A stretch of 64,000 bases of DNA, taken from NCBI GenBank assembly GCA_964409365.1, contig CAYPCX010000009.1, positions 10,390 through 74,389 on the forward strand, in the 5' to 3' direction. Each line of letters opens with the position of its first letter. Within the stretch, counting starts at the first letter, position 1. A program made the position numbers and the translations under genes. Origin of the DNA: an uncultured Planctomycetia bacterium (GTDB taxonomy: Bacteria; Omnitrophota; Gorgyraeia; Tantalellales; Tantalellaceae). Below the pieces are notes generated by a model. It searched no databases. It saw nothing but the letters and a program-made list of their open reading frames with translations, and was not told where the DNA came from. Shown here piece after piece: positions 1 to 64,000 of the stretch.

Positions 1-1
1 T

Positions 2-427
2 GAATGTGACGACTCTACTGCCAGGCTGGCCGAGGATACGGGAAGCGTTATAGCCGGAGAGGGAGCCGTGCTCGTCTCGGGCGGGCGAAGCGGCGTTATG
101 GAAGCCGCGTGCAAAGGAGCGAAAGCCGCGGGAGGGATCACCGTAGGTATAATACCCGGAGAGGACAAGAAAGAAGCCAACGATTTTGTCGATATAGTGA
201 TAGCTACGGGTATGGGTTATTCGCGTAATGCCCTTGTGGCCGGCACAGCCGATATAGTGGTAGCTTTTCCCGGCAAATACGGCACGCTCTCGGAAATAGC
301 TTTCGCCCTTAACTCGGGGAAAAAAGTATACGGGCTGGGGACCTGGGATATACCCGGGGTGGTTAAGCTCGGCTCGCCGGATGAATTGAAAAAAGTGATC
401 AGGGAAGGGATGCGATGCCTGTCTTGA
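2..427 (+). CDS. LOG-like / TIGR00725-family Rossmann-fold nucleotide-binding protein, 5' end outside window
   Basis: Frame open from the window edge. GG(R)SGVMEAxxKGAxxAGG and PGxxGTLxE motifs fit the LOG/SLOG family. No start codon in the window. Confidence 0.6.
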   Translation, partial: ECDDSTARLAEDTGSVIAGEGAVLVSGGRSGVMEAACKGAKAAGGITVGIIPGEDKKEANDFVDIVIATGMGYSRNALVAGTADIVVAFPGKYGTLSEIAFALNSGKKVYGLGTWDIPGVVKLGSPDELKKVIREGMRCLS

Positions 428-933
428 CGGATTTCGATATTAAACTTTTTTATGAGATCAATGTGGGTTGCAGCAACAAGGTGCTGGATATGATAATGCC
501 GTGGGTTACCGAGATCGGGGGAGGGATAGCGCTTTTTGCCCTGGGTTTCGTGCTTGTGCTCATCGGCAGAAAACACGCCAGGATAACGGGGATACTGCTT
601 CTGGCGGGTCTTACCATGTCCTATTATTTCGCGAAACTCATAAAAGAATTTGTCGCAAGGCCGCGTCCCTTTATGGTCCTGGATGACATGAAAATGCTCC
701 TTACCGCGGACGGTTACTCATTTGTGTCGCACCATGCGACGACGGTCTTTATGGCGGCCTATATTCTTTCGAAGACTTACGGGAAATGGTACATTTTTTA
801 CACGTTGGCCGCGATCGTCGCTTTCTCAAGAGTGTATCTGGGGGTCCATTATCCTTTTGACGTGCTTGCGGGCGCTTTTTTAGGGACGGTCATAGGGGCC
901 ATATTGTTCCGGGCAACGGGAGAGGTCCGGTAA
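415..933 (+). CDS. PAP2-family membrane phosphatase
   Basis: KxxxxxxRP, SFxSxH and SRxxxxxHxxxD motifs plus several TM helices. The ATG overlaps the upstream gene stop. Confidence 0.75.
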   Translation: MPVLTDFDIKLFYEINVGCSNKVLDMIMPWVTEIGGGIALFALGFVLVLIGRKHARITGILLLAGLTMSYYFAKLIKEFVARPRPFMVLDDMKMLLTADGYSFVSHHATTVFMAAYILSKTYGKWYIFYTLAAIVAFSRVYLGVHYPFDVLAGAFLGTVIGAILFRATGEVR

Positions 934-952
934 AGCCCTGACAGGAGAGATC

Positions 953-1537
953 ATGATAGCTGTAGATGTCGTGTTGCTGCCTCCGCGGGAAGTGATGGAA
1001 AAGGCCATCGAGATAAACCGCCGCATCATAGACGCGGAGGGTAATGACATCGTTCTTGATATGGATAAATACATCCCCCATATTACCCTCGCTATGGGCT
1101 GTGTCGAGGAAAAAGACCTGGAAAGGGTGGACTTTATCCTGAATGACATAGCCACGAGTTTCCGTCCCGTCAGCATGAAGACAGTGCCTTCAAAAGGCGG
1201 CAAAGCGTGGATAAAGATCGACAAAACAAGAGATATCGAACTTCTGCACGAGATAGTGATGATAAGAATGCAGAAGTTCTTCAGCTACCGCGTGTCGACC
1301 GACATGATATGCCACGGCGAAAGGGAGGAGATAAACGACGTAACACGCGATTACATCAGGAAGTTCCCTACTGCTTCGAGTTTTGAGAACTACACTCCCC
1401 ATATTACCGTGGGTTCCGGGGAAACGGCCGTAGAAGTGGGATCTTTTGAGTTCACCTCGACCGAACTTGCCTTATGCCACCTTGGCAACTTCTGTACCTG
1501 CGGAAAGGTCCTCTTCTCGCACACGCTTTCAGGTTGA
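953..1537 (+). CDS. 2H phosphoesterase (LigT-like 2'-5' RNA ligase / cyclic phosphodiesterase family)
   Basis: Two H-x-T-x motifs about 100 aa apart (PHITLAMG and PHITVGSG). AGGAGA RBS. Confidence 0.6.
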   Translation: MIAVDVVLLPPREVMEKAIEINRRIIDAEGNDIVLDMDKYIPHITLAMGCVEEKDLERVDFILNDIATSFRPVSMKTVPSKGGKAWIKIDKTRDIELLHEIVMIRMQKFFSYRVSTDMICHGEREEINDVTRDYIRKFPTASSFENYTPHITVGSGETAVEVGSFEFTSTELALCHLGNFCTCGKVLFSHTLSG

Positions 1538-1647
1538 TCAGCTCAAATTCCAACCCCAGACCATCATAACAGCTTCAATTTAAAAAACTTATACAAGTGA
1601 TAATGTTTACATGATATATTAAGGTTTAAAATAGTTAGATTAACATA

Positions 1648-1676
1648 TTGAAAGCGTGGCGCATAAATGATATATT
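1648..1676 (+). promoter_or_regulatory. sigma70-like promoter upstream of the giant ORF (TTGAAA-17-TATATT)
   Basis: Hexamers read directly from an AT-rich 170-bp leader. The second ATGATATATTA direct repeat overlaps the -10. Confidence 0.4.
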
Positions 1677-1708
1677 ACATCATATGTTAAGTAAAAAAAA
1701 AGATATAT

Positions 1709-4700
1709 TTGGCGGCCAACATATATATAACTATGCGTAAATTATCAGGCAAAAGAATTATCAAAGTGATCTCTTTCTTGCTGGCTATTCTAATGGTCTG
1801 GCAGGGTGTGGTATGGGCGGATCCTGATATTTTCCGGGCAAATAACCTGCAGGTCCACACGCTGAGAAAAGAGAGTGACTTTTTCGCGGTAGCCGCCGGT
1901 TATCTTTCGGCCTTCCTTATCGATCTGGAAACGAGGGATGATATCCATAAGAATATCTTCCCCATGGAAGAGGAGGTGCGAAGGGAGCTCGCGAGATTGC
2001 TGGAAAGTGATGATATTCCCAAAACCTACAAAAGAAACCCGCCCACGATAGAAAGAGGGCCCTTTGGGATCGGAGAGTTCGTGATAGATGCCGGTGTGTA
2101 CAAGATCAGGTATTATGCCCCGGGTATTATCCAGAAACGTTACTTTGATGCTGACCCGTCCGATCCGGGAGCGTCTTATGATGTCCGTGAAGACAGGTGG
2201 GTGGGTAAAGGCAGGTATCTTCGCCGGCAGGTTTTCATAAAACGCAGCCCCGAGTCAGAGACTGTCCCATCGGTGGGCAAGATATTGGAAGAAGCGCTCA
2301 GGAAGAGATTTATTTACGAGAGGGTTGGATACCTGCGTGGACTTTGTCCCGGATTGTCCCAGAGAAAACTTGCGGATGAAGCTCGAGTAGAAACTAATAC
2401 GATATCCGAGATCGAAAAAGGGCATACAAAACATCCTACTAAGGATATCCTTAGGCAGATCGCCTTTGTTCTGGCGTACAAACTGCATGTGGATATGGAT
2501 GATCTTTTGGAAAAAGTGTTCCTGGTGTCGCCGAGGCCGACCGTAGCGGGAACGCCGGAGGAGAGACTGGCCGAAGTAAAGGAATTACCCTCCTTGGGTG
2601 AACGGATAGAATACCTGCGGGAAGCCCGGGGATGGTTGTGGCAGAGAGAACTCGCGAGGGAGACCGGGCTATTGGTCAAAAATATACATCTGATCGAAAT
2701 AGGAAAAATAAATAATCTTTCCCCGAAGACAAGCAGTAGGCTGGCCGAGGCCCTGGCGCCCGCGCTTGATATCAGCCCGGAAGAGCTTATCTCAGAAGTG
2801 TTTTTGCTGTCTACCGGCCAGATCGCAAAGGGCAACGCGGGTACGCTTTACCGGGAGTTGCTGGCCCAGGCGGAAAAAGGAAAAGCGGGATCTATGAGGT
2901 TTTATAAAAGGTGGAGGTTGCGAAAGGCGGCCCGGAATCTGAAAAAAAGGATAGAAAGTTCCGAGATAGGATCCAGAGAAAAAGAAAGGATGGCCAAGGC
3001 GATCGACACGTTTTTACGGGCGGATATTCTTGAATTCAAGCCCATAGTGTTATCGGACGAAGGAGTGGATGTTGATGACCAATTGCGTCAGTGCGGCTGG
3101 TGGTTGTTGGGATTCAATACGATAGAGAGTGAAGCGATTCAGTCAGGAGAGCCCGTAAGCGCTTTGAACGCGCTTCTAAAGGAGAAATTCCCGAATACCG
3201 TGGGGCTGTCGACCAGGATGCTGGATCTTATTGGGTTCAACAGGTTTAACTATGATGAGCCTCTCCTTCAGGAATATCTGTTGCATGAGATCATCTGTCC
3301 CGTTTTTGGGCATGCAAGGTCAAGAAAGATACAGGAGAAAATATTTTTTGAAGATAATTATAAAGGTATTCTGGGCGTGACGAAAGACGGACACAAAGAC
3401 GGCGAGCTGACCCTGATCCTTGAACGTGTTATCAAGGAAGAACTGGGGAATTTTCCTAAGGAAGTGGAAAAGGTCTCTTTTGAAGAAGAACTGGACGAGT
3501 TCAAAAAGCTCGGTTTCAGGAATGATGGGCCGCGAAGGGCCGCGCAGATCTACCGTGCTTGGATGTTAAGACAGTCTCGTATTTGCAGGCTTGAAAGGGG
3601 AGAAGACGGGAAGTGTCCGGAAGAAGTAGACAGGCTATCCAGATATATGAATGCCAAAATGAACTGGCTGTTGCAAATGGAGACGGCATGGTCGATGGCG
3701 AAAGATTTTTTGGCCGCGAGAAGTAAATCAAAAGGAACAAGGAAAGGGAGAAGGGATATTTTGGAGACATTATGGGAAGATGAAGAAAGATCCCCGACAA
3801 AACGGCTCCGCGGACGACAAACCCTGAAAAATGCCGTACAGGTCCTTAGAGTGGCATACATCCACATTATGCAGAATCTTGCCGGGACGCTGGACGCGGA
3901 GGTCTTCGATCTTATAAAGGAAGACCCCTATATCGCGAAAGGGAAAAATTTACTGGAACGTATTACCGGTAAGGATATAGAAATCGAAGAAACTGAGGGA
4001 ACAAAAGAAGCAACGGCGACAGCAGGATTTTCAGATGAGGCAACAACCCCTGAAGCGGAAGCAAAGGATATATGGGTCGGCATGAGCTTCAGGGAAAAAT
4101 TAAAATTTGTCATAGGCCATGTAAACTGGAGATCGGTGGGTAAAACGTTCGCTCTCGCGTTTCTTCTTTGCGGGGCCTTTCACCTGGCAGTTCCTTTGCT
4201 GATACCTCAAGCCTATATCTGGATCTTTGACCTGGTCGCTTTCGGCGTTCCTTTCGGGCTCTTCATATATATAATCATGAAGCACTTTAGCTGGAAAGGT
4301 GTGTTCATCGCTGTAGGTCTTTCGATCTTGCTGTCAATGCTGCTTCCTATACGCTGGCTCGGTCTTTCACTGGCGATAGTTATCATGCACCGGATGTGGA
4401 AGCAGAAGGGGAAAGAGGCATATGAATCCCCCGCCGGGCTCTGGGGGAGTGAAAAGGTTTTGGCTGAAAAGGAAAAGGATGAGGATGAAGCCGATGCCGA
4501 GGAGACACATACTGAAAAAGATAGTAAGGCGCAAGAGAAGGTAAAGAAGAAAAAGATCTCACGGGGTTTTCAAGGTAGACACCCGGACATTTATATTACG
4601 GATGACATTTTGACATTGATAGACAGGATAACGAAGCTCAGGTTTCCCAGACCCCAAGAAGGAGGAGAGGATAAATATAAACGTGCTGCAAAACTGGATA

Positions 4701-7165
4701 CGCGAACAGTGCTTGATAACCTATTCAGATTGGAGATCTCATCTGATACGATTCCCGGCCCCGCGTTGATGAAAGAGCTGCGTCCGCGGGTCGAGGAACA
4801 GATGGAAAGACTCGAAAGCGGGTTTGATCCCGAGACTTTTGAATCTACCGATCACGATGTCCAGGAAGCTTTGAGATTTCTGGATGAATGGGACGGAAAA
4901 AAAGCCGAGGAAGAGACCGCGGAAGCCCTGCATGAGGTGTCACGGGAAGTATCGAAGAGGCTTTTACAGTCGTCTGTATGGGAAGAGGAAAACAAGAAAG
5001 AAAAACAAGCCGTTTTGGACCTTATCGTTGAGCGGGTATTGGAGAATGCGCTGGATAATCTCATGGGCATGGAAGAGGAAGAGGAGTGGGAAACGGAGGA
5101 AAAGAAAAAGCAGAAGAAAGAAGCAAGGGAAACAGAAAGAAAAAAAGTCAAGTCGATCTGGGAAGAGAAAATGGCAATAATAAAGTTGCGCATTAGGCTT
5201 ATTACTGCGAGAGAGGAGGTGGAGTCCAAAGAAAAAGATCCATTAAAATCTCCGAGCGCAGGTGATTATTATTTTCTGGGCCGTAATGAATTTTTCTTTG
5301 AGGATCCTTGGAAGCCGAAGGCATCATCCCGGGAAAGGGCGTCTGAGAGCACATTTAAAAATGCGTTATTGAAAACACCGAACGCTGCCCCGTTGAAGAA
5401 AGATTATTATTTGACCTTTGGGGTGGTAAAGCATGTTTATGAGAAATGGAATGAAGCAAAAACAGCTTATGAGTCATGTCTGCGCGAGTTCGGCTTTGAT
5501 CCCGAGGAACTGGATAGCCTCGAAGTGGCGTTAGCCAGATTCCCATGGTGGGATGGCAGGTTGGGAGAGGGGTTAAGGTTATTCTACGAGTTAAGTGCTT
5601 TTCAAATGACGCTGAACAGGTCTCCGAAAGTGGTTAAAAATCTGGGTAAACTGGGCGAATTTAAAAAAGCTGGTAAAAAAGAGGACCTGTTAAAAATAGC
5701 CCTGACTGTGCTTCTTCTGGGAAAAAGTAAACAGAAGATCCCCATCGGCGGAGAAGAAGAGTCGGAAAATGACGGAGCGCCTTCGCCCCAGCGGGGTATC
5801 GGGGCGCTCGCGCGGGAAGACGGCCCCATACCCGACCACAGGCTCGTGAACGCACTTGTTAAGGTGCTTTTTGAAAAAGGCCTTTTTGAGACACAAGAGG
5901 AGGATGTATACCTTTTCGGGGACGATACGTCCGGGAATTTCGGGGATCTTTATAATGACTGTCTGGACGAAAACGGGCAGAGGAAGGTGAGGGATATTTT
6001 CGGGGACGAGTTTCAGAAAGATACGGGTATTCGCCTGACCGATACCCGGGTGCTGCTGGAAGTAGGGAAACTTCGGAATATCGAGGGACATACCGGTGTG
6101 GAGAATGGGATGATCTATATATGCAAGGGCTGGAAATGGGAATTGGATAGATTTGTGGAGCATGAAAGAGCGGCACTCAGTGAGCATCGGGAAAAAGCGC
6201 TGGAAATATACAATGAAGAGGGACATTCTTATGAAACCTGGAAAGACATCCCTGAAAGTGAGCGGGCCGATGCGGCTAATGCCTTCAGAAAGTGGCGAAA
6301 AGAAAAGACCGAAGAGTATAACCGTTTTGCCGGAGAAGTCCATGAAAACGCCCCACTGGTTCGTGTGGCGGATGAACGCGCATCGGCGCAAAAGACCCTT
6401 CCCGAACTTTTTGATTACCGGAGGATCAGGGGAAACGCGGAGTTACAGATAAAGCTTCTTGTGCAGGCCATGATCGAATGGGCGGAGAAAAATAAGACTA
6501 GGGGCAAAGATGATGATAGGCCTTGCGTTCTCGCGTTAGACCTGGAACTTACGGAGGGTCAGATAAAAGGCCTTTATGATAAGCTTTACGAAGCGCTGGG
6601 GCAGCTTCCCCACAACAATGAAGAACTGGAAGTTTTTCTTGATAATCTCAGCATAGTCAGCGGGAAGGGTCCTTCTTTAGCTGAAAGACTTCATAATATC
6701 AGTACTCTGGGGCAAGGCCGGGTGAGTCCGGAAAATATTATCGTCATAACGCCAAGTCCGAATATGGAACATTTTGACGGCATTAAGGACGGGAACAAAA
6801 AAGCCACGGTCGTGGGAATACACGCCAGAGGAGCCCCGGAAACCGAGTATGGATTCCCGGTGAACGAGACATATTTGCCGCTACCGGACATTATGCTTTT
6901 AGCGATAGCAAGGCACTTAGGTAAGAAAAGAGAACATCTGCTGTGTCTTTTAGTAAGGACGCCCGGGGCGTTAAGGGCCGATCAATTGGAAAGATTCAGA
7001 GAAGGCACATTGGACCCGGAAGAGATATACAGGGAGCATAAAGGCATATTTTCGAATGATCCCGGCAGCTTCATCATCGAGCTCATCCCGGACGCGATAA
7101 AGGTCGATCCGGGTGAAAGAACTGAATTGATAGAAAGAACGAATTATCTATTGGCCCAGGCGTAA
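1709..7165 (+). CDS. Giant 1818-aa multidomain protein: N-terminal signal/anchor, two XRE-type HTH domains, 4-TM block, long K/E-rich coiled-coil region and a large C-terminal part with no recognisable domain
   Basis: 5.46 kb uninterrupted ORF. HTH motifs near aa 201-270 and 297-368 (LSQRKLAxxAxVxxxTISxIEKG). Hydrophobic helices near aa 812-894. Alternative ATG start at 1733 gives MRKLSGKRIIKVISFLLAILMVWQGVVWA. Confidence 0.85.
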   Translation: MAANIYITMRKLSGKRIIKVISFLLAILMVWQGVVWADPDIFRANNLQVHTLRKESDFFAVAAGYLSAFLIDLETRDDIHKNIFPMEEEVRRELARLLESDDIPKTYKRNPPTIERGPFGIGEFVIDAGVYKIRYYAPGIIQKRYFDADPSDPGASYDVREDRWVGKGRYLRRQVFIKRSPESETVPSVGKILEEALRKRFIYERVGYLRGLCPGLSQRKLADEARVETNTISEIEKGHTKHPTKDILRQIAFVLAYKLHVDMDDLLEKVFLVSPRPTVAGTPEERLAEVKELPSLGERIEYLREARGWLWQRELARETGLLVKNIHLIEIGKINNLSPKTSSRLAEALAPALDISPEELISEVFLLSTGQIAKGNAGTLYRELLAQAEKGKAGSMRFYKRWRLRKAARNLKKRIESSEIGSREKERMAKAIDTFLRADILEFKPIVLSDEGVDVDDQLRQCGWWLLGFNTIESEAIQSGEPVSALNALLKEKFPNTVGLSTRMLDLIGFNRFNYDEPLLQEYLLHEIICPVFGHARSRKIQEKIFFEDNYKGILGVTKDGHKDGELTLILERVIKEELGNFPKEVEKVSFEEELDEFKKLGFRNDGPRRAAQIYRAWMLRQSRICRLERGEDGKCPEEVDRLSRYMNAKMNWLLQMETAWSMAKDFLAARSKSKGTRKGRRDILETLWEDEERSPTKRLRGRQTLKNAVQVLRVAYIHIMQNLAGTLDAEVFDLIKEDPYIAKGKNLLERITGKDIEIEETEGTKEATATAGFSDEATTPEAEAKDIWVGMSFREKLKFVIGHVNWRSVGKTFALAFLLCGAFHLAVPLLIPQAYIWIFDLVAFGVPFGLFIYIIMKHFSWKGVFIAVGLSILLSMLLPIRWLGLSLAIVIMHRMWKQKGKEAYESPAGLWGSEKVLAEKEKDEDEADAEETHTEKDSKAQEKVKKKKISRGFQGRHPDIYITDDILTLIDRITKLRFPRPQEGGEDKYKRAAKLDTRTVLDNLFRLEISSDTIPGPALMKELRPRVEEQMERLESGFDPETFESTDHDVQEALRFLDEWDGKKAEEETAEALHEVSREVSKRLLQSSVWEEENKKEKQAVLDLIVERVLENALDNLMGMEEEEEWETEEKKKQKKEARETERKKVKSIWEEKMAIIKLRIRLITAREEVESKEKDPLKSPSAGDYYFLGRNEFFFEDPWKPKASSRERASESTFKNALLKTPNAAPLKKDYYLTFGVVKHVYEKWNEAKTAYESCLREFGFDPEELDSLEVALARFPWWDGRLGEGLRLFYELSAFQMTLNRSPKVVKNLGKLGEFKKAGKKEDLLKIALTVLLLGKSKQKIPIGGEEESENDGAPSPQRGIGALAREDGPIPDHRLVNALVKVLFEKGLFETQEEDVYLFGDDTSGNFGDLYNDCLDENGQRKVRDIFGDEFQKDTGIRLTDTRVLLEVGKLRNIEGHTGVENGMIYICKGWKWELDRFVEHERAALSEHREKALEIYNEEGHSYETWKDIPESERADAANAFRKWRKEKTEEYNRFAGEVHENAPLVRVADERASAQKTLPELFDYRRIRGNAELQIKLLVQAMIEWAEKNKTRGKDDDRPCVLALDLELTEGQIKGLYDKLYEALGQLPHNNEELEVFLDNLSIVSGKGPSLAERLHNISTLGQGRVSPENIIVITPSPNMEHFDGIKDGNKKATVVGIHARGAPETEYGFPVNETYLPLPDIMLLAIARHLGKKREHLLCLLVRTPGALRADQLERFREGTLDPEEIYREHKGIFSNDPGSFIIELIPDAIKVDPGERTELIERTNYLLAQA

Positions 7166-7171
7166 CCTTAT

Positions 7172-8611
7172 TTACACATCGGGTGTGTTACACACCCGAT
7201 GTGTAAGGGCGGTCATGAGGGCTTGGGCTTTGTGCAGGGTTTCCTGGTATTCCGCTTCCGGGTCAGAGTCGGCGACTATACCGCCCCCGGCTTGGAAGTA
7301 CACGTCTTTTCCCTTCATTATCATTGTCCGGATGGCTATATTGAGTTCCATCGTGTCATGGAAGCTTATGTAACCGATCGCTCCCGTGTAAACATTCCGT
7401 TTTGAGGGTTCCAGCTCGTCGATTATCTCCATCGCGCGTATCTTGGGACATCCGGTGATGGACCCTCCCGGAAAAGCGGCTTTTACGATATCGATGAGGC
7501 TCGCGCCGGCGTCCGCTTCTCCCTTTACAACGGATATCGTCTGGTGGACGGTGGGGTAAGTCTCGAGGCGTTTATGCTGGATGACCTTGACTGAGCCCGG
7601 TATGGCGACTTTACCCAGGTCGTTCCTTTCCAGGTCCACTATCATGGCAAGTTCCGAGGCGTCTTTCGGGTCGTTCTTGAGGTCATCCTTAAGTTTTTTG
7701 TCCTCTTTAGCGTTCTTCCCCCTGGGGCGGGTACCTTTCATCGGCCGGGTCTCTATCATTCTGTCCGAGACCTTCAGAAAAAGTTCGGGCGATGAAGATA
7801 TTATTTTCGCACCTTCAAAATTCAGATAAGCGCTGAAAGGCGCGGGGTTTATCTCATTCAGCCTCAGGTAGAGTTCATAGGCCCCGTAAGGCCACTTTGT
7901 CTTGAATCTCTGTGACAGGCACGCCTGGTAGATATCGCCCGCGCGGATGTAATCTATGGTCTTCTTTACGGCTTTGACATAACCGGGTCTGGTGAAATTT
8001 GACTCGGGGAAGGGCTTGAAGTTTTTCTTTCCGGCCTTTGGAGGCCGGCCTTCCGGAAGAGGGGAACTTATCATTCTTTTTATCCGATCTATGAGTTTTT
8101 TTGCTTCTTCACGGCCCGCGGTCTCGGGTCCGATGACGCTTATTTTAACGCGGCCGGGGTCCTGGCGGTCATGGATGAGTATAGCCCGGTAAAAGACGAA
8201 ATATAGGTCGGGGAGCAAGAGGTCGTCTTCGGCTTTTTGCGGCAGCTTTTCCAGGACGTCCTTAAGGTCGTAGGAGAGGTATCCGATGCCGCCGGAAGTG
8301 AAAGGCAGGGAAAATAGCTTTTTCATCCTGTAAGTCCTGATGACCGAGTCAAGGTATTCAAAGGGGTCGCCTTTAAAGCGGAGCCGGTGACCGTCGAACC
8401 TGATATTTATGTTCTTGCCTTTAGAGGTCAGAACAAGGAAGGGCTCTATGCCTATGAAGGAAAATCTCGCAACATCGGTTTCCATGGAGCTGTTCAAGAA
8501 GGAAGCTTCCGGAGAGTTTTCGAAATGCCTGAACAGTTCTTCCGGCGGCGAGTTAAGTTCCGCCGTTTCGATAAAGGGTTCGGATCCGATCTTAGGGAGA
8601 CACTTTTCCAT
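7172..8611 (-). CDS. pabB: Aminodeoxychorismate/anthranilate synthase component I (chorismate-binding enzyme)
   Basis: Chorismate-binding C-terminal region (IETRPMKGTRPRG, AAFPGGSITGCPK, YTGAIGY). A GATase gene lies immediately upstream on the same strand and no other trp genes are present, so PabB is favoured over TrpE. Confidence 0.65.
   Translation of the reverse strand: MEKCLPKIGSEPFIETAELNSPPEELFRHFENSPEASFLNSSMETDVARFSFIGIEPFLVLTSKGKNINIRFDGHRLRFKGDPFEYLDSVIRTYRMKKLFSLPFTSGGIGYLSYDLKDVLEKLPQKAEDDLLLPDLYFVFYRAILIHDRQDPGRVKISVIGPETAGREEAKKLIDRIKRMISSPLPEGRPPKAGKKNFKPFPESNFTRPGYVKAVKKTIDYIRAGDIYQACLSQRFKTKWPYGAYELYLRLNEINPAPFSAYLNFEGAKIISSSPELFLKVSDRMIETRPMKGTRPRGKNAKEDKKLKDDLKNDPKDASELAMIVDLERNDLGKVAIPGSVKVIQHKRLETYPTVHQTISVVKGEADAGASLIDIVKAAFPGGSITGCPKIRAMEIIDELEPSKRNVYTGAIGYISFHDTMELNIAIRTMIMKGKDVYFQAGGGIVADSDPEAEYQETLHKAQALMTALTHRVCNTPDV
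7174..7204. terminator. Perfect 14-bp-stem palindrome between convergent genes; likely bidirectional terminator
   Basis: ACACATCGGGTGTG-TTA-CACACCCGATGTGT read directly. It overlaps the stop codon of the minus-strand gene. Confidence 0.5.
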
Positions 8612-8612
8612 T

Positions 8613-9170
8613 TTACATCTTTATAAAGTTGCGAATTATCCTCTTGCCGTTTTCCGTGAGGAACGATTCCGGATGGAATTGGAGGCCTATTATGGGCCAT
8701 TTCTTATGCTGTACTCCCATAACGAGGTTCTTTTTCGTCCATGCCGTGGTTTCCAGGCAGATGGGGATGTCGACCGCTTCAAGGGAATGGTACCTTGCGG
8801 CGGGAAAGGGAGAGGGGAGCCCCTTTAAGATGCCATTGCCGTTATGATATACGGGCGATGTGCTCCCGTGGACGATCTTATTCACCTGGACGATCTTACC
8901 GCCGAATACTTTCGCTATGCACTGGTGACCGAGGCAGATCCCCAGTATAGGGGTGTCGGGACCGAACCTCTTTATGATATCGTTCGAGATACCGGCCTCG
9001 TCCGGTGTCTTAGGTCCCGGGGAGATCACTATTTTTCGGGGCTTGAGGTCACGGATCTCTTTCAGTGTTATGCCGTCGTTCCTTTTTACGAGCAGGCTCA
9101 CGCCCTGTTCGGCGAAGGCCTGATACAGGTTGTAAGTGAACGAGTCGTAGTTGTCGATGAGTAAATACAT
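8613..9170 (-). CDS. pabA: Class-I glutamine amidotransferase component II (PabA/TrpG type)
   Basis: MYLLIDNYDSFTYNL start. GICLGHQ catalytic Cys motif. HPES near the C-terminus. Start re-picked at the internal Met. Confidence 0.75.
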   Translation of the reverse strand: MYLLIDNYDSFTYNLYQAFAEQGVSLLVKRNDGITLKEIRDLKPRKIVISPGPKTPDEAGISNDIIKRFGPDTPILGICLGHQCIAKVFGGKIVQVNKIVHGSTSPVYHNGNGILKGLPSPFPAARYHSLEAVDIPICLETTAWTKKNLVMGVQHKKWPIIGLQFHPESFLTENGKRIIRNFIKM

Positions 9171-9181
9171 GTTAAGAATAT

Positions 9182-9236
9182 ATTCTGGGGACATGTCTGG
9201 TCGTTTACATGGTGTTTACACAGACGTGTCCCCAGA
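9182..9236. terminator. 16-bp-stem hairpin between ispH stop and pabA start
   Basis: TCTGGGGACATGTCTG...CAGACGTGTCCCCAGA with one G-U position. Weak U tract. Position uncertain by about 1 nt. Confidence 0.35.
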
Positions 9237-9239
9237 ACC

Positions 9240-10091
9240 TCAGTTTTGTTTTTTGCTGATTTTCCGCAATTTTCTCACGATTTCCTTAGTGATATAGTCC
9301 GGGGTCGAGGCGCCCGCCATTATGCCGGCCTTTTTGGTGCCTTTGAACCAGGCCTTTTTCAGGTCTTTGGCCGATTCTATCCAGTGGGTATTCCTGTTCA
9401 TGCCCCTGGATATCTGGTACAGGCGTTTCGTGTTCGCGCTTGTCTTTGAACCGACTATAAGCACTATATCGTTCTTCCCGGGCAGCGATCTTATCTCCTG
9501 CTGTTTGACCCGGGTGGTCCGGCAGGTGGTGTCGTACAGTTTTACCTTTGGTATGATCTTTTTCAAGCGTTCCATGATCCCCCGGATGTTGTCCGAGCTC
9601 TGTGTCGATTGTGTTATAACAGCGGCCTTTTTGATACGCGCCAATCTTTTTACAGGTATCCTCTTCGAAGATTCAATGGTTATAGGTCTGGTCTTAAGCT
9701 GGCCGGCGATACCTTTTACTTCGTCATGGTTGATGTCGCCGATTATGATCATCTTGTTGTTTTTCTCGAGCCGTTTGGCTATTTTGTAAATGTCTTTCAC
9801 TTTGGGGCAGGTAGCGTCGACCACCTTATATCCGCATTTTTTTGCCTTATCGAAAACGCTTTTCGGGGCCCCGTGCGCTCTTATGAGGAGTGTCGAGCCT
9901 TTGTCCCGGGCCGTCAGGTTCTTTATCTTTTTTACGCCTTTTTCCGAAAGCTCCCTGACTACGAAGGTGTTATGGACGATATCCCCGAGCACGTAGACGT
10001 TATTTTTGCTTCCGGCCAGGTCCTTGCTTATGTTTATCGCGCGCCTGACACCGAAACAGAAACCCGAACTTTTAGCGATATTTATTTTCAT
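9240..10091 (-). CDS. ispH: 4-hydroxy-3-methylbut-2-enyl diphosphate reductase
   Basis: SGFCFGVRRAI, GDIVHN, ATCPKV and TTCRTT motifs typical of IspH/LytB. Confidence 0.9.
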   Translation of the reverse strand: MKINIAKSSGFCFGVRRAINISKDLAGSKNNVYVLGDIVHNTFVVRELSEKGVKKIKNLTARDKGSTLLIRAHGAPKSVFDKAKKCGYKVVDATCPKVKDIYKIAKRLEKNNKMIIIGDINHDEVKGIAGQLKTRPITIESSKRIPVKRLARIKKAAVITQSTQSSDNIRGIMERLKKIIPKVKLYDTTCRTTRVKQQEIRSLPGKNDIVLIVGSKTSANTKRLYQISRGMNRNTHWIESAKDLKKAWFKGTKKAGIMAGASTPDYITKEIVRKLRKISKKQN

Positions 10092-11149
10092 GTGTCCATA
10101 CCGGAAAAGAGTTTTTGAGAAAGGACTTTCAGCGCCTTTTTGTGCCCTTTTTTCATTTTGAGAGAGCGGAGAAGGGGGTCCGTTTTATCAAGAAGGCCGG
10201 ATATCGTGTCCAGGCAATGGTCCAGGGCTCCGGTCGTGATAACCAGCTTCCTGAACTTCGTGAGGTCCGTGTAGGTCTTTTTCTTTTTTTCCATGAGGTT
10301 TTTTAAGGTTTTCCTGCCACTTTTGTCCAGTTTACTGTAAGCGGACCATACGAGTAGTGTCTTTTTGGATTCGTCCAGGTCCGAAAGGACAGGTTTACCT
10401 ATTTTTTTGCTTGTGGAGAACACGTCAAGCAGGTCATCATATATCTGAAAGGCCTGTCCCAGCAGGATACCCAGCTTTGAAAGTTTTTTTATCTCTTTCC
10501 TGTCGGCCCCTGCCAGCACGGCCCCCATGACAAGGGGACATTCAAACGTATATTTGGCCGTTTTGAGGGTATATGTCAGGAATATGGACTTTCTCGATAT
10601 TCTGTCGACGCTCTCCATGCCGCTGGTAACGTCCAGGAACTCTCCGGCCGCGGTGGAAACCGCCGCCTCTGCCAGAAGTTTTAAGGCCTCTTCTTTGCGT
10701 GCCGGGGTTTCGTCCGAGGAAAGCAAGGCATCTATCGCCAGAGCGAACATCGCGTCCCCGGCGACTATGCTCAGGTCGGGGCCCGTTTTGCTTTTTCCTG
10801 GAAGACCGAGTTTCTTGTTAAAGACCTTATGCAGTGTCGGCTTCCCGCGTCTGATGGCGGAGTCGTCGATCACGTCGTCATGCGCCAGGAAAAAGTCGTG
10901 CATGAGTTCCAGCGAAAGGGCGCTCCTTAGGAGCTTTTTACGGGAAAAACTTTTTCTTTTCGTATATCCGAGATAGCTTATAAGAAAAAGAAGGGGGCGT
11001 ATCTTTTTGCCCTTGCGCCGCAGGAAGTCCTTTATGCCCGCGTAAAGCAGGCCCGATGCCCGGTCAAGGCCGTGCTTTTTATTGGCATACGGCAGGAAAT
11101 ACGCGAGTTCCCTGTCTATGTCTTTTTTGAGTTTTTCCAGCATGACCAT
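10088..11149 (-). CDS. Polyprenyl diphosphate synthase (FPP/GGPP synthase family)
   Basis: Two DDxxD motifs (AHDDVIDD and IYDDLLD). Overlaps ispH by 4 nt, so likely one operon. Confidence 0.8.
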   Translation of the reverse strand: MVMLEKLKKDIDRELAYFLPYANKKHGLDRASGLLYAGIKDFLRRKGKKIRPLLFLISYLGYTKRKSFSRKKLLRSALSLELMHDFFLAHDDVIDDSAIRRGKPTLHKVFNKKLGLPGKSKTGPDLSIVAGDAMFALAIDALLSSDETPARKEEALKLLAEAAVSTAAGEFLDVTSGMESVDRISRKSIFLTYTLKTAKYTFECPLVMGAVLAGADRKEIKKLSKLGILLGQAFQIYDDLLDVFSTSKKIGKPVLSDLDESKKTLLVWSAYSKLDKSGRKTLKNLMEKKKKTYTDLTKFRKLVITTGALDHCLDTISGLLDKTDPLLRSLKMKKGHKKALKVLSQKLFSGMDT

Positions 11150-11288
11150 GTTCTTTCTATATGAGATCCCTCGCTATGCTCAGGATAAATTCGGTCAACA
11201 GGCTTACGTCGTTTCACTCCGTAAGCCTGGACCTCATTTACTCTAACATAACTAATAACGGGCGGCAATAAAATTCAGGGTCAAGGGA

Positions 11289-11557
11289 GTCAGGTCTCAG
11301 GTGTCAGGTTTCAGGTGGCAGGTAACAGAAAACAGAAGACAGAAGGAAGTGTCAGAGTGTCACCGCTCGCTACGCTCGCTAGTGTCATAGTGTCAGTTTC
11401 AGGCGACTTGCGACTTGCGACTGGTGACTGGTGACTTGCGACTGGTTACTGGTTACTGGTTACTGGTTACTGGTTACTTTATCCTTGATACTCGACACTT
11501 TTTCCTTTTTCCTTTATCCTTGTTACTTGTTACTTGCTACTTGACACTTTATATGCT
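11289..11557. repeat. Heptamer-phased tandem-repeat blocks filling the divergent intergenic region
   Basis: Consecutive 7-bp unit arrays: TCAGGTN x5, ACAGAAG x3, AGTGTCA x4, GCGACTT/GTGACTG/GTTACTG x9, TTTATCC/TTTTTCC, TTGTTAC x3. Confidence 0.8.
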
Positions 11558-11582
11558 ATTTTCATTTAGTAAGGCAGGCCTT

Positions 11583-12941
11583 ATGAAAAAACTGATCGAT
11601 ATAGTTCCCGAACAGTACCGCGAAGAGCTCTTGAAAAAACGCACCTCGCTTATCAAGAACAGGGTGCTTCTTCTGTGCATTCTGGCTATCGCTATATATT
11701 TTGCCGTCGCCGCAATATATGTCCTGATAAATCCCGAAGAGTTCAGGACCCTCGATATCGTTGCCGGCCTGGCACTTGCGGCGGGCGCCGCGGCCGTGAT
11801 CTTTCTTAACAGGAAGTCCAGGACGCTGGTCGCGGCTAAATTCAACGCGTATCTTTTCATAGTTTTTCTTTTGGCTCTTGCCGTGAAAATGGGGATAGCT
11901 TATGCCGATGACGCCGAGACCAGCGCAACGACCCTGGTCTTTATCCTGTTCCTGGTATCTTCCACCATACCCTGGACGCCTTTTGAGATCGTATTGATAG
12001 GGGTGATGCATTCTGTCGCTTACACGGCCACGTACTTTATTGTCAATTATGTTCCCGGCCTGGAAATGGAACCTTTTACTATCAGGGATTTCCTGGACGG
12101 CCTGATCTTCATAGTTATGGTCCTGGTGTTGTGCGTTGTGATCCGCAGGAAGGACGCCGTGATGTATACCGAGGATTTCGTCCTCCTTAAAAGAGTCGAA
12201 TCTCAGAAAGAGCAGATGCATGACGAGCTGGAGTTCGCGACGAGGATACAAAAAACCCTTGTCCCGGGCCCCCTGGGCAATGACAGGGTGGATATAGCCG
12301 TGGATTATCTCCCGGTCTATTATATGGGCGGGGATTACGCGAAGTACAACGTGCTCGATGAGTACAGGATAATATTCATCATGTGCGATGTCACCGGCCA
12401 CGGCGTTCCGGCGGCTCTTTTGGTCAACAGGATACATGCCGAATTCGAGCGGCTGGCGAAGGAAGGCAGGGAACCCGGAGCGCTTTTGAACGAGCTTAAC
12501 GGCTTCATAAAAGAGGATTTTGAAGGGACTGACATGTACCTCACCGCTTTCTGCGGTCTGCTGGATTTCAGTAAAAAGGAGCTTTTGTATTCGAACTACG
12601 GGCACCCGCCGCAGTATCTTTACCGCGCGTCGTTATCATCTGTACAGGCCATGCCGGCGCAGACCGCGCTCTTAGGGCTTCCTTTCGATGATACGAACAT
12701 TTACCAGGACAGTATCCCGTTCGGCAAAGGGGACAGGGTGCTGCTTTTCACCGACGGGGTCACCGAGACGTTCAACGACAGGAAAGAAGAATTCGGCACT
12801 GGAAGAGTGGAAGACCTTCTTGCCAGGGAGCACGCGATCCCGGCGGGCGAGTTCAACCAGAAGCTTATCGGCGAGTTGAACGCCTTCAAGAGCGGAGACT
12901 TCAGGGACGACATATTCATCATGAGTGTCGCTATAAAATAG
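11583..12941 (+). CDS. Membrane-anchored PP2C-type (SpoIIE/RsbU family) serine phosphatase
   Basis: N-terminal multi-TM region then a PP2C core (CDVTGHGVPAALL, LFTDGVTE). Start re-picked at ATG 11583. The track ORF start at 11415 only reads through the repeat array. Confidence 0.75.
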   Translation: MKKLIDIVPEQYREELLKKRTSLIKNRVLLLCILAIAIYFAVAAIYVLINPEEFRTLDIVAGLALAAGAAAVIFLNRKSRTLVAAKFNAYLFIVFLLALAVKMGIAYADDAETSATTLVFILFLVSSTIPWTPFEIVLIGVMHSVAYTATYFIVNYVPGLEMEPFTIRDFLDGLIFIVMVLVLCVVIRRKDAVMYTEDFVLLKRVESQKEQMHDELEFATRIQKTLVPGPLGNDRVDIAVDYLPVYYMGGDYAKYNVLDEYRIIFIMCDVTGHGVPAALLVNRIHAEFERLAKEGREPGALLNELNGFIKEDFEGTDMYLTAFCGLLDFSKKELLYSNYGHPPQYLYRASLSSVQAMPAQTALLGLPFDDTNIYQDSIPFGKGDRVLLFTDGVTETFNDRKEEFGTGRVEDLLAREHAIPAGEFNQKLIGELNAFKSGDFRDDIFIMSVAIK

Positions 12942-12969
12942 TTGAAAACGTCCGTTTAAGTTGTATAAT
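12942..12969 (+). promoter_or_regulatory. sigma70-like promoter TTGAAA-16-TATAAT for the small basic protein gene
   Basis: Hexamers read directly. Followed by GAGGAGG RBS. Confidence 0.5.
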
Positions 12970-12995
12970 ATCTCAGCGATCGCATAGAGGAGGAT

Positions 12996-13232
12996 ATGAT
13001 GAAACCCAGAAAGAACTACCGTACACGCCCGAAGAAGACCGGCGGCAAGAAAAAACAAAGGGTTGCCGCCCAGAAAAGGCGGCTCGTGGCTGCCGGATAC
13101 GATAAGGTAAAACTGGATAAATTGACCACTGTAGAGGTACGGGAACTCCAGAAGAAAGCGGGCAAAAAAAAAGGTTCGTCTTCTCCCAGAAAGAGGACAG
13201 CAAAAGCCAAAGCAAAGGTCTCAAAAAAATAG
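12996..13232 (+). CDS. Small (78 aa) very lysine-rich basic protein; possible histone H1-like nucleoid protein
   Basis: Strong RBS and promoter. K/R/A-rich tail (AKAKAKVSKK). The second ATG at 12999 has better SD spacing. Confidence 0.55.
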   Translation: MMKPRKNYRTRPKKTGGKKKQRVAAQKRRLVAAGYDKVKLDKLTTVEVRELQKKAGKKKGSSSPRKRTAKAKAKVSKK

Positions 13233-13233
13233 C

Positions 13234-15144
13234 TTACTCGCAGACGTTATAGGAACATTTGCAGTAAAAGGAAAGCATTTTCTCGGCTATTTTCTTCCAG
13301 CAGAATTCATTCCTTGCCAGTTCGAGCCCGTTGCGGGCTATTTTACTCCGGAAGGTCACATTTTTGTTGAGCACTAAAAGCGCCCAGCTCAGGTCTTTCT
13401 TGTTCACCGGGTTGACGATAAGACAGTTGTGCTTGTTCTTGAGGTATTTTCTGATGCCGGCGCGTTCGCTTACTATGACCGCTGACCCGCAGGCCATGGC
13501 CTCGGCGGCTGTCATCCCAAAGGGCTCGAATTTTGACGGCAGGACGAAGGCCTTGGCTTTCCTGTAATAAGAAGGAACAAAGTTGTCTTTGATGTGCCCG
13601 GTGTAAAAGATCCTGTTTTTGATCTGGGCTGCGTCAACTATTTCGCGAAGGTCCTGTTTTAGTTTTATCTCCCTGGTTTCCGGTCTTTTGGAACCTCCGC
13701 CGATCACGAGGAAAAGGTCTTTTGCCCTGGTAACGACCTTGGCGAAGGCCCTTAACAGGTAATCCAGGCCCTTGTTCGTGTCGAACCTGCCCATCCAGAA
13801 TATATAGTTCTGGGGGACGTCTATTTTTTTCTCTTTTTCTCCGCTTCTTAAGGGCCTGAAGAGGTTGGTATTCACACCGGCCGGGATGACGGTGTAGTTC
13901 TTTGACCTGTAGTTGTAGAACTTTTTTGAGAGTCTGACCATGTCCGGGCTCGTCATCACGAGTCCCCGGGCCTTCTTAAATATGATACGCTCGTATTTTA
14001 TCCTTTTTTTGAAGTTGAAAACTTTTTCCATCGTCTTCGTGTCGCCGCCCATCTGGAATTTCTTCCACGCGCCGAGGGAGTGATGAGTATGTATGAAGGG
14101 GCAGTGCAGCCGCTCGGTCAGTTTTATGGCGACATATCCGGCGCCCCAGTAATGCGAGTGGAACACGTCGTATGCCAGGCCCTGTTCCTTCATGAAACGC
14201 TCCATGTTCCTGGTAAAGGTGTCCAGATACGGAAAAAGTTTCTCTTTGGCTATGAACTTATCTCCGCCGCAAGGTATCCTTATTATGCGTACGTTCTTAG
14301 AGACGGGCTCTATTGTTCTCCTTTTCTGGAACTTCCTCGTGTAGATATCGACCTTGATGCCTTTTTTAGCTATGGCCTTGGCCAGTTCCAGGACGTAAGT
14401 GACCTGTCCGCCGGTATCCGTTTTACCGAGTGTCGGTTTAGCTTCGACATAGCCGTGGATGGACAGCATGCATACCCGTTTGATGTTGCTGGTGACCTTC
14501 CAGATGTCCGCCAGGGAGTAGTTTTTCCCTACCAGTATGTCTGCCAGTTTCGCGTGTTTGGATATGATGCCGTGTTCTATGGCCAGTATCTTCCTGTCAT
14601 AATCGTCTATTTTTTCCCTTTTTCTTTCCAGCCGGGTCTTGAGGGTGTCCCTGTAAGTGGGCAAAAGAAAGACCCTCTTATTGGCGTTCTTAAGCAGGGT
14701 GGTGTAGGTGCCCTCGATTATGAGCACCTCCGCTGTTTTGCACCTCAGGGTCTCCTTGCCGATCTTATCATTGTTGAAGTCGACGAGAGGTTTCAGGAGT
14801 TTTCCCGCACTGCAGTGTTTGAACCGCGCGATGTGCCTGTCCAGAAGGTCGAGTTTTACTTCGGAAGGCCCCACGATGGAGATATCCCTGCGGCGCATCA
14901 AATAGTTGGTCTTCGGGGGATAACGGAAATAGTCATCCTGGTGGATAGTGACGCTCTTTATGTCGTCCTTTTTGAAGAGGCGCGCCAGTTCATGGGCGAT
15001 CTCGGTCTTCCCCGAACCGGATTCGCCCGCTATGGTGATTACGTACCGTGAAGAGGAGGCCTGCACCTCGTGAAGTACCACCTTAACGATCTCTTTGGCC
15101 GCTTTTGTGTGGTGCCGTTTTATTATGAGTATATCCCCGCGCAT
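13234..15144 (-). CDS. Fusion protein: N-terminal uridine-kinase/phosphoribulokinase-like P-loop kinase domain + C-terminal sucrose-phosphate-synthase-like GT4 glycosyltransferase
   Basis: Walker A ITIAGESGSGKTEIA. Then HGY...LGKTDTGGQVTYVLELAKA (SPS/sucrose-synthase N-terminal signature) and the EPFGMTAAEAMACG GT4 motif. Confidence 0.7.
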   Translation of the reverse strand: MRGDILIIKRHHTKAAKEIVKVVLHEVQASSSRYVITIAGESGSGKTEIAHELARLFKKDDIKSVTIHQDDYFRYPPKTNYLMRRRDISIVGPSEVKLDLLDRHIARFKHCSAGKLLKPLVDFNNDKIGKETLRCKTAEVLIIEGTYTTLLKNANKRVFLLPTYRDTLKTRLERKREKIDDYDRKILAIEHGIISKHAKLADILVGKNYSLADIWKVTSNIKRVCMLSIHGYVEAKPTLGKTDTGGQVTYVLELAKAIAKKGIKVDIYTRKFQKRRTIEPVSKNVRIIRIPCGGDKFIAKEKLFPYLDTFTRNMERFMKEQGLAYDVFHSHYWGAGYVAIKLTERLHCPFIHTHHSLGAWKKFQMGGDTKTMEKVFNFKKRIKYERIIFKKARGLVMTSPDMVRLSKKFYNYRSKNYTVIPAGVNTNLFRPLRSGEKEKKIDVPQNYIFWMGRFDTNKGLDYLLRAFAKVVTRAKDLFLVIGGGSKRPETREIKLKQDLREIVDAAQIKNRIFYTGHIKDNFVPSYYRKAKAFVLPSKFEPFGMTAAEAMACGSAVIVSERAGIRKYLKNKHNCLIVNPVNKKDLSWALLVLNKNVTFRSKIARNGLELARNEFCWKKIAEKMLSFYCKCSYNVCE

Positions 15145-15285
15145 ATCGAATGCCTCGGACCCGCAAATATGATTTTCGTTGCCATCCGTTAGATATTTAT
15201 GCTATATATAATACTAAACTAATGGGCTAAAGCAAGCATATTTTGCCGGTACACGCGTGACTTACGTGGCTTACAGGAGGTTTTT

Positions 15286-16359
15286 ATGAAAATAGGTATG
15301 ATAGGAGCGTGGAACGCCGATTCCGGGGCGTCGATCCACGCCGAGCTTGTGGGCAGGGCCTGGGTCGAAAAGGGCATAGATCTCAAGGTCTTCACGTTCT
15401 ACAAACACGCCTTCCACGGCACCGCTCTTACTAAAAAACAGGATGAGGATTATGTTACGCGCTGTTTCACCGCTTACGGGTTCCCCGACCAGCAATTGGA
15501 TTCCAAGCCTATACTTGAAGCCGATTACGATATATTCGTCGCCCAGGACCTCGGCATGCTCCCCATGAACCTTTTACTGAACATATTCCCCGAGATACAG
15601 AAGAAAGCCAAGACCATCAATGTCGTCCACGATGGGGAGCTTTCCAGAAAGCCGGAATATTTCAAATTCAACTGGGACCACGTGGTCTGCTTTGACGACA
15701 GGTATTATGATTTTCTCAAGGGCGCGTATCCGGAGGGCATCCTGAGCATAATACCTTATCCTTCATACCCCCTTAAGCCCGGTGATATGGCGGAATCCAG
15801 GAAAGAGCTGGATCTTCCGATGGACAAGAAAATAGTCCTTCTTTTCGGCCAGGCGGCCGAGCACGCACTGAACACGGTCATCGTCCTGGACCGCCTGGCG
15901 GACAAGTATGATATATGCCTCGTCCTCCTTACCGAGGTGGAGAAGGTCCTCAGCGAGTTCAGGCGAATACAGGACAGGGTGAAGTTCGATTTCAAGGTGA
16001 TCGAGAAGTCCCCGGACCAGGATCTTCTTTTTAAATATCTATACGCTTCGGACTGCATGATCTACAACAAGCACTGGGCTCCCGTGGTCGTTGTGGGAAG
16101 CACTATATTCCAATGCCTGGGGTCTATGTGCCCGATCCTCGCCCGCGACACCAACTATGTTTATTCTTTCGGCAGGGAGGTCCTGAAGCACAAGCACTAT
16201 TATGACCTGGAAGACAACCTGATCGATGTGTTCGAGAAAGGTCAAAGATACCAGATACAGCAGAAAGTGGTCGAGGATTACCTGGGCAGGAACGCCGCGG
16301 CCCCGACCGCCCAGAAATTCCTTGAGCTTTTTGAGGACCTTTTAAAGAAAGAAAGATAG
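15286..16359 (+). CDS. Hypothetical protein with GT-B glycosyltransferase-like N-terminus
   Basis: MKIGMIGAWNADSGASIHAELV...GIDLKVFT resembles a GT-B N-terminal fold. No canonical C-terminal GT4 motif. AGGAGG RBS. Confidence 0.4.
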   Translation: MKIGMIGAWNADSGASIHAELVGRAWVEKGIDLKVFTFYKHAFHGTALTKKQDEDYVTRCFTAYGFPDQQLDSKPILEADYDIFVAQDLGMLPMNLLLNIFPEIQKKAKTINVVHDGELSRKPEYFKFNWDHVVCFDDRYYDFLKGAYPEGILSIIPYPSYPLKPGDMAESRKELDLPMDKKIVLLFGQAAEHALNTVIVLDRLADKYDICLVLLTEVEKVLSEFRRIQDRVKFDFKVIEKSPDQDLLFKYLYASDCMIYNKHWAPVVVVGSTIFQCLGSMCPILARDTNYVYSFGREVLKHKHYYDLEDNLIDVFEKGQRYQIQQKVVEDYLGRNAAAPTAQKFLELFEDLLKKER

Positions 16360-16373
16360 AGAGGAGAGTAAAA

Positions 16374-17294
16374 ATGGTGATGAAAAGATATAAAGGCAAC
16401 CCCATACTCGCTCCGAGGGGGAACGGATGGGAATCCGTTATGGTGTATAATGCAGCCGTTATCTACGAAGGCGGGAAGGTGCATATACTTTACAGGGCGC
16501 AGGGCGGCAAGACGGGCCCCTCAAGAGTAGGGTACGCTTCCAGTAAGGACGGGTTCAACATAGACGAGAGGCTGGATCATCCGATCTTCGGGCCCAGTCC
16601 CGACAGCGACCTTGATTTCTTCGGTATAGAGGATCCCAGGCTGACAAGGGTAGAGGATACGATATATCTCAATTACACGGCTTACGGGTCCAATATGGGC
16701 ATGGTGTTCCCGGTCAAGGGCGTACAGGTGGCGATCACGTCCATATCGGTGGATGATTTCCTCAACAAGAAATGGAACTGGGGGGAAAGGATATACCCCT
16801 TCTACAGAGTGGACAATAAGAATTCGTTCTTCCTGCCCGAGAAAGTGAACGGCAAATTCGTCCTGATACACAGAATACCGCCGCACATGTGGATCGCTTA
16901 TTCGGATGACCTTAAGAACTGGGAGAACCAGAAGATCCTCATGAGCCCCCAGTTCGACTGGGAGTATTTCAAGATAGGGGGAGGCGCCCCGCCGATCAAG
17001 ACGGACAAGGGCTGGATAACGATATACCACGGCGTCGACCGTAAGATGCAATACCGCCTGGGGCTTGCGCTCCTGGACCTCGAAGATCCGGGCAAGGTGA
17101 TCGCCAGGTATGACAAGCCCTTTCTCGAACCCGAGACCGATTATGAAAAGAGCGGCGTCGTGCCGAACGTCACTTTCACTTGCGGGGCAGTGACCATCGG
17201 TGATGAGCTGTTCCTGTATTACGGCGGGGCCGATACCGTTATCTGTGTTGCCACGGCCAAGGTCAAGGATGTCCTTAAGCTTTTGAACGTCTGA
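16374..17294 (+). CDS. GH130-family glycoside phosphorylase (beta-mannoside phosphorylase family, DUF377)
   Basis: NPIL, NAAVIY, DPRL, YYGGAD and related motifs of GH130. Confidence 0.75.
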   Translation: MVMKRYKGNPILAPRGNGWESVMVYNAAVIYEGGKVHILYRAQGGKTGPSRVGYASSKDGFNIDERLDHPIFGPSPDSDLDFFGIEDPRLTRVEDTIYLNYTAYGSNMGMVFPVKGVQVAITSISVDDFLNKKWNWGERIYPFYRVDNKNSFFLPEKVNGKFVLIHRIPPHMWIAYSDDLKNWENQKILMSPQFDWEYFKIGGGAPPIKTDKGWITIYHGVDRKMQYRLGLALLDLEDPGKVIARYDKPFLEPETDYEKSGVVPNVTFTCGAVTIGDELFLYYGGADTVICVATAKVKDVLKLLNV

Positions 17295-17306
17295 TAAGAG
17301 TTTTTT

Positions 17307-19760
17307 ATGGAGAACAAACAGCCAAAAGACGAGAACATCGTCGAAAGTCTGAAGAACGCTTTTATCCATAACCGCAGGTTCTCCCTCGCGAAGGACCTTT
17401 ATACCGCTACCGATCACGATAACTTCCAGTCGCTCGCGATGTCCATACGGGACCGCATGATAGAGAAGTGGATACTTACCCAGCAAAGGTACCATGACGA
17501 GAATTGCAAGCGGGTGTACTATCTTTCCATGGAGTTCCTCCCCGGACGGTTCCTTGCCAACAACATACTGAACCTGGGCCTGGAGGACGAATCCAAAAGG
17601 GCCATGCAGGAGCTGGGGTTCAGCGTGGAGGACCTTTACGAACGGGAGAAGGATCCCGGGCTCGGTAACGGAGGCCTGGGCCGGCTCGCGGCGTGTTTCA
17701 TGGATTCCATGGCTACTATCGGCATAGCGGCTACCGGTTACGGCATCAGGTACGACTACGGCATTTTCAACCAGAAGATCATGAACGGTTACCAGGTAGA
17801 ATACCCGGACGAATGGCTGAAGCTGGGCAACCCCTGGGAGTTCGAAAGGCCGGAACTCACCCACAAGGTGAGTTTTTACGGCAAGACGGCCAAACGCGTG
17901 GATAAAGGCGGCAGGTTCCGGGTGGACTGGATAGATACCAGGGACGTGACGGCGGTAGCTTATGACACGCCCATAGCGGGGTACAGGAACGATGTGGTGA
18001 ACAACCTGAGGCTCTGGTCAGCCAAGAGCACGGATGAGTTCGATCTGGATTATTTCAATACCGGGGACTATATAATGGCCTGCCAGGATAAGATAGTCTC
18101 CGAGAACATCTCCCGTGTCCTGTATCCCAGCGACAACATATATAAAGGGCTTGAGCTGCGCCTGAAACAGGAGTATTTCTTCACGTCGGCGTCGGTGCAG
18201 GACATAATACGCCGTTTCAAGATGCATAACGAGGACTTCCGCACGTTTCCCGATAAGGTCGCTATCCAGCTTAACGATACGCATCCGGCCGTGGGAATAG
18301 TGGAACTCATGCGGATCCTCATAGACGACGAAGACCTCGACTGGGAAACGGCGTGGGACATCACCGTGAGGACTTTCGGGTACACGAACCATACCATCAT
18401 GCCCGAAGCGCTGGAGACCTGGCCCGAATCGCTTTTCGGCAAGCTCCTGCCGAGGCATATGGAGCTTATTTACGAAATAAACAAACGCTTCCTGAGAGAA
18501 GTGACCAGCCGTTTTCCCCATGACCGCAAAAGACTGCAGAGGATGTCCATTGTAGAAGACGGCCCGGAGAAAAAAGTGAGGATGAGCCATCTTTCGATAG
18601 TGGGGAGCCACTCCATCAACGGTGTTTCCCAACTGCACACGGAACTTCTCAGGACCACGCTTTTCAAGGATTTTTACGAGCTTTACCCGCGTAAGTTCAA
18701 CAACAAGACCAACGGGATAACGCAGAGGCGATGGCTCAGAAAAGCGAACCCTCTTCTTTCGAAACTTATAAGTTCCACAATAGGTGAAGAGTGGGTAACG
18801 GACCTGGTGAAGCTGAAGAAGCTGGAACCATACGCGCAGGACCAGTCCTTCGGGGAAAGATGGAGAGCCGTCAAGACGGAGAACAAGATACGCTTCGCCA
18901 GGTTCATCAAAGATAAGAGCGGTATAGTGGTAGACCCTTATTCTATTTTTGATGTCCAGGTGAAAAGGATACATGAGTATAAACGGCAGACGCTTTTCGC
19001 GTTCTTTCTCATAGCCCAGTACCTAAAGATAAAGAATAATCCCAACGGAGACATCGTTCCCAGGACGGCGGTGATAGCCGGGAAGGCGGCCCCGTCCTAT
19101 GTCATGGCGAAACTTGTCATAAAGTTCATCAATAGTATTGCCGACGTGATCGACAAGGACCCCACCGTCAAGGACAAGCTGAAGGTGGTCTTCCTGGAAA
19201 ATTACGGTGTGTCACTGGCGGAGAGAGTATTTCCCGCGAGCGACCTTTCAGAGCAGATATCCACGGCCGGGAAGGAAGCGTCCGGGACGGGTAACATGAA
19301 ATTCATGCTTAACGGTGCGGTCACTATGGGCACGTGGGACGGAGCCAATATAGAGATCGCCGAGGAAGTAGGGCTCGATAACATTTTTATTTTCGGGCTT
19401 AAAGCGCACGAAGTGGCGGAACTGAAGAAAAAGGGGTATAACCCGCGGGATTACGTACAGAAGAATCCCCTGCTCAGCGAGGCGCTAAACCTGATCCGGG
19501 AGGATTTTTTCTCGCAGTTCGAGCCGGGGATCTTCAAACCGCTGTATGATTCTCTTTTATGGCACGACGATTATATGGTCCTGGCGGATTTCGAGGATTA
19601 TTTATTCACGCAGGACAAGGCCGCGCAGGCGTTCCTCGACCAGGACGCCTGGACGGCACGATCCATACTGAACACCGCGAATTCCGGTAAGTTTTCAAGT
19701 GACAGGACCGTCCGTGAATACGCGGAAGATATCTGGAAAGTGGACCACAGGGCTCAATGA
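17307..19760 (+). CDS. glgP: Alpha-glucan (glycogen/maltodextrin) phosphorylase
   Basis: GNGGLGRLAACFMDS, TNHTIMPEALE and PLP-lysine motif EASGTGNMKFMLNGA. Confidence 0.9.
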   Translation: MENKQPKDENIVESLKNAFIHNRRFSLAKDLYTATDHDNFQSLAMSIRDRMIEKWILTQQRYHDENCKRVYYLSMEFLPGRFLANNILNLGLEDESKRAMQELGFSVEDLYEREKDPGLGNGGLGRLAACFMDSMATIGIAATGYGIRYDYGIFNQKIMNGYQVEYPDEWLKLGNPWEFERPELTHKVSFYGKTAKRVDKGGRFRVDWIDTRDVTAVAYDTPIAGYRNDVVNNLRLWSAKSTDEFDLDYFNTGDYIMACQDKIVSENISRVLYPSDNIYKGLELRLKQEYFFTSASVQDIIRRFKMHNEDFRTFPDKVAIQLNDTHPAVGIVELMRILIDDEDLDWETAWDITVRTFGYTNHTIMPEALETWPESLFGKLLPRHMELIYEINKRFLREVTSRFPHDRKRLQRMSIVEDGPEKKVRMSHLSIVGSHSINGVSQLHTELLRTTLFKDFYELYPRKFNNKTNGITQRRWLRKANPLLSKLISSTIGEEWVTDLVKLKKLEPYAQDQSFGERWRAVKTENKIRFARFIKDKSGIVVDPYSIFDVQVKRIHEYKRQTLFAFFLIAQYLKIKNNPNGDIVPRTAVIAGKAAPSYVMAKLVIKFINSIADVIDKDPTVKDKLKVVFLENYGVSLAERVFPASDLSEQISTAGKEASGTGNMKFMLNGAVTMGTWDGANIEIAEEVGLDNIFIFGLKAHEVAELKKKGYNPRDYVQKNPLLSEALNLIREDFFSQFEPGIFKPLYDSLLWHDDYMVLADFEDYLFTQDKAAQAFLDQDAWTARSILNTANSGKFSSDRTVREYAEDIWKVDHRAQ

Positions 19761-19779
19761 AAAGAGGGGGATAACTGCA

Positions 19780-20238
19780 ATGCAGAAAAGCAAAGGGGTG
19801 GCCTTTTTCGGCGTCGCGATCATAGTGCTCGGCGTGTATAACCTGATAGGCATAGGCAATTACAGGCAGTTCGCGCTGATGTTCAAGGGGCTCAGCAATC
19901 TCGTGTCGATATCAGCTTACGTTTTTACCATACTTTACGGTGTGTGCGGCATATATTGCGGCATAAAAATACTGCGCCTCGAGGATTGGGCGAGGAGAGC
20001 CATAATATGGCTGACAGTGGTCAGCGTCATAAGCGGGCTCGGGCTGAACAGGCCGGTCATGTCCAATTTCAGGGAAATGCTCTTCTCGGGCCAGCTGGGC
20101 GTCGAGCCGGACATGATGAGTCCGGTCTACAGGTACGCCATCGCGTTCACGGCTTTGGTGACCCTGTTCGAAATGTCAGTGATCTTCTTTTTTACCCGTC
20201 CGGGTGTCGTCAAGCAGTTCCGCCCCGAAAGCTCTTAA
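19780..20238 (+). CDS. Hypothetical 4-TM membrane protein
   Basis: Hydrophobic helices. Internal ATG chosen because the upstream part of the ORF overlaps the glgP 3' end. Confidence 0.45.
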   Translation: MQKSKGVAFFGVAIIVLGVYNLIGIGNYRQFALMFKGLSNLVSISAYVFTILYGVCGIYCGIKILRLEDWARRAIIWLTVVSVISGLGLNRPVMSNFREMLFSGQLGVEPDMMSPVYRYAIAFTALVTLFEMSVIFFFTRPGVVKQFRPESS

Positions 20239-20248
20239 TAAACGGATC

Positions 20249-22306
20249 ATGAAAAAATACGTTTTACACGAACCTACCGGCAAGGTAGAGACGCATATCG
20301 ATTTCAAGGGCAACCTTAACCCCCAGCAATACGAGGTGGTGACCGGTTCGGAAGGGCCGTGCCTGGTGCTCGCCGGGGCCGGGAGCGGCAAAACGCGCAC
20401 GCTTATATATCGCCTGGCGTATCTCCTGGAACGCGGTGTGCCCGCGAAGAACATCATCCTCATGACGTTCACCAACAAGGCCTCGCGGGAGATGCGGGAC
20501 AGGACGGAGATGCTCCTGCGCTATACTCCCAAGGGGTTGTGGAGCGGCACTTTTCACCACGTGGGCAACCGCTCTCTCAGGATGTTCGCTTCCCAGGTAG
20601 GGTTCAAGAGGGATTTCGGCATACTTGACCAGCAGGATTCGCGTGACCTTATAAAGGCCTGTATGAAAAAGCAGAGCAAGAGGGTCAAGGAGGAGAGGTT
20701 CCCGAAACCTTCCGTTGTCCAGTCGATAATAAGTTTCAGCGCAAATACCAAGAACTCGATCGAGGAGGTCCTGGACGAAAAGTATCCTTATTTTTTGAAG
20801 TTCACCGGGGACATAGAGGAGATCAGACAGATCTACGATAAAAAGAAAAAAGATTCCAACAATATGGATTACGATGATCTCCTCGTGAGGTGGAAGTGGC
20901 TCCTGGAGAACGTGCCGCAGGCAAAACGCAGGTTCACCGAGCAGTTCAGGTACATACTGGTCGATGAATACCAGGATACGAACTTCATCCAGGCGGATAT
21001 CATAGATATCTTAGCCGGGCACCACAGGAACGTGCTGGTAGTGGGTGACGACGCCCAGGCCATTTATTCGTTCCGCGGGGCACGCGTGGATAACATACTC
21101 AAGTTCCCGGACAGGTTCTCCGACGCCAGGATCTTCAAGCTGGAGACGAACTATCGTTCCACACCCGAAGTATTGGCGCTGGCCAACGATTCCCTGAAAA
21201 ATAACGTGAACCAGTTCTATAAGGAACTCAAAGCCGTTAACCCCTCTCTTGAAAAGCCCGCTCTCGTTGAGGTAAAGGACCTTTACGCCCAGGGGAATTT
21301 CGTGGCGCAGAGGGTGCTCGAGCTGAGGGAGGAAGGGATCGAGCTGGATAAGATAGCGGTCCTTTTCAGGGCGCACTACCAGTCCGCGGAGCTCCAGATG
21401 GAACTTGTAAAGAGGGGTATCCCTTACGTTGTGCGCGGCGGTATAAGGTTCTTCGAACAGTCGCATATAAAGGACGTCCTCTCTTACATGAAGATAATAG
21501 CCAACCCCACTGATGAAATATCGTGGATCAGGGCGCTGACACTCAGCCCGGGGATAGGCCCGGGATATGCCGAGAGGATATTTGACGCATTTCTCAAGTC
21601 AGGCGCGGATCTTGCCGCCTTCGTGAAAGCGGACATGTCCGGTATTATTCCCAAAAAGGCGGAAAGCGGATACGAAAGGTTCAGGAAAGTGATGGAGTCG
21701 GTCGCGCGCGAAGGTTCCAACGCCTCGCCCGGCGAGGTTATACAGATAATAATGGAGGCGGGATACGAGACCCACGTACTGGCGAATTTTGAGAACGCCA
21801 AAGACAGGATAGACGATATACGCGAGCTTGTAAACTTTTCACACGATTATGTGTCGCTTAACGATTTTCTGAACGATATAACTTTAAGGGAAAGCTTCCG
21901 CGGTGAGACCGTGCTGGAGACGGCGGAGGAGGACGAACAGCTGGTCCTTTCGACGATACACCAGGCTAAAGGTTTGGAGTGGGACGCCGTGATGGTAATA
22001 GGCCTTTGCGAAGGCCAGTTCCCGCACCCCAAGGCCCTGAAGGAAGACTCCGAGATGGAAGAGGAGAGGCGTCTTTTCTATGTTTCGGTGACCCGCGCGA
22101 AACAGTACCTGTATCTCGTTCATCCGGCGACGCGGTATGACTACCAGATGGGCCTGGTAGTAGCAAGGCGAAGCCGTTTCCTTGAGGAAATAGCGAGCGA
22201 CAATTACGAGGTGTGGGAAGTCGACTCATCATCGACCTCCGATAGCGAAAGCGGGCTTGGTAAATTTGATGACGATGACGATGTGGAGATCGTTATTGAT
22301 CTGTGA
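20249..22306 (+). CDS. UvrD/PcrA/Rep-type superfamily-1 DNA helicase
   Basis: GAGSGKTRTL Walker A, TFTNKA, VDEYQDTN, helicase motifs through VTRAK. Acidic C-terminal tail. Confidence 0.85.
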   Translation: MKKYVLHEPTGKVETHIDFKGNLNPQQYEVVTGSEGPCLVLAGAGSGKTRTLIYRLAYLLERGVPAKNIILMTFTNKASREMRDRTEMLLRYTPKGLWSGTFHHVGNRSLRMFASQVGFKRDFGILDQQDSRDLIKACMKKQSKRVKEERFPKPSVVQSIISFSANTKNSIEEVLDEKYPYFLKFTGDIEEIRQIYDKKKKDSNNMDYDDLLVRWKWLLENVPQAKRRFTEQFRYILVDEYQDTNFIQADIIDILAGHHRNVLVVGDDAQAIYSFRGARVDNILKFPDRFSDARIFKLETNYRSTPEVLALANDSLKNNVNQFYKELKAVNPSLEKPALVEVKDLYAQGNFVAQRVLELREEGIELDKIAVLFRAHYQSAELQMELVKRGIPYVVRGGIRFFEQSHIKDVLSYMKIIANPTDEISWIRALTLSPGIGPGYAERIFDAFLKSGADLAAFVKADMSGIIPKKAESGYERFRKVMESVAREGSNASPGEVIQIIMEAGYETHVLANFENAKDRIDDIRELVNFSHDYVSLNDFLNDITLRESFRGETVLETAEEDEQLVLSTIHQAKGLEWDAVMVIGLCEGQFPHPKALKEDSEMEEERRLFYVSVTRAKQYLYLVHPATRYDYQMGLVVARRSRFLEEIASDNYEVWEVDSSSTSDSESGLGKFDDDDDVEIVIDL

Positions 22307-22313
22307 GGAAAGT

Positions 22314-22730
22314 ATGGAAAGACAGTTTTCCGCCGGTGGCATAGTGATAAAAACAGAAGAAGGACGCTCCTGGGTGCTTCTCATCAAGGACAGCTACGGT
22401 CACTGGATCTGGCCCAAGGGGCATATAGAGCAGGGTGAGACCCCGGAAGAGACGGCTATAAGGGAAGTCTCTGAGGAGACTGGCCTGAAAAGCCTTCAGA
22501 TAGTTGAAAGAATAGGCAAACAGGAGTACGGGTTTTTTCTCGAAGGCAAACATATATTCAAGACGGTCTGCGTTTTCCTGATAAAAGCCGAGCCCCGGGA
22601 AGAGATCTCCGTGCAGAAGTCCGAGATAGCGGAGGGCTGCTGGTTCAGCCCGGAAGAAGCATTGAAAACTATAGAATACGAAGGGTCGCGGAACTTGCTT
22701 AAGAAGGCCATTGACCTATGGAACAAATAA
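22314..22730 (+). CDS. NUDIX hydrolase
   Basis: Nudix box GHIEQGETPEETAIREVSEETGL. Confidence 0.8.
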   Translation: MERQFSAGGIVIKTEEGRSWVLLIKDSYGHWIWPKGHIEQGETPEETAIREVSEETGLKSLQIVERIGKQEYGFFLEGKHIFKTVCVFLIKAEPREEISVQKSEIAEGCWFSPEEALKTIEYEGSRNLLKKAIDLWNK

Positions 22731-23341
22731 AGAGTATATTTTTTGATCTTGGCAACGTCGTTGTGAAATTGAGACCCGAAGCGCTGGAGGAAGGCTACAA
22801 AAGTTGCTGTAAGCTGGAAAAGGGCGCCTTTATCGATTTTATCACCGACATGGATTCAAGAGACATAAACCAGTACATGGAAGGCAAGATCACGTCTTCC
22901 CAGTTCTATAACCGGACCCGCCGCCGCTTTAAGATGGACATTTCCTTCCCGGATTTTTACCGCGTCTGGAACAGCATGTTCGACCATTACCCGGAGGTGG
23001 AAGAGATAATAAGGACGATCAAGAAGAAATACCCCGAGGTCAAGTTGATCCTGGTTTCCAACACCAACGAAGCGCATTATGAATATATAAAAGGTCAATT
23101 TAAGATACTTGAGCTTTTTGACGCCTGCGTGGTCTCTCACGAACATGGCAGGCAAAAACCCGTTCCCAGCATATTCAATGAAGCCATGCGCCTTTCCGGC
23201 AGCATGCCCAAGACCACTTTCTACACCGACGACCGTCTCGATCTTATTGAAGCGGCAAGAGTTATGGGTTTTCGAGCTTTCCAGTTCGTGGGGCATGAAG
23301 AGCTCCGCGCCCAGCTCGCCAAATGCGGCCTCCCCCTCTAA
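22718..23341 (+). CDS. HAD-superfamily hydrolase (YihX-like sugar-phosphatase subfamily)
   Basis: N-terminal FFDLGNVVV motif, as in YihX-type HAD-IA enzymes. Confidence 0.65.
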   Translation: MEQIKSIFFDLGNVVVKLRPEALEEGYKSCCKLEKGAFIDFITDMDSRDINQYMEGKITSSQFYNRTRRRFKMDISFPDFYRVWNSMFDHYPEVEEIIRTIKKKYPEVKLILVSNTNEAHYEYIKGQFKILELFDACVVSHEHGRQKPVPSIFNEAMRLSGSMPKTTFYTDDRLDLIEAARVMGFRAFQFVGHEELRAQLAKCGLPL

Positions 23342-23344
23342 CTT

Positions 23345-23371
23345 AACCCCCGGGATTCAACCCCCGGGGTT
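23345..23371. terminator. GC-rich hairpin between convergent HAD and era genes
   Basis: AACCCCCGGG-ATTCA-ACCCCCGGGGTT imperfect stem. No clear U tract. Confidence 0.3.
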
Positions 23372-23395
23372 GGATAATGGTGGAAGGGGTCGGGT

Positions 23396-24292
23396 TTATT
23401 CCGTGTACCCCATCTCTCTCAAGGCATCGGGGTCTTTCTTCCACTTTTCCTTCACCTTGACCCAGAGGTCGAGATACACGTGGCGCTGGAGGAGTTTCTC
23501 GATGTCGGCGCGCGCCATTTTACCTATTTTTTTCATCATCGCGCCTTTTTTGCCGATAAGGATGGATTTCTGTGATGTGCGTTCCACAAAGACGGTCGCG
23601 TAGATCATGAGGACATTGCGCTCTTTGTCTTCCTTCATATCGTCTATCACTACCGCGACGGCGTGGGGTATCTCTTCGTAAGTCTCGTTCAGGACCTTTT
23701 CCCTGATGATCTCGGCCATCATGAAACGTTCGCTTTTGTCCGTCAGCTCGTCCTCGGGATACATGAAAGGCCCTTCGGGGAGATACGTTTTAATGATCCC
23801 GAGAAGCTTGTCGAGGTCGGCCTGCTTGAGCGCGCACATGGGGATGATCTCGTCGAACGGGTAGGCTTCCCGCGCTTTCTGCATGATGGGAAGGAGGAGT
23901 TTCTTGTCTTTGACCTTATCGGCCTTGTTGATGATAAAAATGACCTTTTTGTCCTTTTTCGGGTCCGGCAGGCGTGCCAGGATGTTCTTGTCGTCCGCGT
24001 TGAACGCGTTCCTTTTCTCGGTTATGAACAGGATGATATCCGCTTCCATGAGGGTGGACTGCGCCCGCGTGAGCATGAGCTTTCCCAGGAGGTCATGGGG
24101 TTTGTGTATCCCGGGGGTATCGACAAAGACGATCTGCGAGTCCCCTTCGGAAAGGATGCCGCGTATGTTGTCCCGGGTGGTCTCGGGCTTCTTGCTGATT
24201 ATGGCGACCTTCTCCTTCAGAAGCCCGTTCAGAATAGTGGATTTCCCCACGTTAGGTTGGCCCGATATGGCTACGAATCCTGATTTAGGCAT
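23396..24292 (-). CDS. era: GTPase Era
   Basis: GQPNVGKST, DTPG, NKAD G-motifs plus a C-terminal KH domain. Confidence 0.9.
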   Translation of the reverse strand: MPKSGFVAISGQPNVGKSTILNGLLKEKVAIISKKPETTRDNIRGILSEGDSQIVFVDTPGIHKPHDLLGKLMLTRAQSTLMEADIILFITEKRNAFNADDKNILARLPDPKKDKKVIFIINKADKVKDKKLLLPIMQKAREAYPFDEIIPMCALKQADLDKLLGIIKTYLPEGPFMYPEDELTDKSERFMMAEIIREKVLNETYEEIPHAVAVVIDDMKEDKERNVLMIYATVFVERTSQKSILIGKKGAMMKKIGKMARADIEKLLQRHVYLDLWVKVKEKWKKDPDALREMGYTE

Positions 24293-24322
24293 GGCAGAAC
24301 AATTATATCACATAAAAAGGTG

Positions 24323-24350
24323 TTGGCAATTTGTGTTTTAGGCGTATAAT
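24323..24350 (+). promoter_or_regulatory. sigma70-like promoter TTGGCA-16-TATAAT upstream of mgtE
   Basis: Hexamers read directly in the era/mgtE divergent region. Confidence 0.45.
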
Positions 24351-24395
24351 AATAATTTAAGCGGCGCATATTATAAATAATAACGGTTGATACTT

Positions 24396-25769
24396 ATGGC
24401 GCAGAAAAAAAATCCCGCAAAAAAGAGAGAACCGACCTTTGAGGACAGGGTCCGTAAGCTCGCAGGTCTTCTTGAGGATTCCCGCCGTTCTGAGCTCCGG
24501 GCCCTTCTCGGGGAAATGGAGCCGGAGGATATAGCGGAAATCCTGGGGGAATTCTCTGTCGACGATAAGCTTATCATATTCAATTCCCTTGACGTTGGGA
24601 AAGCGGCCGTGGTCCTTGACGATACCGACTCCCCGACGCGTCTCCAGATCCTGCAGAAGCTCGACAGCGACAAGCTGGCGAAGATACTCGATGAGATGCC
24701 CGTCGACGAGGCGGCCGACGTGGTCGAAGAGGTCCCCGAAGAAGAACGCGAAGACATTCTCGATCTCATGGAAAAAGAGGACGCCGAAGAGGTCGAGGAG
24801 ATACTCAGTTATCCCGAGGACACCGCCGCGCGCGTCATGAACCCCGACTTCGTCTACGTCAGGGAAGAGAACGACGTAGAGGACGCGATAAGCCACATAA
24901 GGAGCCTGGAAATCGAGGGTGAGATATTCTACGTATATGTCGTTGACGACGAAATGAGACTTCGGGGGATAGTCCCGATAAGAAAGCTGCTTACCGCGCC
25001 CAAAGGCACGCTTATACACAGCATAATGGAGACGAAGGATATCCACTCGATCCTTGTGGACAAGGACCGGGAAGAAGCCGCGCTGATGATCAAAAAGTAT
25101 GACCTCACGTCCCTCCCCGTCGTGGACCACGAGGGAAAACTAGTGGGCCGGATCACCGTTGATGATATCATAGACGTCATAGACGAGGAAATGGCCGAAG
25201 ATATAAGCAGGATGACGGGGACTATCGAGGAGGAGCACGGCACCGAAACCACGATGAAGGCGACGCAGAACCGGCTTCCCTGGCTGATAACGTGCATGCT
25301 GGGAAGCATCATAACGGGGCTCGTGATACAGATGTTCGAGGTGACGCTCGAGGAGACCATCGCTCTTGTGTCGTTCATCCCCGTTATTACCGCTACGGGC
25401 GGGAACAGCGGCGTCCAGGCGTCCACCGTAGTTGTGCGGGGGATAGCCCTCGGGCACCTGGACCTCACAAAAATAGGCGAAGAGGTATGGAGGCAGCTCA
25501 AGATAGCGATAACCCTGGGGCTTGTCTGCGGCATAGTGCTTACGGCCCTGGCCAATTTCTGGAAAAGGAACAGCGTCGTGGGTATGATAGTGGGGCTTTC
25601 GATACTCCTGGTAGTGATATGGTCGAATATCACGGGCGTAGTGATACCCATGACGTTCAAGAAGCTCCGCATAGACCCGGCTATAGCGTCCGGGCCGCTT
25701 ATAACCACGATGAACGACGTAGTGGGAGTATTCATATATCTCAGTGTGGCGTCGGTATTCCTGGCTTGA
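24396..25769 (+). CDS. mgtE: Magnesium transporter MgtE
   Basis: MgtE N-terminal acidic domain, tandem CBS domains, C-terminal 5-TM MgtE domain. Confidence 0.9.
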   Translation: MAQKKNPAKKREPTFEDRVRKLAGLLEDSRRSELRALLGEMEPEDIAEILGEFSVDDKLIIFNSLDVGKAAVVLDDTDSPTRLQILQKLDSDKLAKILDEMPVDEAADVVEEVPEEEREDILDLMEKEDAEEVEEILSYPEDTAARVMNPDFVYVREENDVEDAISHIRSLEIEGEIFYVYVVDDEMRLRGIVPIRKLLTAPKGTLIHSIMETKDIHSILVDKDREEAALMIKKYDLTSLPVVDHEGKLVGRITVDDIIDVIDEEMAEDISRMTGTIEEEHGTETTMKATQNRLPWLITCMLGSIITGLVIQMFEVTLEETIALVSFIPVITATGGNSGVQASTVVVRGIALGHLDLTKIGEEVWRQLKIAITLGLVCGIVLTALANFWKRNSVVGMIVGLSILLVVIWSNITGVVIPMTFKKLRIDPAIASGPLITTMNDVVGVFIYLSVASVFLA

Positions 25770-25777
25770 AGCGCGTG

Positions 25778-25806
25778 TTGACACTTTTAAAAAGGTTGTG
25801 ATATAC
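25778..25806 (+). promoter_or_regulatory. sigma70-like promoter TTGACA-17-TATACT for the small membrane protein gene
   Basis: Read directly (about 1 nt uncertainty). Followed by AAGGAGG RBS. Confidence 0.45.
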
Positions 25807-25832
25807 TCGGATTTCATTAAAGGAGGTTAAAG

Positions 25833-26027
25833 ATGGGTAAAGTGTTGAGCCTTTTGATAGGCGCGATCGTGGCGATCGTAGGACTTATACTTCTTATCGC
25901 GTGGTGGTACGAACTTCTGTTCGTCCTCAGGGGGGTCATCCCGGCTATCCTTATACTGGGCGGTGTCATAGCCGTTATAGCCGGTTTCAGCGAACTCAAG
26001 GACGTCCTGAAGAGTAAAGGTGAATAG
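25833..26027 (+). CDS. Small (64 aa) two-TM membrane protein
   Basis: Strong RBS and promoter. Almost entirely hydrophobic. Confidence 0.5.
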   Translation: MGKVLSLLIGAIVAIVGLILLIAWWYELLFVLRGVIPAILILGGVIAVIAGFSELKDVLKSKGE

Positions 26028-26082
26028 TTCCCGGTTCTTTGCCCGGGCCGGTTTTATTATCCGAGATCAGAGGAGACCCGGT

Positions 26083-26658
26083 ATGTCCCTGTATTTTAGA
26101 ACCCTGCTGATCGTGTTGGTCCTTATCACTTCCTTTTTGTGCCAGGGGTGCGTGAAGGACAGGGCCGAAATGGAGAAAGAGATACTCGGCCACGACCCGT
26201 CTTTCCAGAAAGATCTGGATAAGCGGAATACGGTCCAGAAGGAGATCGCCTCGCTGGAGGCGGCTTACCGCCAGACGTGCATGAAGATAGACGAGGAGAT
26301 AACCGCTCTTAAAGAAAAAAAGACGCAGGTAAAGAACGAGTACCTTACCTCTCTGGATAAGCTTAAGCGGCAGGTAAACCCGGAGGTAAGGGAGCTGCAG
26401 CGCAACCTTCTGGACATGCAGCGCGATCACAAGCGGCAGAAAGAAGAGCTTGGCGACATCGACAGGGACATAAAAGAGATCAACTCCCTGATCAACAAAA
26501 AGGACCAGCTCGTGCTGACACAGGAGGAGGTAAAGACCTGGAACGAGCGGCTTGCTTCCCTGGCGGAGAAAAAGTCCGCGGCAGATTCCGAGATCGAACG
26601 TCTCGCGAAAGAGATCGAGATAACGAAGCTAAAAATAAAAGTATTGAGTATCAAGTAA
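26083..26658 (+). CDS. Coiled-coil lipoprotein (hypothetical)
   Basis: Signal peptide with lipobox-like LITSFLC, then heptad-rich K/E sequence. Confidence 0.45.
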   Translation: MSLYFRTLLIVLVLITSFLCQGCVKDRAEMEKEILGHDPSFQKDLDKRNTVQKEIASLEAAYRQTCMKIDEEITALKEKKTQVKNEYLTSLDKLKRQVNPEVRELQRNLLDMQRDHKRQKEELGDIDRDIKEINSLINKKDQLVLTQEEVKTWNERLASLAEKKSAADSEIERLAKEIEITKLKIKVLSIK

Positions 26659-26759
26659 TAAGTATCGAGTATTGAGTGTTGAGTTGTTAGTTATGAGTTG
26701 TACGACTAAAAACTAAGAACTAAAAACTAACAACTAAGATTTAACATCAAACATCTGAT
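26641..26759. repeat. Heptamer-phased repeat block upstream of purH; left partner of an inverted pair with 29675-29750
   Basis: Units AGTATNG..., AGTTGTT, then NAACTAA x5, all in 7-bp register. Confidence 0.8.
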
Positions 26760-28343
26760 ATGATAGTTAAACGAGCGTTGATAAGTGTTTCCGACAAGAC
26801 CGGCCTGGAGGACTTCGTCAAGGGGCTGGACCGCCTGGGCGTTGAGATAATGTCCACGGGCGGAACGGCTAAAGCGATAACTTCGTTCGGGATCAAAGTC
26901 CTCGAGGTATCTTCCTATACCGGTTTTCCCGAGATGATGGACGGCAGGGTAAAGACCCTTCATCCCAAGATACACGCCGGTCTTCTTGCCCTCAGGGAGA
27001 ATAAAGAGCACATGCGGCAGATGGAGAAGCAGGGAATAGTACCTATCGATATGGTCGTGGTCAATCTTTATCCTTTCGAGAGGACCGTCGCCAAGAGCGG
27101 TGTTACCCTGGAAGAGGCCATAGAGAACATAGATATCGGCGGGCCGACGATGCTGAGAAGCGCCGCCAAGAACTACCGGTCGGTGGGGGTGGTGAGCTCC
27201 CCCGGGCAGTATGCTCCGGTGCTTGACGAGCTTGAAAAAAGCGGGGGCCAGCTTTCGGGAGGAACACTCAAAGGCCTTGCCGCCGAGGTCTTCAGGAAGA
27301 CGTCGGGTTATGACGGAGCTATAGCGGAGTATTTATCCAAAGAAAGTGTCAAAGTGTCTGAGGGTCAAGGTGTCAAAGAGAGAGAGGGACTTCCGGACGA
27401 GATCGACATCAAGCTCAGGAAGGTAAAACAGCTCAGGTACGGCGAGAACCCGCACCAGCGCGGGGCTTTTTACACGGATGCCTCCGGGTCTCCCCGCGGT
27501 CTTACCGCGGCAGAGCAGCTGCAGGGTAAAGAACTTTCCTTCAACAATATAATGGACCTGAATGCCGCCCTTGAGATAGTCGCGGGTTTCAAAACGCCCG
27601 CTGTAAGTATAATAAAACACGCCAACCCCTGCGGGGCGGCTACGGCGGACGACCTTAAAAAGGCGTATCTGGACGCGCTTGACTGCGACCGTTTGAGCGC
27701 TTTCGGCAGTGTCGTCGGCTTTAACGGTGCTATAGACGGCAGCCTTGCCGGTATGATACTTAACGAGGCGGATTTCGTGGAATGTATGATCGCTCCGGAT
27801 TACGCGGACGGCGCTCTTGACGTTTTCGGTAAGAAGAAAAATTTGAGGATTTTACGGCTCCCGTTCGCGGGATGCATCACCGAAGAAAAGATGGACTTCA
27901 AGAAGATACCGGGAGGGGCCCTGGTCCAGGACAGGGATATGGATGATGTCGCTTCCTCGGCGTTGAAGGTCGTCACGAAGAAAAAGCCGTCGGGCGAACT
28001 TCTGGATTCGCTGATGTTCGGCTGGAAGATAGTCAAGTTCGTCAAAAGCAACGCCATAGTGCTGTGCCAGGGGACCAGAACGGTCGGTATCGGGGCCGGG
28101 CAGATGTCACGCGTGGATTCGGTGACGGTCGCCGTGAATAAAGCCGGTAAAAGGGCGAAAGGCGCCGTCCTGGCCAGCGACGCGTTCTTCCCGAAACCGG
28201 ATTCCATAGAAGAGGCCCACAGGGCCGGAATAGCCGCTATAATACAGCCCGGCGGGTCCATCCGCGACGAAGAAGTGATCGCGGCATGCGACAAGTTCGG
28301 CATACCCATGGTGTTCACGGGTTTCCGCCATTTCCGACATTGA
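26760..28343 (+). CDS. purH: Bifunctional AICAR transformylase / IMP cyclohydrolase
   Basis: MGS-like IMPCH domain (ISVSDKTGL) plus AICARFT domain. Full length. Confidence 0.9.
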   Translation: MIVKRALISVSDKTGLEDFVKGLDRLGVEIMSTGGTAKAITSFGIKVLEVSSYTGFPEMMDGRVKTLHPKIHAGLLALRENKEHMRQMEKQGIVPIDMVVVNLYPFERTVAKSGVTLEEAIENIDIGGPTMLRSAAKNYRSVGVVSSPGQYAPVLDELEKSGGQLSGGTLKGLAAEVFRKTSGYDGAIAEYLSKESVKVSEGQGVKEREGLPDEIDIKLRKVKQLRYGENPHQRGAFYTDASGSPRGLTAAEQLQGKELSFNNIMDLNAALEIVAGFKTPAVSIIKHANPCGAATADDLKKAYLDALDCDRLSAFGSVVGFNGAIDGSLAGMILNEADFVECMIAPDYADGALDVFGKKKNLRILRLPFAGCITEEKMDFKKIPGGALVQDRDMDDVASSALKVVTKKKPSGELLDSLMFGWKIVKFVKSNAIVLCQGTRTVGIGAGQMSRVDSVTVAVNKAGKRAKGAVLASDAFFPKPDSIEEAHRAGIAAIIQPGGSIRDEEVIAACDKFGIPMVFTGFRHFRH

Positions 28344-28372
28344 AGCCTGAAACTTGAGACCTGAGACCTGAA
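28344..28372. repeat. Short heptamer array (GAGACCT units) between purH and folC
   Basis: GAAGCCT GAAACTT GAGACCT GAGACCT GAA in 7-bp register. Confidence 0.6.
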
Positions 28373-28373
28373 T

Positions 28374-29678
28374 ATGCCAACCTACGAAGATACCCTGGAA
28401 TTTCTGGATTCTTTCGTCAATTTTGAGCATATCGGTCTGACCGCCCGCGATACCAATTTCGATCTGGGCAAGATAAGACGAGTGCTCAGGAAAATGGGCG
28501 ACCCCCAGCTGGATTACCGGTGCGTGCACATAGCCGGAACAAAGGGCAAGGGATCGGCCTCCGCTTTCCTATCCTCGATGCTGCGGGAATCAGGCTGTAA
28601 CGTCGGCCTTTACACTTCGCCCCATCTTACGTCGGTCCGTGAACGGATACGGGTGAACGGCCGTATGATCGGCAAAAGGGATCTTGTCAGTGTGGCCGAC
28701 CGCCTGCGGGAACATATGGACCCGGGGTTCAGTTATTTCGAAGCGTTTACTTTGATGGCGATATTGCATTTCAGCATGCAAAAAGTGGACCATGCCGTCT
28801 TTGAGGTCGGTCTCGGCGGCAGGCTGGACGCCACGAACGTGATCAACGCCGGTGTTTGCGGTATAAGTCCGATCAGCTATGACCATACCCACGTGCTGGG
28901 TAATACTATTGAAGAGATAGCCGGGGAGAAGGTGGCTATCATAAAGAGGAAAGCCAGATGCGTGAGTTCCCCGCAAAAACCCGCGGCGCTCGAGGTCATC
29001 AGGGAAAAATGCGAGAAAGAGAACGCTTCGCTGTCGGTAGTGGGAAAGGACATCACGTACGATATAAAACGGCTTGACGAAACGGGGAGTTGTTTCGATG
29101 TTTTCGGCAGATCGGGCGCGTATGAAGATTGCCTGACGAGGATGCCGGGAGATTTCCAGCCTTTGAACTGCGCTGTCGCGGTGGGTCTTTGTGAGGAGCT
29201 TCTGCAAGGCGCAAGTTTGGACGCGCGAAAAATAAAGAAGGGAATAGAGAAAGCCTTTTTGCCCGGAAGGCTGGAGATCATAGGCCGCGAGCCGCTTATC
29301 GTCATAGACGGGGCCCAGAACGGGGAAAGCGCCAGGCGCCTGAGGAGCTCTGTTGAACGGATCTTCGATCATGGCAGGCTTATACTTCTTCTGGGGATGT
29401 CTAAAGACAAGGACATCAAAAGCGTCTGCGAAGAACTGGCTCCCCTGGCGGACAGTGTGGTGCTTACGCGTGCCTCCATTGAGCGCGCCGCGGACCCCCT
29501 TCTGATAAGGGGTTACATCAAGGGAAAAAAAGTGACGGTAACGGGGGATACCAGGGAAGCCCTCGGCGCGGCGCTGAGCCGTGCCGGGAAGAACGATACA
29601 ATACTGGCAACAGGGTCTTTTTTCGTGATAGGCGAGATCAGGCGTATGATACTCGGAGACGGTAAGGGTAGATGTTAG
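28374..29678 (+). CDS. folC: Folylpolyglutamate synthase / dihydrofolate synthase
   Basis: HIAGTKGKGS P-loop, Mur-ligase family architecture. Confidence 0.85.
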   Translation: MPTYEDTLEFLDSFVNFEHIGLTARDTNFDLGKIRRVLRKMGDPQLDYRCVHIAGTKGKGSASAFLSSMLRESGCNVGLYTSPHLTSVRERIRVNGRMIGKRDLVSVADRLREHMDPGFSYFEAFTLMAILHFSMQKVDHAVFEVGLGGRLDATNVINAGVCGISPISYDHTHVLGNTIEEIAGEKVAIIKRKARCVSSPQKPAALEVIREKCEKENASLSVVGKDITYDIKRLDETGSCFDVFGRSGAYEDCLTRMPGDFQPLNCAVAVGLCEELLQGASLDARKIKKGIEKAFLPGRLEIIGREPLIVIDGAQNGESARRLRSSVERIFDHGRLILLLGMSKDKDIKSVCEELAPLADSVVLTRASIERAADPLLIRGYIKGKKVTVTGDTREALGAALSRAGKNDTILATGSFFVIGEIRRMILGDGKGRC

Positions 29679-29750
29679 TTCTTAGTCGTACAACTCATAA
29701 CTAACAACTCAACACTTGATACTTTATCCTTTATCCTTGACACTTGATAC
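29675..29750. repeat. Heptamer-phased repeat block downstream of folC; reverse-complement copy of 26674-26723 minus one 7-bp unit, plus a TTTATCCTTGA[C/T]AC block shared with 11480-11500
   Basis: The reverse complement of 26674-26723 aligns to 29675-29716 apart from one missing TTTTTAG unit. Confidence 0.8.
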
Positions 29751-29754
29751 TTTC

Positions 29755-31146
29755 ATGAACAGTATGAACGATACCATAGCCGCGATATCCACGCCTCTCG
29801 GCCAGGGGGGCATAGGGATAGTACGCCTGAGCGGGCGGGCCTCGCTGGCGATAGCCGACAGGATATTCACCCCCCGCACGGGGGCGGGTCCCTCGGCCTG
29901 CCGGAGCCATACCGTCCATTACGGCTTTGTAAAGGTTCCCGGTAAAGATGAGATCGTCGATGAGGCGCTTCTCACCGTTATGTGTTCTCCCCAGACCTAT
30001 ACCACGGAAGACGTGGTGGAAATAAACTGCCATGGCGGGCTCATGCCGCTTAAAAGGGTGCTTGAACTGTGCCTGAAGGAGGGGGCGAGGCTCGCGGAAC
30101 CGGGTGAGTTCACTAAACGCGCTTTCCTGAACGGGAGAATGGATCTTTCCCAGGCCGAGGCGGTCCTTGACCTGATCAACGCCCAGACCGACACCTCGAG
30201 GAAGGTAGCCCTCGACCAGTTACGGGGATCCATCTCCGGGGAAATCCGCGGGATACGCGGTTCCATCCTCGATATCCTTTCGCTCATAGAGCTCACGATA
30301 GATTTTTCGCAGGAAGACGTGCATTTCCCGGAACGTGATAATATCACCGGTAGGGTGGAGGAGATCTCTCGTTCTCTCAGGCGCATGCTCGAGACTTCCG
30401 AAAAAGGCATGGTTTTACGGGAAGGAGCCAGCGTCGTGATATGCGGCAGGCCCAATGCCGGCAAGTCAAGCCTGATGAACGCGCTTTTGAGGCACGACCG
30501 GGTGATAGTGACGCCCGTAGCCGGTACGACCAGGGACGTCATAGAAGAGGCGATAGTGATATCCGGCGTCAAGGTGCGGCTTTCCGATACCGCCGGGATA
30601 GTCGAAACACACGACCGGGTGGAGATAGAAGGGGTAAAAAGGTCCAGGGAGAGGCTGGCCTGCGCGGATGTAGTGATCTTCATGCTGGATTCCAGTCTCC
30701 CTCTTTCGCGAAAAGACAAAGAGATATATAATACGATCAGGGATAAAAGGATGGTGATCGTCGCGAATAAGACGGACCTCCCTTCCGCGCTCGATATGGA
30801 TGAGGCAAGGCGCAGGTTCAAAAGAGATGACATCCTTGGGGTCTCGGTCCTGGAGAAGAAAGGCCTGGAAGATATCGAGGACGCCGTCGCGGCGAAGCTT
30901 TTCAGCGGAAGTATGGGGAGCCTCACGGAAGGGCCGGTGATAACGAACCTGAGGCACAAGAGATCGCTGGAAAAGGCGGCGGAGAGCATCGAGAGGGCCC
31001 TTTCGGTCACAGGCGCGGATTACAACGCTGAACTTCTTGCCAGCGACCTCAAGGAGGCGGCCCACCAGCTGGGGCTTGTGATCGGTGAGTCCGTCGAGGA
31101 CGATATACTGGACAGGATATTCTCGCAGTTCTGCATAGGAAAATGA
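29755..31146 (+). CDS. mnmE: tRNA modification GTPase MnmE (TrmE)
   Basis: N-terminal DTIAAISTP, G-domain, C-terminal CIGK. Confidence 0.9.
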   Translation: MNSMNDTIAAISTPLGQGGIGIVRLSGRASLAIADRIFTPRTGAGPSACRSHTVHYGFVKVPGKDEIVDEALLTVMCSPQTYTTEDVVEINCHGGLMPLKRVLELCLKEGARLAEPGEFTKRAFLNGRMDLSQAEAVLDLINAQTDTSRKVALDQLRGSISGEIRGIRGSILDILSLIELTIDFSQEDVHFPERDNITGRVEEISRSLRRMLETSEKGMVLREGASVVICGRPNAGKSSLMNALLRHDRVIVTPVAGTTRDVIEEAIVISGVKVRLSDTAGIVETHDRVEIEGVKRSRERLACADVVIFMLDSSLPLSRKDKEIYNTIRDKRMVIVANKTDLPSALDMDEARRRFKRDDILGVSVLEKKGLEDIEDAVAAKLFSGSMGSLTEGPVITNLRHKRSLEKAAESIERALSVTGADYNAELLASDLKEAAHQLGLVIGESVEDDILDRIFSQFCIGK

Positions 31147-31162
31147 TGGATATGGAACGTTC

Positions 31163-31275
31163 CAGAAGACAGAAGTCAGAAGACAGAGGTCAGAGGTCAG
31201 ATATTAGGTGTTTGCTGTTGAAAGATACTATAATATTTTTTCTGTCCTCTGTTTTCTGTCCTCTGTTTTCTGAGA
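31163..31275. repeat. Inverted pair of heptamer arrays (CAGAAGA/CAGAGGT x5, then TCTGTCC/TCTGTTT x4) around a 40-bp AT-rich spacer carrying TATAAT, upstream of folE
   Basis: Left arm 31163-31200 and right arm 31241-31275 are reverse-complement-related CAGA-type heptamer arrays. Confidence 0.75.
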
Positions 31276-31298
31276 CATGTATTTAACGGAGGAAAAAA

Positions 31299-31868
31299 AT
31301 GGATAAGGGAAAAATAAAGAAAGCGGTAAAAGATATACTCGAGGCGATAGGGGACGACCCGGAAAGGGACGGCATAAAAGAGACCCCCAGAAGGGTCGCC
31401 GACATGTACGAAGAAATACTTGCCGGCATATCAAAGAACGCCGAGGATGAGGTCAAGGTCTTTTTCGACAAGGAGCACGACGAGATAATCCTACTGAAGG
31501 ATATCCCGCTGTATTCGATATGCGAACACCATATGATACCTTTTATGGGCAGGGCGCATGTGGCCTATATTCCCGACAACAACCGGATCACGGGCCTTAG
31601 CAAGATCGCCCGGGTAGTGGATACCCTCTCCAGGCGGCTCCAGGTCCAGGAAAGGCTGACCACGGAGATAGCCGACACCCTCATGAAGAAACTGGAGCCC
31701 AAAGGGGTCCTGGTAGTGATAGAGGCGGAGCACCTCTGCATGAGCATGAGGGGGGTCAAGAAGCCCGGCACTATCACTACGACGAGCGCCGTCAAGGGGA
31801 TATTCAGGACAAGCCAGAAAACGCGGTCGGAAGCCATGTCGCTTATACGGCACCCCCGTTGGACGTGA
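31299..31868 (+). CDS. folE: GTP cyclohydrolase I
   Basis: CEHHMIPF and HVAYIP motifs. Confidence 0.9.
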
Positions 31869-31964
31869 ACCGGTTTTTAACAATTGCGTTTTTACCCCTC
31901 TTATAATATAATTATCCCATAAAAAATACACCTTTAATTCAAGTTTAAGGCCCGACAGCCATTT

Positions 31965-32429
31965 ATGAACGAACATGCCACATTAGCGCAATTCCTGAAT
32001 AACAAGGTCGCCATGACGACCCTGGCCGCGTGGTTCATTGCCCAGACCATCAAGGTCGTTCTGGGCGTTATCAAGGAGAAGCGGTTCAATTTCAAGTGGT
32101 TCGTGGGAACAGGGGGGATGCCCAGCTCCCACGCGGCCGGAGTGATCGCCCTTGTTACCAGCGTGGGGCTCCAGGTTGGCGTAGGGTCGCCCCTTTTCGC
32201 GTTGGCGCTCCTCTTTACCATAGTGGTGCTTTGCGACGCGCAGGGTGTGCGCTGGTCGACCGGCAAGCAGGCGGAGATACTGAACAGGATAATGGACGAT
32301 ATATATTTCAAGAAGAAGATCCAGGAAGACCGGCTGAAGGAACTCGTGGGGCATACCCCCATACAGGTACTGGCCGGCATGCTGATAGGCCTGACAGTGG
32401 CGTTGATGTCATATAGTGGGTTAAAATAA
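31965..32429 (+). CDS. DUF212 / divergent PAP2-like membrane protein (YuiD-like)
   Basis: GGMPSSHAA motif and 3-4 TM helices. Confidence 0.6.
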   Translation: MNEHATLAQFLNNKVAMTTLAAWFIAQTIKVVLGVIKEKRFNFKWFVGTGGMPSSHAAGVIALVTSVGLQVGVGSPLFALALLFTIVVLCDAQGVRWSTGKQAEILNRIMDDIYFKKKIQEDRLKELVGHTPIQVLAGMLIGLTVALMSYSGLK

Positions 32430-32439
32430 CCGGGGACAG

Positions 32440-33372
32440 GTGGCCGTGAATAAGAACATCATTTATATTTCCGCTCTTTGCCTTGCGGTAGTGATAGCAG
32501 CCGTATCGTTTTTCGTCCTGAAAGCGGTGCCGGACAAAAGGCTCTATCCGGACAAGATAGACAAGGCCGCTCTCATCTACGACAGGGCTAAGGATTTTGC
32601 CAAGGAGAAGGACTACAATAAGGCCATCAACGCCCTCGTGGTGGGGCTGAGCCAGTATCCCGATTCGAAATACACGGAAAAATATCTCAGGGAACTGGCG
32701 TCGATCTATCACGAAAAAGGGGATACGGTAAAAGCCAGGTATTATTACAGCCGCCTGCTCAAGAATTTTCCCGATGTGAAGGACGCCTCCGAGATCCGAT
32801 CCAGGGTGGAAGCTTTCAACATGGACATGATGCTGTCCCCGGCGATAACCGAGGACAGCATGGAATACGTCGTCCAGTCGGGCGATACCCTTTTCGCCAT
32901 AGCGAAGAAGTTCGGTACGACGATCGGGCTTCTTAAGAAAGTCAACGGCCTGAAAGGCGACCTGATCGTACCGGGCCAGAAACTCAAGGTAGTGGTCTCA
33001 CAGTTCTCCTTGTTCGTGGACAAATCCGACAACATCCTGGTGCTGAGAAAGGACGGCGAGCCGCTCAAGACCTACATCGTGTCGACCGGGAAAGATAATT
33101 CCACGCCCGTGGGGGTCTTCAAGATCGAGGAAAAGATGGTAAGGCCCGTATGGTACAAGGTCAACGCGGTCGTCTCCCCTGACAGCGACGAGTACGAACT
33201 GGGTGAACGATGGATGGGGCTTTCCAAACAGGGGTATGGCATACACGGCACTAACGATGAAGGTTCCATAGGCAAACAGATCACGCAGGGCTGCGTGAGG
33301 ATGCGCAATAACGAAGTGATAGAGCTTTACGATATCGTGCCCAGCGGCACCGAAGTCGAGATCGTGGATTAA
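32440..33372 (+). CDS. LysM domain + L,D-transpeptidase (YkuD) catalytic domain protein with N-terminal TPR-like region
   Basis: LysM (YVVQSGDTLFAIAKKFG) and Ldt motif HGT...GKQITQGCVRM. Confidence 0.75.
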   Translation: MAVNKNIIYISALCLAVVIAAVSFFVLKAVPDKRLYPDKIDKAALIYDRAKDFAKEKDYNKAINALVVGLSQYPDSKYTEKYLRELASIYHEKGDTVKARYYYSRLLKNFPDVKDASEIRSRVEAFNMDMMLSPAITEDSMEYVVQSGDTLFAIAKKFGTTIGLLKKVNGLKGDLIVPGQKLKVVVSQFSLFVDKSDNILVLRKDGEPLKTYIVSTGKDNSTPVGVFKIEEKMVRPVWYKVNAVVSPDSDEYELGERWMGLSKQGYGIHGTNDEGSIGKQITQGCVRMRNNEVIELYDIVPSGTEVEIVD

Positions 33373-33378
33373 AAACAG

Positions 33379-33472
33379 TATGTCGTATCTCGCATATAGT
33401 ATATCGTCGAAATCTTTGACGTGCGCTAAAAATAACGATATACGAAATACGATATACGAAATACGAAATGCG
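33379..33472. repeat. Heptamer-phased repeats (GATATAC/GAAATAC units) upstream of accA
   Basis: CGATATACGAAATACGATATACGAAATACGAAATGCG in 7-bp register, with a weaker phased tract upstream. Confidence 0.6.
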
Positions 33473-33483
33473 GCGCGCAAAAA

Positions 33484-34440
33484 ATGGCTATAGTGCTGGA
33501 ATTCGAAAAACCTATAATCGAGCTTGAGAACAAGATCGAGGAACTCAAGAAGTTCACGAACAAGGAGCATATAGACCTCTCCGACGAGATACTTAAGCTC
33601 ACCACCCGGCTCGAAAGGCTCAAAAAGGACGTTTTTGAGAACCTGACCCCCTGGCAGAAGGTCCAGCTTGCGCGCCACCCTGACCGTCCTTATACCCTGG
33701 ACTATATAGGGATGATCATGGGAGATTTCATAGAGATACACGGCGACCGCCATTTCTCCGACGACAAGGCGCTTATAGCGGGACTGGCGCGCATGGACGG
33801 CCAGAAGATCATGATCATGGGGCACCAGAAGGGACGGGAGACAAAGGAGAACCTGGAAAGGAATTTCGGGTGCGCCCACCCGGAAGGATACCGCAAGGCG
33901 ATACGCATAATGAAGCTGGCGGAAAAGTTCGGTATCCCGGTAGTGACCTTTATCGATACCCCCGGGGCTTATCCCGGAGTAGGCGCGGAAGAGCGCGGCC
34001 AGGCCGAGGCCATAGCTTACAATCTGCGTGAGATGGCAGGGCTCAAAGTGCCCATAATAGTGTTCGTGATAGGCGAGGGAGGCTCAGGCGGGGCTCTCGG
34101 GATAGGCCTGGGCGACAGGATATTCGTCCTGGAGAACGGGTATTATTCCGTGATCTCCCCCGAAGGATGCGCCGCTATACTCTGGCGGGAACGCTCGAAG
34201 GCTCCTTCGGCCGCTACCGCCCTGAAACTCACGGCGCAGGAACTTCTTGAATTAGGTATCATAGATGGTATAATACCAGAACCGCTTGGTGGGGCTCACC
34301 GGGATCCCGAAAAGACCGCAGATGGAATAAAGAAGACCATAAGGAAAAGCCTCCGGGAGCTCTCAAAACTTTCAAGCGAAGAACTTGTCGATCAAAGGTA
34401 CGAGAAGTACCGTACCATGGGAGTCTATAAAGAAGGATGA
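33484..34440 (+). CDS. accA: Acetyl-CoA carboxylase carboxyltransferase alpha subunit
   Basis: Full-length AccA ([19 protein letters not shown]). Confidence 0.9.
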
Positions 34441-34856
34441 CGACACCTGCCATGAAAACAAGGATAGCGAACGACAGCCATCTCCTGAAAGAGGTCAGCA
34501 AGGACCTCATAGCAGCGCTCAAAGGCAAAGGCGTTGAAGAGGACATAATATTTGACGTCCATGTGGGTTTCGAGGAGGCGCTGCGCAACGCCATGATCCA
34601 CGGCAACAGGAACGACCCCGAAAAAAAGGTGACCATCGAGACACAGGTCACGGAGGAAGCGGTCATAATCTCCGTGGAGGACGAAGGAGAAGGGTTCGAT
34701 CCCGGGAAGCTCCCGGACCCGACGCTTGACGAGAACCTCCTTAAAGAAGGGGGCAGGGGCGTGTATCTTATCAACCACCTGATGGACGAGGTCGCTTACG
34801 AACGCGGCGGCAGAAAAGTCGTGATGACCAAATATTTTTACAAAAAACACCTATAA
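34437..34856 (+). CDS. RsbW/SpoIIAB-type anti-sigma factor serine kinase (HATPase domain)
   Basis: [11 protein letters not shown]-box and EDEGEGFD G-box. Overlaps accA stop by 4 nt. Confidence 0.75.
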
Positions 34857-34880
34857 GCATATAATTAACGGGGAGGTAAA

Positions 34881-35213
34881 ATGCAGGTTAACATTGAGGA
34901 TAAGAATGGCGTGACTGTTTGCAGCATGGTCGGCGACATCGATATAAATACTTCGCCCGACGTGAAAAAATCCTTTGACCAGATCATAAAGGATAAAAAG
35001 GACAAGGTAGTGATCGATCTTAAGGACGTGGGTTACGTGGACAGTTCCGGGCTTGCCACACTGGTCGAAATACTCAAAAATCTGCGCGCTTACGGGGGAA
35101 AGCTCAAAATAGCGGATCTTTCCGACAAGGTCCGCGGCCTTTTTGAGATAACCAAGCTTGACAAGCTGTTCGACATCGTCGCCGACGAACAGGAAGCCTT
35201 AAGCACTTTCTAA
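34881..35213 (+). CDS. STAS-domain anti-sigma-factor antagonist (SpoIIAA/RsbV/MlaB-like)
   Basis: STAS fold with the conserved DSSGL phosphorylatable-serine motif. Confidence 0.75.
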   Translation: MQVNIEDKNGVTVCSMVGDIDINTSPDVKKSFDQIIKDKKDKVVIDLKDVGYVDSSGLATLVEILKNLRAYGGKLKIADLSDKVRGLFEITKLDKLFDIVADEQEALSTF

Positions 35214-35225
35214 AAAGGATATAAG

Positions 35226-36023
35226 ATGAAAAATACGGTAGAGAATATAGGCAAAACGATCCTCAACCTCGGCCAGCATATAAAGAACATCCTGGCGCTT
35301 TTATATACTACCCTGGAGTGCATATTCACCGGTCCGGTCAAAGGAAAGACGGTCAAACGGGACGGCCTTTTCGAACAGCTGGTATTCGCCGGCGTACAGT
35401 CCGTTGTCATCGTGTTCTTTATATCCCTTTTCACGGGTATCGTAATAGCGATGCAGAGTTCTTACCAGCTTAAGGAGCTGGGGGCCACCATCTACGTGGC
35501 ACCGATGGTCGCCATAGGCATGGCCAGGGAGCTCGGCCCGGTATTCGCGGCCCTGGTCGTGGCGGGAAGAGTGGGGTCGGCGATCACCGCGGAACTCGGC
35601 ACGATGAAGGTCTCCGAGCAGATCGAGGCTATGGAAGTCATGGCTCTCGACCCGGTACGGTTCCTCGTGGCCCCGCGTTTTCTGGCGCTCATCATCATGC
35701 TCCCGTGTCTTACGATAATGGCCGATATAGTAGGCATGTTGGGGGGCTTGATAGTGGGAGTTTTCAGCCTTCATCTTAATGTGTGGAGATACATAGCTTT
35801 TTCGTTGGATTTTCTGGTCTGGAAGGACATCTGGACCGGTCTTTTCAAGAGTTTCGCGTTCGGAGTGATCATATCCATGATAGCCTGTTACGTCGGACTG
35901 GATACCCGGGGCGGGGCCGAAGGGGTCGGGCGGGCTACCACGCTCAGCGTTGTCATCAGTTTTATCCTTATAATCCTTTTTGACTGTATTATAACGGGTA
36001 TATTCTATTTTTCGAACGTATAG
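35226..36023 (+). CDS. mlaE: Mla/Ttg2-type ABC transporter permease
   Basis: MlaE-family permease with 5 TM helices. Confidence 0.85.
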   Translation: MKNTVENIGKTILNLGQHIKNILALLYTTLECIFTGPVKGKTVKRDGLFEQLVFAGVQSVVIVFFISLFTGIVIAMQSSYQLKELGATIYVAPMVAIGMARELGPVFAALVVAGRVGSAITAELGTMKVSEQIEAMEVMALDPVRFLVAPRFLALIIMLPCLTIMADIVGMLGGLIVGVFSLHLNVWRYIAFSLDFLVWKDIWTGLFKSFAFGVIISMIACYVGLDTRGGAEGVGRATTLSVVISFILIILFDCIITGIFYFSNV

Positions 36024-36035
36024 GAAAGAAAAGAC

Positions 36036-36836
36036 ATGGAAGAGAGAGAAGTAGTAATAGAAGTACAGGACCTGGTCAAGAAGTTCGGCGCAAGGACCAT
36101 ACTTAACGGTATAAACCTCAAGATATACAGGGGCGAGACGTTCGTGATCATGGGCGGTTCGGGGTGCGGAAAAAGCACGCTTCTCCGCCACATGATAGGG
36201 AGCCTCAAGCCGAATTCCGGCAGAGTAATGTTGCTGGGAGATGATATAACCGATAAGTACGAGGACCAGCTCGACGATGTCCGCAAGAAGATAGGCATGT
36301 CGTTCCAGTCGTCGGCCCTTTTTGATTCCATGAACGTGGGCGAGAACGTGAGCCTGCCTTTGAGGGAACATACCAAGCTCGATAAGAGCGTAATAGACAT
36401 CGTGGTAAAGATGAAGCTGGAACTGGTGGGCCTCAGGGGATTCGAGGACCTCCTGCCCAGCGAGATCTCGGGCGGCATGAAGAAAAGGGTGGGTCTTGCC
36501 AGGGCTATAGCCATGGACCCGCAGATAATCTTCTACGACGAGCCTACCGCGGGCCTCGACCCGATAGTGGCCGCTGTCATTGACAAGCTCATACTTGATC
36601 TTTCCAATAAACTTTCGATAACTACCGTCGTGGTAACGCATGACATGAAAAGCGTCATGACCATAGCCGACAGGATAGCCATGCTTTACGAGGGCAAGGT
36701 GCTTGAGGTAGGCACTCCCGATGAGATAAAAAATTCGAAAAATGGGATGGTGCAACAGTTCATAAACGGCGACCCGGACGGTCCCATAAAGTTTTTCCAG
36801 CAGAAAGACGATTACCTGGAACATTTAACGGCGTAA
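36036..36836 (+). CDS. mlaF: Mla-type ABC transporter ATP-binding protein
   Basis: Walker A GGSGCGKST, signature LSGGMKKR, Walker B IIFYDEP. Confidence 0.85.
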   Translation: MEEREVVIEVQDLVKKFGARTILNGINLKIYRGETFVIMGGSGCGKSTLLRHMIGSLKPNSGRVMLLGDDITDKYEDQLDDVRKKIGMSFQSSALFDSMNVGENVSLPLREHTKLDKSVIDIVVKMKLELVGLRGFEDLLPSEISGGMKKRVGLARAIAMDPQIIFYDEPTAGLDPIVAAVIDKLILDLSNKLSITTVVVTHDMKSVMTIADRIAMLYEGKVLEVGTPDEIKNSKNGMVQQFINGDPDGPIKFFQQKDDYLEHLTA

Positions 36837-36840
36837 TAGT

Positions 36841-36942
36841 GGTGAGTTATGAGTTTTGAGTTATGAGTCGGCACGAGCGACCACATTCACAACTAATAAC
36901 TAACACCTAATAACTAATAACTAATAACTAATAACTAACTAA
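36841..36942. repeat. Quasi-palindromic heptamer arrays (NTGAGTT x4, spacer, ACTAATA x7) between mlaF and mlaD
   Basis: Left and right arms are approximately reverse complements. 7-bp register throughout. Confidence 0.8.
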
Positions 36943-36953
36943 GGAGTTCCGTT

Positions 36954-37553
36954 ATGAGATTCAGCAACGAAATGAAGGCAGGCATAGTTGTTATCGTGGC
37001 CATAGTCCTGAGTATCTTTTTCTTCCTGAGGACCAGCGATTTCAAGGCCACTAAATACGAGCTGAAGACGTATTTCGTGTACGCCGGCGACCTTAAATCC
37101 GACGCTACCGTGAAGCTCTCCGGCATAGAGGTGGGCCGGGTGAAGAAGATGAAGTTCATTTACAAACCTGAGACCAAAGTGGAGTGTCTCCTGGAGATAG
37201 ACGGCAATGCTAAGGTCCGGACCGATTCCATCGCATATATCGGCACAGCCGGTATCGTGGGCGACGCCTTTGTCGGTATCACGCCGGGCAAGGCCGAGGA
37301 GTTCATGAAAAAGGGCGGCACCCTGGCCAGCGAAGACCCGATCCAGATGCGTCTCTTGTGGAAGAAAGCCGACGAGATCGCCACCAACCTGGACAGCATC
37401 ATCGCGGACGTCAAAGACGTCGTCGCGGAGAACAAAGAGAACATGAGCAACATAATAGTCAACCTCGAGGACACCACCGAGAACTTCAAGGAATTCAGCG
37501 AAGACGTGAAGAAAAACCCGTGGAAACTTCTCTTCAAGGGAGAAGAGAAGTAG
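36954..37553 (+). CDS. mlaD: MCE-domain protein MlaD
   Basis: N-terminal TM plus MCE domain. AAGGAG RBS. Confidence 0.8.
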   Translation: MRFSNEMKAGIVVIVAIVLSIFFFLRTSDFKATKYELKTYFVYAGDLKSDATVKLSGIEVGRVKKMKFIYKPETKVECLLEIDGNAKVRTDSIAYIGTAGIVGDAFVGITPGKAEEFMKKGGTLASEDPIQMRLLWKKADEIATNLDSIIADVKDVVAENKENMSNIIVNLEDTTENFKEFSEDVKKNPWKLLFKGEEK

Positions 37554-37585
37554 TTCAGGTGTCAGGTCTCAGGAGAGCCGGGACG

Positions 37586-38389
37586 ATGAGGAAAGTTTTA
37601 GTATTTGCCGGTTGTTTGTTTTTTTTGTTTAGCACAGTTAGTTCGGTTTTCGGCGTGGGTGAGACGGTACTGGTCATATCCTACGCGGGAGACGTAAAAA
37701 TAATACCCGCCGGCGCCGCAAAGGCGATACCCTGCCAGCCCGGAATGGTACTGAGGGAAGGTACCAGGATAATCACGGGGGAAGAATCCTACATAGAGAT
37801 CGTTTTCGACCGGTCCAGGCAAAACCTGGTGAAGATAAAGGCTAATACCGAGGTTGTTATCAAACTGGATGATGCCGGCAGGATCGATCTGATCGACGGT
37901 GAGGTCTACACGCTCCTCAGGGATATCAAAGAAGGACAGACCTTCCGCGTGCGCACGCCCGGGGCCGTTTGCGGTGCCCGCGGGACCGGCTGGTACACCG
38001 GGGTCAAGGGCAAGATCACTGATATTGTCTCGTTTCAGGACAACGTTTTTGTCTACGGTGTAAATAAAGACGGTTCCGTGAAGGAAGAGATCTTCTGGAT
38101 AAAAGAGGGGTATGAAAGAAAAGTGAAGAAGTTCGGACGCCCCGGTGATATGATCAGGGTCTCCGAAGAACGGCTGGCCAGGATGAGACGAGAGGTCGGA
38201 CTGGGCAGCGGCAAGACCCTCAGGGACGTGAACAACATAGAAAAAAGCACCAATGTCCGGGAATCACAGATAAGCAGCATCATCGAAAAAAGGAACGAGG
38301 AACGTCTGGACAATCTGCGGAGCAAGCGGGATAAATCCGATACCAGAGGAGGCCGCGTCGGCGGCAGGAAGCTGGTAAAAGGCCCTTAA
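37586..38389 (+). CDS. Secreted FecR-domain protein (paralog 1)
   Basis: Signal peptide. GDVKIIP...GMVLREGTRIITGEESYIEIVFDRS...NTEVVI pattern and V(R/K)TPxAxCGxRGTxW motif, compared with the FecR consensus VxTPxAxAGVRGTxF. Confidence 0.6.
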   Translation: MRKVLVFAGCLFFLFSTVSSVFGVGETVLVISYAGDVKIIPAGAAKAIPCQPGMVLREGTRIITGEESYIEIVFDRSRQNLVKIKANTEVVIKLDDAGRIDLIDGEVYTLLRDIKEGQTFRVRTPGAVCGARGTGWYTGVKGKITDIVSFQDNVFVYGVNKDGSVKEEIFWIKEGYERKVKKFGRPGDMIRVSEERLARMRREVGLGSGKTLRDVNNIEKSTNVRESQISSIIEKRNEERLDNLRSKRDKSDTRGGRVGGRKLVKGP

Positions 38390-38478
38390 AGCCCTACCTT
38401 GTTTTTAAACCAATCCTGTTATATACTTAAACTGCTCGAAATATGCGAAAAGGTCTGTCTAAACAAGGAGAGCATATT

Positions 38479-39333
38479 ATGAGAAAATTTTTATTATTAC
38501 TGCTCATATTTTGTCTTGCTGTATCACCGGTCTTGTATGCCGCCCAGGAGACCGTGAGTGTCGTCTCTTTCGAGGGTGATGTAAAGGTCCTGGCGCCGGG
38601 TGAAAAGGAAGCGGTCTCTCCCAAAAAGGACATGGTCCTCGAAAAAGGCACGAAGATAACCACGGGTAAAGGCGGCTATCTTGAGATGACTTTTGATGAG
38701 TCGGGGGATAACATCCTGAAAGTGGAAGAGGAGACCGAGGTTGTCATCAAGATAGACGGGGTCGACAAAGTGGAGCTTGTCAACGGCGAGCTCTTTGCCC
38801 TGATACAGAACCTCGGCGAGGGTGAGGAGTTTCGCGTGAAGACACCGTGCGCGACCTGCGGCGCTCGCGGTACCGCCTGGAAGACCATGACCGACGGCCA
38901 GACGACGGACGTCTCGGTCGTTGACGATAAGGTGTTTGTCCGCGGATTTAACAAGGACGGCACTGTATCCGATAAGGTGTTCTGGGTGAACAAGGGATAC
39001 CGGAGGTCGATCAAGAAATTCCGTGCCCCCGGCGAAATGAAAAAGATCCCCACCGCCAGGTTCGCCAGGATGAAGAGGGAAATGAAGCCGCTCTCTTCCC
39101 GGTTGAACAAGGTGATCGACAAAAGGATCTCGGCGAGCGGATTAGATAAGCCCAGGATCGAAAGAGTGGTCGACCGGCAGGAGGCCATGGATAAAAGGAC
39201 CCGGACCATAGATATCCGTGAAGACCTGCGCGAGAAATCCCTGGACCAGCAAAGAGAAAAGAAAGACGAACCGATCCTCAGGAAGAGAAGGAGGAGACCG
39301 CCGCCGCCGAGTGGTGGTACCGGAAGTCCATAA
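38479..39333 (+). CDS. Secreted FecR-domain protein (paralog 2) with Lys/Arg/Pro-rich tail
   Basis: Same architecture and VKTPCATCGARGTAW motif. AAGGAG RBS. Confidence 0.6.
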   Translation: MRKFLLLLLIFCLAVSPVLYAAQETVSVVSFEGDVKVLAPGEKEAVSPKKDMVLEKGTKITTGKGGYLEMTFDESGDNILKVEEETEVVIKIDGVDKVELVNGELFALIQNLGEGEEFRVKTPCATCGARGTAWKTMTDGQTTDVSVVDDKVFVRGFNKDGTVSDKVFWVNKGYRRSIKKFRAPGEMKKIPTARFARMKREMKPLSSRLNKVIDKRISASGLDKPRIERVVDRQEAMDKRTRTIDIREDLREKSLDQQREKKDEPILRKRRRRPPPPSGGTGSP

Positions 39334-39351
39334 ACGAAGGGGACAGGATAG

Positions 39352-40404
39352 TTGAATAAAAGGGCAATAATATCGTTGATAACGGCGCTGGTATTTTCTG
39401 CCGGTCTTTTTTCTTTCTGTCCTTATGTTTCTGCCGTAGACGAAGTGATTACCGATCTTTTTCCGGGCGCGGCCCCGCCCCCGACCGTCAAAGAAAGGAA
39501 GATTGAAGAGGAAGAAGCCGCTCCGACCTACCGTGACCGCACGCAAATAAGCGCTTTTATAGATATCCAGCAGGGCTATGATAACAACGTGGACCTCGAC
39601 CCACGCCGCCACAAGGATGGGTTCCTTCAGACAACCGCTAACGTGGAGGTCACATACGACCAGACCGATACGTTCAAGTTCGTGGCCGGTTCTGACCTTT
39701 TTAATATAACGTACTATAAATACAATATCGATAACATCCTGGACATAACTCCTTACGTAGGGTTCGACTGGGAGATCCTTCCCGGATTTGTTTCAAAGAA
39801 CCGCGTCACTTATGATTATTTCTCGTTCCCCAATGAGAAAGAAGACACTTTTTCAGGCCTAGTCCTTTCGACCTACTTGCGTCATTTTGTCACGGCGGAT
39901 TTTTACCAGGAGGCGGGTTTCGAGTACCTGAGGCGGTGGTATCCCGACCAGAAAGTGACGATGACCAACCTGGAGATAGGCAATGCGGAGCGCGAGGACA
40001 CGCGTTACAGGTACAAGTACAATCTTGGATACTTCACGAAGATGTTCTTCATCCGTCTGGAGAACGGGTTCATTTTTAACGATTCTACCGAGGTCTACCA
40101 GGACTATTATGATTACTGGAACTACAGGGTGAAGCCGGCAGTGATGGTGTTTTTTACCGATAAGTTGTATGCCGACGTTAGTCTTGTTTACAGGCACTTT
40201 ATCTATAAAGACCGTCGCAGTACCGAAGACATCAATGACGTTACCCGCAACAACCTTTTCATATTCAACTCAACGATCTATTTCGATATAACTAAGAACA
40301 TGACCCTGGAGTTCACTTATACCTATACCGAGAATGTTTCCAATGATCCTTTTGAAAAATATTCCGGCAGCATGATCAGCGGAGGCGTTTACTACAGTTT
40401 CTGA
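39352..40404 (+). CDS. Putative outer-membrane beta-barrel protein
   Basis: Signal peptide, alternating aromatic/hydrophilic beta-strand pattern, C-terminal VYYSF. TTG start per the ORF track. Confidence 0.5.
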   Translation: MNKRAIISLITALVFSAGLFSFCPYVSAVDEVITDLFPGAAPPPTVKERKIEEEEAAPTYRDRTQISAFIDIQQGYDNNVDLDPRRHKDGFLQTTANVEVTYDQTDTFKFVAGSDLFNITYYKYNIDNILDITPYVGFDWEILPGFVSKNRVTYDYFSFPNEKEDTFSGLVLSTYLRHFVTADFYQEAGFEYLRRWYPDQKVTMTNLEIGNAEREDTRYRYKYNLGYFTKMFFIRLENGFIFNDSTEVYQDYYDYWNYRVKPAVMVFFTDKLYADVSLVYRHFIYKDRRSTEDINDVTRNNLFIFNSTIYFDITKNMTLEFTYTYTENVSNDPFEKYSGSMISGGVYYSF

Positions 40405-42317
40405 TGAAGAAATTCGACCGGACCAAACTTGCTTATATCTGTCTTGCCGTTTTCATGGCGGGGCTTTTCCTCTTTTTTTCCTGGGCCAGGGTGTTCGACG
40501 AGTTCGAGTACAGCACGCTGGACTTCAGGTACAGGTTAAGGCCTCCCCAGAAGGTCGACTCGGATATCGTGATAGTGGAGATCGGCGACGATTCCATCGA
40601 AAAACTGGGCAAATGGCCTTTCCCCCGTAATTACCACGCGCTTGTCGTGAATGCCCTCAAATCATCGAACGTAAAGACGATCGTTTTTGATGTTTTCTTC
40701 AGCGAGGAAAAAGAAGGGGACGAGGAGTTCGCCGAGGCCATAAAAGACGCGGGCAATGTGTACCTGCCTTATGTTTTCGAGCTTAACCGCGACCCTCCCG
40801 ACAGGACGCGCGTGTACGCCACCGGTTACGCGGCGGAACTGTTAGATATTTTTAAAAAGGTCGCCAGAGGCATAGGGTTCATAAATGTGGAACCTGACAT
40901 TGACGGGAAGATACGCAGGGTGCCTCCCTTTATCGAGTACAAGAACGTCCTGTATCCGCATATTACGGTGCTTGTGGCGCTGAACAATTTGGGTTACAGG
41001 TTCGACGAGGTTAAGATAATACCCGGCAAAAGGATGATGATCGGCGAAGACCTGGTCATACCCCTGGACAGCGACTCTTCCATGCTGGTGGATTATCCGG
41101 CGGTCTGGGGCAAGGCATTCCGCCATTATTCATACGTGGATATCATCCAGTCGTATCTCGCGGACGTAACGGGACAAAAACCTATACTGGACCTGAACGA
41201 GCTCGGCGGGACCATATGTTTCATAGGTCTTACCGCGACGGCGGCTCCCGACGCCCATCCGTCGCCGATGGAGCCTCTATACCCGGGTATTGGGGTACAT
41301 ACGAGCATTTACAACAGTATAATGAGCAATATCTTTCTCAGAAGGCTTAACAGGTGGTGGAACCTCCTGATACTTATTGTGCTCTGGTTCCTTACCGGAT
41401 ACCTTACCTCAAAGAGCCGGAAGCGTTTCGCTATTCTCTCCATGATCCTTTTAACGGTCCTCTTTATCATGGTGGCCATTTTTATGTTCTGGCCGCTCGG
41501 AATATGGATCGACCTTTTTTATCCGATCATATCGTGTTTGGGAGTCTACATAATTTTTACGTTCAAAAAATACATAACGGAGACACAGAAAAGGGAGATC
41601 ATCGAGAAAGAGCTGAACATCGCCAGGGAGATACAGGAGAGTTTTCTGCCCAAAGAGATCCCGCAGGTCGGGGGGCTCGAGGTGAGCGTAAAGATGCTGA
41701 CAGCCAGGCAGGTTGGCGGGGACCTTTATGATATAGAGCAGCTTGACGACAACAAGCTCGGGATCATGATCGGGGACGTCTCCGGTAAGGGGGTTCCGGC
41801 CGCCCTTTACATGTCAAGGGTGGTCAGTGTTTTCAAGACTTACATGAGGGAAGGAACGGCTTCGGAAGTCGTTAAGAACATTAATAACCGTTTAGTCGCG
41901 GAAGCGGCCAGTAACCTTTTCGTGACACTTGCCTATATGGTGTTCGATACGGAGAAAAAGATAGCCGATTTCGCGATGGGCGGGCACCTGCCGACGATTG
42001 TCATGGAACCGGACGGCAATATAGAGCTTCTTGACGTTTCGGAGGGGATGCCGCTGGGGCTTATAGAAGGGGATTTCTCGCCGGGAAGAAAAGAGTATAA
42101 ACCGGGAAGCATTTTCGTGTTCTATACTGACGGCGTGACGGAGGCTATGAACATAAAGGAAGAGATGTTCGGCCAGGATCGCCTGGTGAAGCTGGTAAAA
42201 GGCCTCAGGGGCCGGTCTACACAGGAGATAGTGGATTCCATACACAAGGTCATCGGGGCATTCGAGGGAAAAGGCAATCAGCATGACGATATCACGGTGA
42301 TGGCGATAAAGACGTAG
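40404..42317 (+). CDS. CHASE2 extracytoplasmic sensor domain - multi-TM - PP2C (SpoIIE-type) serine phosphatase
   Basis: N-terminal TM plus periplasmic CHASE2-like domain, 3-4 TM helices, C-terminal PP2C (IGDVSGKGVPAALYM, FYTDGVTE). Start overlaps the OMP stop (ATGA). Confidence 0.75.
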   Translation: MKKFDRTKLAYICLAVFMAGLFLFFSWARVFDEFEYSTLDFRYRLRPPQKVDSDIVIVEIGDDSIEKLGKWPFPRNYHALVVNALKSSNVKTIVFDVFFSEEKEGDEEFAEAIKDAGNVYLPYVFELNRDPPDRTRVYATGYAAELLDIFKKVARGIGFINVEPDIDGKIRRVPPFIEYKNVLYPHITVLVALNNLGYRFDEVKIIPGKRMMIGEDLVIPLDSDSSMLVDYPAVWGKAFRHYSYVDIIQSYLADVTGQKPILDLNELGGTICFIGLTATAAPDAHPSPMEPLYPGIGVHTSIYNSIMSNIFLRRLNRWWNLLILIVLWFLTGYLTSKSRKRFAILSMILLTVLFIMVAIFMFWPLGIWIDLFYPIISCLGVYIIFTFKKYITETQKREIIEKELNIAREIQESFLPKEIPQVGGLEVSVKMLTARQVGGDLYDIEQLDDNKLGIMIGDVSGKGVPAALYMSRVVSVFKTYMREGTASEVVKNINNRLVAEAASNLFVTLAYMVFDTEKKIADFAMGGHLPTIVMEPDGNIELLDVSEGMPLGLIEGDFSPGRKEYKPGSIFVFYTDGVTEAMNIKEEMFGQDRLVKLVKGLRGRSTQEIVDSIHKVIGAFEGKGNQHDDITVMAIKT

Positions 42318-42356
42318 TATCGAGTATCGAGTATCGAGTATGGAGTATCGAGTATT
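42317..42356. repeat. Heptamer array GTATCGA x5 immediately after the CHASE2-PP2C stop
   Basis: GTATCGAGTATCGAGTATCGAGTATGGAGTATCGAGTAT. Same AGTATCG unit as at 26660. Confidence 0.7.
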
Positions 42357-42370
42357 AAGAAGGGGGACGG

Positions 42371-44005
42371 ATGGGTTTGGAGTTGAAAAAACTGGAGGGA
42401 TTCACGCCGAGGAAGGGACCGCTCCTTCTGATAATAATGGACGGCATGGGCATAGGTAAGCAGGACGAGACGAACGCGTTGTACGTGGCCAGGACCCCGT
42501 GTCTTGACAAGCTGTTCAAGAGTGAACTCTTCACCACGTTGAGAGCACACGGCACCGCGGTGGGGCTGCCGAGCGATGATGATATGGGCAACAGTGAGGT
42601 GGGGCATAACGCCTTGGGCGCGGGCCGTGTTTTCGCGCAAGGGGCCAAGAGGGTTAACAGCGCTATAGAGGACGGTTCCGTCTTCAAGACCGAGATCTGG
42701 CAGCGACTTGTCGCAAGGGCCGGGGGAGCGAGCGCGACGTTCCACTTCATAGGCCTTCTTTCGGACGGGAACGTCCATTCACATATCGACCAGCTTTACG
42801 CGATGATCATGAAGTTGGCGGAAGAAGGGGTGCGTAATGTCTGCGTGCATGCGCTGCTCGACGGCCGTGACGTGCCCGCAAAATCCGCCCTTATTTACAT
42901 AGACAAGACCGAGGAAGTCCTCTCCCGTATACGTTCAAAGGACGGGTTCGATTACAGGATAGCCTCCGGCGGCGGCCGCATGGTCACGACAATGGACCGT
43001 TATAACGCCGACTGGAACGTGGTAAAGAGGGGGTGGGAGGCGCATGTTCTCGGTAAAGGGCGCCAGTTCCCGTCCGCCAGGGAAGCCGTGCAGACATATT
43101 ACATAGAGGACCCAGAGATCACGGACCAGTACATGGACCCGTTCGTCATCGCGGAGGACGGTAAGCCCGTAGGGCGCATAGAGAACGGGGATCCGGTGGT
43201 TTTTTTCAATTTCAGGGGAGATCGCGCCATAGAGATCTCCCGCGCTTTTGAAGAAAAAGATTTCAACGAGTTCGACCGTGAATTCGTCCCGGATGTCCTT
43301 TACGCGGGCATGATGGAATACGACGGTGACCTCCATATCCCGAAGCATTTTCTCGTGAACCCTCCGGAGATAGACAGGACGATCTCGGAGTATCTTTGTT
43401 CCGCGCACGTAAGGATGTTCGCGATCTCGGAGACGCAGAAGTTCGGGCACGTGACATATTTCTGGAACGGGAATAAGTCGGGTTACGTATGCAAAGGACT
43501 GGAAAGATATATAGAGATCCCGTCGGATAAGATACAGTTCGATAAAGCCCCCGCTATGAAGGCCCCTGAGATAACCGAGGAGACTATCGGGCTTTTTAAG
43601 GGAGGGGATTTCAGGTTCGGCCGGCTCAATTTCGCCAACGGCGACATGGTCGGGCATACGGCGGTGGCCGACGCTATAATAAAAGGCGTGGAAACCGTCG
43701 ATTCGTGCGTCCGGCGCCTCCTTGAGGTAGTTAAGGAGCTGGACGGTATAGCCATAGTAACGGCCGATCACGGGAATTCCGACGAGATGTTCACCGTCAA
43801 GGACGGTAAGAAGGTGCCGAAGACCGCTCACACGCTCAACCCGGTGCCTTTTATCATATTCGACCCGCAGTACAAAGGCGAGTACAAGATGGCGTCTCTT
43901 TCCGACAGGGGGCTTTCGAACGTCGCCGGGACTATCCTGAACCTTCTGGGGTTCGAGAACGTCGCGGATTACGACCCTTCGCTCATAACTTTCACGCAGG
44001 GATGA
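42371..44005 (+). CDS. gpmI: 2,3-bisphosphoglycerate-independent phosphoglycerate mutase
   Basis: Full-length iPGM (LLIIMDGMG, SDGNVHSH, metal-binding residues). Confidence 0.9.
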   Translation: MGLELKKLEGFTPRKGPLLLIIMDGMGIGKQDETNALYVARTPCLDKLFKSELFTTLRAHGTAVGLPSDDDMGNSEVGHNALGAGRVFAQGAKRVNSAIEDGSVFKTEIWQRLVARAGGASATFHFIGLLSDGNVHSHIDQLYAMIMKLAEEGVRNVCVHALLDGRDVPAKSALIYIDKTEEVLSRIRSKDGFDYRIASGGGRMVTTMDRYNADWNVVKRGWEAHVLGKGRQFPSAREAVQTYYIEDPEITDQYMDPFVIAEDGKPVGRIENGDPVVFFNFRGDRAIEISRAFEEKDFNEFDREFVPDVLYAGMMEYDGDLHIPKHFLVNPPEIDRTISEYLCSAHVRMFAISETQKFGHVTYFWNGNKSGYVCKGLERYIEIPSDKIQFDKAPAMKAPEITEETIGLFKGGDFRFGRLNFANGDMVGHTAVADAIIKGVETVDSCVRRLLEVVKELDGIAIVTADHGNSDEMFTVKDGKKVPKTAHTLNPVPFIIFDPQYKGEYKMASLSDRGLSNVAGTILNLLGFENVADYDPSLITFTQG

Positions 44006-44031
44006 AAAGGGGCCACATTACCTCATTTCAC

Positions 44032-44060
44032 TTGACTACGGGCGGTTCGGATAATACAAT
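44032..44060 (+). promoter_or_regulatory. sigma70-like promoter TTGACT-17-TACAAT for tRNA-Leu
   Basis: Hexamers read directly, about 25 nt upstream of the tRNA 5' end. Confidence 0.55.
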
Positions 44061-44084
44061 TAACATTCTAAAATATTTTTGTGT

Positions 44085-44171
44085 GCCGGAGTGGTGAAAC
44101 TGGCAGACGCGCCGGACTCAAAATCCGGTGGGGGCAACCCCATGTGGGTTCGATTCCCACCTCCGGCACCA
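44085..44171 (+). tRNA. tRNA-Leu (anticodon CAA), class II with long variable arm, CCA encoded
   Basis: Acceptor stem GCCGGAG/CTCCGGC. Anticodon loop CT-CAA-AA. Long extra arm. TPsiC GGTTCGATTCC. Confidence 0.85.
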
Positions 44172-44191
44172 TGTAAAGGAAGAAGGTACAG

Positions 44192-46081
44192 ATGAAACAG
44201 ACCCTTTTACCCCCGCACGGCGGGTGCGGCCTTATTGACAGGTTCATCCCGGAAGTAGAGAGAAAATACCTTTTTTCGAAAGCCCAGGACCTGAAAAGCT
44301 ACACCATTTCTGACAGTGATCTGGCGGCTTTTTACAGGATCGCCGACGGCGGGTTGTCTCCCCTGGAAGGTCCCATGGGCGAAGAGGAATTCCACAGGGT
44401 ACTTGACGAAGAGAACATCGAGAGGAGCGGCAAGAAATACGCGTGGGCGATCCCCATAGTTTTCCCGGTATCGAAAAGAGATAAAGAGAAACTCGGGGCA
44501 GGCGAGACCGTTCTCATCAAGAACGAGTTCGGGTTCATAATAGGCACGCTCGAGGTATCGGATATCTATCCGTTCGACAAGGATAAGTATAACAGATCCG
44601 TTTACGGCACCGACAGGAGGGACCATCCGGGCCCCCGCATAGTGAACAACGATCCCCGGGACTATCTTCTCGGGGGGAAGATATGGGCGCTTCCGCCGCT
44701 CAATTATCCCCCTTACGGTAAATATATGCTTTCACCGGAAGAGTCAAGGGAGCTGTTCAAAGCGCGCAAGTGGGAAAGGATCGTCGCTTTTCAGACCAGG
44801 AACGCCCTGCACCGCGCGCATGAATACGCGATGGTGTACGGGCTGGAGACACTTACCGGAGAGGGGTATTTTACCGGCGCCGTCCTGAACCCTCTGGTAG
44901 GGACGACCAAATCGGACGACGTTCCCGCCGAGATACGGATGAAGACCTATGAAGCCCTTCTGGACAATAAGCTTTTGGGAAAAGGGGATATCGACACCGG
45001 TCTCTGGAAGAAAAAAGGATACGATATTTATGACCACCTGGTCCTTATAGGCCTTGATATCAAGATGTACTACGCCGGCCCCAAAGAAGCCGTCATGCAT
45101 GCCATATACAGGCAGAACTTCGGGTTCACGGACCTCATAATCGGCAGGAAGCATGCCGACGCGCCTTTTGACGACGGCACTCCCGCGTGGGGCGATTTCG
45201 ACGCCCAGGAGAAGTTCGAGAACCTGAGCGGCGAACTTCTCATCAAGCCGGTCAAGGTGGGGTTCGCTTCCTTCTTCGAGGAGATAGGCAGGGTCGGCCT
45301 TATAGACGAATTCGGCAAAAAAGGATATAAGCCTGTCAGTATTTCAGGCAAGGAGCTCAGGAAGAAACTCCAGGAGAGCCAGCCCGTCGATGAGCGCATA
45401 ATGCGTAAACCGGTCGTTAATATCCTTGAGGAATATTACAAGATCAAGAAAGAGCAGGAGCTCAGCGTAAAGAGCACCAATATCACCTGGCACGAGATGG
45501 GCATCACAAAACCGTACAGGGAGAAAAAGAACGGGCACAAAGGCGCGATCATATGGATCACGGGGCTTCCCAGCTCCGGGAAATCCACGATAGCCGTCGA
45601 GCTTCAGGCGCTCCTTTTCGAGGAAGGCTGCAACGTCTATGTGCTTGACGGCGATAATGTGAGGCACGGCCTGAACAAGAACCTGGGCTTTTCTCCCGAG
45701 GACAGGGAAGAGAACATAAGGCGCGTGGGTGAAGTAGCCAAGCTCTTCGCGGACGCCGGTTTCTTCGTTATAACTTCGTTCATCTCGCCGTACAAAAAAG
45801 ACAGAGACAATGTCCGCAACTCCATGGCGAAGGGGGATTTTGTCGAAGTGTACGTGAAGGCCGATATATCCACATGTGAAAAAAGGGATGTCAAGGGCTT
45901 GTATGGTAAAGCGAAGAGGGGCGAGATCAAGGATTTCACGGGGGTCTCAGCGCCGTACGAGGAACCCGAGGCCCCGGAGGTTGTCCTGGATACGGACAAA
46001 TACAGTAAAGAGGAATGCGGCCAGATCGCCTTCAATTATCTCAAGGACAAGAAGTATATTTTCAAGGAGATCCCCGTTTAA
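44192..46081 (+). CDS. sat/cysC: Bifunctional sulfate adenylyltransferase (ATP sulfurylase) / adenylylsulfate (APS) kinase
   Basis: ATP-sulfurylase QTRNALHRAHE motif in the N-terminal part. C-terminal APS kinase P-loop ITGLPSSGKSTIA. Confidence 0.85.
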   Translation: MKQTLLPPHGGCGLIDRFIPEVERKYLFSKAQDLKSYTISDSDLAAFYRIADGGLSPLEGPMGEEEFHRVLDEENIERSGKKYAWAIPIVFPVSKRDKEKLGAGETVLIKNEFGFIIGTLEVSDIYPFDKDKYNRSVYGTDRRDHPGPRIVNNDPRDYLLGGKIWALPPLNYPPYGKYMLSPEESRELFKARKWERIVAFQTRNALHRAHEYAMVYGLETLTGEGYFTGAVLNPLVGTTKSDDVPAEIRMKTYEALLDNKLLGKGDIDTGLWKKKGYDIYDHLVLIGLDIKMYYAGPKEAVMHAIYRQNFGFTDLIIGRKHADAPFDDGTPAWGDFDAQEKFENLSGELLIKPVKVGFASFFEEIGRVGLIDEFGKKGYKPVSISGKELRKKLQESQPVDERIMRKPVVNILEEYYKIKKEQELSVKSTNITWHEMGITKPYREKKNGHKGAIIWITGLPSSGKSTIAVELQALLFEEGCNVYVLDGDNVRHGLNKNLGFSPEDREENIRRVGEVAKLFADAGFFVITSFISPYKKDRDNVRNSMAKGDFVEVYVKADISTCEKRDVKGLYGKAKRGEIKDFTGVSAPYEEPEAPEVVLDTDKYSKEECGQIAFNYLKDKKYIFKEIPV

Positions 46082-46084
46082 AAA

Positions 46085-47890
46085 ATGGATTTCACCGGTT
46101 ATTTTACAATAGCGATAATAGTTGCGATGACGGCAGTGCTTGCGTTAGAACTGGCGCCTTCATCGATAGTGCTGGCCGGGGCGTTGCTTCTATTTCTACT
46201 TACCGGAGTGATCAGTCCCACTGAGACCCTGGCGGGTTTTTCCAACAGGGGTATGATAACCGTGGGCCTTCTTTTCGTGGTGGCCGCAGGTCTTCAGTAT
46301 ACCGGAGCGCTTAACGCCGTGGCAAACAGGTTTTTGGGTAAGACCGCAAAAGGAAACAGGATCTCTTCTCTTTTCAAGATAATGGTGCCAGTTTCATCTC
46401 TTTCGGCTTTCCTTAATAACACGCCTATAGTCGTCATATTTACTCCGATTATCAAAAAATGGGCTGAAAAACTCGATCTAAGCGCTTCTAAATTTCTCAT
46501 ACCGCTCTCGTATGCCGCTATATTCGGCGGTATATGCACTTTGATCGGGACTTCCACCAATCTTGTGGTGCACGGCATGATGCTCCAGAACAATATTCGC
46601 GGACTTTCTATGTTCGAACTCGGCAAGGTGGGACTTCCGTGTGCTTTGTTGGGATGGCTGTACATGGCCTTCATCGGCCAGAGGCTGCTACCCGAGAGAA
46701 AAGACATAATGGAAGTGGTGATCGAGAACAGGAAAGAATATTTTATAGGCATGAAGGTGACCAAGAAATGCTCCGCTATCGGGAAAACTATCTTTGAAGC
46801 GGGCCTCAGGAACCTGAAAAATGTTTATCTTATGGAAATAGAACGGGGCGGAGATGTGTTCGGCCCGGTTTCACCGGATGAAAGGCTAAAAAGCGGTGAT
46901 ATACTGTATTTTGTGGGTGTTACTTCCGCGATCGTGGATCTGCAAGAGATCCCAGGGCTTGTTCCTGCGGCTCACGAGATGTTCGAAGATGATTTCCAGC
47001 GCGGTACGTCTTATTTTGTGGAAGCCGTGGTATCGGATTCATCCCCGATATTGGGAAGGACCGTCAAGGAAGTGGACTTCAGGGACAGGTACAAGGCCGG
47101 CGTTGTCGCCATACACAGGAACGGTGAAAGGATAAAATCAAAGGTCGGGAGTATAAGGTTGCATGCCGGCGACGTGCTTCTTCTTTTGTCCTCGGACGAG
47201 TTCCTCAAGAACTGGTCCGATTCACGCGACTTTTATCTCGTTTCCACGATAAAAAAACAGGAACCCAGGGTTTATCATAAAGCTTTCATGGCGGTGGCTA
47301 TACTTACACTTATGGTCCTGGCCGCCACTTTTGGTTCGAAACTGCCGGAAATAGGAGGGAATAGGATAGGTATGTTCTACGCCGTTGCGGCCGCGGCAGC
47401 CCTCATGATGATAACAAGGTGCGTGACCATAAACCAGGCAAAAAGGTCATTGGACCTGAACGTGCTTATGACCATAGCCTGCGCCTTCGGGTTGAGCAAG
47501 GCCCTGCAGAACAGTGGAGCGGCGGGCGCGATAGCCACTTTTCTGATAAACCTGGTGAAAGGTTTCGGGCCTGTCGGTGTCCTTGTCGCGATATATCTGC
47601 TTACGACCGTTTTTACGGAGATAATAACCAATAATGCGGCGGCGGCCTTGATATTTCCTGTAGCCTATTCCGCGGGAGCCCAGATGGGCGTCGACCCGAG
47701 ACCTTTTTTTATAGCCATAGCGATCGCCGCCTCGGCAAGTTTCGCGACACCAATAGGATACCAGACCAATCTCATCGTTCAGGGCGCGGGGGGGTACAAA
47801 TTCACTGATTACCTTAAGGTAGGATTGCCTTTGAACGTGTTGTTTCTCATAGTCGCGGCGTTTGTTATCCCAATGTTCTGGCATTTTTAA
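46085..47890 (+). CDS. SLC13/DASS-family anion permease with two central TrkA-C (RCK_C) domains; putative sulfate transporter
   Basis: Two multi-TM transporter halves flanking tandem TrkA-C-like domains. Sits directly after sat/cysC. Confidence 0.7.
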   Translation: MDFTGYFTIAIIVAMTAVLALELAPSSIVLAGALLLFLLTGVISPTETLAGFSNRGMITVGLLFVVAAGLQYTGALNAVANRFLGKTAKGNRISSLFKIMVPVSSLSAFLNNTPIVVIFTPIIKKWAEKLDLSASKFLIPLSYAAIFGGICTLIGTSTNLVVHGMMLQNNIRGLSMFELGKVGLPCALLGWLYMAFIGQRLLPERKDIMEVVIENRKEYFIGMKVTKKCSAIGKTIFEAGLRNLKNVYLMEIERGGDVFGPVSPDERLKSGDILYFVGVTSAIVDLQEIPGLVPAAHEMFEDDFQRGTSYFVEAVVSDSSPILGRTVKEVDFRDRYKAGVVAIHRNGERIKSKVGSIRLHAGDVLLLLSSDEFLKNWSDSRDFYLVSTIKKQEPRVYHKAFMAVAILTLMVLAATFGSKLPEIGGNRIGMFYAVAAAAALMMITRCVTINQAKRSLDLNVLMTIACAFGLSKALQNSGAAGAIATFLINLVKGFGPVGVLVAIYLLTTVFTEIITNNAAAALIFPVAYSAGAQMGVDPRPFFIAIAIAASASFATPIGYQTNLIVQGAGGYKFTDYLKVGLPLNVLFLIVAAFVIPMFWHF

Positions 47891-47902
47891 CGCTGTTTTT
47901 AG

Positions 47903-47931
47903 TTGACTTGCGATTAAGCGGGTGCTATATT
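47903..47931 (+). promoter_or_regulatory. sigma70-like promoter TTGACT-17-TATATT for tRNA-Ala
   Basis: Hexamers read directly, about 20 nt upstream of the tRNA. Confidence 0.55.
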
Positions 47932-47951
47932 GATTTTTCATAAATTCCGGT

Positions 47952-48027
47952 GGGGCTGTAGCTCAGCTGGGAGAGCGCGTGCATGGCATGCATGAGGTCA
48001 GGGGTTCGATCCCCCTCAGCTCCACCA
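47952..48027 (+). tRNA. tRNA-Ala (anticodon GGC), CCA encoded
   Basis: G3:U70 pair in the acceptor stem. Anticodon loop AT-GGC-AT. TPsiC GGTTCGATCCC. Confidence 0.9.
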
Positions 48028-48030
48028 ATT

Positions 48031-48060
48031 TTTGAAAGGGGAACCATTGGTTCCCCTTTT
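48031..48060 (+). terminator. Rho-independent terminator after tRNA-Ala
   Basis: AAAGGGGAACC-ATTG-GTTCCCCTTTT stem-loop with T tract. Confidence 0.7.
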
Positions 48061-48327
48061 ATATATCCCCTCCTTTACAGGAATCAAATATAGGGATCGA
48101 AGGGAGCCGCTGAACCTCTCCATGGCGCTTCGCTGTCACCTCCTCCTGTTCGGTATTCTGCTTATTTGCATTTTTTTATTGACAAATGAAGAGGTAGGAA
48201 ATATACTTTTTCTAAATTACAGGATTATCCTGTATAATATATATAGATCAAGGTGGGTCAGAGATGGTTTTTGTCTCTGTTTTTTTGAACTCTCTGGCAA
48301 AAGCGATAAACGCAAAAATGGAGGCCT

Positions 48328-48747
48328 GTGATGAGAGAAGTGAGAAAAGAAGCGTTTGGTCCGCATCTGATGCTGGACCTAAGGGAGTGTGTCGCGGAAA
48401 AGCTTCGTGATTATGATCTCATTTTCGAGATACTGCACGACCTTCCGGAAAAGATAGGGATGACCAGGATAACGCAGCCGTATGTCTTTCCTTATTCGGG
48501 GCTGGTCCCGGAGGACAAGGGCATAACCGGGACGGTCATCATAGCGGAAAGCCACATATCTATCCACACCTTTCAGGAGAAGGATTACTGCTTTGTGGAT
48601 GTCTTCTCGTGCAAGGACTTTGACGTGGACTTCGCCGCCAAGTATCTGATAAACGCTTTTGAGTCAAAGAATTACGATAAATACGTAGTGCACAGGGGCA
48701 AGGATTTTGCGAGATTCAGGCAGGCCGAAGAAGTGGCCGTAGCCTGA
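48328..48747 (+). CDS. speH: S-adenosylmethionine decarboxylase proenzyme (small SpeH/SpeD class 1)
   Basis: Self-processing motif AESHISIHTF(Q)E. GGAGG RBS. Confidence 0.8.
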   Translation: MMREVRKEAFGPHLMLDLRECVAEKLRDYDLIFEILHDLPEKIGMTRITQPYVFPYSGLVPEDKGITGTVIIAESHISIHTFQEKDYCFVDVFSCKDFDVDFAAKYLINAFESKNYDKYVVHRGKDFARFRQAEEVAVA

Positions 48748-48755
48748 CCATACTG

Positions 48756-49610
48756 ATGGGACACGGAATATGCTTTGCCGGGTCTGAAGGATCATGCGGC
48801 GATCGGGATAAAGCGGAAATAACGATACTGCCTGTTCCTTACGACAGGACAAGTACTTGGATAAAGGGGGCCGATAAGGGCCCCCTTGCTCTTTTAGAGG
48901 CCTCCGCGGCTCTCGAGTTCTACGACATGGAGACGGACTCCGAGGTGTACAGGCGCGGTATATATACGTGCCCTTTTCTCGAGGTCGATGTTCCGCCGGA
49001 AGAGATGGCGCTCCGGGTAGAGGAAAAAATCACGGAGCTCCTGGACGAGGGTAAGTTCGTCGTAACGATAGGCGGGGAACATTCCGTGAGCGTCGGCCCG
49101 GTAAGGGCGCATAACAAAAAACACAAAGACCTCTGCGTTCTCCAGCTGGACGCCCATTCCGACCTGAGGGACGAATACGAGAACAGCCGTTATAACCACG
49201 CCTGCGCCATGGCCAGGGTAAAGGAAACATGCCCGGTGGTCCATGTCGGCGTAAGGAGCATGGACGTATCGGAAAAGAAGAGGCTCGATCCGGGAAGCGT
49301 CTTTCCGGCCAGAGACATCTTTGGGAAGAAGGACTGGGTAGACTCCGTGGTTGGACGGCTTTCGCCGGACGTTTATGTGACCATCGACCTGGACGTGTTC
49401 GACTCGAGCCTGATGCCGTCGACGGGCACGCCCGAACCCGGCGGCCTTACGTGGTACCAGGTGCTCCGGCTTTTGAGGACCGTGACGGAGGCGAGGAACG
49501 TTGTCGGTTTTGACGTGGTCGAGCTTTGTCCCAGTGAACACAACAAGGCCCCCGATTTTACGGCCGCGAAACTGGTTTATAAGTTTTTAAGTTATGTATA
49601 TAATAAGTAA
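48756..49610 (+). CDS. speB: Agmatinase (arginase/ureohydrolase family)
   Basis: GGEHS, DAHSD and TIDLDVFD metal-binding motifs. Polyamine context next to speH. Confidence 0.75.
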   Translation: MGHGICFAGSEGSCGDRDKAEITILPVPYDRTSTWIKGADKGPLALLEASAALEFYDMETDSEVYRRGIYTCPFLEVDVPPEEMALRVEEKITELLDEGKFVVTIGGEHSVSVGPVRAHNKKHKDLCVLQLDAHSDLRDEYENSRYNHACAMARVKETCPVVHVGVRSMDVSEKKRLDPGSVFPARDIFGKKDWVDSVVGRLSPDVYVTIDLDVFDSSLMPSTGTPEPGGLTWYQVLRLLRTVTEARNVVGFDVVELCPSEHNKAPDFTAAKLVYKFLSYVYNK

Positions 49611-49670
49611 CCAGTAACCAGTAATAAGTAATAAGTAACCAGTAACCAGTAACCAGTAACCAGTAACCAG
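49601..49670. repeat. Heptamer array TAATAAG/TAACCAG x10; overlaps the last four speB codons and its stop
   Basis: Reverse complement of the CTGGTTA arrays at 11440-11480. Perfect 7-bp register. Confidence 0.85.
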
Positions 49671-49696
49671 ACTGGGAACTAAACAAGCGTATTCAT

Positions 49697-52162
49697 ATGG
49701 AACAATATAACCCCGGTAAAATAGAAAAGAAATGGCAGAAGCGCTGGAGGAAAGAAGGCCTTTTCAATATCGACGTCAAGGATACCTCCAATAAGTATTA
49801 CTGCCTGATGATGTTCCCGTACCCTTCGGCGGCGCTGCACGTCGGCCACGGGAGGAACTACATAATAGGTGACGTGGTCGCCCGCTACAAGATGATGAGG
49901 GGCTTGAACGTGCTTACGCCGATGGGGTGGGACGCTTTCGGCCTTCCCGCGGAGAACGCCGCTATCAAAAGCGGCCTGCACCCCAAAGAGTCCACGTTGG
50001 ATAACATAGCGATGATGAAGAAGCAGATGGATTCCTGGGGGGTGGATTATGACTGGCAGCGCGAGGTCACTTCCTGCCTGCCCGATTATTACAAGTGGAC
50101 CCAGTGGATATTCCTGAAACTTTTCGAGAAAGGTCTTGCCTGCCGCAGGGAGGCGTTCGTCAACTGGTGCCCGTCCTGTAGCACAGTTCTTGCCAACGAA
50201 CAGGTCGTGAACGGCCAGTGCGAAAGATGTGACACCCGGGTCGAGCAAAAACAGCTGGAACAATGGTTCTTCCGTATTACGGAGTACGCCGAGCGGCTGC
50301 TTAACGACCTGGAGAAGCTTGACGAGTGGCCCGAGAAGGTGCGGATAATGCAGCGCAACTGGATAGGCCGCTCGGAAGGCGTGAACATAGACTACCCGAT
50401 AGTAGGTTCCGACAAGAAGCTTACTTGCTTTACGACTCGTGTCGACACCATATATGGATGTACTTACATGGTCCTTGCCGCGGAGCACCCCATGATAGAA
50501 GAGCTGGTCGCGGATGATCCCGAGAAAGAAAGAATAATGGAATTCGTCCGCGAAGTGAGGAACGAATCCAAGATCGAGCGGCAACAGATCGAGACCGAGA
50601 AAAAAGGAATATTCACAGGTAAGTACGTCATCAACCAGATAAACGGGAGGAAGATACCTCTCTGGATAGCGGATTATGTGTTGATGGAATACGGTACCGG
50701 CGCCGTGATGGCCGTGCCCGCCCATGACCAGAGGGATTTCGAGTTCGCCAAGAAATACGGCCTGCCGATAGAAGTGGTCATAGACGACCCGGCCGGGCAT
50801 CTCGAGGCGAAAAAAATGACCGAGGCGTACGAGGATGAAGGTGTCCTTGTCAATTCCGCGCAGTTCGACGGCATGAAGAACACGAAAGCCATGGAAGCGA
50901 TAGCCGACCACATGGAAAAAGAAGGTATCGGCAAAAGGGCGGTCCATTATAAGCTGCGCGACTGGCTCATTTCCAGGCAGAGGTACTGGGGAGCTCCCAT
51001 ACCTATAGTTTATTGTGACAAGTGCGGGATCGTCCCCGTTCCCGAGGACCGGCTTCCCGTTATCCTGCCGGAGGCCATAAAGTTCAAACCGACGGGAGAA
51101 TCTCCCCTTAAGGGAATATCCGATTTCGTTAATGCGAAATGTCCGTCGTGCGGCGGGAACGCCAAAAGGGAGATCGACACGATGGATACCTTCGTCGATT
51201 CAAGCTGGTATTATCTCCGTTATATCTCCCCGAAACTGGAGGACAGGCCGTTCGACACGGAAGACGTGAACAGGTGGCTGCCGGTAGACCAGTATATAGG
51301 AGGGGTGGAACACGCGATATTGCACCTTTTATATTCAAGGTTCATCACGAAATTCCTTTGCGACGCCGGTTACGTGGGTTTCGACGAGCCGTTCAAACGC
51401 CTGTTCACACAGGGCATGATAATCAAGAACGGCGCCAAGATGTCAAAGTCGAAGGGGAACGTCGTAAGCCCCGACAACCTTATTAAAAAGTACGGCGCCG
51501 ATACGGTACGTTTGTACACGCTTTTCATAGGGCCGCCCGAGAAAGACGCCGAATGGTCCGACAGGGGAGTGGAGGGGGCGTACCGTTTTCTCAAGAGAGT
51601 ATGGAACCTCCTCGAGGTATATGAGAACTCCGGTGAGGAGGGCGCCGACGGGGCGGCGAAAGAAGACCTTATGAGGAAGATGCACCAGACCGTCAAGAAA
51701 GTGACCGACGATATAGACGGGGCGTTCCATTTCAATACCGCTATCAGCGCGGTCATGGAACTTGTTAACCAGGTGTATGTTAGCGTGAACGAAAAAGGCA
51801 AGCATTGTTTCAGCAGGAAATGTCTTGAAGAAGTGATAGGCAACATAACGCTGCTTTTGGCGCCTTTCGTGCCTCACATAGCCGAAGAGATACGCGGAAG
51901 AATGGGAGTGAAAACAAGCGCTTTCAGGTGCAAGTGGCCGGCCTACCGTGAAGATATGCTGCTTGCCGATACCGTGGTCGTTCCCGTCCAGATAAACGGT
52001 AAGCTGCGCAGTACCATAGAAATGCAGCGCAACCTGGACCAGGATAAGATACGGGCGATCGTCGCGGAAGACGAGAAGGTCAAACAGTGGGTCGGGGGTA
52101 AAGATATCCGCAAATGGATAATCCTTCCCGATAAGCTGGTGAATATAGTCGTTAGTCGTTAG
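49697..52162 (+). CDS. leuS: Leucyl-tRNA synthetase
   Basis: HVGHGRNY (HIGH-class) and KMSKS motifs. Full-length bacterial LeuS. Confidence 0.95.
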
Positions 52163-52174
52163 TGCCGAGGGATA

Positions 52175-52936
52175 ATGAAAAGAATATCCTTATTTCTGAT
52201 ACTTGCGTTTCTTCTGACACCTGCGCGTGCCGCTTTTTCCGAGGTCCCGGACCTTAAGAAAGCGAAAGAATATGACGCGAAGATCCCCATAAAGGTGGTC
52301 AGGGAGATACCGCTTCCCAAAGGGTATCATGAGGGCCTCTTCTATGACGGACAGCACATGTGGGTGTGTAACGGCGAAAAAGGGAATATCTGGCTTGTGG
52401 ACCTCGGAACGGGCGCCGTCGATTCGGAAATAGAACCACCGGGAACGTTTACCGAGGGAGTGACGCTTTCCGGGAAAGGCACCTTCTGGGTGACCGACTG
52501 GGACGAAAAGAAGCTTTACCGCGTAAAGGTCGAAGACGACAAGATGGTCGTGGATTATGACATCTCCCTCGAACCGGCGCACCCGACGGGTGTGGTGTGG
52601 ACGGGGAAGAACCTGTACGTTATTACCTGGACCAGGGGTGTGACCGGGACCACGTACCATCTCATGCAGATGGATGAGGACGAACGCCTTTTCCGCAAGA
52701 TGCGGATAAAAAGGATACATGAACCCGCGCACCTGGCGTGGGATGGACATTACCTGTGGATAACAAGCTGGTACAGCCGGCTCGTGTATAAGGTGGATGT
52801 GGAGACATTCAGGGTCCTCGGGTCTTTCCGTTCGCCCGCGGTGGCGCCTACCGGGATCACCTGGGACGGGCAGTATCTATGGATAACGGGGACCCGTGCG
52901 GGGCTGTATCAGGTAGAGGTGGGCAAGGGGGAGTAG
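52175..52936 (+). CDS. Secreted beta-propeller-like repeat protein (glutaminyl-cyclase-like repeats), function uncertain
   Basis: Signal peptide. Four repeats of the G-x-x-W-D/T-G-x-x-L/M-W-V/I type. Confidence 0.45.
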   Translation: MKRISLFLILAFLLTPARAAFSEVPDLKKAKEYDAKIPIKVVREIPLPKGYHEGLFYDGQHMWVCNGEKGNIWLVDLGTGAVDSEIEPPGTFTEGVTLSGKGTFWVTDWDEKKLYRVKVEDDKMVVDYDISLEPAHPTGVVWTGKNLYVITWTRGVTGTTYHLMQMDEDERLFRKMRIKRIHEPAHLAWDGHYLWITSWYSRLVYKVDVETFRVLGSFRSPAVAPTGITWDGQYLWITGTRAGLYQVEVGKGE

Positions 52937-52942
52937 GGCCCA

Positions 52943-52970
52943 GGGAACGTGGGAGACCACGTTCTTTTTT
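52943..52970 (+). terminator. Rho-independent terminator
   Basis: GGGAACGTGG-GAGA-CCACGTTC followed by TTTTTT. Confidence 0.65.
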
Positions 52971-53037
52971 ACCCATAAATTTGATGAAAAACAAAAAATA
53001 AATAGACAAATAATCAATATTGAAGGATAATGATTAG

Positions 53038-53063
53038 GAGAGTAACCAGTTACCAGTGACAGG
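53038..53063. repeat. GTAACCAG-type heptamer repeat upstream of the four-helix-bundle gene
   Basis: AGTAACCAGTTACCAGTGACAG. Inverted relative to 53454-53483. Confidence 0.5.
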
Positions 53064-53436
53064 GAAAATGGCAGGATTTAAGTTTGATTTCGAAAATCTG
53101 AAAGTTTATCAGAAGTCTTTGGATTTCATAGATGCAGTTTTTAAAATATATAAAAACTTAAGCCATGAATATAAATACTCGATAGGCAGCAATTTGATCA
53201 GAGCAGCTTTGTCAGTATCCAATAATATTGCAGAAGGTAACGACAAGGGGTCTAACAGGGAAAGAAATAGATACTTGTCTATTTCATCTGGTTCTACGAG
53301 AGAGTGCGTCTCGGTTTTAAATATTTTAAAAAGACAGAATATGATTGATACAAATGTCTATTTAAAGTTGAGAAATGATGCTCGGGAAATTACGAATATG
53401 CTTCAAGGTTTGATCAAAAATAATTTAAAACGATGA
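53056..53436 (+). CDS. Four-helix-bundle protein (TIGR02436 family, the so-called 23S rRNA intervening-sequence protein)
   Basis: YQKSLDF...IYK...FP..E.Y.I.SQL.RAALSVSNNIAEG...S.RE...YL.IS.GS..E is the family signature. Sits in an AT-rich islet. Alternative ATG at 53068. Confidence 0.7.
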   Translation: MTGKMAGFKFDFENLKVYQKSLDFIDAVFKIYKNLSHEYKYSIGSNLIRAALSVSNNIAEGNDKGSNRERNRYLSISSGSTRECVSVLNILKRQNMIDTNVYLKLRNDAREITNMLQGLIKNNLKR

Positions 53437-53453
53437 ACTTTTTAATTCTATTT

Positions 53454-53483
53454 CTGGTTACGGGAAACCGGTTACTGGTTACT
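53454..53483. repeat. CTGGTTAC-type heptamer repeat downstream of the four-helix-bundle gene
   Basis: CTGGTTACGGGAAACCGGTTACTGGTTACT. Confidence 0.55.
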
Positions 53484-53488
53484 TTAAT

Positions 53489-53860
53489 ATGGATTCAAGA
53501 ATATCCGAGAACATCGTTCTAATAGTCCTCTCAGTGATCCTCTTCACCGGGGGCCTGGGGCTTCATTTAAGGCGGCATAGGCTGCCTCAAGATACGGCCA
53601 TAGTGATTGACGGAATAGAAAAGAGACTCACACTTACGGAGATCGAAGAACATTTAAAAGAAAGCAGGAGGGTCAACATCAATACTGCTTATATCGAGGA
53701 AATAACTTCCATACCGGGTATAGGAAGGGTCATGGCTTCAAGGATCGTAGAATACAGGGATGCGCATGGCAGGTTCTTCGATGAGAAAGATCTATTAGAG
53801 ATCAAAGGCCTTGGAGAGAAGAAGCTGAACCGTATCAAAGAGTATATACGATTAGATTAA
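53489..53860 (+). CDS. comEA: ComEA-type helix-hairpin-helix DNA-binding competence protein
   Basis: N-terminal TM plus tandem HhH (IPGIGRVMASRIVEYR...GLGEKKLNRIKE). Confidence 0.8.
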   Translation: MDSRISENIVLIVLSVILFTGGLGLHLRRHRLPQDTAIVIDGIEKRLTLTEIEEHLKESRRVNINTAYIEEITSIPGIGRVMASRIVEYRDAHGRFFDEKDLLEIKGLGEKKLNRIKEYIRLD

Positions 53861-53938
53861 GGAGGAAAGGTGCTCCCTACCAGGGCCCCTCCGCCCGGTG
53901 TGGATCCTCCCTGTACGGGAGCACCCTTCCTCCTTTAA
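53859..53938 (+). promoter_or_regulatory. Long hairpin (18-bp stem, about 40-nt loop) coextensive with a 22-codon GTG-start Pro-rich mini-ORF, between comEA and comEC
   Basis: AAGGAGGAAAGGTGCTCCC...GGGAGCACCCTTCCTCCTT. Mini-ORF V-LPTRAPPPGVDPPCTGAPFLL-stop. SD immediately follows the comEA stop. Mini-ORF stop is 8 nt before the comEC ATG. Confidence 0.4.
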
Positions 53939-53946
53939 GCGTAACT

Positions 53947-55485
53947 ATGTATCGTCCATTATTACTACCGATGATCGGTTTTCTCTCTGGTATTCTTATT
54001 GCTGAAAAGACCGGCATCGAAAATATCAGCATACTTATCTTTGGGCTTATCCTGCTGCTATTCGCGCTTTTCCTGTCGATTAGAGGCCAGCGGATATTCT
54101 TGATACTTCTTTGCGCTTTCTTCTTACTTCTCGGCGCTTTCCGCTGTATTTCCGCGAGAAATACACAGTCGCATGATATCAGCAATTTTGCGGATAAGAC
54201 ACCGGAAAAAGTCCTTGTTTACGGCACCGTGGCAAATGACCCTGAATGGAAAGGGAAAAGTTACATGTGCCGCCAGGTATTTACCTTAAGGGCGGAAAGG
54301 CTGCTTTCTCAGGAAAAAGAGAGACCGGTGACAGGAAATGTCGAAATAGGTCTTTATTCCTGGAAAGAACAGCCGGAGGTGGGGGACAAGATCGTTATCG
54401 GCGGAAGGATATCCGTTCCCCCGGGAAAAAGAGAGCCTTCCGACTTCGATTACGGAAGATACCTGAGATCCAGGGGCATCACTGCCGTTCTGAGGTCCGC
54501 GGAGAAGGATCATTACATGAAAACAGGGTTAGATAGTTCCCCGTCCTTCATGATAAGACGTTCTCTTTCCGAAGTGAGAAGGAAAAGTTATCACACCATC
54601 CAGGGACATCTCTGGCCCCGGCCGAAAGCCCTTATCAGCTCTGTGGTCCTCGGTATGAGAGGGGAGATAGATGAAGAGATGAAGGAACTCTTCATCAGAA
54701 CGGGCACTTTGCATATGATCGCCGTCAGCGGCCTGCATGTGGGTATTGTGGCTTTGATCATAATGGGGCTTTTGCGGCTTTTATATCTTCCGAGGAACGC
54801 CATGTGTTTTCTGACGGTATTGGGTATCTTCGCTTTCGCCGTTCTGACAGGGGCAAGGCCTTCCGCCGTACGCGCGGCCCTTATGGGGGCTTTTATCCTT
54901 TTCGGCATGGCCCTGGAAAGAAAGCCGGACCTCTTGAGCGTGCTCGTTTTGTCGGCGTTTATCATTACGTTTTTCCAACCGTCCCAGATTTTTCGGGCCG
55001 GCTTCATATTGTCATATCTGGCGGTCCTTTCGATCATGTACATTACCCCGTTCACCGACAGGATATTCGTCAAGGATAGTGGTGCCGGAAGATCATATTT
55101 CCTCTGCGGATATTTCTTTAAAGCCGTATCCGTGTCCCTGGCCGTCTGGATAGGGATGCTTCCCGTTATCGCGGCATATTTCGGTATTGTTACTCCTTCG
55201 GTAGTCCTGGCAAATCTTTTAGCGGTTCCGGTGCTTACCCTTCTGGTGGTCCTCGGGGGAGGGCTCATCCTGGCGGGGTCCGCAGGCTTTCTTGCGCCGG
55301 TAGCGTTTTTGATAGCAGGAACTATAAATATCATCGTGCTGTATTTCATTAGAACACTTCATCTGATATCGCTTGTGCCTTTTTCATTCATACGTGTTCC
55401 CGCTCCGGGTTTGATGGTGATGACCGTCTATTACGCGGTATTGGTGAGCATATTGGCTGCTTTCGGCAGGGATAGGCAAACATAA
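53947..55485 (+). CDS. comEC: ComEC/Rec2 competence DNA-uptake channel (DUF4131 + Competence domain; no metallo-beta-lactamase domain)
   Basis: Multi-TM. HMIAVSGLHVG motif. Confidence 0.8.
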   Translation: MYRPLLLPMIGFLSGILIAEKTGIENISILIFGLILLLFALFLSIRGQRIFLILLCAFFLLLGAFRCISARNTQSHDISNFADKTPEKVLVYGTVANDPEWKGKSYMCRQVFTLRAERLLSQEKERPVTGNVEIGLYSWKEQPEVGDKIVIGGRISVPPGKREPSDFDYGRYLRSRGITAVLRSAEKDHYMKTGLDSSPSFMIRRSLSEVRRKSYHTIQGHLWPRPKALISSVVLGMRGEIDEEMKELFIRTGTLHMIAVSGLHVGIVALIIMGLLRLLYLPRNAMCFLTVLGIFAFAVLTGARPSAVRAALMGAFILFGMALERKPDLLSVLVLSAFIITFFQPSQIFRAGFILSYLAVLSIMYITPFTDRIFVKDSGAGRSYFLCGYFFKAVSVSLAVWIGMLPVIAAYFGIVTPSVVLANLLAVPVLTLLVVLGGGLILAGSAGFLAPVAFLIAGTINIIVLYFIRTLHLISLVPFSFIRVPAPGLMVMTVYYAVLVSILAAFGRDRQT

Positions 55486-55644
55486 ACTGTCTTTCTAACA
55501 CTTTTACACATAATAATTTTGTAAATAATCAGATATTGGCATTGACTTTGGTTATAGAATGTGATAATTTCGTTCTAATAACTATAGTATATTATTTAGC
55601 TTACTAAGGATGTTTAGCTAAGTGACCAGAGAAGGAGTGTCCTT

Positions 55645-56376
55645 ATGAAGAAGGCATTTTTATTTGTTACGGTGATCGCGTTAGTAACAGGTTTTGCCGT
55701 TATTTCCAACGCATCGGTCGACAGTATCTATGAGGCCGCGGTGATCAATATGAAGGGCGATGTCAAAGTAGACCCGAACGCTGATGGCAGCTGGTTTACC
55801 CCCTGGATAGGTATGAAGCTCAAAAAGGGCGCCCTTTTGAAGGCGGGTCCGGATTCCTGGGCCGAGATCGTTTTTGACGTGGACGGCTTGAATATATTAC
55901 GCATCAAGGAAAATACCCAGATAACCATAGATAGATCGAGCGTAAAGATGCCTGAAGGTTCCGTCCTTGCCAAATTCGACAATCTTACACCGGGGTCTTC
56001 TTTTGTGGTAAGGACACCCAACGCGGCCTGCGGGATAAGGGGGTCGGGTATGGGTGTCACGGTTGTTAAAGGCAAAACTATTGTCGAAGCGTTCGAAGAT
56101 AAGGCTTACTTAACGACTTATGATGCGAACGGTAATGTAGTAACAACGGAATTCATAGTTCCTGAGGAATGGAAAACAACAGTAAGGTCTGATGGGAAGC
56201 CCGAACAACCTGTGGCGCTGACCCCTGAAGAAAAAGACGTATGGGAAGTCTGGGTGGATGCTCTTGAAAAAGGTGTGGGGGAAGCCCCGGAAGGTTATGA
56301 ACCCGAACCTGACAGCAAAGACCTCGAAGATATTAAAACAGAAGAAAAGAAAAAAGACGTAAGTCCGTGTTCATAA
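55645..56376 (+). CDS. Secreted FecR-domain protein (paralog 3)
   Basis: Signal peptide. GDVKVDP...ALLKAGPDSWAEIVFDVDG...NTQITI pattern and VRTPNAACGIRGSGM motif. Confidence 0.55.
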   Translation: MKKAFLFVTVIALVTGFAVISNASVDSIYEAAVINMKGDVKVDPNADGSWFTPWIGMKLKKGALLKAGPDSWAEIVFDVDGLNILRIKENTQITIDRSSVKMPEGSVLAKFDNLTPGSSFVVRTPNAACGIRGSGMGVTVVKGKTIVEAFEDKAYLTTYDANGNVVTTEFIVPEEWKTTVRSDGKPEQPVALTPEEKDVWEVWVDALEKGVGEAPEGYEPEPDSKDLEDIKTEEKKKDVSPCS

Positions 56377-56402
56377 ATATACGATAAAAAGGGAGAAGGG
56401 AT

Positions 56403-57569
56403 ATGAGGTTTAGACTTTTCGTAATTTTTATATTGGCTGTCTTCGTCGCGGGCATCTTTTTCGCTGAACCAGCCCTTGCCTGGGAAAAAGGACATATGAA
56501 GGTGGTTCCTGCGGCGAAATATGAACAGCGCTGGGACAGCAATATCTTTTATGATACCGACGATCCGAAAAGTGATCACATGTCGATCATCACTCCCAGT
56601 ATACTCGGAGAATTCGGTTTCGGGGCGGCAGGCAAACACAAAGCAAGAGTTGCTTATAACGTCGAGTGTGGCATTTTTTATGAACATACTGACCAGAACT
56701 ACGCTAATCATGATGTTTTCGGCGAACTGTTCCTGGATGTCAACGAGAATTATAATATCAGGGCGAACAATACGTTCCTTTTCACTTCTGACCGCGCCGG
56801 TACGGAGTTTACCCAGAGGATATTGAGAAAAGAAGATACATTTAATGCCGTTCTTGAGATGGAATTCAATAAGCTTGCTTTTGATGTTGGGTACAGCTTC
56901 TATATCATAGATTACCTGAGCGATACGCTGGATCAGGTGGACCGTTATGAGAATTCGGGATGGGTCACCGGTTATGTGCAAGTAGCCCCGAAGACCAGGG
57001 TATTGGCGGAATACAAATACAAGAATATCAAATACACCGATGACAGTCCCCGTGATGCTAATGCTCATTATGCGCTTTTGGGTGTTACTGGTCAGATCGC
57101 TCCCAAAGTAACAGGTACTGCCAAGGTAGGTTTTGAATATAAAAAGTATGACAATTCATCACCTACCGATTTCACCAATGCCGTGGCAATGATTGATCTG
57201 GACTGGACCCCGACAGAAAGAACCAATGTGCATTTCGGGTACGAAAGGGAAGCTTTTGAGTCGGTTTTCAGGGATAACAATTACTATGCGGGTGACCATT
57301 TCAAGTTAAATTTCAAGCATAAGCTGCCGAGGAATTTTGCCGTGATAGTAAATGGTATGTATTTCCTGAATCAGTATCCCAAAGAGCGAGAGGGCGACAA
57401 CGACAAGAGGACCGATAATATCTGGGCGGTGGGTCCCAGACTTGAATACTACTGGAAGGAATATCTGGTAGCTGGCGTTGGCTACAGGTTCAAACAAAGG
57501 GATTCGAACGTGGCCGACAGAAGCTACGATGACCATATCGTTTACGGTGACGTGAAATTAGCTTTTTAA
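56403..57569 (+). CDS. Putative outer-membrane beta-barrel protein (BBP2/OmpL-like, EPS-locus type)
   Basis: Signal peptide, beta-strand alternation, C-terminal KLAF. Confidence 0.5.
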   Translation: MRFRLFVIFILAVFVAGIFFAEPALAWEKGHMKVVPAAKYEQRWDSNIFYDTDDPKSDHMSIITPSILGEFGFGAAGKHKARVAYNVECGIFYEHTDQNYANHDVFGELFLDVNENYNIRANNTFLFTSDRAGTEFTQRILRKEDTFNAVLEMEFNKLAFDVGYSFYIIDYLSDTLDQVDRYENSGWVTGYVQVAPKTRVLAEYKYKNIKYTDDSPRDANAHYALLGVTGQIAPKVTGTAKVGFEYKKYDNSSPTDFTNAVAMIDLDWTPTERTNVHFGYEREAFESVFRDNNYYAGDHFKLNFKHKLPRNFAVIVNGMYFLNQYPKEREGDNDKRTDNIWAVGPRLEYYWKEYLVAGVGYRFKQRDSNVADRSYDDHIVYGDVKLAF

Positions 57570-57595
57570 TACTTTAAAATAAAGAAGTTATAATA

Positions 57596-57630
57596 AAAAT
57601 GACCCGGTTTTATTTCCCGGGTCATTTTTT
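57596..57630 (+). terminator. Rho-independent terminator
   Basis: AAAAATGACCCGG-TTTTATTTC-CCGGGTCATTTTTT. Confidence 0.75.
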
Positions 57631-57658
57631 ACATAATTTCCACAACCCCTGAAAACTA

Positions 57659-57687
57659 TTGATTTTCCTTACTTAAATAGGTATAAT
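57659..57687 (+). promoter_or_regulatory. sigma70-like promoter TTGATT-17-TATAAT for the EPS export operon
   Basis: Hexamers read directly, 10 nt upstream of the wza ATG region. Confidence 0.5.
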
Positions 57688-57696
57688 AACTCTGCT

Positions 57697-58305
57697 ATGA
57701 ATTTTATTAAAAGATCGTTTTTCGTACCCGTTGTTTTTCTAACCCTTACACTGGCTGTTACTTGCGTAAATGCGGAAAAAATACAGGAAGAAAATAACAA
57801 CCTTGCCGGATATACGATCGGCCCTGAGAATGTATTACAGATAGATGTTTATTACGGCAGAGACAGGAATCTTTCCCGCAAGGTACGCGTTTCATCAAAA
57901 GGTTTTATTACATTTCCCCTGCTGGGGGAAGTGGAGGTCAACGGTCTTACTGTGGCCGAACTTGAAAATAAGCTCACGTATTTACTGGCAAAAGATTATC
58001 TGGTAAATCCCCAGGTTTCGGTATTTATTGATGAATACAGTACGGTTTCGGTATTAGGTCAAGTCAAAAGCCCCGGAACTTATCCTATTAAAGGGAAACT
58101 TTCAGTAGTTGAGCTTATTTCCATGGCAGGTGGTTTTACGAAAATCGCGGCTCCGAATTGGGTAAAAATAATAAGGACACATTCCGATGGCACAAAAGTC
58201 ACTATTCCGGTAAGAGTGCACGATATCATAAACAAAGGGAAAGAAGAAGATGATATCCAGCTTCAGGCCGGAGATATAGTAACGGTGGCAGAAAGCATAT
58301 TTTAA
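57697..58305 (+). CDS. wza: Polysaccharide export periplasmic protein (Wza/PST-like, Poly_export + SLBB)
   Basis: Signal peptide. YTIGPENVLQIDVY...NPQVSV...LGQVKSPGTY signature. Confidence 0.8.
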   Translation: MNFIKRSFFVPVVFLTLTLAVTCVNAEKIQEENNNLAGYTIGPENVLQIDVYYGRDRNLSRKVRVSSKGFITFPLLGEVEVNGLTVAELENKLTYLLAKDYLVNPQVSVFIDEYSTVSVLGQVKSPGTYPIKGKLSVVELISMAGGFTKIAAPNWVKIIRTHSDGTKVTIPVRVHDIINKGKEEDDIQLQAGDIVTVAESIF

Positions 58306-58319
58306 AAAAGAAAAGTGAT

Positions 58320-60224
58320 ATGGATAACAAAAATCCCTTTTTAGAGCAAGAGATCGATATCAGGGAATATTTTCGTATTCTCTATGAGAGAAAGTGGCTG
58401 ATTATCTCCCTTACCATTGTATTGTGCACATTCTCTTTGATAAGATCTTCCATGTTGAGGCCGGTTTATAGAGCAAGGGCCCAGGTTCTCATAGAGCGGG
58501 AAACACCTCGTATACTTAATATAGAAGAAGTTTCACCGACCGAGTTCAAGGACAGGGACTATTATGAGACGCAGTATAAGATACTTAAAAGTCGGTCTCT
58601 TGCCGAGAGGGTCAATAAGACCCTGGGGGGATATCAGCCCTGGGATAATTGGGGAGGTCGCAGGAAAGCCAAAGAAAATGAACAAAAAATAAGCGACGAA
58701 AGTCGAGCTAGGGCGCTTTTAGGCAGAGTGGAAGTAAAGCCGGTACATAAGACGCAACTGGTGGAGATAAACGTCGAGGACGTAAACCCGAAGATGGCCG
58801 CAAAGATAGCCAATCTTTGGGCCGAAAATTACATCTCCTATGTGCTGGATACAAAATATGAAGCTACGCAATACGCTTCCGGATGGCTTCAGGGGAAAAT
58901 AAAAGGGGCCAAGGCCAATCTGGAAAAATCTGAACTTGATCTTCAAGAATACCGAAAACAAAACAAGATAGTTATCGATTCGGATGAGAGGACCAGCATG
59001 CTGCAACAGCTTTTTCAAAAAAAAGCTGAACTGGAAATAACGCTCTCTGAAAACCTTGAATATTACAAGGAAAAACATCCCGAGATTATAGGCATCAGGT
59101 CCGAGCTTGATTCCGTAGAAAGCAAAATAGAAGCTGAAAAAGAAAAAGAGCTTTATACAAAAGATAAGGAGATACAGTACCAGATACTCAAGAGGGATGT
59201 GAAGACCAACAGGGAAGTATATGAGGCGCTCCTAAGTCGTATTCGGGAAACTGAAGTAACGGGTGGATTGAAGGCCACGAATATCAGGATAATCGATAAG
59301 GCCACTGTTCCGAGAGGGCCTGTACGTCCCAATAAGGTCAAGGATCTTATAATCGCATTTTTGGTGGGAATAATAGGAGGCGGAGGTCTGGCATTTTTGT
59401 TCAACAGCCTGGACCAGAGCATAAAGACGCCCGAGGATATAAAAAATTATATCAGATTACCCGCCCTGGCATCGATCGCTTTACCCAAGGAAGATGATAG
59501 GGAAGCAAAACCTGAGTTCATCACTTCACAAAAACCCTATTCCACGATATCTGAAGCATACAGAAGTTTGCGGACAAGCATAATGTTTACAGCGGTCGAA
59601 CATAAGCGAAAAACGCTTATTTTAACAAGTTCCGGCCCCCAGGAAGGGAAGACCACGATCGCCATAAATCTTGCGATAGTTATGGCTCAGGCCGGGGAGA
59701 AGACTATCCTTCTTGATTGTGACCTGCGGCAGCCGCGTGTTGAAAAATCCTTCGATCTGAATATAGGGAACGGATTAACCGAAGTACTTGCTGGGAAAGA
59801 AGAAATCGATTCTGTCATCCATAAAACGCATATAGAGAACCTTGATCTAATAACATGTGGTTCGATCCCTCCCAACCCTTCTGAACTTCTGGGTTCAAGG
59901 AGAATGGATGAATTTTTACAAAAAGTTGAAGAGAGATATGACCGGATAATCATAGATTCACCGCCGGTTCTTGCCGTAACTGATGCGGTGGTCCTATCCG
60001 GCAAGGTCGATGGGACTATTGTCGTAGTGAAAGCCAATGAAACCAACCGGAATGCGATGTTAAAAACAAAAGAGATCCTTGAATCCGTCCAGTCATCAAA
60101 TCTTATTGGCTCTATTCTCAACATGGTCGAAACCGGTAAAACCGGCGGCTATTATTATTACCACTATTATGGCAAGTATGGTAAATACGGCCAGAAACAT
60201 AAGAAGCAAGAGCAGACCACGTAA
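58320..60224 (+). CDS. wzc: Polysaccharide co-polymerase / BY-kinase (Wzc-like chain-length determinant + tyrosine autokinase)
   Basis: N-terminal Wzz domain with TM. Long coiled coil. C-terminal Walker A SSGPQEGKTT, DxD, and the Tyr cluster GGYYYYHYYGKYGKYG. Confidence 0.85.
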   Translation: MDNKNPFLEQEIDIREYFRILYERKWLIISLTIVLCTFSLIRSSMLRPVYRARAQVLIERETPRILNIEEVSPTEFKDRDYYETQYKILKSRSLAERVNKTLGGYQPWDNWGGRRKAKENEQKISDESRARALLGRVEVKPVHKTQLVEINVEDVNPKMAAKIANLWAENYISYVLDTKYEATQYASGWLQGKIKGAKANLEKSELDLQEYRKQNKIVIDSDERTSMLQQLFQKKAELEITLSENLEYYKEKHPEIIGIRSELDSVESKIEAEKEKELYTKDKEIQYQILKRDVKTNREVYEALLSRIRETEVTGGLKATNIRIIDKATVPRGPVRPNKVKDLIIAFLVGIIGGGGLAFLFNSLDQSIKTPEDIKNYIRLPALASIALPKEDDREAKPEFITSQKPYSTISEAYRSLRTSIMFTAVEHKRKTLILTSSGPQEGKTTIAINLAIVMAQAGEKTILLDCDLRQPRVEKSFDLNIGNGLTEVLAGKEEIDSVIHKTHIENLDLITCGSIPPNPSELLGSRRMDEFLQKVEERYDRIIIDSPPVLAVTDAVVLSGKVDGTIVVVKANETNRNAMLKTKEILESVQSSNLIGSILNMVETGKTGGYYYYHYYGKYGKYGQKHKKQEQTT

Positions 60225-60248
60225 ATTCGAAATGTCATAAGATCGGAC

Positions 60249-61721
60249 ATGAAATCCAGTCGCGTCCAAATTGAAGATTCCCTACTTATAGGATTATTAG
60301 CCTTTGCACCGTTAGCTTTAGGAAGTGTTCATGTCTGGGCATATTGTATATTAGCGACATTGTCTCTTATCATTTTTGACCTGCATTTTCTGAATAATAT
60401 CGATAAGTTAAAAAGAGTTCTAACCTTGCCGATATCTGTTGGAGCTGTAGCTTTTATCGGACTAACCTGCCTTTACGTTATACCTTTTCCGGAATATCTC
60501 ATTAAGGTTGTTACACCGGGAGCTTACACGCTTAGACAGACATATATGCTTGCACCTGTTTCCTGGCAAACGATCAGTATATATGCATATCCTACTATAA
60601 CAAGTATAATTAAACTTATTTCCTATGTAATGGTTTTTCTGGTCGTTGTTTCAAAAATCAGTTTGACAAAAAATGAAAATCAGGCAGCAGACAGTTCCCA
60701 CCCGGAATTCGTGCCACATACATTTATATTGCTCGGTGCGTTAACAGGTGTTCTTACGATTATTTTTCATAGTTTTTCTGATTTCAATCTTCGCATTCCG
60801 TCTAACGCGTTATATTTCACGGTATTCTCAGGCATTATTGCCGGGATCGGCTTAAAAAAGGACAAGAGCGTTCTTAATCTACCGTTTATCAAAAAATTAG
60901 TAAATTCAGTCATCATAATAGGTTTTGTCGTAGCAGTATTCGGTATCATACAAAGGTTCAGCTGGAACGGTAAGATATATTGGCTGATAAGAAAAAAAGG
61001 CGGAATATTCGGCCCGTTTATAAATTATGATCACTTTGCCGGATACATGGGCATGTGCGCAAGTTTAGCAGTGGCTTATTTTATGGCGTGCATAAGATAT
61101 TCGTCATTTTTTCAGATTAAAAAAGTAAAAGAAAAGCTGCTATGGTTTTCATCAAAGGAAGCCAATATGGCACTGATCTATTTGTTTTTATCGACAGTTA
61201 TGATAACAGCGCTGTTTTTAACCACATCGAGAGGGGGAATATTGAGCTTCAGCGCGGCTATGCTGGTGTTTTTCTTCGCGTGTATTGTAAGAACAAAGAG
61301 GAAAAGACGAAGCCGCGTGGTTTTTTCCATTCTGTTGATAGGACTGTTATTCTGTGTTCTGGTCATATGGATAGGGCCGGAACCGACGGTGGAACGTTTT
61401 AGGATGTTAAACAGAATGACAAAAGTCGTAATAAAGGAAAAACCCATTTTAAGCGAGATTAGGCCCCTAATATGGAAAGATACTTTGAAAGTAATAAAAG
61501 ATTATCCCGTTACGGGTACCGGGATGGGAACATTTTCATATATATTTCCCAAATACAGGTCATTCAGGGCTGATGATAAAAATTTGAAGTATGCTCATAG
61601 TGATTATTTGCAACTTGTATCAGAAACGGGTATCTTCGGGCTGGTATTTGCCATAGGTTTTCTTCTCTGGTATTTAAAGATGTTCGGAAGATGTCTGCGC
61701 GGGTTAAGGGAACAAGAATGA
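60249..61721 (+). CDS. O-antigen ligase/Wzy-like polymerase family membrane protein
   Basis: 10+ TM helices with the Wzy_C-type central loop region. Confidence 0.6.
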   Translation: MKSSRVQIEDSLLIGLLAFAPLALGSVHVWAYCILATLSLIIFDLHFLNNIDKLKRVLTLPISVGAVAFIGLTCLYVIPFPEYLIKVVTPGAYTLRQTYMLAPVSWQTISIYAYPTITSIIKLISYVMVFLVVVSKISLTKNENQAADSSHPEFVPHTFILLGALTGVLTIIFHSFSDFNLRIPSNALYFTVFSGIIAGIGLKKDKSVLNLPFIKKLVNSVIIIGFVVAVFGIIQRFSWNGKIYWLIRKKGGIFGPFINYDHFAGYMGMCASLAVAYFMACIRYSSFFQIKKVKEKLLWFSSKEANMALIYLFLSTVMITALFLTTSRGGILSFSAAMLVFFFACIVRTKRKRRSRVVFSILLIGLLFCVLVIWIGPEPTVERFRMLNRMTKVVIKEKPILSEIRPLIWKDTLKVIKDYPVTGTGMGTFSYIFPKYRSFRADDKNLKYAHSDYLQLVSETGIFGLVFAIGFLLWYLKMFGRCLRGLREQE

Positions 61722-61727
61722 ACGGAA

Positions 61728-62231
61728 ATGGTGAACGTGAGTAAGACGATCAGATCGATAGTAGTTGTGTTCTCGATTCTTTTTTTTATCCGTGTTGCAA
61801 CTATTTTTACCGCGGATCGTTTGTCCAGCATAAGTATGCTTGCTGAGAAGGAGAAGATAAACCGGGAAATCGCGTTATCTCTGGTTAATATTTCTATAAA
61901 GATCGATTCTGCCAATGCGGATATTTATATGCGAAAATATGATATTTTGCAAGATATCATAAGAAACGATGGAAGAGATAAGAGGTATGTCCTTTTAGAG
62001 CGTCAGTTGCACACCCTTAGACGTTGTATACAGCTTTGTCCGTCCTGGCCGGCATACCATATGTATTATGCGGTTACCGTAAGAAGAATGAGCCCACAGC
62101 CGAATATTCAGACCCGAAAGCTTATTTTATCGGAGATGGAAAAGGGCACGAGGCTTAAGCCTTATAGTAAACGTTATAGTAAAATTTACAAAAGATACCT
62201 TCAAAAATCCTCCTCCGAAATCGAACAGTGA
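61728..62231 (+). CDS. Hypothetical protein, one N-terminal TM
   Basis: ORF with GTG start immediately after the ligase gene. No recognisable domain. Confidence 0.35.
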   Translation: MVNVSKTIRSIVVVFSILFFIRVATIFTADRLSSISMLAEKEKINREIALSLVNISIKIDSANADIYMRKYDILQDIIRNDGRDKRYVLLERQLHTLRRCIQLCPSWPAYHMYYAVTVRRMSPQPNIQTRKLILSEMEKGTRLKPYSKRYSKIYKRYLQKSSSEIEQ

Positions 62232-62343
62232 TCTTGGTCTTGACATTCCAGGCTTATATTAGTACAATGTTCATTCATTGAACATATATTAAGTTCTTAT
62301 CTTATCTCTACTTAAAACCTGTTATCATTCGCATCTTAAGATC

Positions 62344-62682
62344 ATGAAAAATGTTGAAGATACTATAAAACTTCTTAAATATTTACAGGAAAATCCAAAG
62401 GCGACTCAACGCGAGCTAATGCGAGAACTTGGAGTAAGCCTGGGGAAAGTCAATTACCTGATAAATTTTCTGGCCGATAGGGGATTGATCAAATTAAAAA
62501 GATTTCGTAAATCCAATAATAAAGCCGCGTACCTGTACAAGTTGACCCCAAAAGATATTTACGAAGAGATTTCTGTCGCCAGGAAACATATTAAGAATAA
62601 GTTAGCGGAATATGAAGAATTAAAGGCACAGATCGAGATCTTTGCGAAAAGTATCGGGGAAAAAGACATCAATAGAAGTTGA
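62344..62682 (+). CDS. Small winged-helix (MarR-like) transcriptional regulator, EPS-locus associated
   Basis: About 110 aa. Helix-turn-helix QRELMRELGVSLGKVNYLIN. Resembles MarR-family EPS-associated regulators. Confidence 0.55.
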   Translation: MKNVEDTIKLLKYLQENPKATQRELMRELGVSLGKVNYLINFLADRGLIKLKRFRKSNNKAAYLYKLTPKDIYEEISVARKHIKNKLAEYEELKAQIEIFAKSIGEKDINRS

Positions 62683-62701
62683 TATTTTGATCAGGAGAAA
62701 C

Positions 62702-63898
62702 ATGAAAATAGCTGTTATAAGTTCAGGCCACATACCATCTCAGTGGGCTCACAGCATAAACACGATGAAGACCGCAGATTCTTTTTATAAGCTCGGACAC
62801 GATGTTGAAATTTTGACGGTAGAAAGATACCCGGAAAATATGCAACGAAAAACAATAGAAAATATCCATGACTTTTACGGCATAAGCAGGGGCATAAAAA
62901 TATCATTTTTCCGGGACAACCTTTTTTTTTATTACAGCGGCATAAAGCCTGTACGGTTGATGAATAGAGCTTTGGCAAAGATTACGGGCAGCAGGATAAG
63001 ATATATCCGGGACCCGGAAAAGGTCATGAGTGAGTATTGCAAGGCAAGCAATGTCGATGTTTGTTACTGTAGAAGCTATAGGGCGGTCTATTATAACATT
63101 AAAAATAAAGTGCCTACTGTAATGGAATCCCACACTCCAAAGGTCGGGCATCCTGACCTTGAAAGGGTGATCGATCTAAGCGGGTCAGAACATTTTTTGG
63201 GTATTGTTACTATTTCGGAGGCGCTTAAGGATAATTTCGTTACCAAGGGAGTTCCCGCGGAAAAAGTACTTGTGCTGCAGGACGGTGTTGATGTTGGGGA
63301 TTTCATGGAACTCCCGTCAAAAGAAAAAAGCCGTGATATTCTGGGGTTGCCGCGGGATAAAAAAATAGTCGTTTATTGCGGCTCCCTTTTTCCGGATAAA
63401 GGGATAGAACATATATTACTGGTCGCTAAAGAGGTCCCGGATGCGGTTTTTTTGCTGGTAGGCGGCAGGGAGCGACAGATAAGGGCGTGGAAGGAATACG
63501 TCAGTTCTCAGGGAATAAATAATGTATGGTTCCAGGGGTTTGTGGAGAACAGGAAAGTGCCGTTTTATCTAAGAGCAGCAGAAGCGCTTATCATGCCTTA
63601 CAAAACGGATCAGGAAATAAAGGTGATGGATATCAGCACTACCTCACCGTTGAAGTTGTTCGAGTATATGGCCGCGCAAAAACCGATAATTTCTACGGAT
63701 ATCCCGGCGATCTCAAGGACTATTACGAATGGAGTGGACGGATTACTGGCAGAGCCCAACAATGTACAAGAACTGGCCCGGTTCGTGAAAATGGTTTTAA
63801 ATGATGAAAAGTTATCGGAAAAGCTTTCAAAAAATGCTTACAAGACCGTTCAAAAATATGATCTAAAAACGCGATGTACCAGGATCCTTCAGAGATGA
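62702..63898 (+). CDS. GT4-family glycosyltransferase
   Basis: GT-B fold. C-terminal E...ALIMPY...EYMAAQKPII motif region typical of GT4. Confidence 0.8.
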   Translation: MKIAVISSGHIPSQWAHSINTMKTADSFYKLGHDVEILTVERYPENMQRKTIENIHDFYGISRGIKISFFRDNLFFYYSGIKPVRLMNRALAKITGSRIRYIRDPEKVMSEYCKASNVDVCYCRSYRAVYYNIKNKVPTVMESHTPKVGHPDLERVIDLSGSEHFLGIVTISEALKDNFVTKGVPAEKVLVLQDGVDVGDFMELPSKEKSRDILGLPRDKKIVVYCGSLFPDKGIEHILLVAKEVPDAVFLLVGGRERQIRAWKEYVSSQGINNVWFQGFVENRKVPFYLRAAEALIMPYKTDQEIKVMDISTTSPLKLFEYMAAQKPIISTDIPAISRTITNGVDGLLAEPNNVQELARFVKMVLNDEKLSEKLSKNAYKTVQKYDLKTRCTRILQR

Positions 63899-63922
63899 CG
63901 GGTATATTGAGGCGGTAAGGAA

Positions 63923-64000
63923 ATGTGCGGAATTATAGGTGAGATATCTAGTAAGCAAATAGACGTTAATAAATTCATCCGGATGAGAGACGAATTGTTC
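63923..64000 (+). CDS. asnB: Asparagine synthase (glutamine-hydrolysing), N-terminus only (3' end outside window)
   Basis: MCGIIG class-II amidotransferase N-terminal nucleophile motif. Confidence 0.65.
   Translation, partial: MCGIIGEISSKQIDVNKFIRMRDELF

What the first reader, a model, noticed from the sequence alone, without database searches (positions are those of the whole stretch)
1540..7165. Orphan 1818-aa multidomain protein with dual XRE HTH motifs and a mid-protein 4-TM block
A single 5.46-kb ORF with a good sigma70-like promoter encodes several parts. There is an N-terminal signal-peptide-like segment (VWA before D). Two consecutive XRE-type HTH motifs follow (aa 201-270 and 297-368). 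Then come about 440 aa of unknown sequence, four TM helices (aa 812-894), a long K/E-rich coiled-coil stretch, and about 600 C-terminal residues with no recognisable domain. A cleavable signal peptide immediately before DNA-binding HTH motifs is topologically paradoxical. I recognise no enzymatic motif. It could be a membrane-tethered regulator of RodZ-like logic expanded to giant size, or a new class of envelope-spanning protein.
Basis: seen in the sequence. Interest (0 to 1): 0.6.

Follow-up and report, generated by a model that had tools for sequence, protein, structure and literature searches.

The report
Omnitrophota capped modular membrane protein
This is a real 1,810-residue membrane-protein gene from an uncultivated Omnitrophota bacterium, and it is not an orphan: it belongs to an unnamed family in which a conserved export-type leader plus N-terminal domain and a conserved C-terminal domain bracket interchangeable modules, here uniquely a pair of DNA-binding-type domains.

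Summary
The ORF is real and intact. The likely start is ATG 1733 and the stop ends at 7165, giving 1,810 aa. The DNA is identical in three independent assemblies. Both XRE HTH domains, the signal-peptide-like leader and the mid-protein TM block are confirmed.

"Orphan" is wrong. An exhaustive HMMER scan found 62 relatives of 76-5,873 aa, and every relative that carries an organism name is from Candidatus Omnitrophota. The family has two conserved "caps". The N-cap is a leader ending WQxVVWA|(D/N)PD plus a domain of about 150 aa. The C-cap is an alpha/beta domain of about 220-250 aa at the extreme C-terminus, ending in an almost invariant Ala. Between the caps the content varies: kinases, phosphatases, GNAT, methyltransferases, enolase, PGK, iPGM, GDH, TPR and TM domains.

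The window protein has the core architecture N-cap, MID (invariant HExxCx4H), four TM segments as two hairpins, a TPR-containing helical domain, an X domain, C-cap. Its tandem HTH pair is a clean insertion of about 200 aa that all 10 aligned relatives lack, two of them positional orthologs.

N-cap, MID, X and C-cap match nothing in Pfam, NCBIfam or PDB. The leader-versus-cytoplasmic-domain paradox applies to the whole family and is unresolved: the leader points to export, while charge bias and payload types point to the cytoplasm.

The parts
1608..1621 (+). 14-nt direct repeat, copy 1 (TACATGATATATTA); candidate operator
   Evidence: The motif TAMATGATATATTA occurs only twice in the 64 kb, both times here (0.05 expected). 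The pattern was derived post hoc.
1648..1676 (+). Sigma-70-like promoter: TTGAAA, 17 nt, TG-TATATT
   Evidence: 10 of 12 matches, the best site in the region, inside the AT-rich spacer.
1664..1677 (+). 14-nt direct repeat, copy 2 (TAAATGATATATTA), overlapping the -10 hexamer. A degenerate third copy lies at 1676-1689.
   Evidence: The motif is absent upstream of the HTH-less ortholog in L002.
1733..7165 (+). Coding sequence, 1810 aa plus stop. The longest ORF starts at TTG 1709.
1733..1819 (+). Leader, aa 1-29: an n-region with 5 K/R, a 12-residue h-region, the c-region QGVVWA, and a predicted signal peptidase I site between A29 and D30
   Evidence: in 24 of 24 family leaders position -1 is A or S and position -2 is W; -3 is V, A or S in 22 of 24; +2 is P in 22 of 24; the leader is the best-conserved part of the N module.
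1820..2257 (+). N-cap domain, aa 30-175: the DPDIF..LQ motif, two helices, then a beta lobe containing 'IRYY' and 'RQV'
   Evidence: 29 proteins; alignment; model of homolog P0004.
2258..2857 (+). Lineage-specific insertion, aa 176-375, holding two tandem XRE HTH units. The Pfam cores are at nt 2351-2464 and 2597-2791.
   Evidence: Pfam; a clean gap in all 10 homologs; the two units are 34% identical over 71 aa, E=3e-9.
2858..4102 (+). MID domain, aa 376-790: 'WLLGFNT', 'DGEL' and long C-terminal helices
   Evidence: No hit in Pfam, PDB or Foldseek.
3284..3313 (+). Motif H518-E519-x-x-C522-x4-H527 on a predicted helix; candidate metal site
   Evidence: H, C and H are invariant and E is nearly invariant in the family alignments; helix in the model.
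4121..4399 (+). TM block, aa 797-889: four hydrophobic segments read as two helical hairpins (A-B and C-D), with K/R-rich flanks
   Evidence: The block is conserved in 15 proteins. The A-B hairpin is duplicated in P0026.
4418..5602 (+). POST helical domain, aa 896-1290, with variable K/E-rich linkers and two TPR-like repeats (aa ~1175-1252, nt 5255-5488)
   Evidence: 14 proteins; the family profile matches consensus TPR structures at E=5e-13.
5603..6397 (+). X domain, aa 1291-1555: 'PDHRLVNA', 'GHTG', 'HE..A', 'Y.TW'
   Evidence: It is shared with P0028 and P0052 (two copies each) and with P0034. No PDB hit.
6398..7162 (+). C-cap domain, aa 1556-1810, alpha/beta, ending ...LLAQA-COOH
   Evidence: present in 53 of 62 relatives, always at the extreme C-terminus; the terminal Ala is invariant in 32 of 32 aligned sequences; model with pLDDT 79; no structural match.

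Best explanation
SHOWN.
- One intact gene of an Omnitrophota chromosome encodes a 1,810-aa protein of an unnamed, phylum-restricted family.
- The family is defined by two end caps. The first is a conserved Sec-type leader plus N-cap domain. The second is a 220-250-aa alpha/beta C-cap at the very C-terminus that ends in Ala.
- The interior between the caps is interchangeable.
- This protein belongs to the core sub-family: N-cap, MID (HExxCx4H), four TM segments, TPR-containing POST, payload, C-cap.
- It sits in a conserved chromosomal slot (PAP2 ... trpE/trpG/ispH) that holds different family members in related genomes.
- Its two XRE HTH domains are a tandemly duplicated cassette of about 200 aa. 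The cassette is inserted in the linker between N-cap and MID and is absent from every detected relative.

INFERRED.
- The caps act as targeting or docking modules. The logic resembles that of cargo carrying a signal peptide plus a conserved C-terminal sorting domain, as in T9SS cargo and autotransporters.
- The leader takes the N-terminal arm to or through the inner membrane.
- The TM block forms two helical hairpins that hold the protein in the membrane, with both long arms on the same side.
- The HTH pair and the X domain are payload.

Which side the arms face is not settled. My estimates are about 45% extracytoplasmic, about 40% cytoplasmic and about 15% split. If extracytoplasmic, the leader is functional and the HTH pair is a payload that binds nucleic acid or another ligand, not a classical repressor.
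For: Integrity of the ORF:
- Frame-0 coding signal is best in all tiles.
- The DNA is identical in three assemblies.

Family:
- 62 relatives were found, for example P0002 at 6.6e-57 and P0003 at 1.5e-55.
- The module map shows N in 29 proteins, MID and TM in 15 each, POST in 14 and CT in 53.
- The terminal Ala is invariant in 32 of 32 aligned C-caps, and 27 of 29 N-bearing proteins end in Ala.
- Leader statistics: position -1 is A/S and -2 is W in 24 of 24; -3 is small in 22 of 24.
- The leader is more conserved than the rest of the N module: identity 0.39, and 0.51 for the c-region, against 0.21.

Taxon:
- All 4 GTDB loci and all named cluster members are Omnitrophota.

Synteny:
- TrpE, TrpG, IspH and polyprenyl synthase are 59-68% identical to the L002 locus, while the giant protein is only 30-34% identical.
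- The same slot is occupied in L007 and L010.

Insertion:
- The alignment shows one clean gap of about 200 columns in 10 of 10 homologs.
- The two HTH units are paralogous.

Payload diversity.

No known family for N-cap, MID, X or C-cap.

The hairpin reading: A-B is duplicated as a unit in P0026, and both outer flanks are K/R-rich.
Against: - The targeting or docking role of the caps is inferred only from their position and conservation. No partner, secretion system or sortase-like gene was found next to the gene.
- The extracytoplasmic reading conflicts with the positive-inside rule at the TM block. In the window protein about 9 K/R lie on the flanks and the B-C loop, against about 1 on the A-B and C-D loops. 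The same pattern holds across the 15 proteins listed.
- It also conflicts with ATP-, NAD- or SAM-dependent payloads that keep their catalytic motifs, and with the HTH domains themselves.
- Some C-cap proteins appear to lack a leader. However, at least one such gene call (P0006) was simply started too late.
- The C-cap is alpha/beta. It is not a beta-sandwich or a beta-barrel like known C-terminal sorting domains.
Confidence: 0.6

Rival explanations
1. Cytoplasm-facing, membrane-tethered XRE DNA binder. Both arms lie in the cytoplasm and the hairpins dip into the inner membrane from inside. The tandem HTH pair binds DNA, possibly the 14-nt repeats that overlap the gene's own -10. The gene is thereby regulated, or the chromosome is tethered to the membrane platform. 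The leader serves only for membrane targeting or association.
For: - The flanks of the TM block and the B-C loop are K/R-rich in the window protein and its relatives.
- In P0009 an S2P-like (Peptidase_M50) TM domain follows POST. Its pre-TM flank is K/R-rich and its HExxH lies at the C-terminal end of its own TM segment, which fits a cytoplasmic POST. This rests on sequence, the Pfam hit and inference.
- Payloads with intact catalytic motifs include kinase HRDxKxxN, LMW-PTP CX5R and GDH GGGKG.
- Both HTH units are canonical and score above threshold.
- The motif TAMATGATATATTA occurs only twice in the 64 kb, both in this promoter, one copy over the -10. It is absent upstream of the HTH-less ortholog.
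Against: - The leader has every feature of a cleaved Sec signal peptide and is universal in N-bearing members.
- An N-in hydrophobic leader forces what follows to the outside, and no further hydrophobic segment exists between aa 30 and 790.
- RodZ membership fails.
- The repeat motif was defined post hoc in AT-rich DNA.
Confidence: 0.3
2. Split-topology transmembrane transducer. N-cap, HTH and MID are outside. Only three segments truly span the membrane, because segment D is short. POST, X and C-cap are in the cytoplasm.
For: - The leader points to export of the N-terminal arm.
- The post-D flank is the most K/R-rich of the flanks, with a mean of about 7 in 33 aa.
- Segment D fails the 19-residue hydropathy threshold.
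- Enzymatic payloads lie on the C-terminal side in P0004 and P0009.
Against: - The pre-A flank and the B-C loop are also K/R-rich, which this topology would place outside.
- In leader-only members such as P0018 and P0050, the C-cap must lie on the same side as the N-cap. The C-cap would therefore have to work on both sides of the membrane.
- The HTH pair would still be outside.
Confidence: 0.12
3. MID is a zincin-like metallopeptidase. The HTH plus MID then form an ImmA/IrrE-type module, that is an XRE domain coupled to a protease. This is not exclusive of the other explanations.
For: - H518, C522 and H527 are invariant and E519 is nearly invariant.
- The motif lies on a predicted helix that follows a mixed beta sheet.
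Against: - The motif is HExxC, not HExxH.
- There is no hit to Peptidase_M78 or any other peptidase model, even at E<=10 across 11 members.
- No zincin appears among the Foldseek hits.
- MID exists without any HTH in all relatives.
Confidence: 0.1
4. Artefact: separate genes fused by a frameshift or assembly error, a pseudogene, or a true orphan.
For: The codon-usage score is lower than in housekeeping neighbours: about 0.13 against 0.28-0.46 log2 units per codon.
Against: - The same frame is best throughout.
- Three assemblies give identical DNA.
- The same module order from leader to C-cap occurs in full-length relatives from other samples.
Confidence: 0.02

Closest known systems
Long or 'giant' multi-domain SP+TM proteins of Omnitrophota (West-Roberts et al. 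2023, bioRxiv 10.1101/2023.11.21.568195; 2026 preprint 10.64898/2026.06.07.730766)
   Same: - Same phylum.
- Same paradoxical mix: a signal-peptide-like N-terminus, TM helices and cytoplasm-type domains (methyltransferase, HATPase, GNAT, kinases, sugar-metabolism enzymes).
- Fast-evolving genes in variable loci.
   Different: - Far smaller: 1.8 kAA against 10-147 kAA.
- No dockerin, TSP3, C39 or SecA domains.
- The passages of those papers that I searched do not mention a conserved N-cap/C-cap bracket, the MID-TM-POST core or HTH payloads.
T9SS cargo proteins (signal peptide plus conserved C-terminal domain) and T5SS autotransporters (established knowledge)
   Same: The architecture follows the same logic: an N-terminal Sec leader, variable passenger domains and one conserved module at the extreme C-terminus shared by many otherwise unrelated proteins.
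   Different: - The C-cap is a 220-250-aa alpha/beta domain. It is neither an 80-100-aa beta sandwich nor a beta barrel.
- No Pfam or NCBIfam CTD or autotransporter model matches.
- There is also a conserved N-terminal domain.
- The payloads are cytoplasm-type.
- No secretion genes lie nearby.
RodZ and other membrane-tethered HTH proteins (established knowledge)
   Same: An XRE-type HTH sits on a membrane-anchored protein.
   Different: - RodZ has one N-terminal cytoplasmic HTH, one TM and a periplasmic DUF4115.
- Here the HTH pair lies 175 aa behind a signal-peptide-like leader and 420 aa before a four-segment TM block.
- HTH_25 scores below its cutoff and there is no DUF4115.
ImmA/IrrE (COG2856) XRE-associated metallopeptidases (established knowledge)
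   Same: An XRE HTH sits next to a domain carrying an HE-containing putative metal motif.
   Different: - The motif is HExxC, not HExxH.
- No model matches.
- The MID domain predates the HTH insertion.
Chlamydial Inc proteins with a bilobed hydrophobic hairpin (established knowledge; PVC superphylum)
   Same: Tight pairs of hydrophobic helices have very short connecting loops and both flanks on one side.
   Different: - No sequence similarity was tested or is known.
- Inc proteins are T3SS substrates without Sec leaders.
- Here there are two hairpins in a far larger protein.

Membership tests
XRE-family HTH (Pfam HTH_3 / HTH_19 / HTH_31) | Score above the curated gathering threshold; canonical helix-turn-helix core | tested here: met
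   HTH_3 38.4 bits (cutoff 23), HTH_19 35.4 bits (cutoff 30.2) and HTH_31 33.9 bits (cutoff 27), each with two stretches. The best PDB sequence matches were an XRE-type repressor and a designed HTH protein, both weak at E~0.1.
RodZ | N-terminal cytoplasmic HTH of the HTH_25 type | tested here: not met
   HTH_25 E=0.13, 12.6 bits against a cutoff of 24.6. The HTH units start at about aa 196, behind a hydrophobic leader.
RodZ | Single TM directly after the HTH, then a periplasmic DUF4115 domain | tested here: not met
   no DUF4115 hit. The next hydrophobic segment lies about 430 aa downstream and has four parts.
ImmA/IrrE metallopeptidase (Peptidase_M78) | HExxH zinc motif and a match to the family model | tested here: not met
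   The motif is HEIIC. No peptidase model matches at E<=10 in 11 members.
Sec / signal peptidase I signal peptide | A basic n-region, an h-region of 8-15 residues, a polar c-region, and small residues at -3 and -1 | tested here: met
   by manual rule. The n-region has 5 K/R, the h-region has 12 residues, the c-region is QGVVWA, position -3 is V and -1 is A. Position -1 is A/S in 24 of 24 family leaders and -3 is small in 22 of 24. No SignalP or DeepTMHMM run was possible.
TPR repeats | 34-residue helix-turn-helix repeats matching TPR profiles | tested here: inconclusive
   The family profile A4 matches consensus TPR structures at E=5e-13 over two repeats, and relatives hit TPR_16. The window protein alone gives no Pfam TPR hit at E<=1.
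Protein-kinase-like fold (for N-cap beta lobe plus MID) | Significant structural or profile similarity to kinase or APH folds; catalytic HxD..N and DFG motifs | tested here: not met
   Kinase-like folds top two Foldseek lists, but only at E>=0.09, probability <=0.28 and TM<=0.15. hhalign against a family kinase payload gives probability 0.13.
T9SS C-terminal sorting domain / autotransporter beta domain | A beta-sandwich CTD or a beta barrel at the C-terminus, matching curated models | tested here: not met
   The C-cap model is a five-strand alpha/beta domain. There is no Pfam or NCBIfam match and no PDB fold match.
Omnitrophota Archaeovorin / dockerin-type giant proteins | Length above 10 kAA with dockerin, TSP3, C39 peptidase or SecA-like domains; a T2SS-like locus upstream | tested here: not met
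   The protein is 1.8 kAA and only HTH domains are detected. The neighbours are housekeeping genes.
Unnamed Omnitrophota 'N-cap / C-cap' family (defined here) | A leader ending W-Q-x-V-V-W-A|(D/N)-P-D, followed by the N-cap domain | tested here: met
   The motif occurs once in the six-frame translation of the window, at this gene.
Unnamed Omnitrophota 'N-cap / C-cap' family (defined here) | An alpha/beta domain of about 220-250 aa at the extreme C-terminus, ending in Ala | tested here: met
   The window protein ends ...LLAQA.
Unnamed Omnitrophota 'N-cap / C-cap' family, core sub-family | MID with HExxCx4H, a four-segment TM block with PVN, WSWK and PxPW landmarks, and POST with a TPR pair, in that order | tested here: met
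   The PVN landmark is degenerate in the window protein (PLLIPQ).

The most novel reading that the evidence does not exclude
The N-cap (leader plus conserved domain) and the C-cap (alpha/beta domain with an obligatory C-terminal Ala) together mark substrates of a phylum-specific sorting, display or secretion route. This route would carry cytoplasm-type enzymes across the inner membrane of these ultra-small, probably episymbiotic or predatory bacteria. Such enzymes include kinases, phosphatases, acetyl- and methyltransferases, deaminases, glycolytic enzymes and, here, a tandem XRE HTH cassette. The HTH pair would then be an extracytoplasmic or prey-directed nucleic-acid-binding payload, and cassette swapping between the caps would generate effector diversity at a conserved chromosomal hot spot.
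Probability: 0.3. Interest if true: 0.85.

Novelty: new variant of a known kind. Interest (0 to 1): 0.6.

Why it matters
Omnitrophota are abundant, uncultivated, ultra-small bacteria. The function and even the sidedness of their very long multi-domain proteins are open questions.

This 1.8-kAA protein is a tractable, small example of that problem, and the analysis adds three things:
- A concrete family definition. Two conserved caps, none of whose modules are in Pfam, NCBIfam or PDB, can be used to pull out and classify such proteins, including members of 3-6 kAA.
- A natural experiment. One lineage inserted a DNA-binding cassette between N-cap and MID, in the arm directly downstream of the leader. 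Determining where that cassette ends up would settle the topology of the whole family.
- Evidence that the PAP2-trpE slot is a hot spot where family genes with different payloads replace each other while the neighbours stay 59-73% identical.

If the caps are sorting signals, this would be a new protein-export logic. If the arms are cytoplasmic, it is a new kind of membrane-tethered scaffold or regulator.

Tried and rejected
1. Word-indexed homolog search: the full protein found only itself. A tile of aa 370-800 and the C-cap alignment found nothing, not even the query. Yet relatives are in that same collection.
2. A genome scan with the whole protein found nothing. A3 worked.
4. PADLOC, PHROGs and NCBIfam returned only HTH hits.
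5. PDB sequence searches with the protein and with profiles A1, A4 and A8 returned only the TPR pair.
7. The kinase-like lead was rejected by hhalign.
8. A Tat leader was rejected: the twin-arginine positions are not conserved (inspection).
9. Internal repeats or paralogs in the window: none.
10. A leaderless core member (P0006) as evidence for cytoplasmic arms was rejected. The leader is encoded in frame upstream of the called start.
11. Payload enzymes as the cell's housekeeping copies is unlikely. The iPGM payload of P0043 is only 20-27% identical to the window's own iPGM, and the enolase payload is divergent.

Full report
**1. The observation**

The window holds one long ORF, 1709..7165 on the + strand (1818 codons from TTG). 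An ATG at 1733 gives MRKLSGKR... and is the likelier start, so I number residues from it (1810 aa). Many genes in this window lack a Shine-Dalgarno sequence, so the absence of one here says nothing.

A codon-usage log-likelihood was trained on 17 Pfam-supported genes of the window. It is highest in frame 0 for all 18 tiles of 100 codons. It is weaker than in housekeeping genes, about 0.13 against 0.28-0.46. Nothing points to a frameshift fusion.

The same protein is on record from JGI, ENA and Logan assemblies. Its DNA and the upstream kilobase are identical in all three.

The AT-rich spacer carries TTGAAA-17-TG-TATATT at 1648-1676. This is the best site in the region, but promoter-like sites overall are not above chance.

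Pfam confirms two XRE HTH domains above the gathering thresholds. Hydropathy confirms the N-terminal hydrophobic segment and a block at aa ~797-889.

**2. Not an orphan**

The word-indexed search found only the protein itself. It later failed even on inputs that must match, so I discount those negatives.

The exhaustive HMMER scan of aa 611-1810 against 1.84 billion representatives gave 62 hits. Of these, 35 are at E<=1e-10 and 7 at E<=1e-30, and lengths run from 76 to 5,873 aa.

A local iterative module map shows:
- N (aa 1-195) in 29 proteins.
- HTH (aa 196-369) in the query only.
- MID (aa 370-790) in 15 proteins.
- TM (aa 791-895) in 15 proteins.
- POST (aa 896-1290) in 14 proteins.
- X (aa 1291-1555) in 4 proteins.
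- CT (aa 1556-1810) in 53 proteins, always at the extreme C-terminus.

The last residue is Ala in 32 of 32 aligned C-caps and in 27 of 29 N-bearing proteins.

All four hits in species-representative genomes are Candidatus Omnitrophota MAGs. Every cluster member that carries a name is also Omnitrophota, including Ca. Tantalella remota.

**3. The caps**

The leader has a textbook Sec / signal peptidase I layout:
- An n-region of about 10 residues with 2-5 K/R in complete leaders and almost no acidic residue (one in 2 of 24).
- A 12-residue h-region.
- A c-region Q-G/S-V-V-W-A.

Across 24 family leaders, position -1 is A or S in 24, -3 is V, A or S in 22, -2 is W in 24, and +2 is P in 22. The leader is followed by DPDIF.R..LQP..FF.

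Unusually, the leader is the best-conserved part of the N module. Pairwise identity is 0.39, and 0.51 for the c-region, against 0.21 for the rest. The motif occurs exactly once in the six-frame translation of the window.

An apparently leaderless core member (P0006) has the leader in frame just upstream of its called start.

An AlphaFold model of the homolog P0004 (aa 1-505, 11-sequence alignment, pLDDT 80.4) shows:
- The leader as a free helix.
- A conserved but disordered stretch (aa 29-54).
- Two helices.
- A five-strand beta lobe.
- MID as a mixed alpha/beta unit followed by long helices.

The C-cap model (32 sequences, pLDDT 79, pTM 0.78) is a five-strand alpha/beta domain.

No member of either alignment matches any Pfam family consistently, even at E<=10. 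NCBIfam, PADLOC and PHROGs see only the HTHs. Profile searches of PDB sequences find only two TPR-like repeats in POST.

**4. The core and the insertion**

In the alignment of N+MID from ten relatives plus the query, the query's aa ~176-375 form one clean block of about 200 columns. It lies between the end of the N-cap ('RQVLI') and 'GxIAxG', and all ten relatives are gapped there.

The two HTH units are 34% identical over 71 ungapped residues (E=3e-9), and both end in VFL[VL]S. This indicates a tandem duplication.

MID has an invariant H518, C522 and H527 and a nearly invariant E519 (HExxCx4H) on a predicted helix. R531, Q534, N542, Y543, D556 and G557 are also invariant. This looks like a metal site, but no peptidase or other model matches.

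Weak kinase-like Foldseek hits recur in two libraries. They are not supported by hhalign, which gives probability 0.13.

X is a domain of about 210 aa with invariant GH, H, Y.W, R, Y and H positions. It is present twice in P0028 and P0052 and once in P0034, and has no known relative.

**5. Payloads**

Between or next to the caps, relatives carry the following:
- TPR.
- Glu/Leu/Phe/Val dehydrogenase.
- A Peptidase_M50-like TM domain.
- LMW phosphotyrosine phosphatase.
- Protein kinases.
- HATPase_c.
- GNAT.
- SAM methyltransferases, including DOT1-like.
- Enolase (P0018 is leader-N-cap, enolase, C-cap).
- PGK.
- iPGM.
- Amylo-1,6-glucosidase.
- Alpha-amylase.
- Carbamoyltransferase.
- Cytidine / MafB19-type deaminase.
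- Beta-CASP.
- PMT_2.

Several payloads keep their catalytic motifs: kinase HRDIKPAN/DLG/APE, PTP CX5R(S), and GDH GGGKG with GxGxxG.

The payloads are divergent extra copies rather than housekeeping genes. The iPGM payload is 20-27% identical to the window's own iPGM, and the enolase has degenerate motifs.

This domain repertoire matches what two preprints report for much longer Omnitrophota proteins. Those preprints also report that 39% of such proteins are predicted 'SP+TM'. The passages I searched did not mention the caps.

**6. Genomic context**

The neighbours are ordinary chromosomal genes:
- Upstream: PAP2 and a LigT-like gene.
- Downstream: trpE, trpG, ispH and polyprenyl synthase on the other strand, then a SpoIIE-type phosphatase and a PRK-GT4 fusion.

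The same block occurs in three related genomes:
- An Omnitrophota MAG (L002/L003). The neighbours are 59-68% identical. The trpE-adjacent gene has the same core architecture without HTH and is 30-34% identical to the query. Two more large genes lie in the slot, one of them an N..CT member.
- A Logan contig (L007). TrpE is 63% identical. The slot holds a kinase...C-cap protein of at least 2388 aa plus the enolase member.
- A JGI contig (L010). PAP2, LigT and P0006 are followed by the same operon.

So the slot is a hot spot where family genes with different interiors replace one another and evolve far faster than their neighbours. Among the three positional orthologs, only the window's gene has the HTH cassette.

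**7. Topology: the unresolved core**

The TM block reads as two hairpins. A and B are about 20 residues each and are joined by PVN..T. C and D are about 17 and about 15 residues and are joined by PxPW. In P0026 the A-B unit is duplicated as a whole.

The pre-A flank, the B-C loop (K.WSWK) and the post-D flank are K/R-rich in the window protein and its relatives. In the window protein that is about 9 K/R, against about 1 on the two tight loops. By the positive-inside rule both long arms would be cytoplasmic.

The leader says the opposite for the N-terminal arm. No other hydrophobic segment lies between aa 30 and 790.

Leader-only members (P0018, P0032, P0050, P0062) put the C-cap on the N-cap side, so the caps probably share a compartment.

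I weigh the evidence as follows:
- For export: a canonical, universally conserved leader.
- Against export: the charge bias, nucleotide-dependent payloads and the HTH itself.

This gives roughly 45% both arms outside, 40% both inside and 15% split. I could not run SignalP or DeepTMHMM.

**8. Mechanism**

Shown: family membership, module order, the insertional origin of the HTH pair, and the conserved slot.

Inferred:
- The caps are targeting or docking modules. The logic resembles cargo with a signal peptide plus a conserved C-terminal sorting domain, although the C-cap fold and the lack of model hits exclude membership in the T9SS or T5SS families.
- The hairpins anchor the protein in the membrane.
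- HTH and X are payload.

If the arms are cytoplasmic, the HTH pair most simply binds DNA. A candidate target is the 14-nt repeat TAMATGATATATTA. It is present only twice in the 64 kb, both times in this promoter, and one copy lies over the -10. It is absent upstream of the HTH-less ortholog. The motif was derived post hoc in AT-rich DNA, so it is only a lead.

**9. Verdict**

The anatomy is confirmed. 'Orphan' is refuted. The RodZ-like reading fails as membership and stays open as a mechanism. The protein is a new variant within the known phenomenon of Omnitrophota long membrane-associated multi-domain proteins. It exposes a previously unnamed cap-bracketed family and a sharp, testable topology paradox.

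Noticed in passing
window 1608-1621, 1664-1677, 1676-1689: A 14-nt direct repeat, TA(C/A)ATGATATATTA, occurs only in the giant gene's promoter (2 exact matches to the degenerate motif in 64 kb; 0.05 expected). One copy overlaps the -10 hexamer and a third, degenerate copy abuts it. It may be an operator, or it may be AT-rich chance.
   Followed up: partly
window 415-15144; L002/L003, L007, L010: The block PAP2-(LigT)-[family gene(s)]-trpE-trpG-ispH-polyprenyl synthase-SpoIIE-PRK/GT4 is conserved in related Omnitrophota contigs. The number and architecture of family genes in the slot differ (1 here, 2-3 elsewhere). In L010 the trp/isp operon lies on the same strand as the giant gene and in reversed order.
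   Followed up: yes
L007 7369-9987 (P0018): An 872-aa protein consists of the family leader and N-cap, a divergent enolase and the C-cap. Other members carry PGK and iPGM domains, so three consecutive lower-glycolysis enzymes appear as payloads of one family.
   Followed up: partly
window 42371-44005: A stand-alone, canonical iPGM is encoded in the window. It is only 20-27% identical to the iPGM payload of family member P0043. The payload copies are therefore not the housekeeping enzymes.
   Followed up: yes
P0011, P0019, P0033 (aa ~215-340); P0002, P0004, P0005 payload regions: These TM-rich segments carry EExxF/K, FxxxH and HxxxN motifs reminiscent of CPBP/Abi intramembrane proteases. Pfam did not report them at the thresholds used.
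   Followed up: no
window 56000-64000: G+C drops from about 0.50-0.53 to 0.39-0.43. The genes there encode polysaccharide functions: a Wzz/GNVR tyrosine-kinase-type protein, a Wzy_C O-antigen ligase-like protein and a GT1 glycosyltransferase. This is a typical variable surface-polysaccharide cluster.
   Followed up: partly
window 53947-55485: A ComEC-type competence channel (Competence + DUF4131) is encoded. The organism may therefore take up DNA through its periplasm, which is relevant if the HTH pair proves to be extracytoplasmic.
   Followed up: no
window 11415-12941 and 40404-42317: There are two SpoIIE/PP2C-type phosphatases, the second fused to a CHASE2 sensor domain. Two FecR-domain proteins lie at 37358-39333.
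   Followed up: no
window 953-1537: A LigT / 2H-phosphoesterase-like protein lies immediately upstream of the giant gene and has a weak hit to the anti-CBASS Acb1 model (E=6e-4, below cutoff). It is conserved at this position in L010.
   Followed up: no
window 13234-15144: A 636-aa protein fuses a phosphoribulokinase/uridine-kinase-like P-loop domain to a GT4 glycosyltransferase. It is conserved in the syntenic loci.
   Followed up: no
tool behaviour (against 29, 82): The word-indexed protein search returned no hit for a tile of the query or for the C-cap alignment, although the query and its relatives are in that collection. Negatives from that tool on K/E-rich or divergent queries should not be read as absence.
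   Followed up: yes
L010 2638-3000: The public gene call for P0006 starts 121 codons too late. The upstream in-frame sequence encodes the family leader (MIKMTSKITVKIISVLVSVLLIWQGVVWADPDIF...). 'Leaderless' family members in databases may often be start-site miscalls.
   Followed up: yes

Follow-up and report, generated by a model that had tools for sequence, protein, structure and literature searches.

In one chromosome segment from an uncultured member of Candidatus Omnitrophota, many of the spaces between genes are filled by non-coding tandem arrays of 7-bp units. These arrays are not a new class of repeat; they belong with the known heptanucleotide simple-sequence repeats, and they extend this group to a new phylum. 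On balance, we favour an explanation wherein they are arrays of the STRR type that were generated by slippage, copied between loci and transcribed within operon mRNAs, with probable effects as hairpins or leaders. The initial annotation of this DNA was right to see a genome-style feature with many dispersed loci. Its view that the repeats were of an unrecognised kind is not upheld, given that intergenic heptanucleotide arrays have been described before (PMC4679880, PMC4692102, PMC2670836).

The arrays are in clear statistical excess in the window, by which we mean the whole stretch of 64,000 nucleotides that was analysed. Searching it with TRF yields 20 rows of period 7, compared with a mean of 1.07 and a maximum of 4 among 100 dinucleotide-preserving shuffles, and these rows cover 784 nucleotides rather than the 17 covered in shuffles. 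Autocorrelation of the intergenic sequence gives match fractions of 0.366, 0.361, 0.343 and 0.321 at lags of 7, 14, 21 and 28, whereas other lags give approximately 0.26–0.28 (about 0.27), and the coding DNA exhibits period 3 only. Arrays with periods of 7 or its multiples (14, 21, 28 and 35) are mostly located outside gene models (689 of 777 nucleotides) and occupy 11 of the 30 spacers that are at least 25 nucleotides long. Ten of the loci originally listed are called by TRF at near-identical coordinates, and two small arrays (37555-37573 and 52146-52163) are additions to that list. The weakest listed locus is 53038-53063, where about three degenerate units (AGTAACC AGTTACC AGTGACA) are present, but where TRF makes no call and the units overlap the start of an ORF. 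The arrays are listed in Table 1. Most are imperfect, with 70–93% matches, and one further heptamer array is found upstream of the window.

Table 1. Heptamer arrays of the 64,000-nucleotide window, with their units, genomic setting and relationships.
Position	Strand	Array	Method	Setting and relationships
11289..11345	.	Purine-rich arrays GTCAGGT x5, then ACAGAAG x3	TRF, unit listing	Divergent spacer, polyprenyl synthase (-) / SpoIIE phosphatase (+); 5' arm of giant fold-back
11403..11552	.	Composite drifting array, GCGACTT > GTGACTG > GTTACTG x5 > TATCCTT/TTTCCTT > GTTACTT > GACACTT	TRF periods 7/14/21/28/35	3' arm of the 11289..11345 fold-back; includes blocks copied at 29707-29752 and 53451-53486 (families D1, D3)
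26640..26739	.	AGTATTG/AGTTGTT array, then near-complement ACTAAAA/ACTAACA	TRF; fold	hyp191>purH spacer; initial 19 nt overlap 3' end of upstream ORF; hairpin pairs AGTTGTTAGTT/AACTAACAACT
28346..28371	.	CCTGAGA array	TRF	Fills entire 30-nt purH>folC spacer; no Shine-Dalgarno; reverse complement of 11290-11315 (92%)
29669..29752	.	Hairpin tip (GTCGTAC centre) and ACAACTC/ACTTGAT/CCTTTAT arrays	TRF	Reach mnmE ATG; inverted copy of 26635-26722 (88 nt, 83%)
31163..31272	.	Paired arrays: CAGAAGA/CAGAGGT 31163-31204; loop TATAAT 31229-31234; complementary TTTTCTG/TCCTCTG 31238-31272	TRF, RNA fold	mnmE>folE spacer; hairpin ~45 bp
33379..33469	.	GTATGTC/GTATATC array, loop, ACGATAT/ACGAAAT array	TRF	ykuD>accA spacer; both arms align with the ykuD>accA spacer of relatives L092/L093
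36843..36938	.	TGAGTTA array 36843-36868; near-complementary AACTAAT array 36891-36938	TRF	36891-36938 array ends at mlaD ribosome-binding site
37555..37573	.	TCAGGTG/TCAGGTC mini-array	TRF	32-nt mlaD>fecR spacer; copies 11297-11315 at 95% (D11)
42316..42355	.	AGTATCG x5.7	TRF, 93% matches	CHASE2-SpoIIE stop codon to iPGM ribosome-binding site
49601..49670	.	TAATAAG/TAACCAG (= AGTAACC) x10; purest array	TRF score 102	Upstream of leuS; reverse complement of ACTGGTT arrays at 11420-11478 and 53454-53483; identical in JGI contig L105
52146..52163	.	TAGTCGT x2.6	TRF	Overlaps leuS stop codon
53036..53063	.	~3 degenerate AGTAACC-type units	D2	5' edge of S23p/23S-rRNA-IVP-family ORF; pairs with 53454-53483 as a long-range stem in MFE and centroid structures
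53454..53483	.	CTGGTTA array	TRF, D1	S23p-family gene to comEA; reaches comEA ATG; no Shine-Dalgarno

Unit-by-unit comparison agrees with the earlier observation that the 7-bp register is kept while the units drift. The Hamming distance between units of the same array is 1.43 for adjacent units (lag 1) and increases steadily with separation, reaching 2.68 at lag 6. Super-periods of 14 nt are frequent, and in several arrays the 14-nt period outscores the 7-nt period. Given these patterns, slippage with a 7-bp step, one of the two origins first suggested, is a reasonable source of the arrays. However, it is insufficient on its own, because heterogeneous composite blocks are common to different loci (88 nt at 83%, 46 nt at 83%, 36 nt at 86% and 26 nt at 92%, with an overall range of 83–95%), and therefore copying between loci is required. 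The unit families are few and inter-related, and they recur between loci, as was claimed, in both orientations: direct and inverted matches connect the loci at 11.3, 26.6, 28.3, 29.7, 31.2, 36.9, 37.5, 42.3, 49.6 and 53.4 kb. One relative (L090) carries six same-orientation copies of a mosaic element of 180–270 nt composed of heptamer arrays and a non-heptamer core, wherein the non-heptamer segments GACAGAGAATGACCGATGTGAGAAT and ACTGTTCAC are conserved and two copies are nearly identical over ~200 nt.

An array accompanied by its own reverse complement within one spacer is a common arrangement, found at roughly half of the window loci. This pairing of most arrays into hairpins was missed in the initial annotation, which did correctly place a TATAAT sequence between the arrays of the mnmE>folE spacer, where it resides in the loop. 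The region from 11270 to 11582 folds at -114.9 kcal/mol (z -4.9), that from 31150 to 31298 folds at -58.3 kcal/mol (z -7.8) on the + strand and at -40.1 on the - strand, and the array spacer of L092 folds at -72.5 kcal/mol. At each of the five or six hairpin loci in the window, the arm met first along the sense strand is the purine-rich one, and the two largest hairpins fold 18–34 kcal/mol better as sense than as antisense strand. Across loci, however, the better-folding strand is not consistently the sense strand, and thus selection at the RNA level is not demonstrated by this asymmetry. Neither a canonical sigma-70 promoter nor an intrinsic terminator was found in the array spacers, and an Rfam search of the arrays returned no family match. 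Many arrays adjoin stop codons. The arrays at 28346, 29714, 53454 and, in part, 36891 are in forward orientation a few nucleotides from a start codon and stand in place of a Shine-Dalgarno sequence; the array at 42316 instead precedes a ribosome-binding site. The mnmE leader is nearly unstructured (dG -0.5 kcal/mol over 76 nt) and has a G content of 7%.

Both MnmE and a set of ten concatenated proteins identify Candidatus Omnitrophota MAGs as the nearest relatives of the host. The genes adjacent to the arrays are housekeeping genes on one strand, including purH, folC, mnmE, accA and leuS, and those downstream of arrays have no common function. They are part of a string of ~20 genes whose order is conserved across at least 12 Omnitrophota genomes, and the arrays are confined to the expandable junctions of this long co-directional string. 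No genome in the comparison has arrays in tightly spaced junctions such as accA>HATPase and DUF212>ykuD. The syntenic relatives nearest to this genome lack arrays. Five close ones have junctions of 1–25 nt and essentially no arrays, and junctions of this length with a near-absence of period-7 arrays characterise L083-86/L089 and L100-L103. More distant relatives (L090-L095) carry arrays at hyp>purH, folC>mnmE, ykuD>accA and mlaF>mlaD, as does the window. Period 7 is also the prevailing period more broadly, with 8.4 and 7.8 arrays per 100 kb in other Omnitrophota and Nitrospirota loci, respectively, versus 0.63 in other phyla. Some unit families are common to these distant lineages (AGTAACC/ACTGGTT with L091, ACGATAT with L092 and AGAAGTC with L090), and unit sequences otherwise differ again. 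(ACGAWWT)n is found directly upstream of accA in four lineages, and at ykuD>accA the window and L092/L093 share a unit family, arm sequences and an odd unit, the 13-mer TCGCATATAGTAT, at a protein identity of ~65%. In two relatives, L087 and L100, the junctions that hold arrays elsewhere are occupied by unrelated palindromic repeats. An NJ tree of the ten concatenated proteins nests the window among array-free relatives, with short internal branches and a topology that is not robust.

The arrays are stable sequence features rather than hypervariable switches. Six of them are 100% identical between the window and contigs L082 and L105, and this agreement among three independent assemblies (ENA, Logan and JGI) argues both that the arrays are not assembly artefacts and that they are not hypervariable. 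No array length polymorphism is seen among these assemblies, although the flanks are identical as well and the comparison therefore has little power. Assemblies also break at the heptamer arrays. A more divergent pair, L092 and L093, has 0 differences in 155 positions of the ykuD>accA array spacer, whereas the flanking ykuD (34/927) and accA (5/233) sequences differ by 2–4%; this measure of conservation comes from one spacer and one strain pair. Together with the arm sequences common to the window and L092, it suggests that the arrays at this junction are constrained or were recently transferred and are not simply neutral, which weighs against the explanation that we favour.

In the explanation we favour, the arrays would lengthen and drift as replication slippage locally duplicates 7 or 14 nt at a time, as judged from the pattern of the units. 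Template switching, ectopic recombination or a MITE-like process might then place copies of composite blocks, in either orientation, in further spacers, and tightly coupled junctions would never accept them. Given that the units are imperfect, present-day slippage should be slow. Because the co-directional genes that flank the arrays are only 1–25 nt apart in relatives, the arrays are probably transcribed inside polycistronic mRNAs, wherein inverted pairs could form long imperfect stem-loops of 20–45 bp resembling REP/BIME or STRR hairpins. Such stem-loops may protect 3' ends, provide an RNase III-type processing site or act as partial terminators, and single G-poor arrays that abut start codons may serve as unstructured leaders in place of a Shine-Dalgarno region. 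Slippage does not account for the strictness of the 7-nt register.

A possible but doubtful alternative overlaps with this explanation and differs in that function, not neutrality, would maintain the arrays: they may be cis-acting RNA or DNA elements under purifying selection, with paired arrays serving as processing, stability or termination hairpins and start-proximal arrays as translation leaders. The invariant L092/L093 spacer, the shared 13-mer, the placement of (ACGAWWT)n before accA and the leading purine-rich arms are all consistent with this proposal, as are the sense orientation of the L090 elements (6/6), the stronger sense-strand folding of the two largest hairpins, and the finding that Nostoc heptamers near start codons alter reporter expression (bioRxiv 10.1101/2022.06.06.494920). 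Yet the five syntenic close relatives manage with short array-free junctions, the unrelated palindromes of L087 and L100 give the impression that repeats in general accumulate at these junctions, strand asymmetry varies among loci, the conservation is that of a single spacer and strain pair, and Rfam holds no match. We regard as rather unlikely the proposal that the arrays make up modules of a mosaic element that is mobile but non-autonomous (cf. MITE, REP/BIME, BOX), has heptamer arms, inserts into spacers and possibly moves between lineages. Its appeal derives from the modular L090 copies with their conserved segments, the copying of composite blocks in both orientations, the occurrence of window unit families in L091, L092 and L090, the breakage of assemblies at array sites, and the placement of the window amid relatives that lack arrays, a pattern more in keeping with invasion than with inheritance. 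Against these points, inspection by eye of the window and the L090 copies showed no clear-cut ends, no terminal inverted repeats and no duplicated target sites; the loops between arms are unrelated among window loci, length and module content vary continuously, a Pfam scan of the larger window ORFs found no transposase or RAYT-like gene, and the NJ nesting depends on short branches.

A more elaborate version of these proposals, which we consider unlikely, holds that an orientation-specific mosaic element is spreading horizontally among Omnitrophota, Nitrospirota, Cyanobacteria and Beggiatoaceae, and that its paired-array, slippery-register hairpins are under purifying selection as an RNA-processing or protein platform. 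The hairpins would be intercistronic RNA-processing sites or multivalent platforms on which an oligomeric protein recognises a short core at 7-nt intervals, much as HutP reads UAG-N4 triplets, and the S23p/Avd-like gene enclosed by two window arrays would be one candidate partner. The initial annotation also raised the idea that a single DNA-binding protein binds the arrays, which would then be phased, sequence-specific sites. The strict 7-nt phase fits this idea, as do the contiguity of invariant unit positions beyond chance (55 versus 48.3 expected, P about 0.012) and the presence of an AGT/ACT core in 13 of 18 window arrays (24% expected). This contiguity hints at a constrained core and counts against the explanation we favour. 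However, the AGT/ACT core is not enriched among the arrays of relatives (9/41), and thus it reflects common descent within this genome, while mutational events are not clustered at particular unit positions (P 0.41). Moreover, at least 10 distinct units occur within 64 kb and differ again in relatives, arrays are present in both orientations, the downstream genes are functionally unrelated, and a 7-bp spacing fails to hold sites on one face of B-DNA. We therefore set this idea aside as very improbable. Least credible of all are contingency loci, or hypermutable SSRs that switch neighbouring genes. Some arrays do reside between a promoter-like or ribosome-binding region and a start codon, and phase variation at heptamer SSRs is known in Haemophilus. 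But the arrays are imperfect, their neighbours are core housekeeping genes (purH, folC, mnmE, accA and leuS), six are the same in three assemblies (of low power, as the flanks are also identical), and those of L092 and L093 are equal despite the divergence of their flanks.

Some 35 years after they became known (in 1990, in cyanobacteria and a few other bacteria), heptanucleotide arrays are still without an accepted origin or function. The current locus offers a clean comparative system, in that the same junctions have no spacers, heptamer arrays or palindromic repeats depending on lineage, and this layout makes array gain versus loss, neutrality versus constraint, and effects on neighbouring expression testable in existing metagenomes and metatranscriptomes. 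On a practical level, short-read assemblies break at these arrays, and the prediction of stop codons and start sites can be displaced by them.

Several known repeat systems were compared with these arrays. CRISPR is excluded, as was noted from the start, because the 7-nt units are contiguous, in contrast to repeats of 24–48 nt with unique spacers. Phase-variable contingency SSRs were rejected given the lack of copy-number polymorphism in three assemblies (low power) and in L092/L093. REP/BIME and BOX elements are intergenic mosaic repeats of proteobacteria and Firmicutes whose hairpins affect mRNA stability or termination. Like the window arrays, they are short, hairpin-forming, intergenic or 3' of genes in transcription units, modular mosaics and of lineage-specific abundance, and true palindromes sit at these junctions in L087 and L100. 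REP/BIME was nevertheless rejected because the arrays are built from 7-nt direct repeats rather than from imperfect palindromes of about 20–40 nt, with palindromy arising only from paired arrays; window copies are also far more heterogeneous, and the Pfam scan of the larger ORFs found no RAYT-type (Y1) transposase.

A closer parallel is provided by the STRR (short tandemly repeated repetitive) sequences of heterocystous and filamentous cyanobacteria, reportedly described by Mazel et al. in 1990. Both sets consist of tandem 7-bp units, include several families per genome, occupy many intergenic sites (some inside operons) and can form hairpins. Cyanobacterial STRR hairpins occur between operon genes such as hupS-hupL, where roles in transcript stability or translational coupling have been proposed (PMC2670836). 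The hosts differ, however, being heterocystous or filamentous cyanobacteria rather than Omnitrophota. The canonical units CCCCAGT, TTGGTCA and CAACAGT were not found in the window, where the best approximation is CACCAGT x2 with two mismatches, and the window arrays are therefore not cyanobacterial STRR in the strict sense. They are also shorter and more drifted, and they exhibit an array-plus-complement architecture and copying of composite blocks. The intergenic GGGAATC / GGGGA(T/C)T heptamer arrays of Xanthomonas and Nostoc, which occasionally form inverted pairs (PMC4692102), are G-rich and quadruplex-forming, whereas the window units have no G-runs.

The TAACTGA direct repeats of marine Beggiatoaceae, some Cyanobacteria and Bacteroidetes (MacGregor 2015, PMC4679880) occur as 2–6 or more copies immediately before start codons, often in place of a canonical ribosome-binding site, and the genes downstream share no function and include essential genes, as in the window. 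The exact TAACTGA unit or dimer was not found in the window, although a forward TAACTAA array (x4–7, 36911-36938), which differs by one base per unit, abuts the mlaD ribosome-binding site. TAACTGA is a single dominant unit, with related heptamers rarely repeated in BOGUAY, and its repeats are almost all direct; the window has many units, related heptamers are commonly repeated, and roughly half of its loci are inverted pairs. The broadest category is that of long simple sequence repeats, or LSSR (Mrazek et al. 2007), with units of 5–11 nt among which heptamers are the commonest and slippage is the proposed origin, according to the summaries given in PMC4679880 and PMC4692102. Those summaries do not name Omnitrophota or Nitrospirota among LSSR genomes. 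LSSR is a statistical category rather than a mechanism, and the inverted pairing and block sharing of the window are outside it. It does resemble the window in its excess of long tandem repeats, predominance of heptamers, intergenic bias and sporadic phylogenetic distribution. The window arrays have the features of heptanucleotide repeats of the LSSR/STRR type, with tandem 7-bp units beyond chance expectation, dispersed intergenic loci and recurrent unit families.

The heptamer arrays of the window are real, intergenic, lineage-specific and mutually related, are often paired as hairpins, and are stable between the available assemblies. The initial annotation had described tandem 7-nt units between genes, and TRF made period-7 calls at essentially every locus that it named; its array at 53038-53063 is marginal, being composed of three degenerate units that TRF does not call. 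Two further small arrays (37555-37573 and 52146-52163) were found by TRF, and super-periods of 14, 21, 28 and 35 nt are frequent. Relative to 100 dinucleotide-preserving shuffles, the window contains 20 period-7 rows (shuffle mean 1.07, maximum 4), and these arrays cover 784 nt rather than 17 nt, an excess that excludes a chance origin. The TRF period-7 arrays likewise exclude CRISPR. Intergenic self-match at lags of 7, 14, 21 and 28 reaches 0.366, 0.361, 0.343 and 0.321, compared with approximately 0.27 at other lags, and autocorrelation in the coding DNA of the window reveals the codon period only. Period-7k arrays lie outside gene models for 689 of their 777 nt and occupy 11 of the 30 window spacers of at least 25 nt, and in a few cases (leuS and hyp191, the hypothetical gene before purH) they cover the final codons and stop of the upstream gene. 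Six arrays are 100% identical in independent Logan and JGI assemblies, and thus an assembly artefact is excluded; a Logan contig terminates exactly at two arrays.

The window comes from a bacterial chromosome and carries a long run of co-directional housekeeping genes (uvrD, mgtE, purH, folC, mnmE, folE, ykuD, accA, mlaEFD, fecR, CHASE2-SpoIIE, iPGM, sat-cysC, leuS and comEA/EC). It is identical to ENA contig ERZ27256770:k141_1771530 across their overlap, and the best relatives of its MnmE protein (58-74% identity) reside in MAGs named Candidatus Omnitrophota. Sequence of this organism is also present in NCBI, JGI 3300029267 and SRR6963311. With an offset of window = record - 73328 and a listed length of 132280, the ENA contig is expected to stop close to window position 58950. 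Arrays extend from 11.3 to 53.5 kb, and one more, with the unit AAGTAAC, is located 3 kb upstream of the window. They are absent from the polysaccharide-export locus at 55.6-64 kb, although its spacers measure 112-159 nt, and from the 61-79 nt spacers beside the two tRNA genes. GC content falls from about 0.52 to 0.39-0.43 across the export locus. An 1818-aa ORF (1709-7165) has N-terminal HTH_3/HTH_19 domains as its sole Pfam matches, the remainder being uncharacterised. A 64-aa ORF with a precomputed MamI match retains its position after mgtE in all syntenic Omnitrophota relatives; given that a Pfam scan at E<=0.001 produced no match, it may be just a MamI-like small membrane protein rather than evidence of magnetosomes.

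Features of the window and of related loci
Feature	Position	Remarks
64-aa ORF	25833-26027	directly 3' of mgtE; MamI (PF26391)
tRNA-Leu(CAA)	44085-44171	inside co-directional gene string
tRNA-Ala(GGC)	47952-48027	inside co-directional gene string
S23p / 23S-rRNA-intervening-sequence-family gene	53056-53436	PF05635; enclosed region 53036-53486
Polysaccharide export / O-antigen-type locus	55645-63898	FecR-like, beta-barrel porin, Poly_export/SLBB, Wzz-GNVR tyrosine kinase, Wzy_C, GT1
Shared block	26635-26722, 29669-29756	inverted; 88 nt, 83%; flanks purH-folC
Shared block	11490-11535, 29707-29752	83%
Shared block	11446-11481, 53451-53486	86%
Shared block	11290-11315, 28346-28371	inverted; 92%
Shared block	11297-11315, 37555-37573	95%
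Hairpin	31150-31298	sense-strand fold -58.3 kcal/mol, z -7.8; TATAAT within loop
Hairpin	11270-11582	sense-strand fold -114.9 kcal/mol, z -4.9
Hairpins	26.6, 33.4 and 36.9 kb	weaker sense-strand folds
Mosaic element, L090	1343-1540, 3748-3925, 6895-7075, 9157-9400, 10919-11185, 14584-14860	module order: purine-rich heptamers, GACTATT array, core GACAGAGAATGACCGATGTGAGAAT, AATAGTC array, ACTGTTCAC, TCACGAA array
Palindromic repeats GTAGGTCACATTTAAATGTGACCTAC, L087	2243-2464, 4028-4216	
Palindromic repeats TCTAACCTGGTTAGA, L100	8775-9636, 14395-14484	

Within an array the units change little by little, as in the series from GCGACTT through GTGACTG, GTTACTG, GTTACTT and TATCCTT to GACACTT. Units at lag 1 differ by a mean Hamming distance of 1.43, and by lag 6 this has climbed to 2.68. 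In several arrays two units alternate, such that TRF favours a 14-nt period over a 7-nt one. Drift and alternation together are the signature of local 7- and 14-nt duplication steps followed by point mutation. Slippage alone is nevertheless insufficient as an origin, since composite blocks of heterogeneous make-up are shared between loci. Contiguous invariant cores within units are in modest excess (P 0.012, for arrays that are not mutually independent); position-specific mutational hot or cold spots were rejected, as they exhibit no clustering (P 0.41). Exact-protein look-ups returned Logan and JGI contigs that are 100% identical to the window and hence uninformative on slippage rate, and a JGI metagenome scan did not find same-species contigs.

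The gene order mgtE, mamI-like, hyp, purH, folC, mnmE, folE, DUF212, ykuD, accA, HATPase, STAS and mlaEFD is shared by at least 12 Omnitrophota genomes, which permits a comparison of the same junctions with and without arrays. The closest relatives (L083-86/L089 and L100-L103) share 69-72% identity with the window over 3009 aligned residues, and their junctions are 1-25 nt long with essentially no period-7 arrays. The more distant L090-L095 carry arrays, mostly as inverted pairs, at the window's junctions between hyp and purH, folC and mnmE, ykuD and accA, and mlaF and mlaD. Junctions that hold arrays in the window are filled by unrelated palindromic dispersed repeats in two close relatives (L087 and L100), and such junctions look like sinks for repeats in general; expansion of overlapping or tightly coupled junctions was never observed among the compared relatives. 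An NJ tree with short internal branches, wherein the placement is not firm, puts the window among array-free relatives and favours a putative lineage-specific gain or invasion, with several losses as the other option. Other repeats were also noted in these genomes. A 21/42-nt tandem repeat, GGTAGCGGAAAAGAAAGAGAA, whose period is divisible by 3 as well as by 7, occurs in about seven copies at 19084-19272 of L083 (and in L084-86 and L089), where it is coding and lies within the second FecR-domain gene of an array-free relative. In L093, the spacer between purH and folC contains four tandem copies of the 15-nt palindromic unit CAACCTCGTAGGTTG (5615-5674), and L092 and L093 differ by indels of about 200 nt in this spacer and in that between folE and DUF212.

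Five or six spacers hold a purine-rich array and, after it, the near-complement of that array, an arrangement that yields long hairpins. G-U asymmetry prefers the sense strand in the two largest hairpins and the antisense strand in three others; given that the loci disagree on the favoured strand, we did not adopt RNA-level selection on this basis. Where a single array runs up to a start codon (28346, 29714 and 53454), there is no Shine-Dalgarno sequence, and the G-poor leader is predicted to be essentially unstructured (dG 0 to -0.5 kcal/mol). Consensus scans found no canonical promoter or terminator sites in array spacers, and Rfam matched only the two tRNAs and nothing in the arrays. A AAGATACTATAAT-like motif, which forms the direct-repeat family D10, recurs upstream of genes (31222-31241, 44062-44081 and 62357-62376), the first copy being located in the loop of the heptamer hairpin between mnmE and folE; it may represent the organism's -10 region.

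We consider it probable, with some reservation, that several processes combine to produce these arrays. Growth would occur by slippage in steps of 7 and 14 nt, and template switching, recombination or a MITE-like process would carry copies of blocks from one permissive spacer to another. The arrays would be transcribed inside operon mRNAs, since in relatives a gap of just 1-25 nt separates these genes. Paired arrays could then serve as REP- or STRR-like stem-loops that direct processing, protect 3' ends or cause partial termination, with single arrays serving as unstructured leaders. Two other proposals are compatible with this combination. Maintenance of the arrays by selection is a tentative possibility: the hairpin between ykuD and accA has both arms in common between the window and L092/93 (about 27/32 and 25/30 aligned positions), including the odd GCATATA unit, and the 13-mer TCGCATATAGTAT is confined to this spacer in these genomes among 103 loci compared. 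Moreover, L092 and L093 differ at 34/927 positions in ykuD and 5/233 in accA, and at 0/155 in the array spacer. The shared arms and the invariant spacer point to possible constraint. True mobility of the arrays is a slightly less likely possibility; in L090, arrays form part of a mosaic element of 180-270 nt that also has conserved non-heptamer segments, and six copies of this element, all in sense orientation, occur within 20 kb, two of them near-identical across about 200 nt.

The interpretation first offered, slippage in a fixed 7-bp step or arrays of binding sites for one DNA-binding protein, is borne out only in part. Phased sites for a single sequence-specific protein are improbable, given at least 10 different units, arrays in both orientations, downstream genes that lack a common function, and an AGT/ACT core that is confined to the window's genome. 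This core is present in 13 of 18 window arrays, against an expected fraction of 0.24, and in 9 of 41 arrays of relatives, where it is not enriched; a universal core joining the units to STRR and TAACTGA was rejected as a general rule. That the arrays are contingency loci is very unlikely.

A cross-phylum census of mnmE-anchored loci, restricted to arrays of at least 3.5 copies, yielded 17 period-7 arrays in Omnitrophota-like genomes (8.4 per 100 kb) and 14 in Nitrospirota (7.8 per 100 kb), compared with 0.63 per 100 kb in other phyla, where period 7 is not dominant. The heptamer style thus reaches a second, little-discussed phylum. Five Nitrospirota mnmE loci (L027, L028, L035, L057 and L079) have arrays of at least four copies, with units such as ACTAATA, CTCTGAC and CGTTACG.

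The PF05635 family, which also includes DGR Avd proteins, is represented in the window by a gene across the entirety of which two flanking heptamer arrays are predicted to pair as a long-range stem, resembling rRNA intervening sequences, which also combine a stem with an ORF. In Coxiella, the IVS likewise carries tandem heptamers (GACAGAT) immediately 5' of its S23p ORF (PMC4990558). STRRs of filamentous cyanobacteria have 7-bp units and form hairpins between operon genes, with their function unexplained (PMC2670836). TAACTGA repeats precede start codons in Beggiatoaceae, Cyanobacteria and Bacteroidetes (PMC4679880), and the GGGAATC heptamers of Xanthomonas also occur as inverted pairs (PMC4692102). 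According to summaries of the 2007 survey of long SSRs by Mrazek, heptamers dominate and polymerase slippage is hypothesised (PMC4679880, PMC4692102). Unit searches found neither canonical STRR nor TAACTGA units in the window, the nearest to the latter being TAACTAA, with one mismatch, in forward orientation before mlaD. The arrays therefore fall outside the named sequence families; they resemble STRR in the way they work and are part of the broad heptanucleotide-LSSR class. We found no literature linking Omnitrophota with heptamer repeats. What is new is the phylum, the kind of repeat being known yet unexplained, and the value of these arrays resides not in the mere presence of repeats but in the syntenic comparison with and without them and in what hints at constraint and at mobile blocks.

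Follow-up and report, generated by a model that had tools for sequence, protein, structure and literature searches.

A conserved fusion of a uridine-kinase-type P-loop domain with a sucrose-phosphate-synthase-like glycosyltransferase in uncultured Omnitrophota: a putative bifunctional enzyme of glycoside phosphate synthesis

Introduction

Bacterial sucrose-phosphate synthases (SPS), such as those of Thermosynechococcus (Tll1590, 6kih) and Halothermothrix (2r60), are GT4 glycosyltransferases of the GT-B fold, and the known SPSs either lack further domains or end in an SPP-like phosphatase domain. The crystallised SPS, MshA (3c48, 3c4q; an inositol-phosphate GlcNAc transferase) and GlgM all take phosphorylated acceptors, and the mannosylfructose-phosphate synthase of Agrobacterium, MfpsA, is a GT4 with fructose-6-phosphate as its acceptor. 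In compatible-solute synthesis, the SPS-SPP, TPS-TPP and GgpPS fusions link the transferase that makes a glycoside phosphate to the phosphatase of the next step. Sucrose loci typically hold a dedicated fructokinase, not a glucokinase, and CscK and ScrK, the fructokinases that sucrose regulons encode, are of the PfkB or ROK type.

Here we describe a gene that follows the same logic with a different partner, in that the transferase is joined to an upstream kinase instead of a downstream phosphatase. It lies in a window of 64,000 nucleotides, which is the whole stretch of DNA analysed. A first-pass annotation had described a P-loop kinase fused on the minus strand to a GT4 with a DTGGQV signature, and a divergent set made up of a GT-B-like protein, a GH130 phosphorylase of the beta-mannoside type and glgP; all four ORFs were found exactly where it had placed them:

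13234..15144, minus strand: fusion gene of kinase and SPS-like GT4, 636 aa (ORF, Pfam/NCBIfam domains, about 40 fused homologue clusters, AlphaFold2)
15145..15285, no strand: divergent intergenic region, 141 nt, with an AGGAGG ribosome-binding site 7 nt upstream of the ORF2 start
15286..16359, plus strand: ORF2, GT-B-fold protein, 357 aa, of a family absent from Pfam and always paired with a GH130 gene
16374..17294, plus strand: GH130, beta-1,2-mannoside-phosphorylase type (GH130_6-like), 306 aa (PF04041 201.8 bits; PDB 7fip 1.5e-75, 9fj8 2e-72)
17307..19760, plus strand: GlgP, glycogen/alpha-glucan phosphorylase (GT35), 817 aa (TIGR02093 1201 bits, cut-off 553; PF00343 1113 bits)

Results and Discussion

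Conservation of the fusion and of the kinase-GT4 module

The results showed that the kinase-GT4 fusion is a genuine conserved gene of uncultured Omnitrophota. The fused frame was kept in about 40 Omnitrophota protein clusters at 58-68% identity, which excludes chance or sequencing error, and one further, more distant fused protein was found at 41% identity. Pfam placed PRK (PF00485, 41.2 bits; gathering score 22) at aa 35-150 and Glyco_transf_4, Glycos_transf_1 and GT-B_Sucrose_synth at aa 220-625, which together with the DTGGQV motif at aa 243-248 bears out the proposed architecture. The AlphaFold2 model reached a pLDDT of 91 and a pTM of 0.76, and the catalytic motifs of both domains are intact. 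The first-pass annotation knew of no characterised enzyme of this architecture, and none was found here.

The neighbourhoods of the kinase were sampled from GTDB, in 80 loci that span more than 15 phyla. An SPS-like GT4 directly adjoined the kinase in 59 of them, and among the remainder six loci ended at a contig edge and eight had a GH13-like 700-aa gene in place of the GT4. Kinase and SPS-like GT4 make up a module of two genes whose conservation extends across phyla. The proteobacterial loci had a stronger SPS-like GT4 (TIGR02472, 288-316 bits), with GlgC present in 11 loci and a HIT-like DUF4922 protein in 9. No gene for a sucrose-phosphate phosphatase was found beside the module, either in the 64,000-nt window or in the 80 loci.

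The kinase domain

The kinase domain and its motifs are located as follows:

14509..15144, minus strand: kinase domain, PRK/uridine-kinase fold, aa 1-212 (PF00485, profile against PDB, family size, other fusions)
15004..15027, minus strand: Walker A GESGSGKT, aa 40-47, invariant in alignments A2, A3 and A6
14926..14943, minus strand: HQDDYF, aa 68-73, with invariant D70 aligned with UCK2 Asp62
14890..14919, minus strand: family-specific PPKTNxxxRR loop, with P76, P77, N80 and R84 invariant in every fusion type
14614..14634, minus strand: Arg-rich lid RLERKRE (R171, R174, R176), invariant and aligned with the UCK2/PRK lid region

In a search of the kinase-family profile against PDB the best matches were the archaeal PRK 5b3f (5.7e-14), UCK2 (2.8e-8) and other PRKs, so that the domain came out as the PRK/uridine-kinase type given in the first-pass annotation and not as an unrelated AAA/P-loop fold. 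With this superfamily (PF00485) it shares the fold, the Walker A motif, the catalytic Asp (UCK2 Asp62, which we take to be the catalytic base) and the Arg-rich lid, and E144-G145 is also invariant in the alignments. Unlike UCK and PRK, the family carries a PPKxN...R loop of its own, which is likely to bind the phosphate acceptor, and sugar enzymes as genomic partners. K78 and R84 are invariant basic residues of this loop, which makes an anionic substrate conceivable and counts against a hexose kinase. The family comprises 249 clusters at 50% identity in many phyla and at least 369 GTDB species, and annotation routinely misnames its members 'uridine kinase'.

Further fusions of the same kinase, all with the family motifs kept, connect it to sugar hydrolases. 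Five 50%-identity clusters combine it with a GH100 alkaline/neutral-invertase-like domain, and one combines it with a GH13 alpha-glucosidase of the TreC/oligo-1,6-glucosidase type (NF008183 590 bits, cut-off 535) and adjoins a GH37 trehalase. Two sugar-utilisation loci hold GH100-kinase genes, one reading LacI, fusion, MFS and the other LacI, TonB receptor, MFS, fusion, a layout which we take to be that of csc/sux sucrose-utilisation loci, where a fructokinase would normally stand. In genomic position the kinase resembles CscK and ScrK: it stands next to SPS, or else with a LacI regulator, a sugar transporter and a sucrose hydrolase, to which it may be fused. The same role is proposed for it, although its fold is that of a P-loop NMP-kinase-like protein and not of the ribokinase or ROK type. 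These associations, drawn from sequence comparison of hundreds of genomes, suggest an unrecognised family of sugar kinases, probably acting on fructose. GH100 enzymes release both fructose and glucose.

The GT4 domain

The GT4 domain belongs to the same clade as SPS, MshA and GlgM, and the residues expected at its active site are listed below:

13237..14487, minus strand: GT4 (GT-B) domain, aa 220-636, SPS/MshA/GlgM clade (NCBIfam, PDB, Foldseek)
14401..14418, minus strand: DTGGQV, aa 243-248, T244/Q247 aligned with TeSPS Ala48/Gln51, invariant in A2
13990..14253, minus strand: predicted acceptor phosphate-binding K300, Y332, S356/K361 and R381 with catalytic His355 (TeSPS alignment), invariant in A2
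13501..13527, minus strand: EX7E motif EPFGMTAAE (E540, E548), aligned with TeSPS Glu331 and Glu339

The domain matches bacterial SPS (6kih) at 4e-50, with about 27% identity and a TM of 0.81, and has in common with it DTGGQ, the catalytic His, EX7E, two basic acceptor-phosphate residues and the fructose-contacting Gln. In TeSPS, Ala48 and Gln51 contact fructose hydroxyls, and Arg105 and Arg178 hold the phosphate of sucrose-6-phosphate (PMC7264703). The latter two correspond to K300 and R381 in the alignment, and His158 to H355, from which the acceptor site appears to be SPS-like. Against SPS, TeSPS Arg253 is replaced by Asn457, the score with the SPS model (TIGR02472) is 218 bits in comparison to the equivalog cut-off of 576, and there is the extra N-terminal kinase domain. 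JGI names the orthologues mannosylfructose-phosphate synthase; MfpsA would suit the mannose-related neighbours GH130 and ORF2, and the sole source of the name is an automatic KO assignment.

Proposed function and alternative readings

On balance we favour a bifunctional enzyme in which a hexose kinase, most likely for fructose, feeds its product to the fused GT4. The N-terminal domain would phosphorylate free fructose to fructose-6-phosphate, and the retaining GT4 would take a hexose from an NDP-sugar and attach it to this acceptor. The donor could be UDP- or ADP-glucose, which SPS uses, or possibly GDP-mannose, the donor of mannosylfructose-phosphate synthase. This would yield sucrose-6F-phosphate or a closely related glycosyl-fructose phosphate, and the fusion would couple two consecutive steps. 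That the kinase could make the phosphorylated acceptor of the GT4 was proposed in the first-pass annotation, and the idea fits the adjacency of the two across phyla, the conserved SPS/MshA phosphate-binding residues and the GH100 and GH13 fusions. The kinase's preference for one sugar, the donor and acceptor of the GT4, and the physiological direction and role, whether in compatible solute synthesis or carbon recycling, are all inferred.

An unlikely alternative, if one to be taken seriously, is that the kinase is a glucokinase and that the GT4 acts on glucose-6-phosphate or another glucose phosphate, which would place the enzyme in trehalose-6-phosphate-like or alpha-glucoside metabolism and not in sucrose metabolism. 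The GH13 partner scores above the cut-off of a phosphotrehalase/oligo-1,6-glucosidase-type model, its locus has the GH37 trehalase, glucose is released by GH100 and GH13 enzymes alike, GlgC and GH13-like neighbours indicate glucose chemistry, and GlgM, a close structural relative, takes glucose-1-phosphate. However, every adjoining GT4 type finds its best family matches in SPS and sucrose synthase, the Gln with which SPS contacts fructose is invariant, sucrose hydrolysis is to our knowledge the only activity of GH100, a fructokinase is what sucrose loci usually contain, and we know of no GT4 that takes glucose-6-phosphate as acceptor. The TreC-like GH13 partner beside the trehalase suits a glucokinase equally well.

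Slightly more doubtful is a phospho-acceptor of another kind, for instance myo-inositol phosphate or phosphoglycerate, with an MshA-like GT4 making a solute of the glycosyl-inositol-phosphate type that is mannosylated and recycled by ORF2 and GH130, a scheme close to the single pathway of the first-pass annotation. An inositol-phosphate or other phospho-acceptor is possible because the SPS score is far under its cut-off and MshA is nearly equal to it (TIGR03449, 194 bits, cut-off 462; 3c48 2e-38, 27% identity, TM 0.82); Foldseek gave MshA, TeSPS, HoSPS and GlgM as nearest structures (TM 0.81-0.82), with MshA first. The phosphate-binding Lys/Tyr/Thr/Arg arrangement of MshA recurs in our GT4. 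In two lineages paired ORF2-like and GH130 genes share an operon with inositol-1-phosphate synthase and/or IPCT/DIPPS, in one locus (L069) such an operon adjoins a kinase and GT4 pair, and Thermotoga produces beta-1,2-mannosylated di-myo-inositol phosphate (PMC3124967). Against this, MshA reads SGGM where the GT4 shares DTGGQ with SPS and sucrose synthase, the mycothiol context of MshA is absent around the GT4, 78 of the 80 sampled loci have the kinase and GT4 with neither ORF2 nor GH130 (nor GlgP), and the fusions of the kinase to GH100 and GH13 and its catabolic loci with LacI and transporters are left unexplained.

Improbable is a catabolic direction, in which the kinase would phosphorylate a disaccharide, for instance sucrose to sucrose-6F-phosphate, and the GT4, run in reverse with NDP, would yield an NDP-sugar and fructose-6-phosphate. 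A nucleoside-kinase-like fold could accommodate a glycosyl-furanoside, the proteobacterial neighbours, DUF4922 and GlgC, might act on ADP-glucose, and the module has no phosphatase gene beside it, but a sucrose kinase would work against an invertase-like hydrolase fused to it, and such a route is without precedent and is required by none of the data.

We regard it as very improbable that the N-terminal domain has no sugar substrate, being either an ordinary uridine/cytidine kinase or a nucleotide-binding domain of regulatory function. Its best NCBIfam match is indeed the udk model, and the source annotation of relatives agrees, but the score is four-fold under the cut-off (TIGR00235, 55 bits in comparison to 220) and the PRK model fares no better (NF005655, 40 bits in comparison to 236). 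The base- and ribose-contacting positions of UCK2 (D84, Y112, H117) are replaced, persistent operon and fusion linkage to GT4, GH100 and GH13 is unexpected of a nucleoside kinase, and the conservation of the catalytic Asp and of the arginines in the lid speaks against a purely regulatory domain. With scores so far under both cut-offs and the nucleoside contacts not kept, this widespread and uncharacterised family appears to be neither uridine kinase nor PRK. Finally, a frameshift or assembly artefact merging two genes, for which one could cite the separate genes of close relatives (a 219-aa kinase and a 415-aa GT4, overlapping by 4 nt), is refuted by the fused frame and conserved linker of about 40 distinct clusters taken together with those overlapping genes, by the identical protein on 4 contigs from independent sources, and by a second 50%-identity cluster representative (P0449) that is likewise fused.

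The divergent operon and its relation to the fusion

ORF2, GH130 and GlgP form a tightly packed divergent operon, and a consensus promoter scan of the 141-nt region gave matches no better than chance. Sequence searches with ORF2 gave no Pfam, NCBIfam or PDB match, and 345 homologues were found; its AlphaFold2 model (pLDDT 94) has a GT-B fold, with MshA and BshA as Foldseek matches (TM 0.70-0.77, 14% identity), so that the GT-B-like assignment of the first-pass annotation holds at the level of the predicted structure. The listed profile scores agree with its naming of GH130 and glgP.

Of the earlier interpretation, the kinase type, the fusion, the acceptor idea and the want of precedent stood, whereas the single pathway of glycoside synthesis and phosphorolysis joining the fusion to GH130 and GlgP is weakly supported, since in Stahlbacteria, Bathyarchaeia and further lineages ORF2 and GH130 are conserved as a pair of their own, with no kinase or GT4 nearby. 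The adjacency in Omnitrophota lies within a long block of conserved synteny and for that reason says little on function. The operon is a separate module, a neighbour and not a demonstrated part of the kinase-GT4 unit, and its most likely role is the phosphorolysis of glycogen and of beta-1,2-mannosides inside the cell.

About half of the aligned residues of the GH130 are shared with the GH130_6 phosphorylases Teth514_1788 and Teth514_1789 (E = 1e-72 to 1e-75), including the beta-1,2-specificity Glu and the catalytic Asp, and in the alignment with Uhgb_MS its E86 falls on E136 and its D87 on the neighbouring Asp (residues from PMC12814180). It differs in scoring 290 bits, under the NCBIfam equivalog cut-off of 450, and in its partner, a GT-B protein absent from Pfam in comparison to an ABC-transporter/GDP-mannose cluster in Thermoanaerobacter. 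At the place of the chain-length-limiting Trp of Teth514_1789, which it lacks, there is a 7-residue insertion.

Fusion gene and its structural reality

The first-pass annotation had described four open reading frames, one of them a minus-strand gene joining a kinase to a glycosyltransferase, and all four were found exactly as described.

Genes of the fusion locus
13234-15144, minus strand: fusion gene, one open reading frame of 636 aa
15286-16359, plus strand: ORF2, 357 aa
16374-17294, plus strand: GH130 gene, PF04041 201.8 bits
17307-19760, plus strand: GlgP, glycogen phosphorylase, TIGR02093 1201.4 bits vs a cut-off of 552.9

In the Pfam search, the PRK family (PF00485) covered aa 35-150 of the fusion protein with 41.2 bits (gathering score, 22) and the motifs were intact, in agreement with the uridine-kinase/phosphoribulokinase-type P-loop domain that had been proposed, while Glyco_transf_4, Glycos_transf_1 and GT-B_Sucrose_synth covered aa 220-625, with the DTGGQV stretch at aa 243-248. 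The fusion gene and ORF2 are 141 nt apart and divergently transcribed; a scan for promoter and terminator consensus sequences gave counts at chance level. In the AlphaFold2 model of the full-length protein (pLDDT 91, pTM 0.76), a compact alpha/beta domain, the kinase, is connected to a GT-B domain by a short linker of low confidence at about aa 210-220, and a Foldseek search with this whole model returned GT-B matches only.

Two outcomes had been named at the outset as fatal to this architecture, the first being a frameshift-merged pair of genes. In the protein database, the identical fusion protein occurs on 4 contigs from independent sources. About 40 other clusters, 58-68% identical to it, are fused as well, as is a single protein at 41% identity, and all fused homologues that carry a source name are from Omnitrophota, the phylum to which these names assign the window; the conserved fused frame rules out a frameshift or merged-gene artefact. 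In syntenic close relatives the same domains are encoded by separate genes for a 219-aa kinase and a 415-aa GT4, which overlap by 4 nt, and from sequence comparison the one-gene and two-gene forms are a textbook fusion/fission pair. The second outcome, an unrelated AAA or other P-loop fold, is ruled out by the comparison of the kinase-family profile with the PDB, in which the top matches were all PRK or UCK proteins: archaeal phosphoribulokinase 5b3f (5.7e-14), human UCK2 (2.8e-8) and several PRKs (about 1e-7), besides the Bacillus hypothetical protein 1rz3, with no significant match beyond these.

Identity of the kinase domain

Alignments of the kinase family showed no variation at Walker A (GESGSGKT), D70, E144-G145 or the three arginines of the lid (R171, R174 and R176), and D70 is aligned to UCK2 Asp62, the catalytic Asp of that enzyme; the kinase thus has the Walker A motif, the Asp after strand 2 and the Arg-rich lid of the PRK/uridine kinase superfamily. 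PF00485 scored 38-54 bits in the other fusion proteins of the family. The fold is therefore common to the kinase and PRK/Udk, but the scores fell short of the uridine kinase equivalogs (TIGR00235, 55.5 bits vs a cut-off of 220.3; NF004018, 54.5 vs 180) as well as the phosphoribulokinase equivalogs (NF005655, 39.9 vs 236; NF011997, 29.1 vs 362), and the residues of the family profile opposite UCK2 D84, Y112 and H117, the nucleoside-contact residues, are G, V and D. The family also has an invariant loop of its own, PPKxN...R. On account of the sub-cut-off scores, the replaced substrate positions and this loop, a true uridine kinase or PRK was ruled out.

The GT4 domain

The second domain carries the marks of a retaining GT4 glycosyltransferase (Glyco_transf_4, 87.8 bits; Glycos_transf_1, 115.1 bits; EX7E as E540-x7-E548). 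Its sequence is about equally close to the sucrose-phosphate synthase (SPS) of Thermosynechococcus (TeSPS, PDB 6kih, 4e-50), MshA (2e-38) and Halothermothrix SPS, and Foldseek gave TM scores of 0.81-0.82 to MshA, SPS and GlgM, all of which glycosylate a phosphorylated acceptor. Annotation by the JGI pipeline names the fusion orthologues mannosylfructose-phosphate synthase (MfpsA), an enzyme which also takes fructose-6-phosphate as acceptor. SPS equivalog domain TIGR02472 (218.1 bits vs a cut-off of 576) and MshA TIGR03449 (193.8 vs 462.5) were both missed, and by sequence the fusion GT4 is a distinct subfamily. The residue roles reported for TeSPS (PMC7264703) were transferred to the fusion GT4 through a sequence alignment.

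TeSPS residues, their roles (PMC7264703) and the aligned residues of the fusion GT4
Arg105 and Arg178, hold the phosphate of sucrose-6-phosphate: K300 and R381
His158 and Glu331, catalytic: H355 and E540
Glu339, binds the ribose of UDP: E548
Ala48 and Gln51, contact fructose hydroxyls: T244 and Q247

All seven aligned residues are invariant among the fused homologues, and the SPS acceptor and catalytic set (R105, R178, Q51, H158 and E331) is retained with Lys in place of Arg105. The fusion GT4 would be expected to work as SPS and MfpsA do, but it stays below the SPS equivalog cut-off.

Spread of the kinase family and its neighbours

A word-indexed search with the kinase domain returned 1456 clusters from many phyla. 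Nearly all are proteins of about 213 aa that stand alone, have 45-55% identity and are named 'uridine kinase' or 'zeta toxin family' by annotation pipelines. When 1.84 billion representatives were searched exhaustively with a profile, 249 clusters reached E <= 1e-30. Among GTDB species representatives there were at least 369 kinase loci, 80 of which were fetched for neighbour counts (numbered loci, L0xx, below).

A GT4 gene lies directly beside the kinase in 59 of these 80 loci, and two types were distinguished. The first comprises orthologues of the fusion GT4 (41-48% identity), located 14-200 nt downstream of the kinase in Bacteroidota, Gemmatimonadota, Dehalococcoidia, Zixibacteria, Aminicenantes, Fermentibacteria, WOR-3 and others. 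The second type, found in Alpha-, Gamma- and Zetaproteobacteria, Nitrospiraceae and Elusimicrobia, is longer and has a stronger SPS likeness (TIGR02472, 288-316 bits), and is often accompanied by GlgC (11 loci; NF001947, 607 bits) and by a HIT-like DUF4922 protein (9 loci), which in Alpha-, Gamma- and Zetaproteobacteria has an HxHxQ motif and weak similarity to Ap4A phosphorylase. The presence of DUF4922 and GlgC beside the proteobacterial pair suggests ADP-glucose chemistry.

The remaining 21 loci are without GT4; 6 of them end at a contig edge, and in 8 (Spirochaetaceae, Acidimicrobiia and Chloroflexi) a 700-aa protein takes the place of the GT4. The only likeness of this protein to known families lies in GH13 regions I and II, which resemble those of Thermotoga maltodextrin glycosyltransferase, with a weak match to 1gju; its family is absent from Pfam and NCBIfam.

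Recurrent lineage-specific neighbours of the kinase
700-aa family, directly downstream of the kinase: L019 3812-5938; L041 7642-9729; L084 7635-9728; five more loci
DUF4922 and GlgC, flanking the kinase and SPS-like pair: L047 5845-6897 (minus) and 4565-5848 (plus); L073 5849-6895 (minus) and 9110-10414 (minus); other proteobacterial loci

Clustering of all genes from 82 loci yielded no conserved phosphatase or other third gene beside the kinase and GT4; the recurring neighbours were lineage-specific only, namely GlgC, DUF4922, the GH13-like 700-aa protein and syntenic housekeeping genes. Genes for GH100 and TreC-type GH13 enzymes were not found in the 80 loci.

Fusions of the kinase to other sugar enzymes

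The profile search also recovered five 50%-identity clusters of 600-625 aa in which a GH100 (alkaline/neutral invertase)-like N-terminal domain, similar to Anabaena InvB (6e-8) and Arabidopsis CINV1 (1e-5), is followed by the kinase at the C-terminus, and one protein of 762 aa in which the kinase is followed by a GH13 domain of the phosphotrehalase/oligo-1,6-glucosidase type (NF008183, 590 bits vs a cut-off of 535). The invariant motifs of the kinase family are kept in all of them.

Further fusions of the kinase (P04xx, numbered kinase-family proteins)
GH100-kinase: P0450, P0452, P0470, P0494 and P0497; L093 1403-3280; L096 8001-9809
Kinase-GH13: P0407; L094 6001-8289; L095 5241-7529

One GH100-kinase fusion, from a Saprospiraceae MAG, is labelled 'uridine kinase' at NCBI (MFK8101494.1). 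The gene order was LacI / GH100-kinase / MFS transporter in one locus and LacI / TonB-dependent receptor / MFS / GH100-kinase in the Saprospiraceae MAG, layouts known from the sucrose loci csc of E. coli and sux of Xanthomonas. The kinase in loci of the csc/sux type is a fructokinase. Beside the kinase-GH13 fusion lie genes for a GH37 trehalase and three sugar transporters, as well as a GH100 gene.

Proposed function of the kinase and the fusion

SPS consumes fructose-6-phosphate, and invertase releases fructose and glucose. Since a free hexose needing phosphorylation is common to the SPS-like transferase, the invertase-like hydrolase and the alpha-glucosidase-type GH13, we propose a hexose kinase. 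That the kinase supplies or handles a sugar phosphate for the neighbouring sugar enzyme appears quite likely. With less assurance, we lean towards a P-loop kinase that acts on hexoses, phosphorylation of fructose at C6 being its most probable activity, and that feeds the fused GT4. The data show the domain identities, the intact catalytic motifs, the conserved two-gene module and the fusions, while sugar specificity, donor and physiological role are what we infer; the fructokinase assignment draws on the SPS-like GT4, GH100 and GH13 partners and the csc/sux-like loci. The kinase domain would then convert fructose and ATP to fructose-6-phosphate, and the GT4 domain would join NDP-hexose to it as glycosyl-fructose-6-phosphate, the expected product being sucrose-6F-phosphate or possibly its mannosyl analogue. 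The broadest form of the proposal is offered tentatively: the 'uridine kinase' and 'zeta toxin' proteins of about 213 aa may be unrecognised P-loop fructokinases in more than 15 mostly uncultured phyla, repeatedly joined in evolution to sucrose enzymes (SPS-like GT4, GH100 invertase and GH13), with the Omnitrophota fusion turning free fructose, ATP and NDP-sugar into sucrose-6-phosphate or the mannosyl analogue.

Three main rivals were weighed against the fructose kinase. The first is a glucokinase, for which the TreC-like GH13 fusion partner and the trehalase adjoining it would speak. In the second, the kinase and GT4 would use a different phospho-acceptor, such as inositol phosphate, and in the third the module would run in the catabolic, reverse direction. 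The fructose-kinase proposal itself has weak points, namely that the phosphatase gene looked for beside the module is not encoded there, that the putative acceptor loop of the kinase contains invariant basic residues, and that the GT4 scores under the equivalog cut-off.

Compared with known systems, the kinase by its position would take the role of CscK or ScrK with an unrelated fold. In SPS-SPP, TPS-TPP and GgpPS a transferase is joined to the downstream phosphatase, whereas here it is joined to the upstream kinase, which is the reverse. The first-pass annotation named no characterised enzyme with this architecture, and in the open-access literature we likewise found neither a kinase-SPS fusion nor a P-loop fructokinase described, an absence that is no proof of novelty.

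The fructokinase reading is a concrete and cheaply testable prediction, which would re-annotate a large family. If the kinase acts on fructose or another hexose, the 'uridine kinase' label is wrong in hundreds of genomes and stands for an enzyme of sugar metabolism; a fructokinase would represent a non-homologous isofunctional class, with no relation to the PfkB, ROK and hexokinase families, and would fill 'missing fructokinase' gaps when metabolism is reconstructed for uncultured groups, among them Omnitrophota, Bacteroidales MAGs, Latescibacterota, Zixibacteria and marine Proteobacteria. The kinase-SPS fusion would in that case offer a compact way of turning free fructose into a glycosyl-fructose phosphate with a single protein, relevant to compatible-solute biology and to enzymatic synthesis of the sucrose-6-phosphate type.

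The ORF2-GH130-GlgP operon

ORF2, GH130 and GlgP are separated by gaps of only 14 and 12 nt. ORF2 had no match in Pfam, NCBIfam or PDB sequences; its AlphaFold2 model (pLDDT 94, pTM 0.90) has the two Rossmann domains of a GT-B fold and is nearest to MshA and BshA (Foldseek probability 1.0, TM 0.70-0.77, 14% identity), which bears out its earlier description as GT-B-like. The GT4 signature is lacking, in that the stretch in the EX7E place, judged by eye from the sequence only, is VVVVGSTIFQCLGSMCP, in which both Glu positions are taken by other residues.

The GH130 of the window matched the beta-1,2-mannoside phosphorylases Teth514_1789 (1.5e-75) and Teth514_1788 (2e-72) with about half of the aligned residues identical, and its E86 and D87 align with E136 and D137 of Uhgb_MS, the +1-subsite Glu setting beta-1,2 specificity and the catalytic Asp. 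The GH130 domain and the Glu/Asp pair of a beta-1,2-mannoside phosphorylase are therefore present, as the beta-mannoside-type assignment had anticipated, while the beta-1,2-mannobiose phosphorylase equivalog NF052550 was missed (290.5 bits vs a cut-off of 450). GlgP, recognised as such from the start and well above its cut-off, is an ordinary alpha-glucan phosphorylase.

Homologues of ORF2 form 345 clusters, and the ORF2-like GT-B proteins always precede a GH130 gene, lying directly upstream of it in Stahlbacteria, Bathyarchaeia and one further lineage.

Loci with ORF2-like and GH130 genes
L012: 3712-6136 and 7001-13443
L069: 9053-13717
L010: 7001-13566
L011: 7001-8974

Because the pair recurs in other lineages, ORF2 and GH130 are an independent module, which probably makes an intracellular beta-1,2-mannoside and breaks it down by phosphorolysis. 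The module defines a Pfam-absent GT-B family that goes with beta-1,2-mannoside phosphorylases and, in some of the lineages, also with genes for inositol-phosphate solutes. In both L012 and L069, an IPCT/DIPPS gene (NTP_transferase and CDP-OH_P_transf) and a GT4 gene are followed by a paralogous pair of ORF2-like and GH130 genes, and L012 also encodes inositol-1-phosphate synthase, which hints at beta-mannosylated inositol-phosphate solutes outside Thermotogae, including in an archaeon (Bathyarchaeia). By analogy with mannosylated di-myo-inositol phosphate (MDIP), an inositol-phosphate solute of Thermotoga (PMC3124967), the mannoside may in some lineages be built on such a solute; a possible kinship of ORF2 with Thermotoga TM0359 (MDIP synthase, a beta-1,2-mannosyltransferase) is suggested by the gene context with DIP-synthesis genes.

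The single pathway joining the fusion to GH130 and GlgP, which the first-pass annotation had suggested, proved a weak link, and one operon-level pathway was rejected since the kinase and GT4 pair and the ORF2 and GH130 pair are conserved separately. Their adjacency is kept within a long Omnitrophota synteny block, outside of which the two pairs are reunited only in L069, and the ORF2 operon is absent beside the distant fused homologue. It is conceivable, though not supported, that phosphorolysis of glycogen or mannan yields hexose-1-phosphates from which NDP-sugar donors for the GT4 are made.

Other features of the window

Two SpoIIE/PP2C-type phosphatase genes are encoded (40404-42317 and 11415-12941), one with a CHASE2 sensor domain; the other adjoins the fusion gene and is convergent with it, and its synteny with the fusion gene is kept in relatives. 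At 11289-11552, a long tandem array of about 35 degenerate heptamers (first GTCAGGT, next ACTGGTT, then ACTTGTT) fills the intergenic space between the polyprenyl synthase and SpoIIE-phosphatase genes, and since the listed TTG start at 11415 reads through this array, the SpoIIE gene probably begins further downstream. A very large ORF (1709-7165, 1818 aa) has an N-terminal signal-like segment, and a bifunctional ATP sulfurylase/APS kinase gene (44192-46081; PUA_2, ATP-sulfurylase and APS_kinase) is followed by a CitMHS/TrkA_C transporter. Between 56000 and 64000, the G+C content falls from about 0.51 to 0.39-0.43 across polysaccharide-biosynthesis-type genes, including a Wzz/GNVR tyrosine-kinase-like gene (58320-60224) and a GT4 gene (62642-63898), and this block may be a horizontally acquired surface-polysaccharide island.
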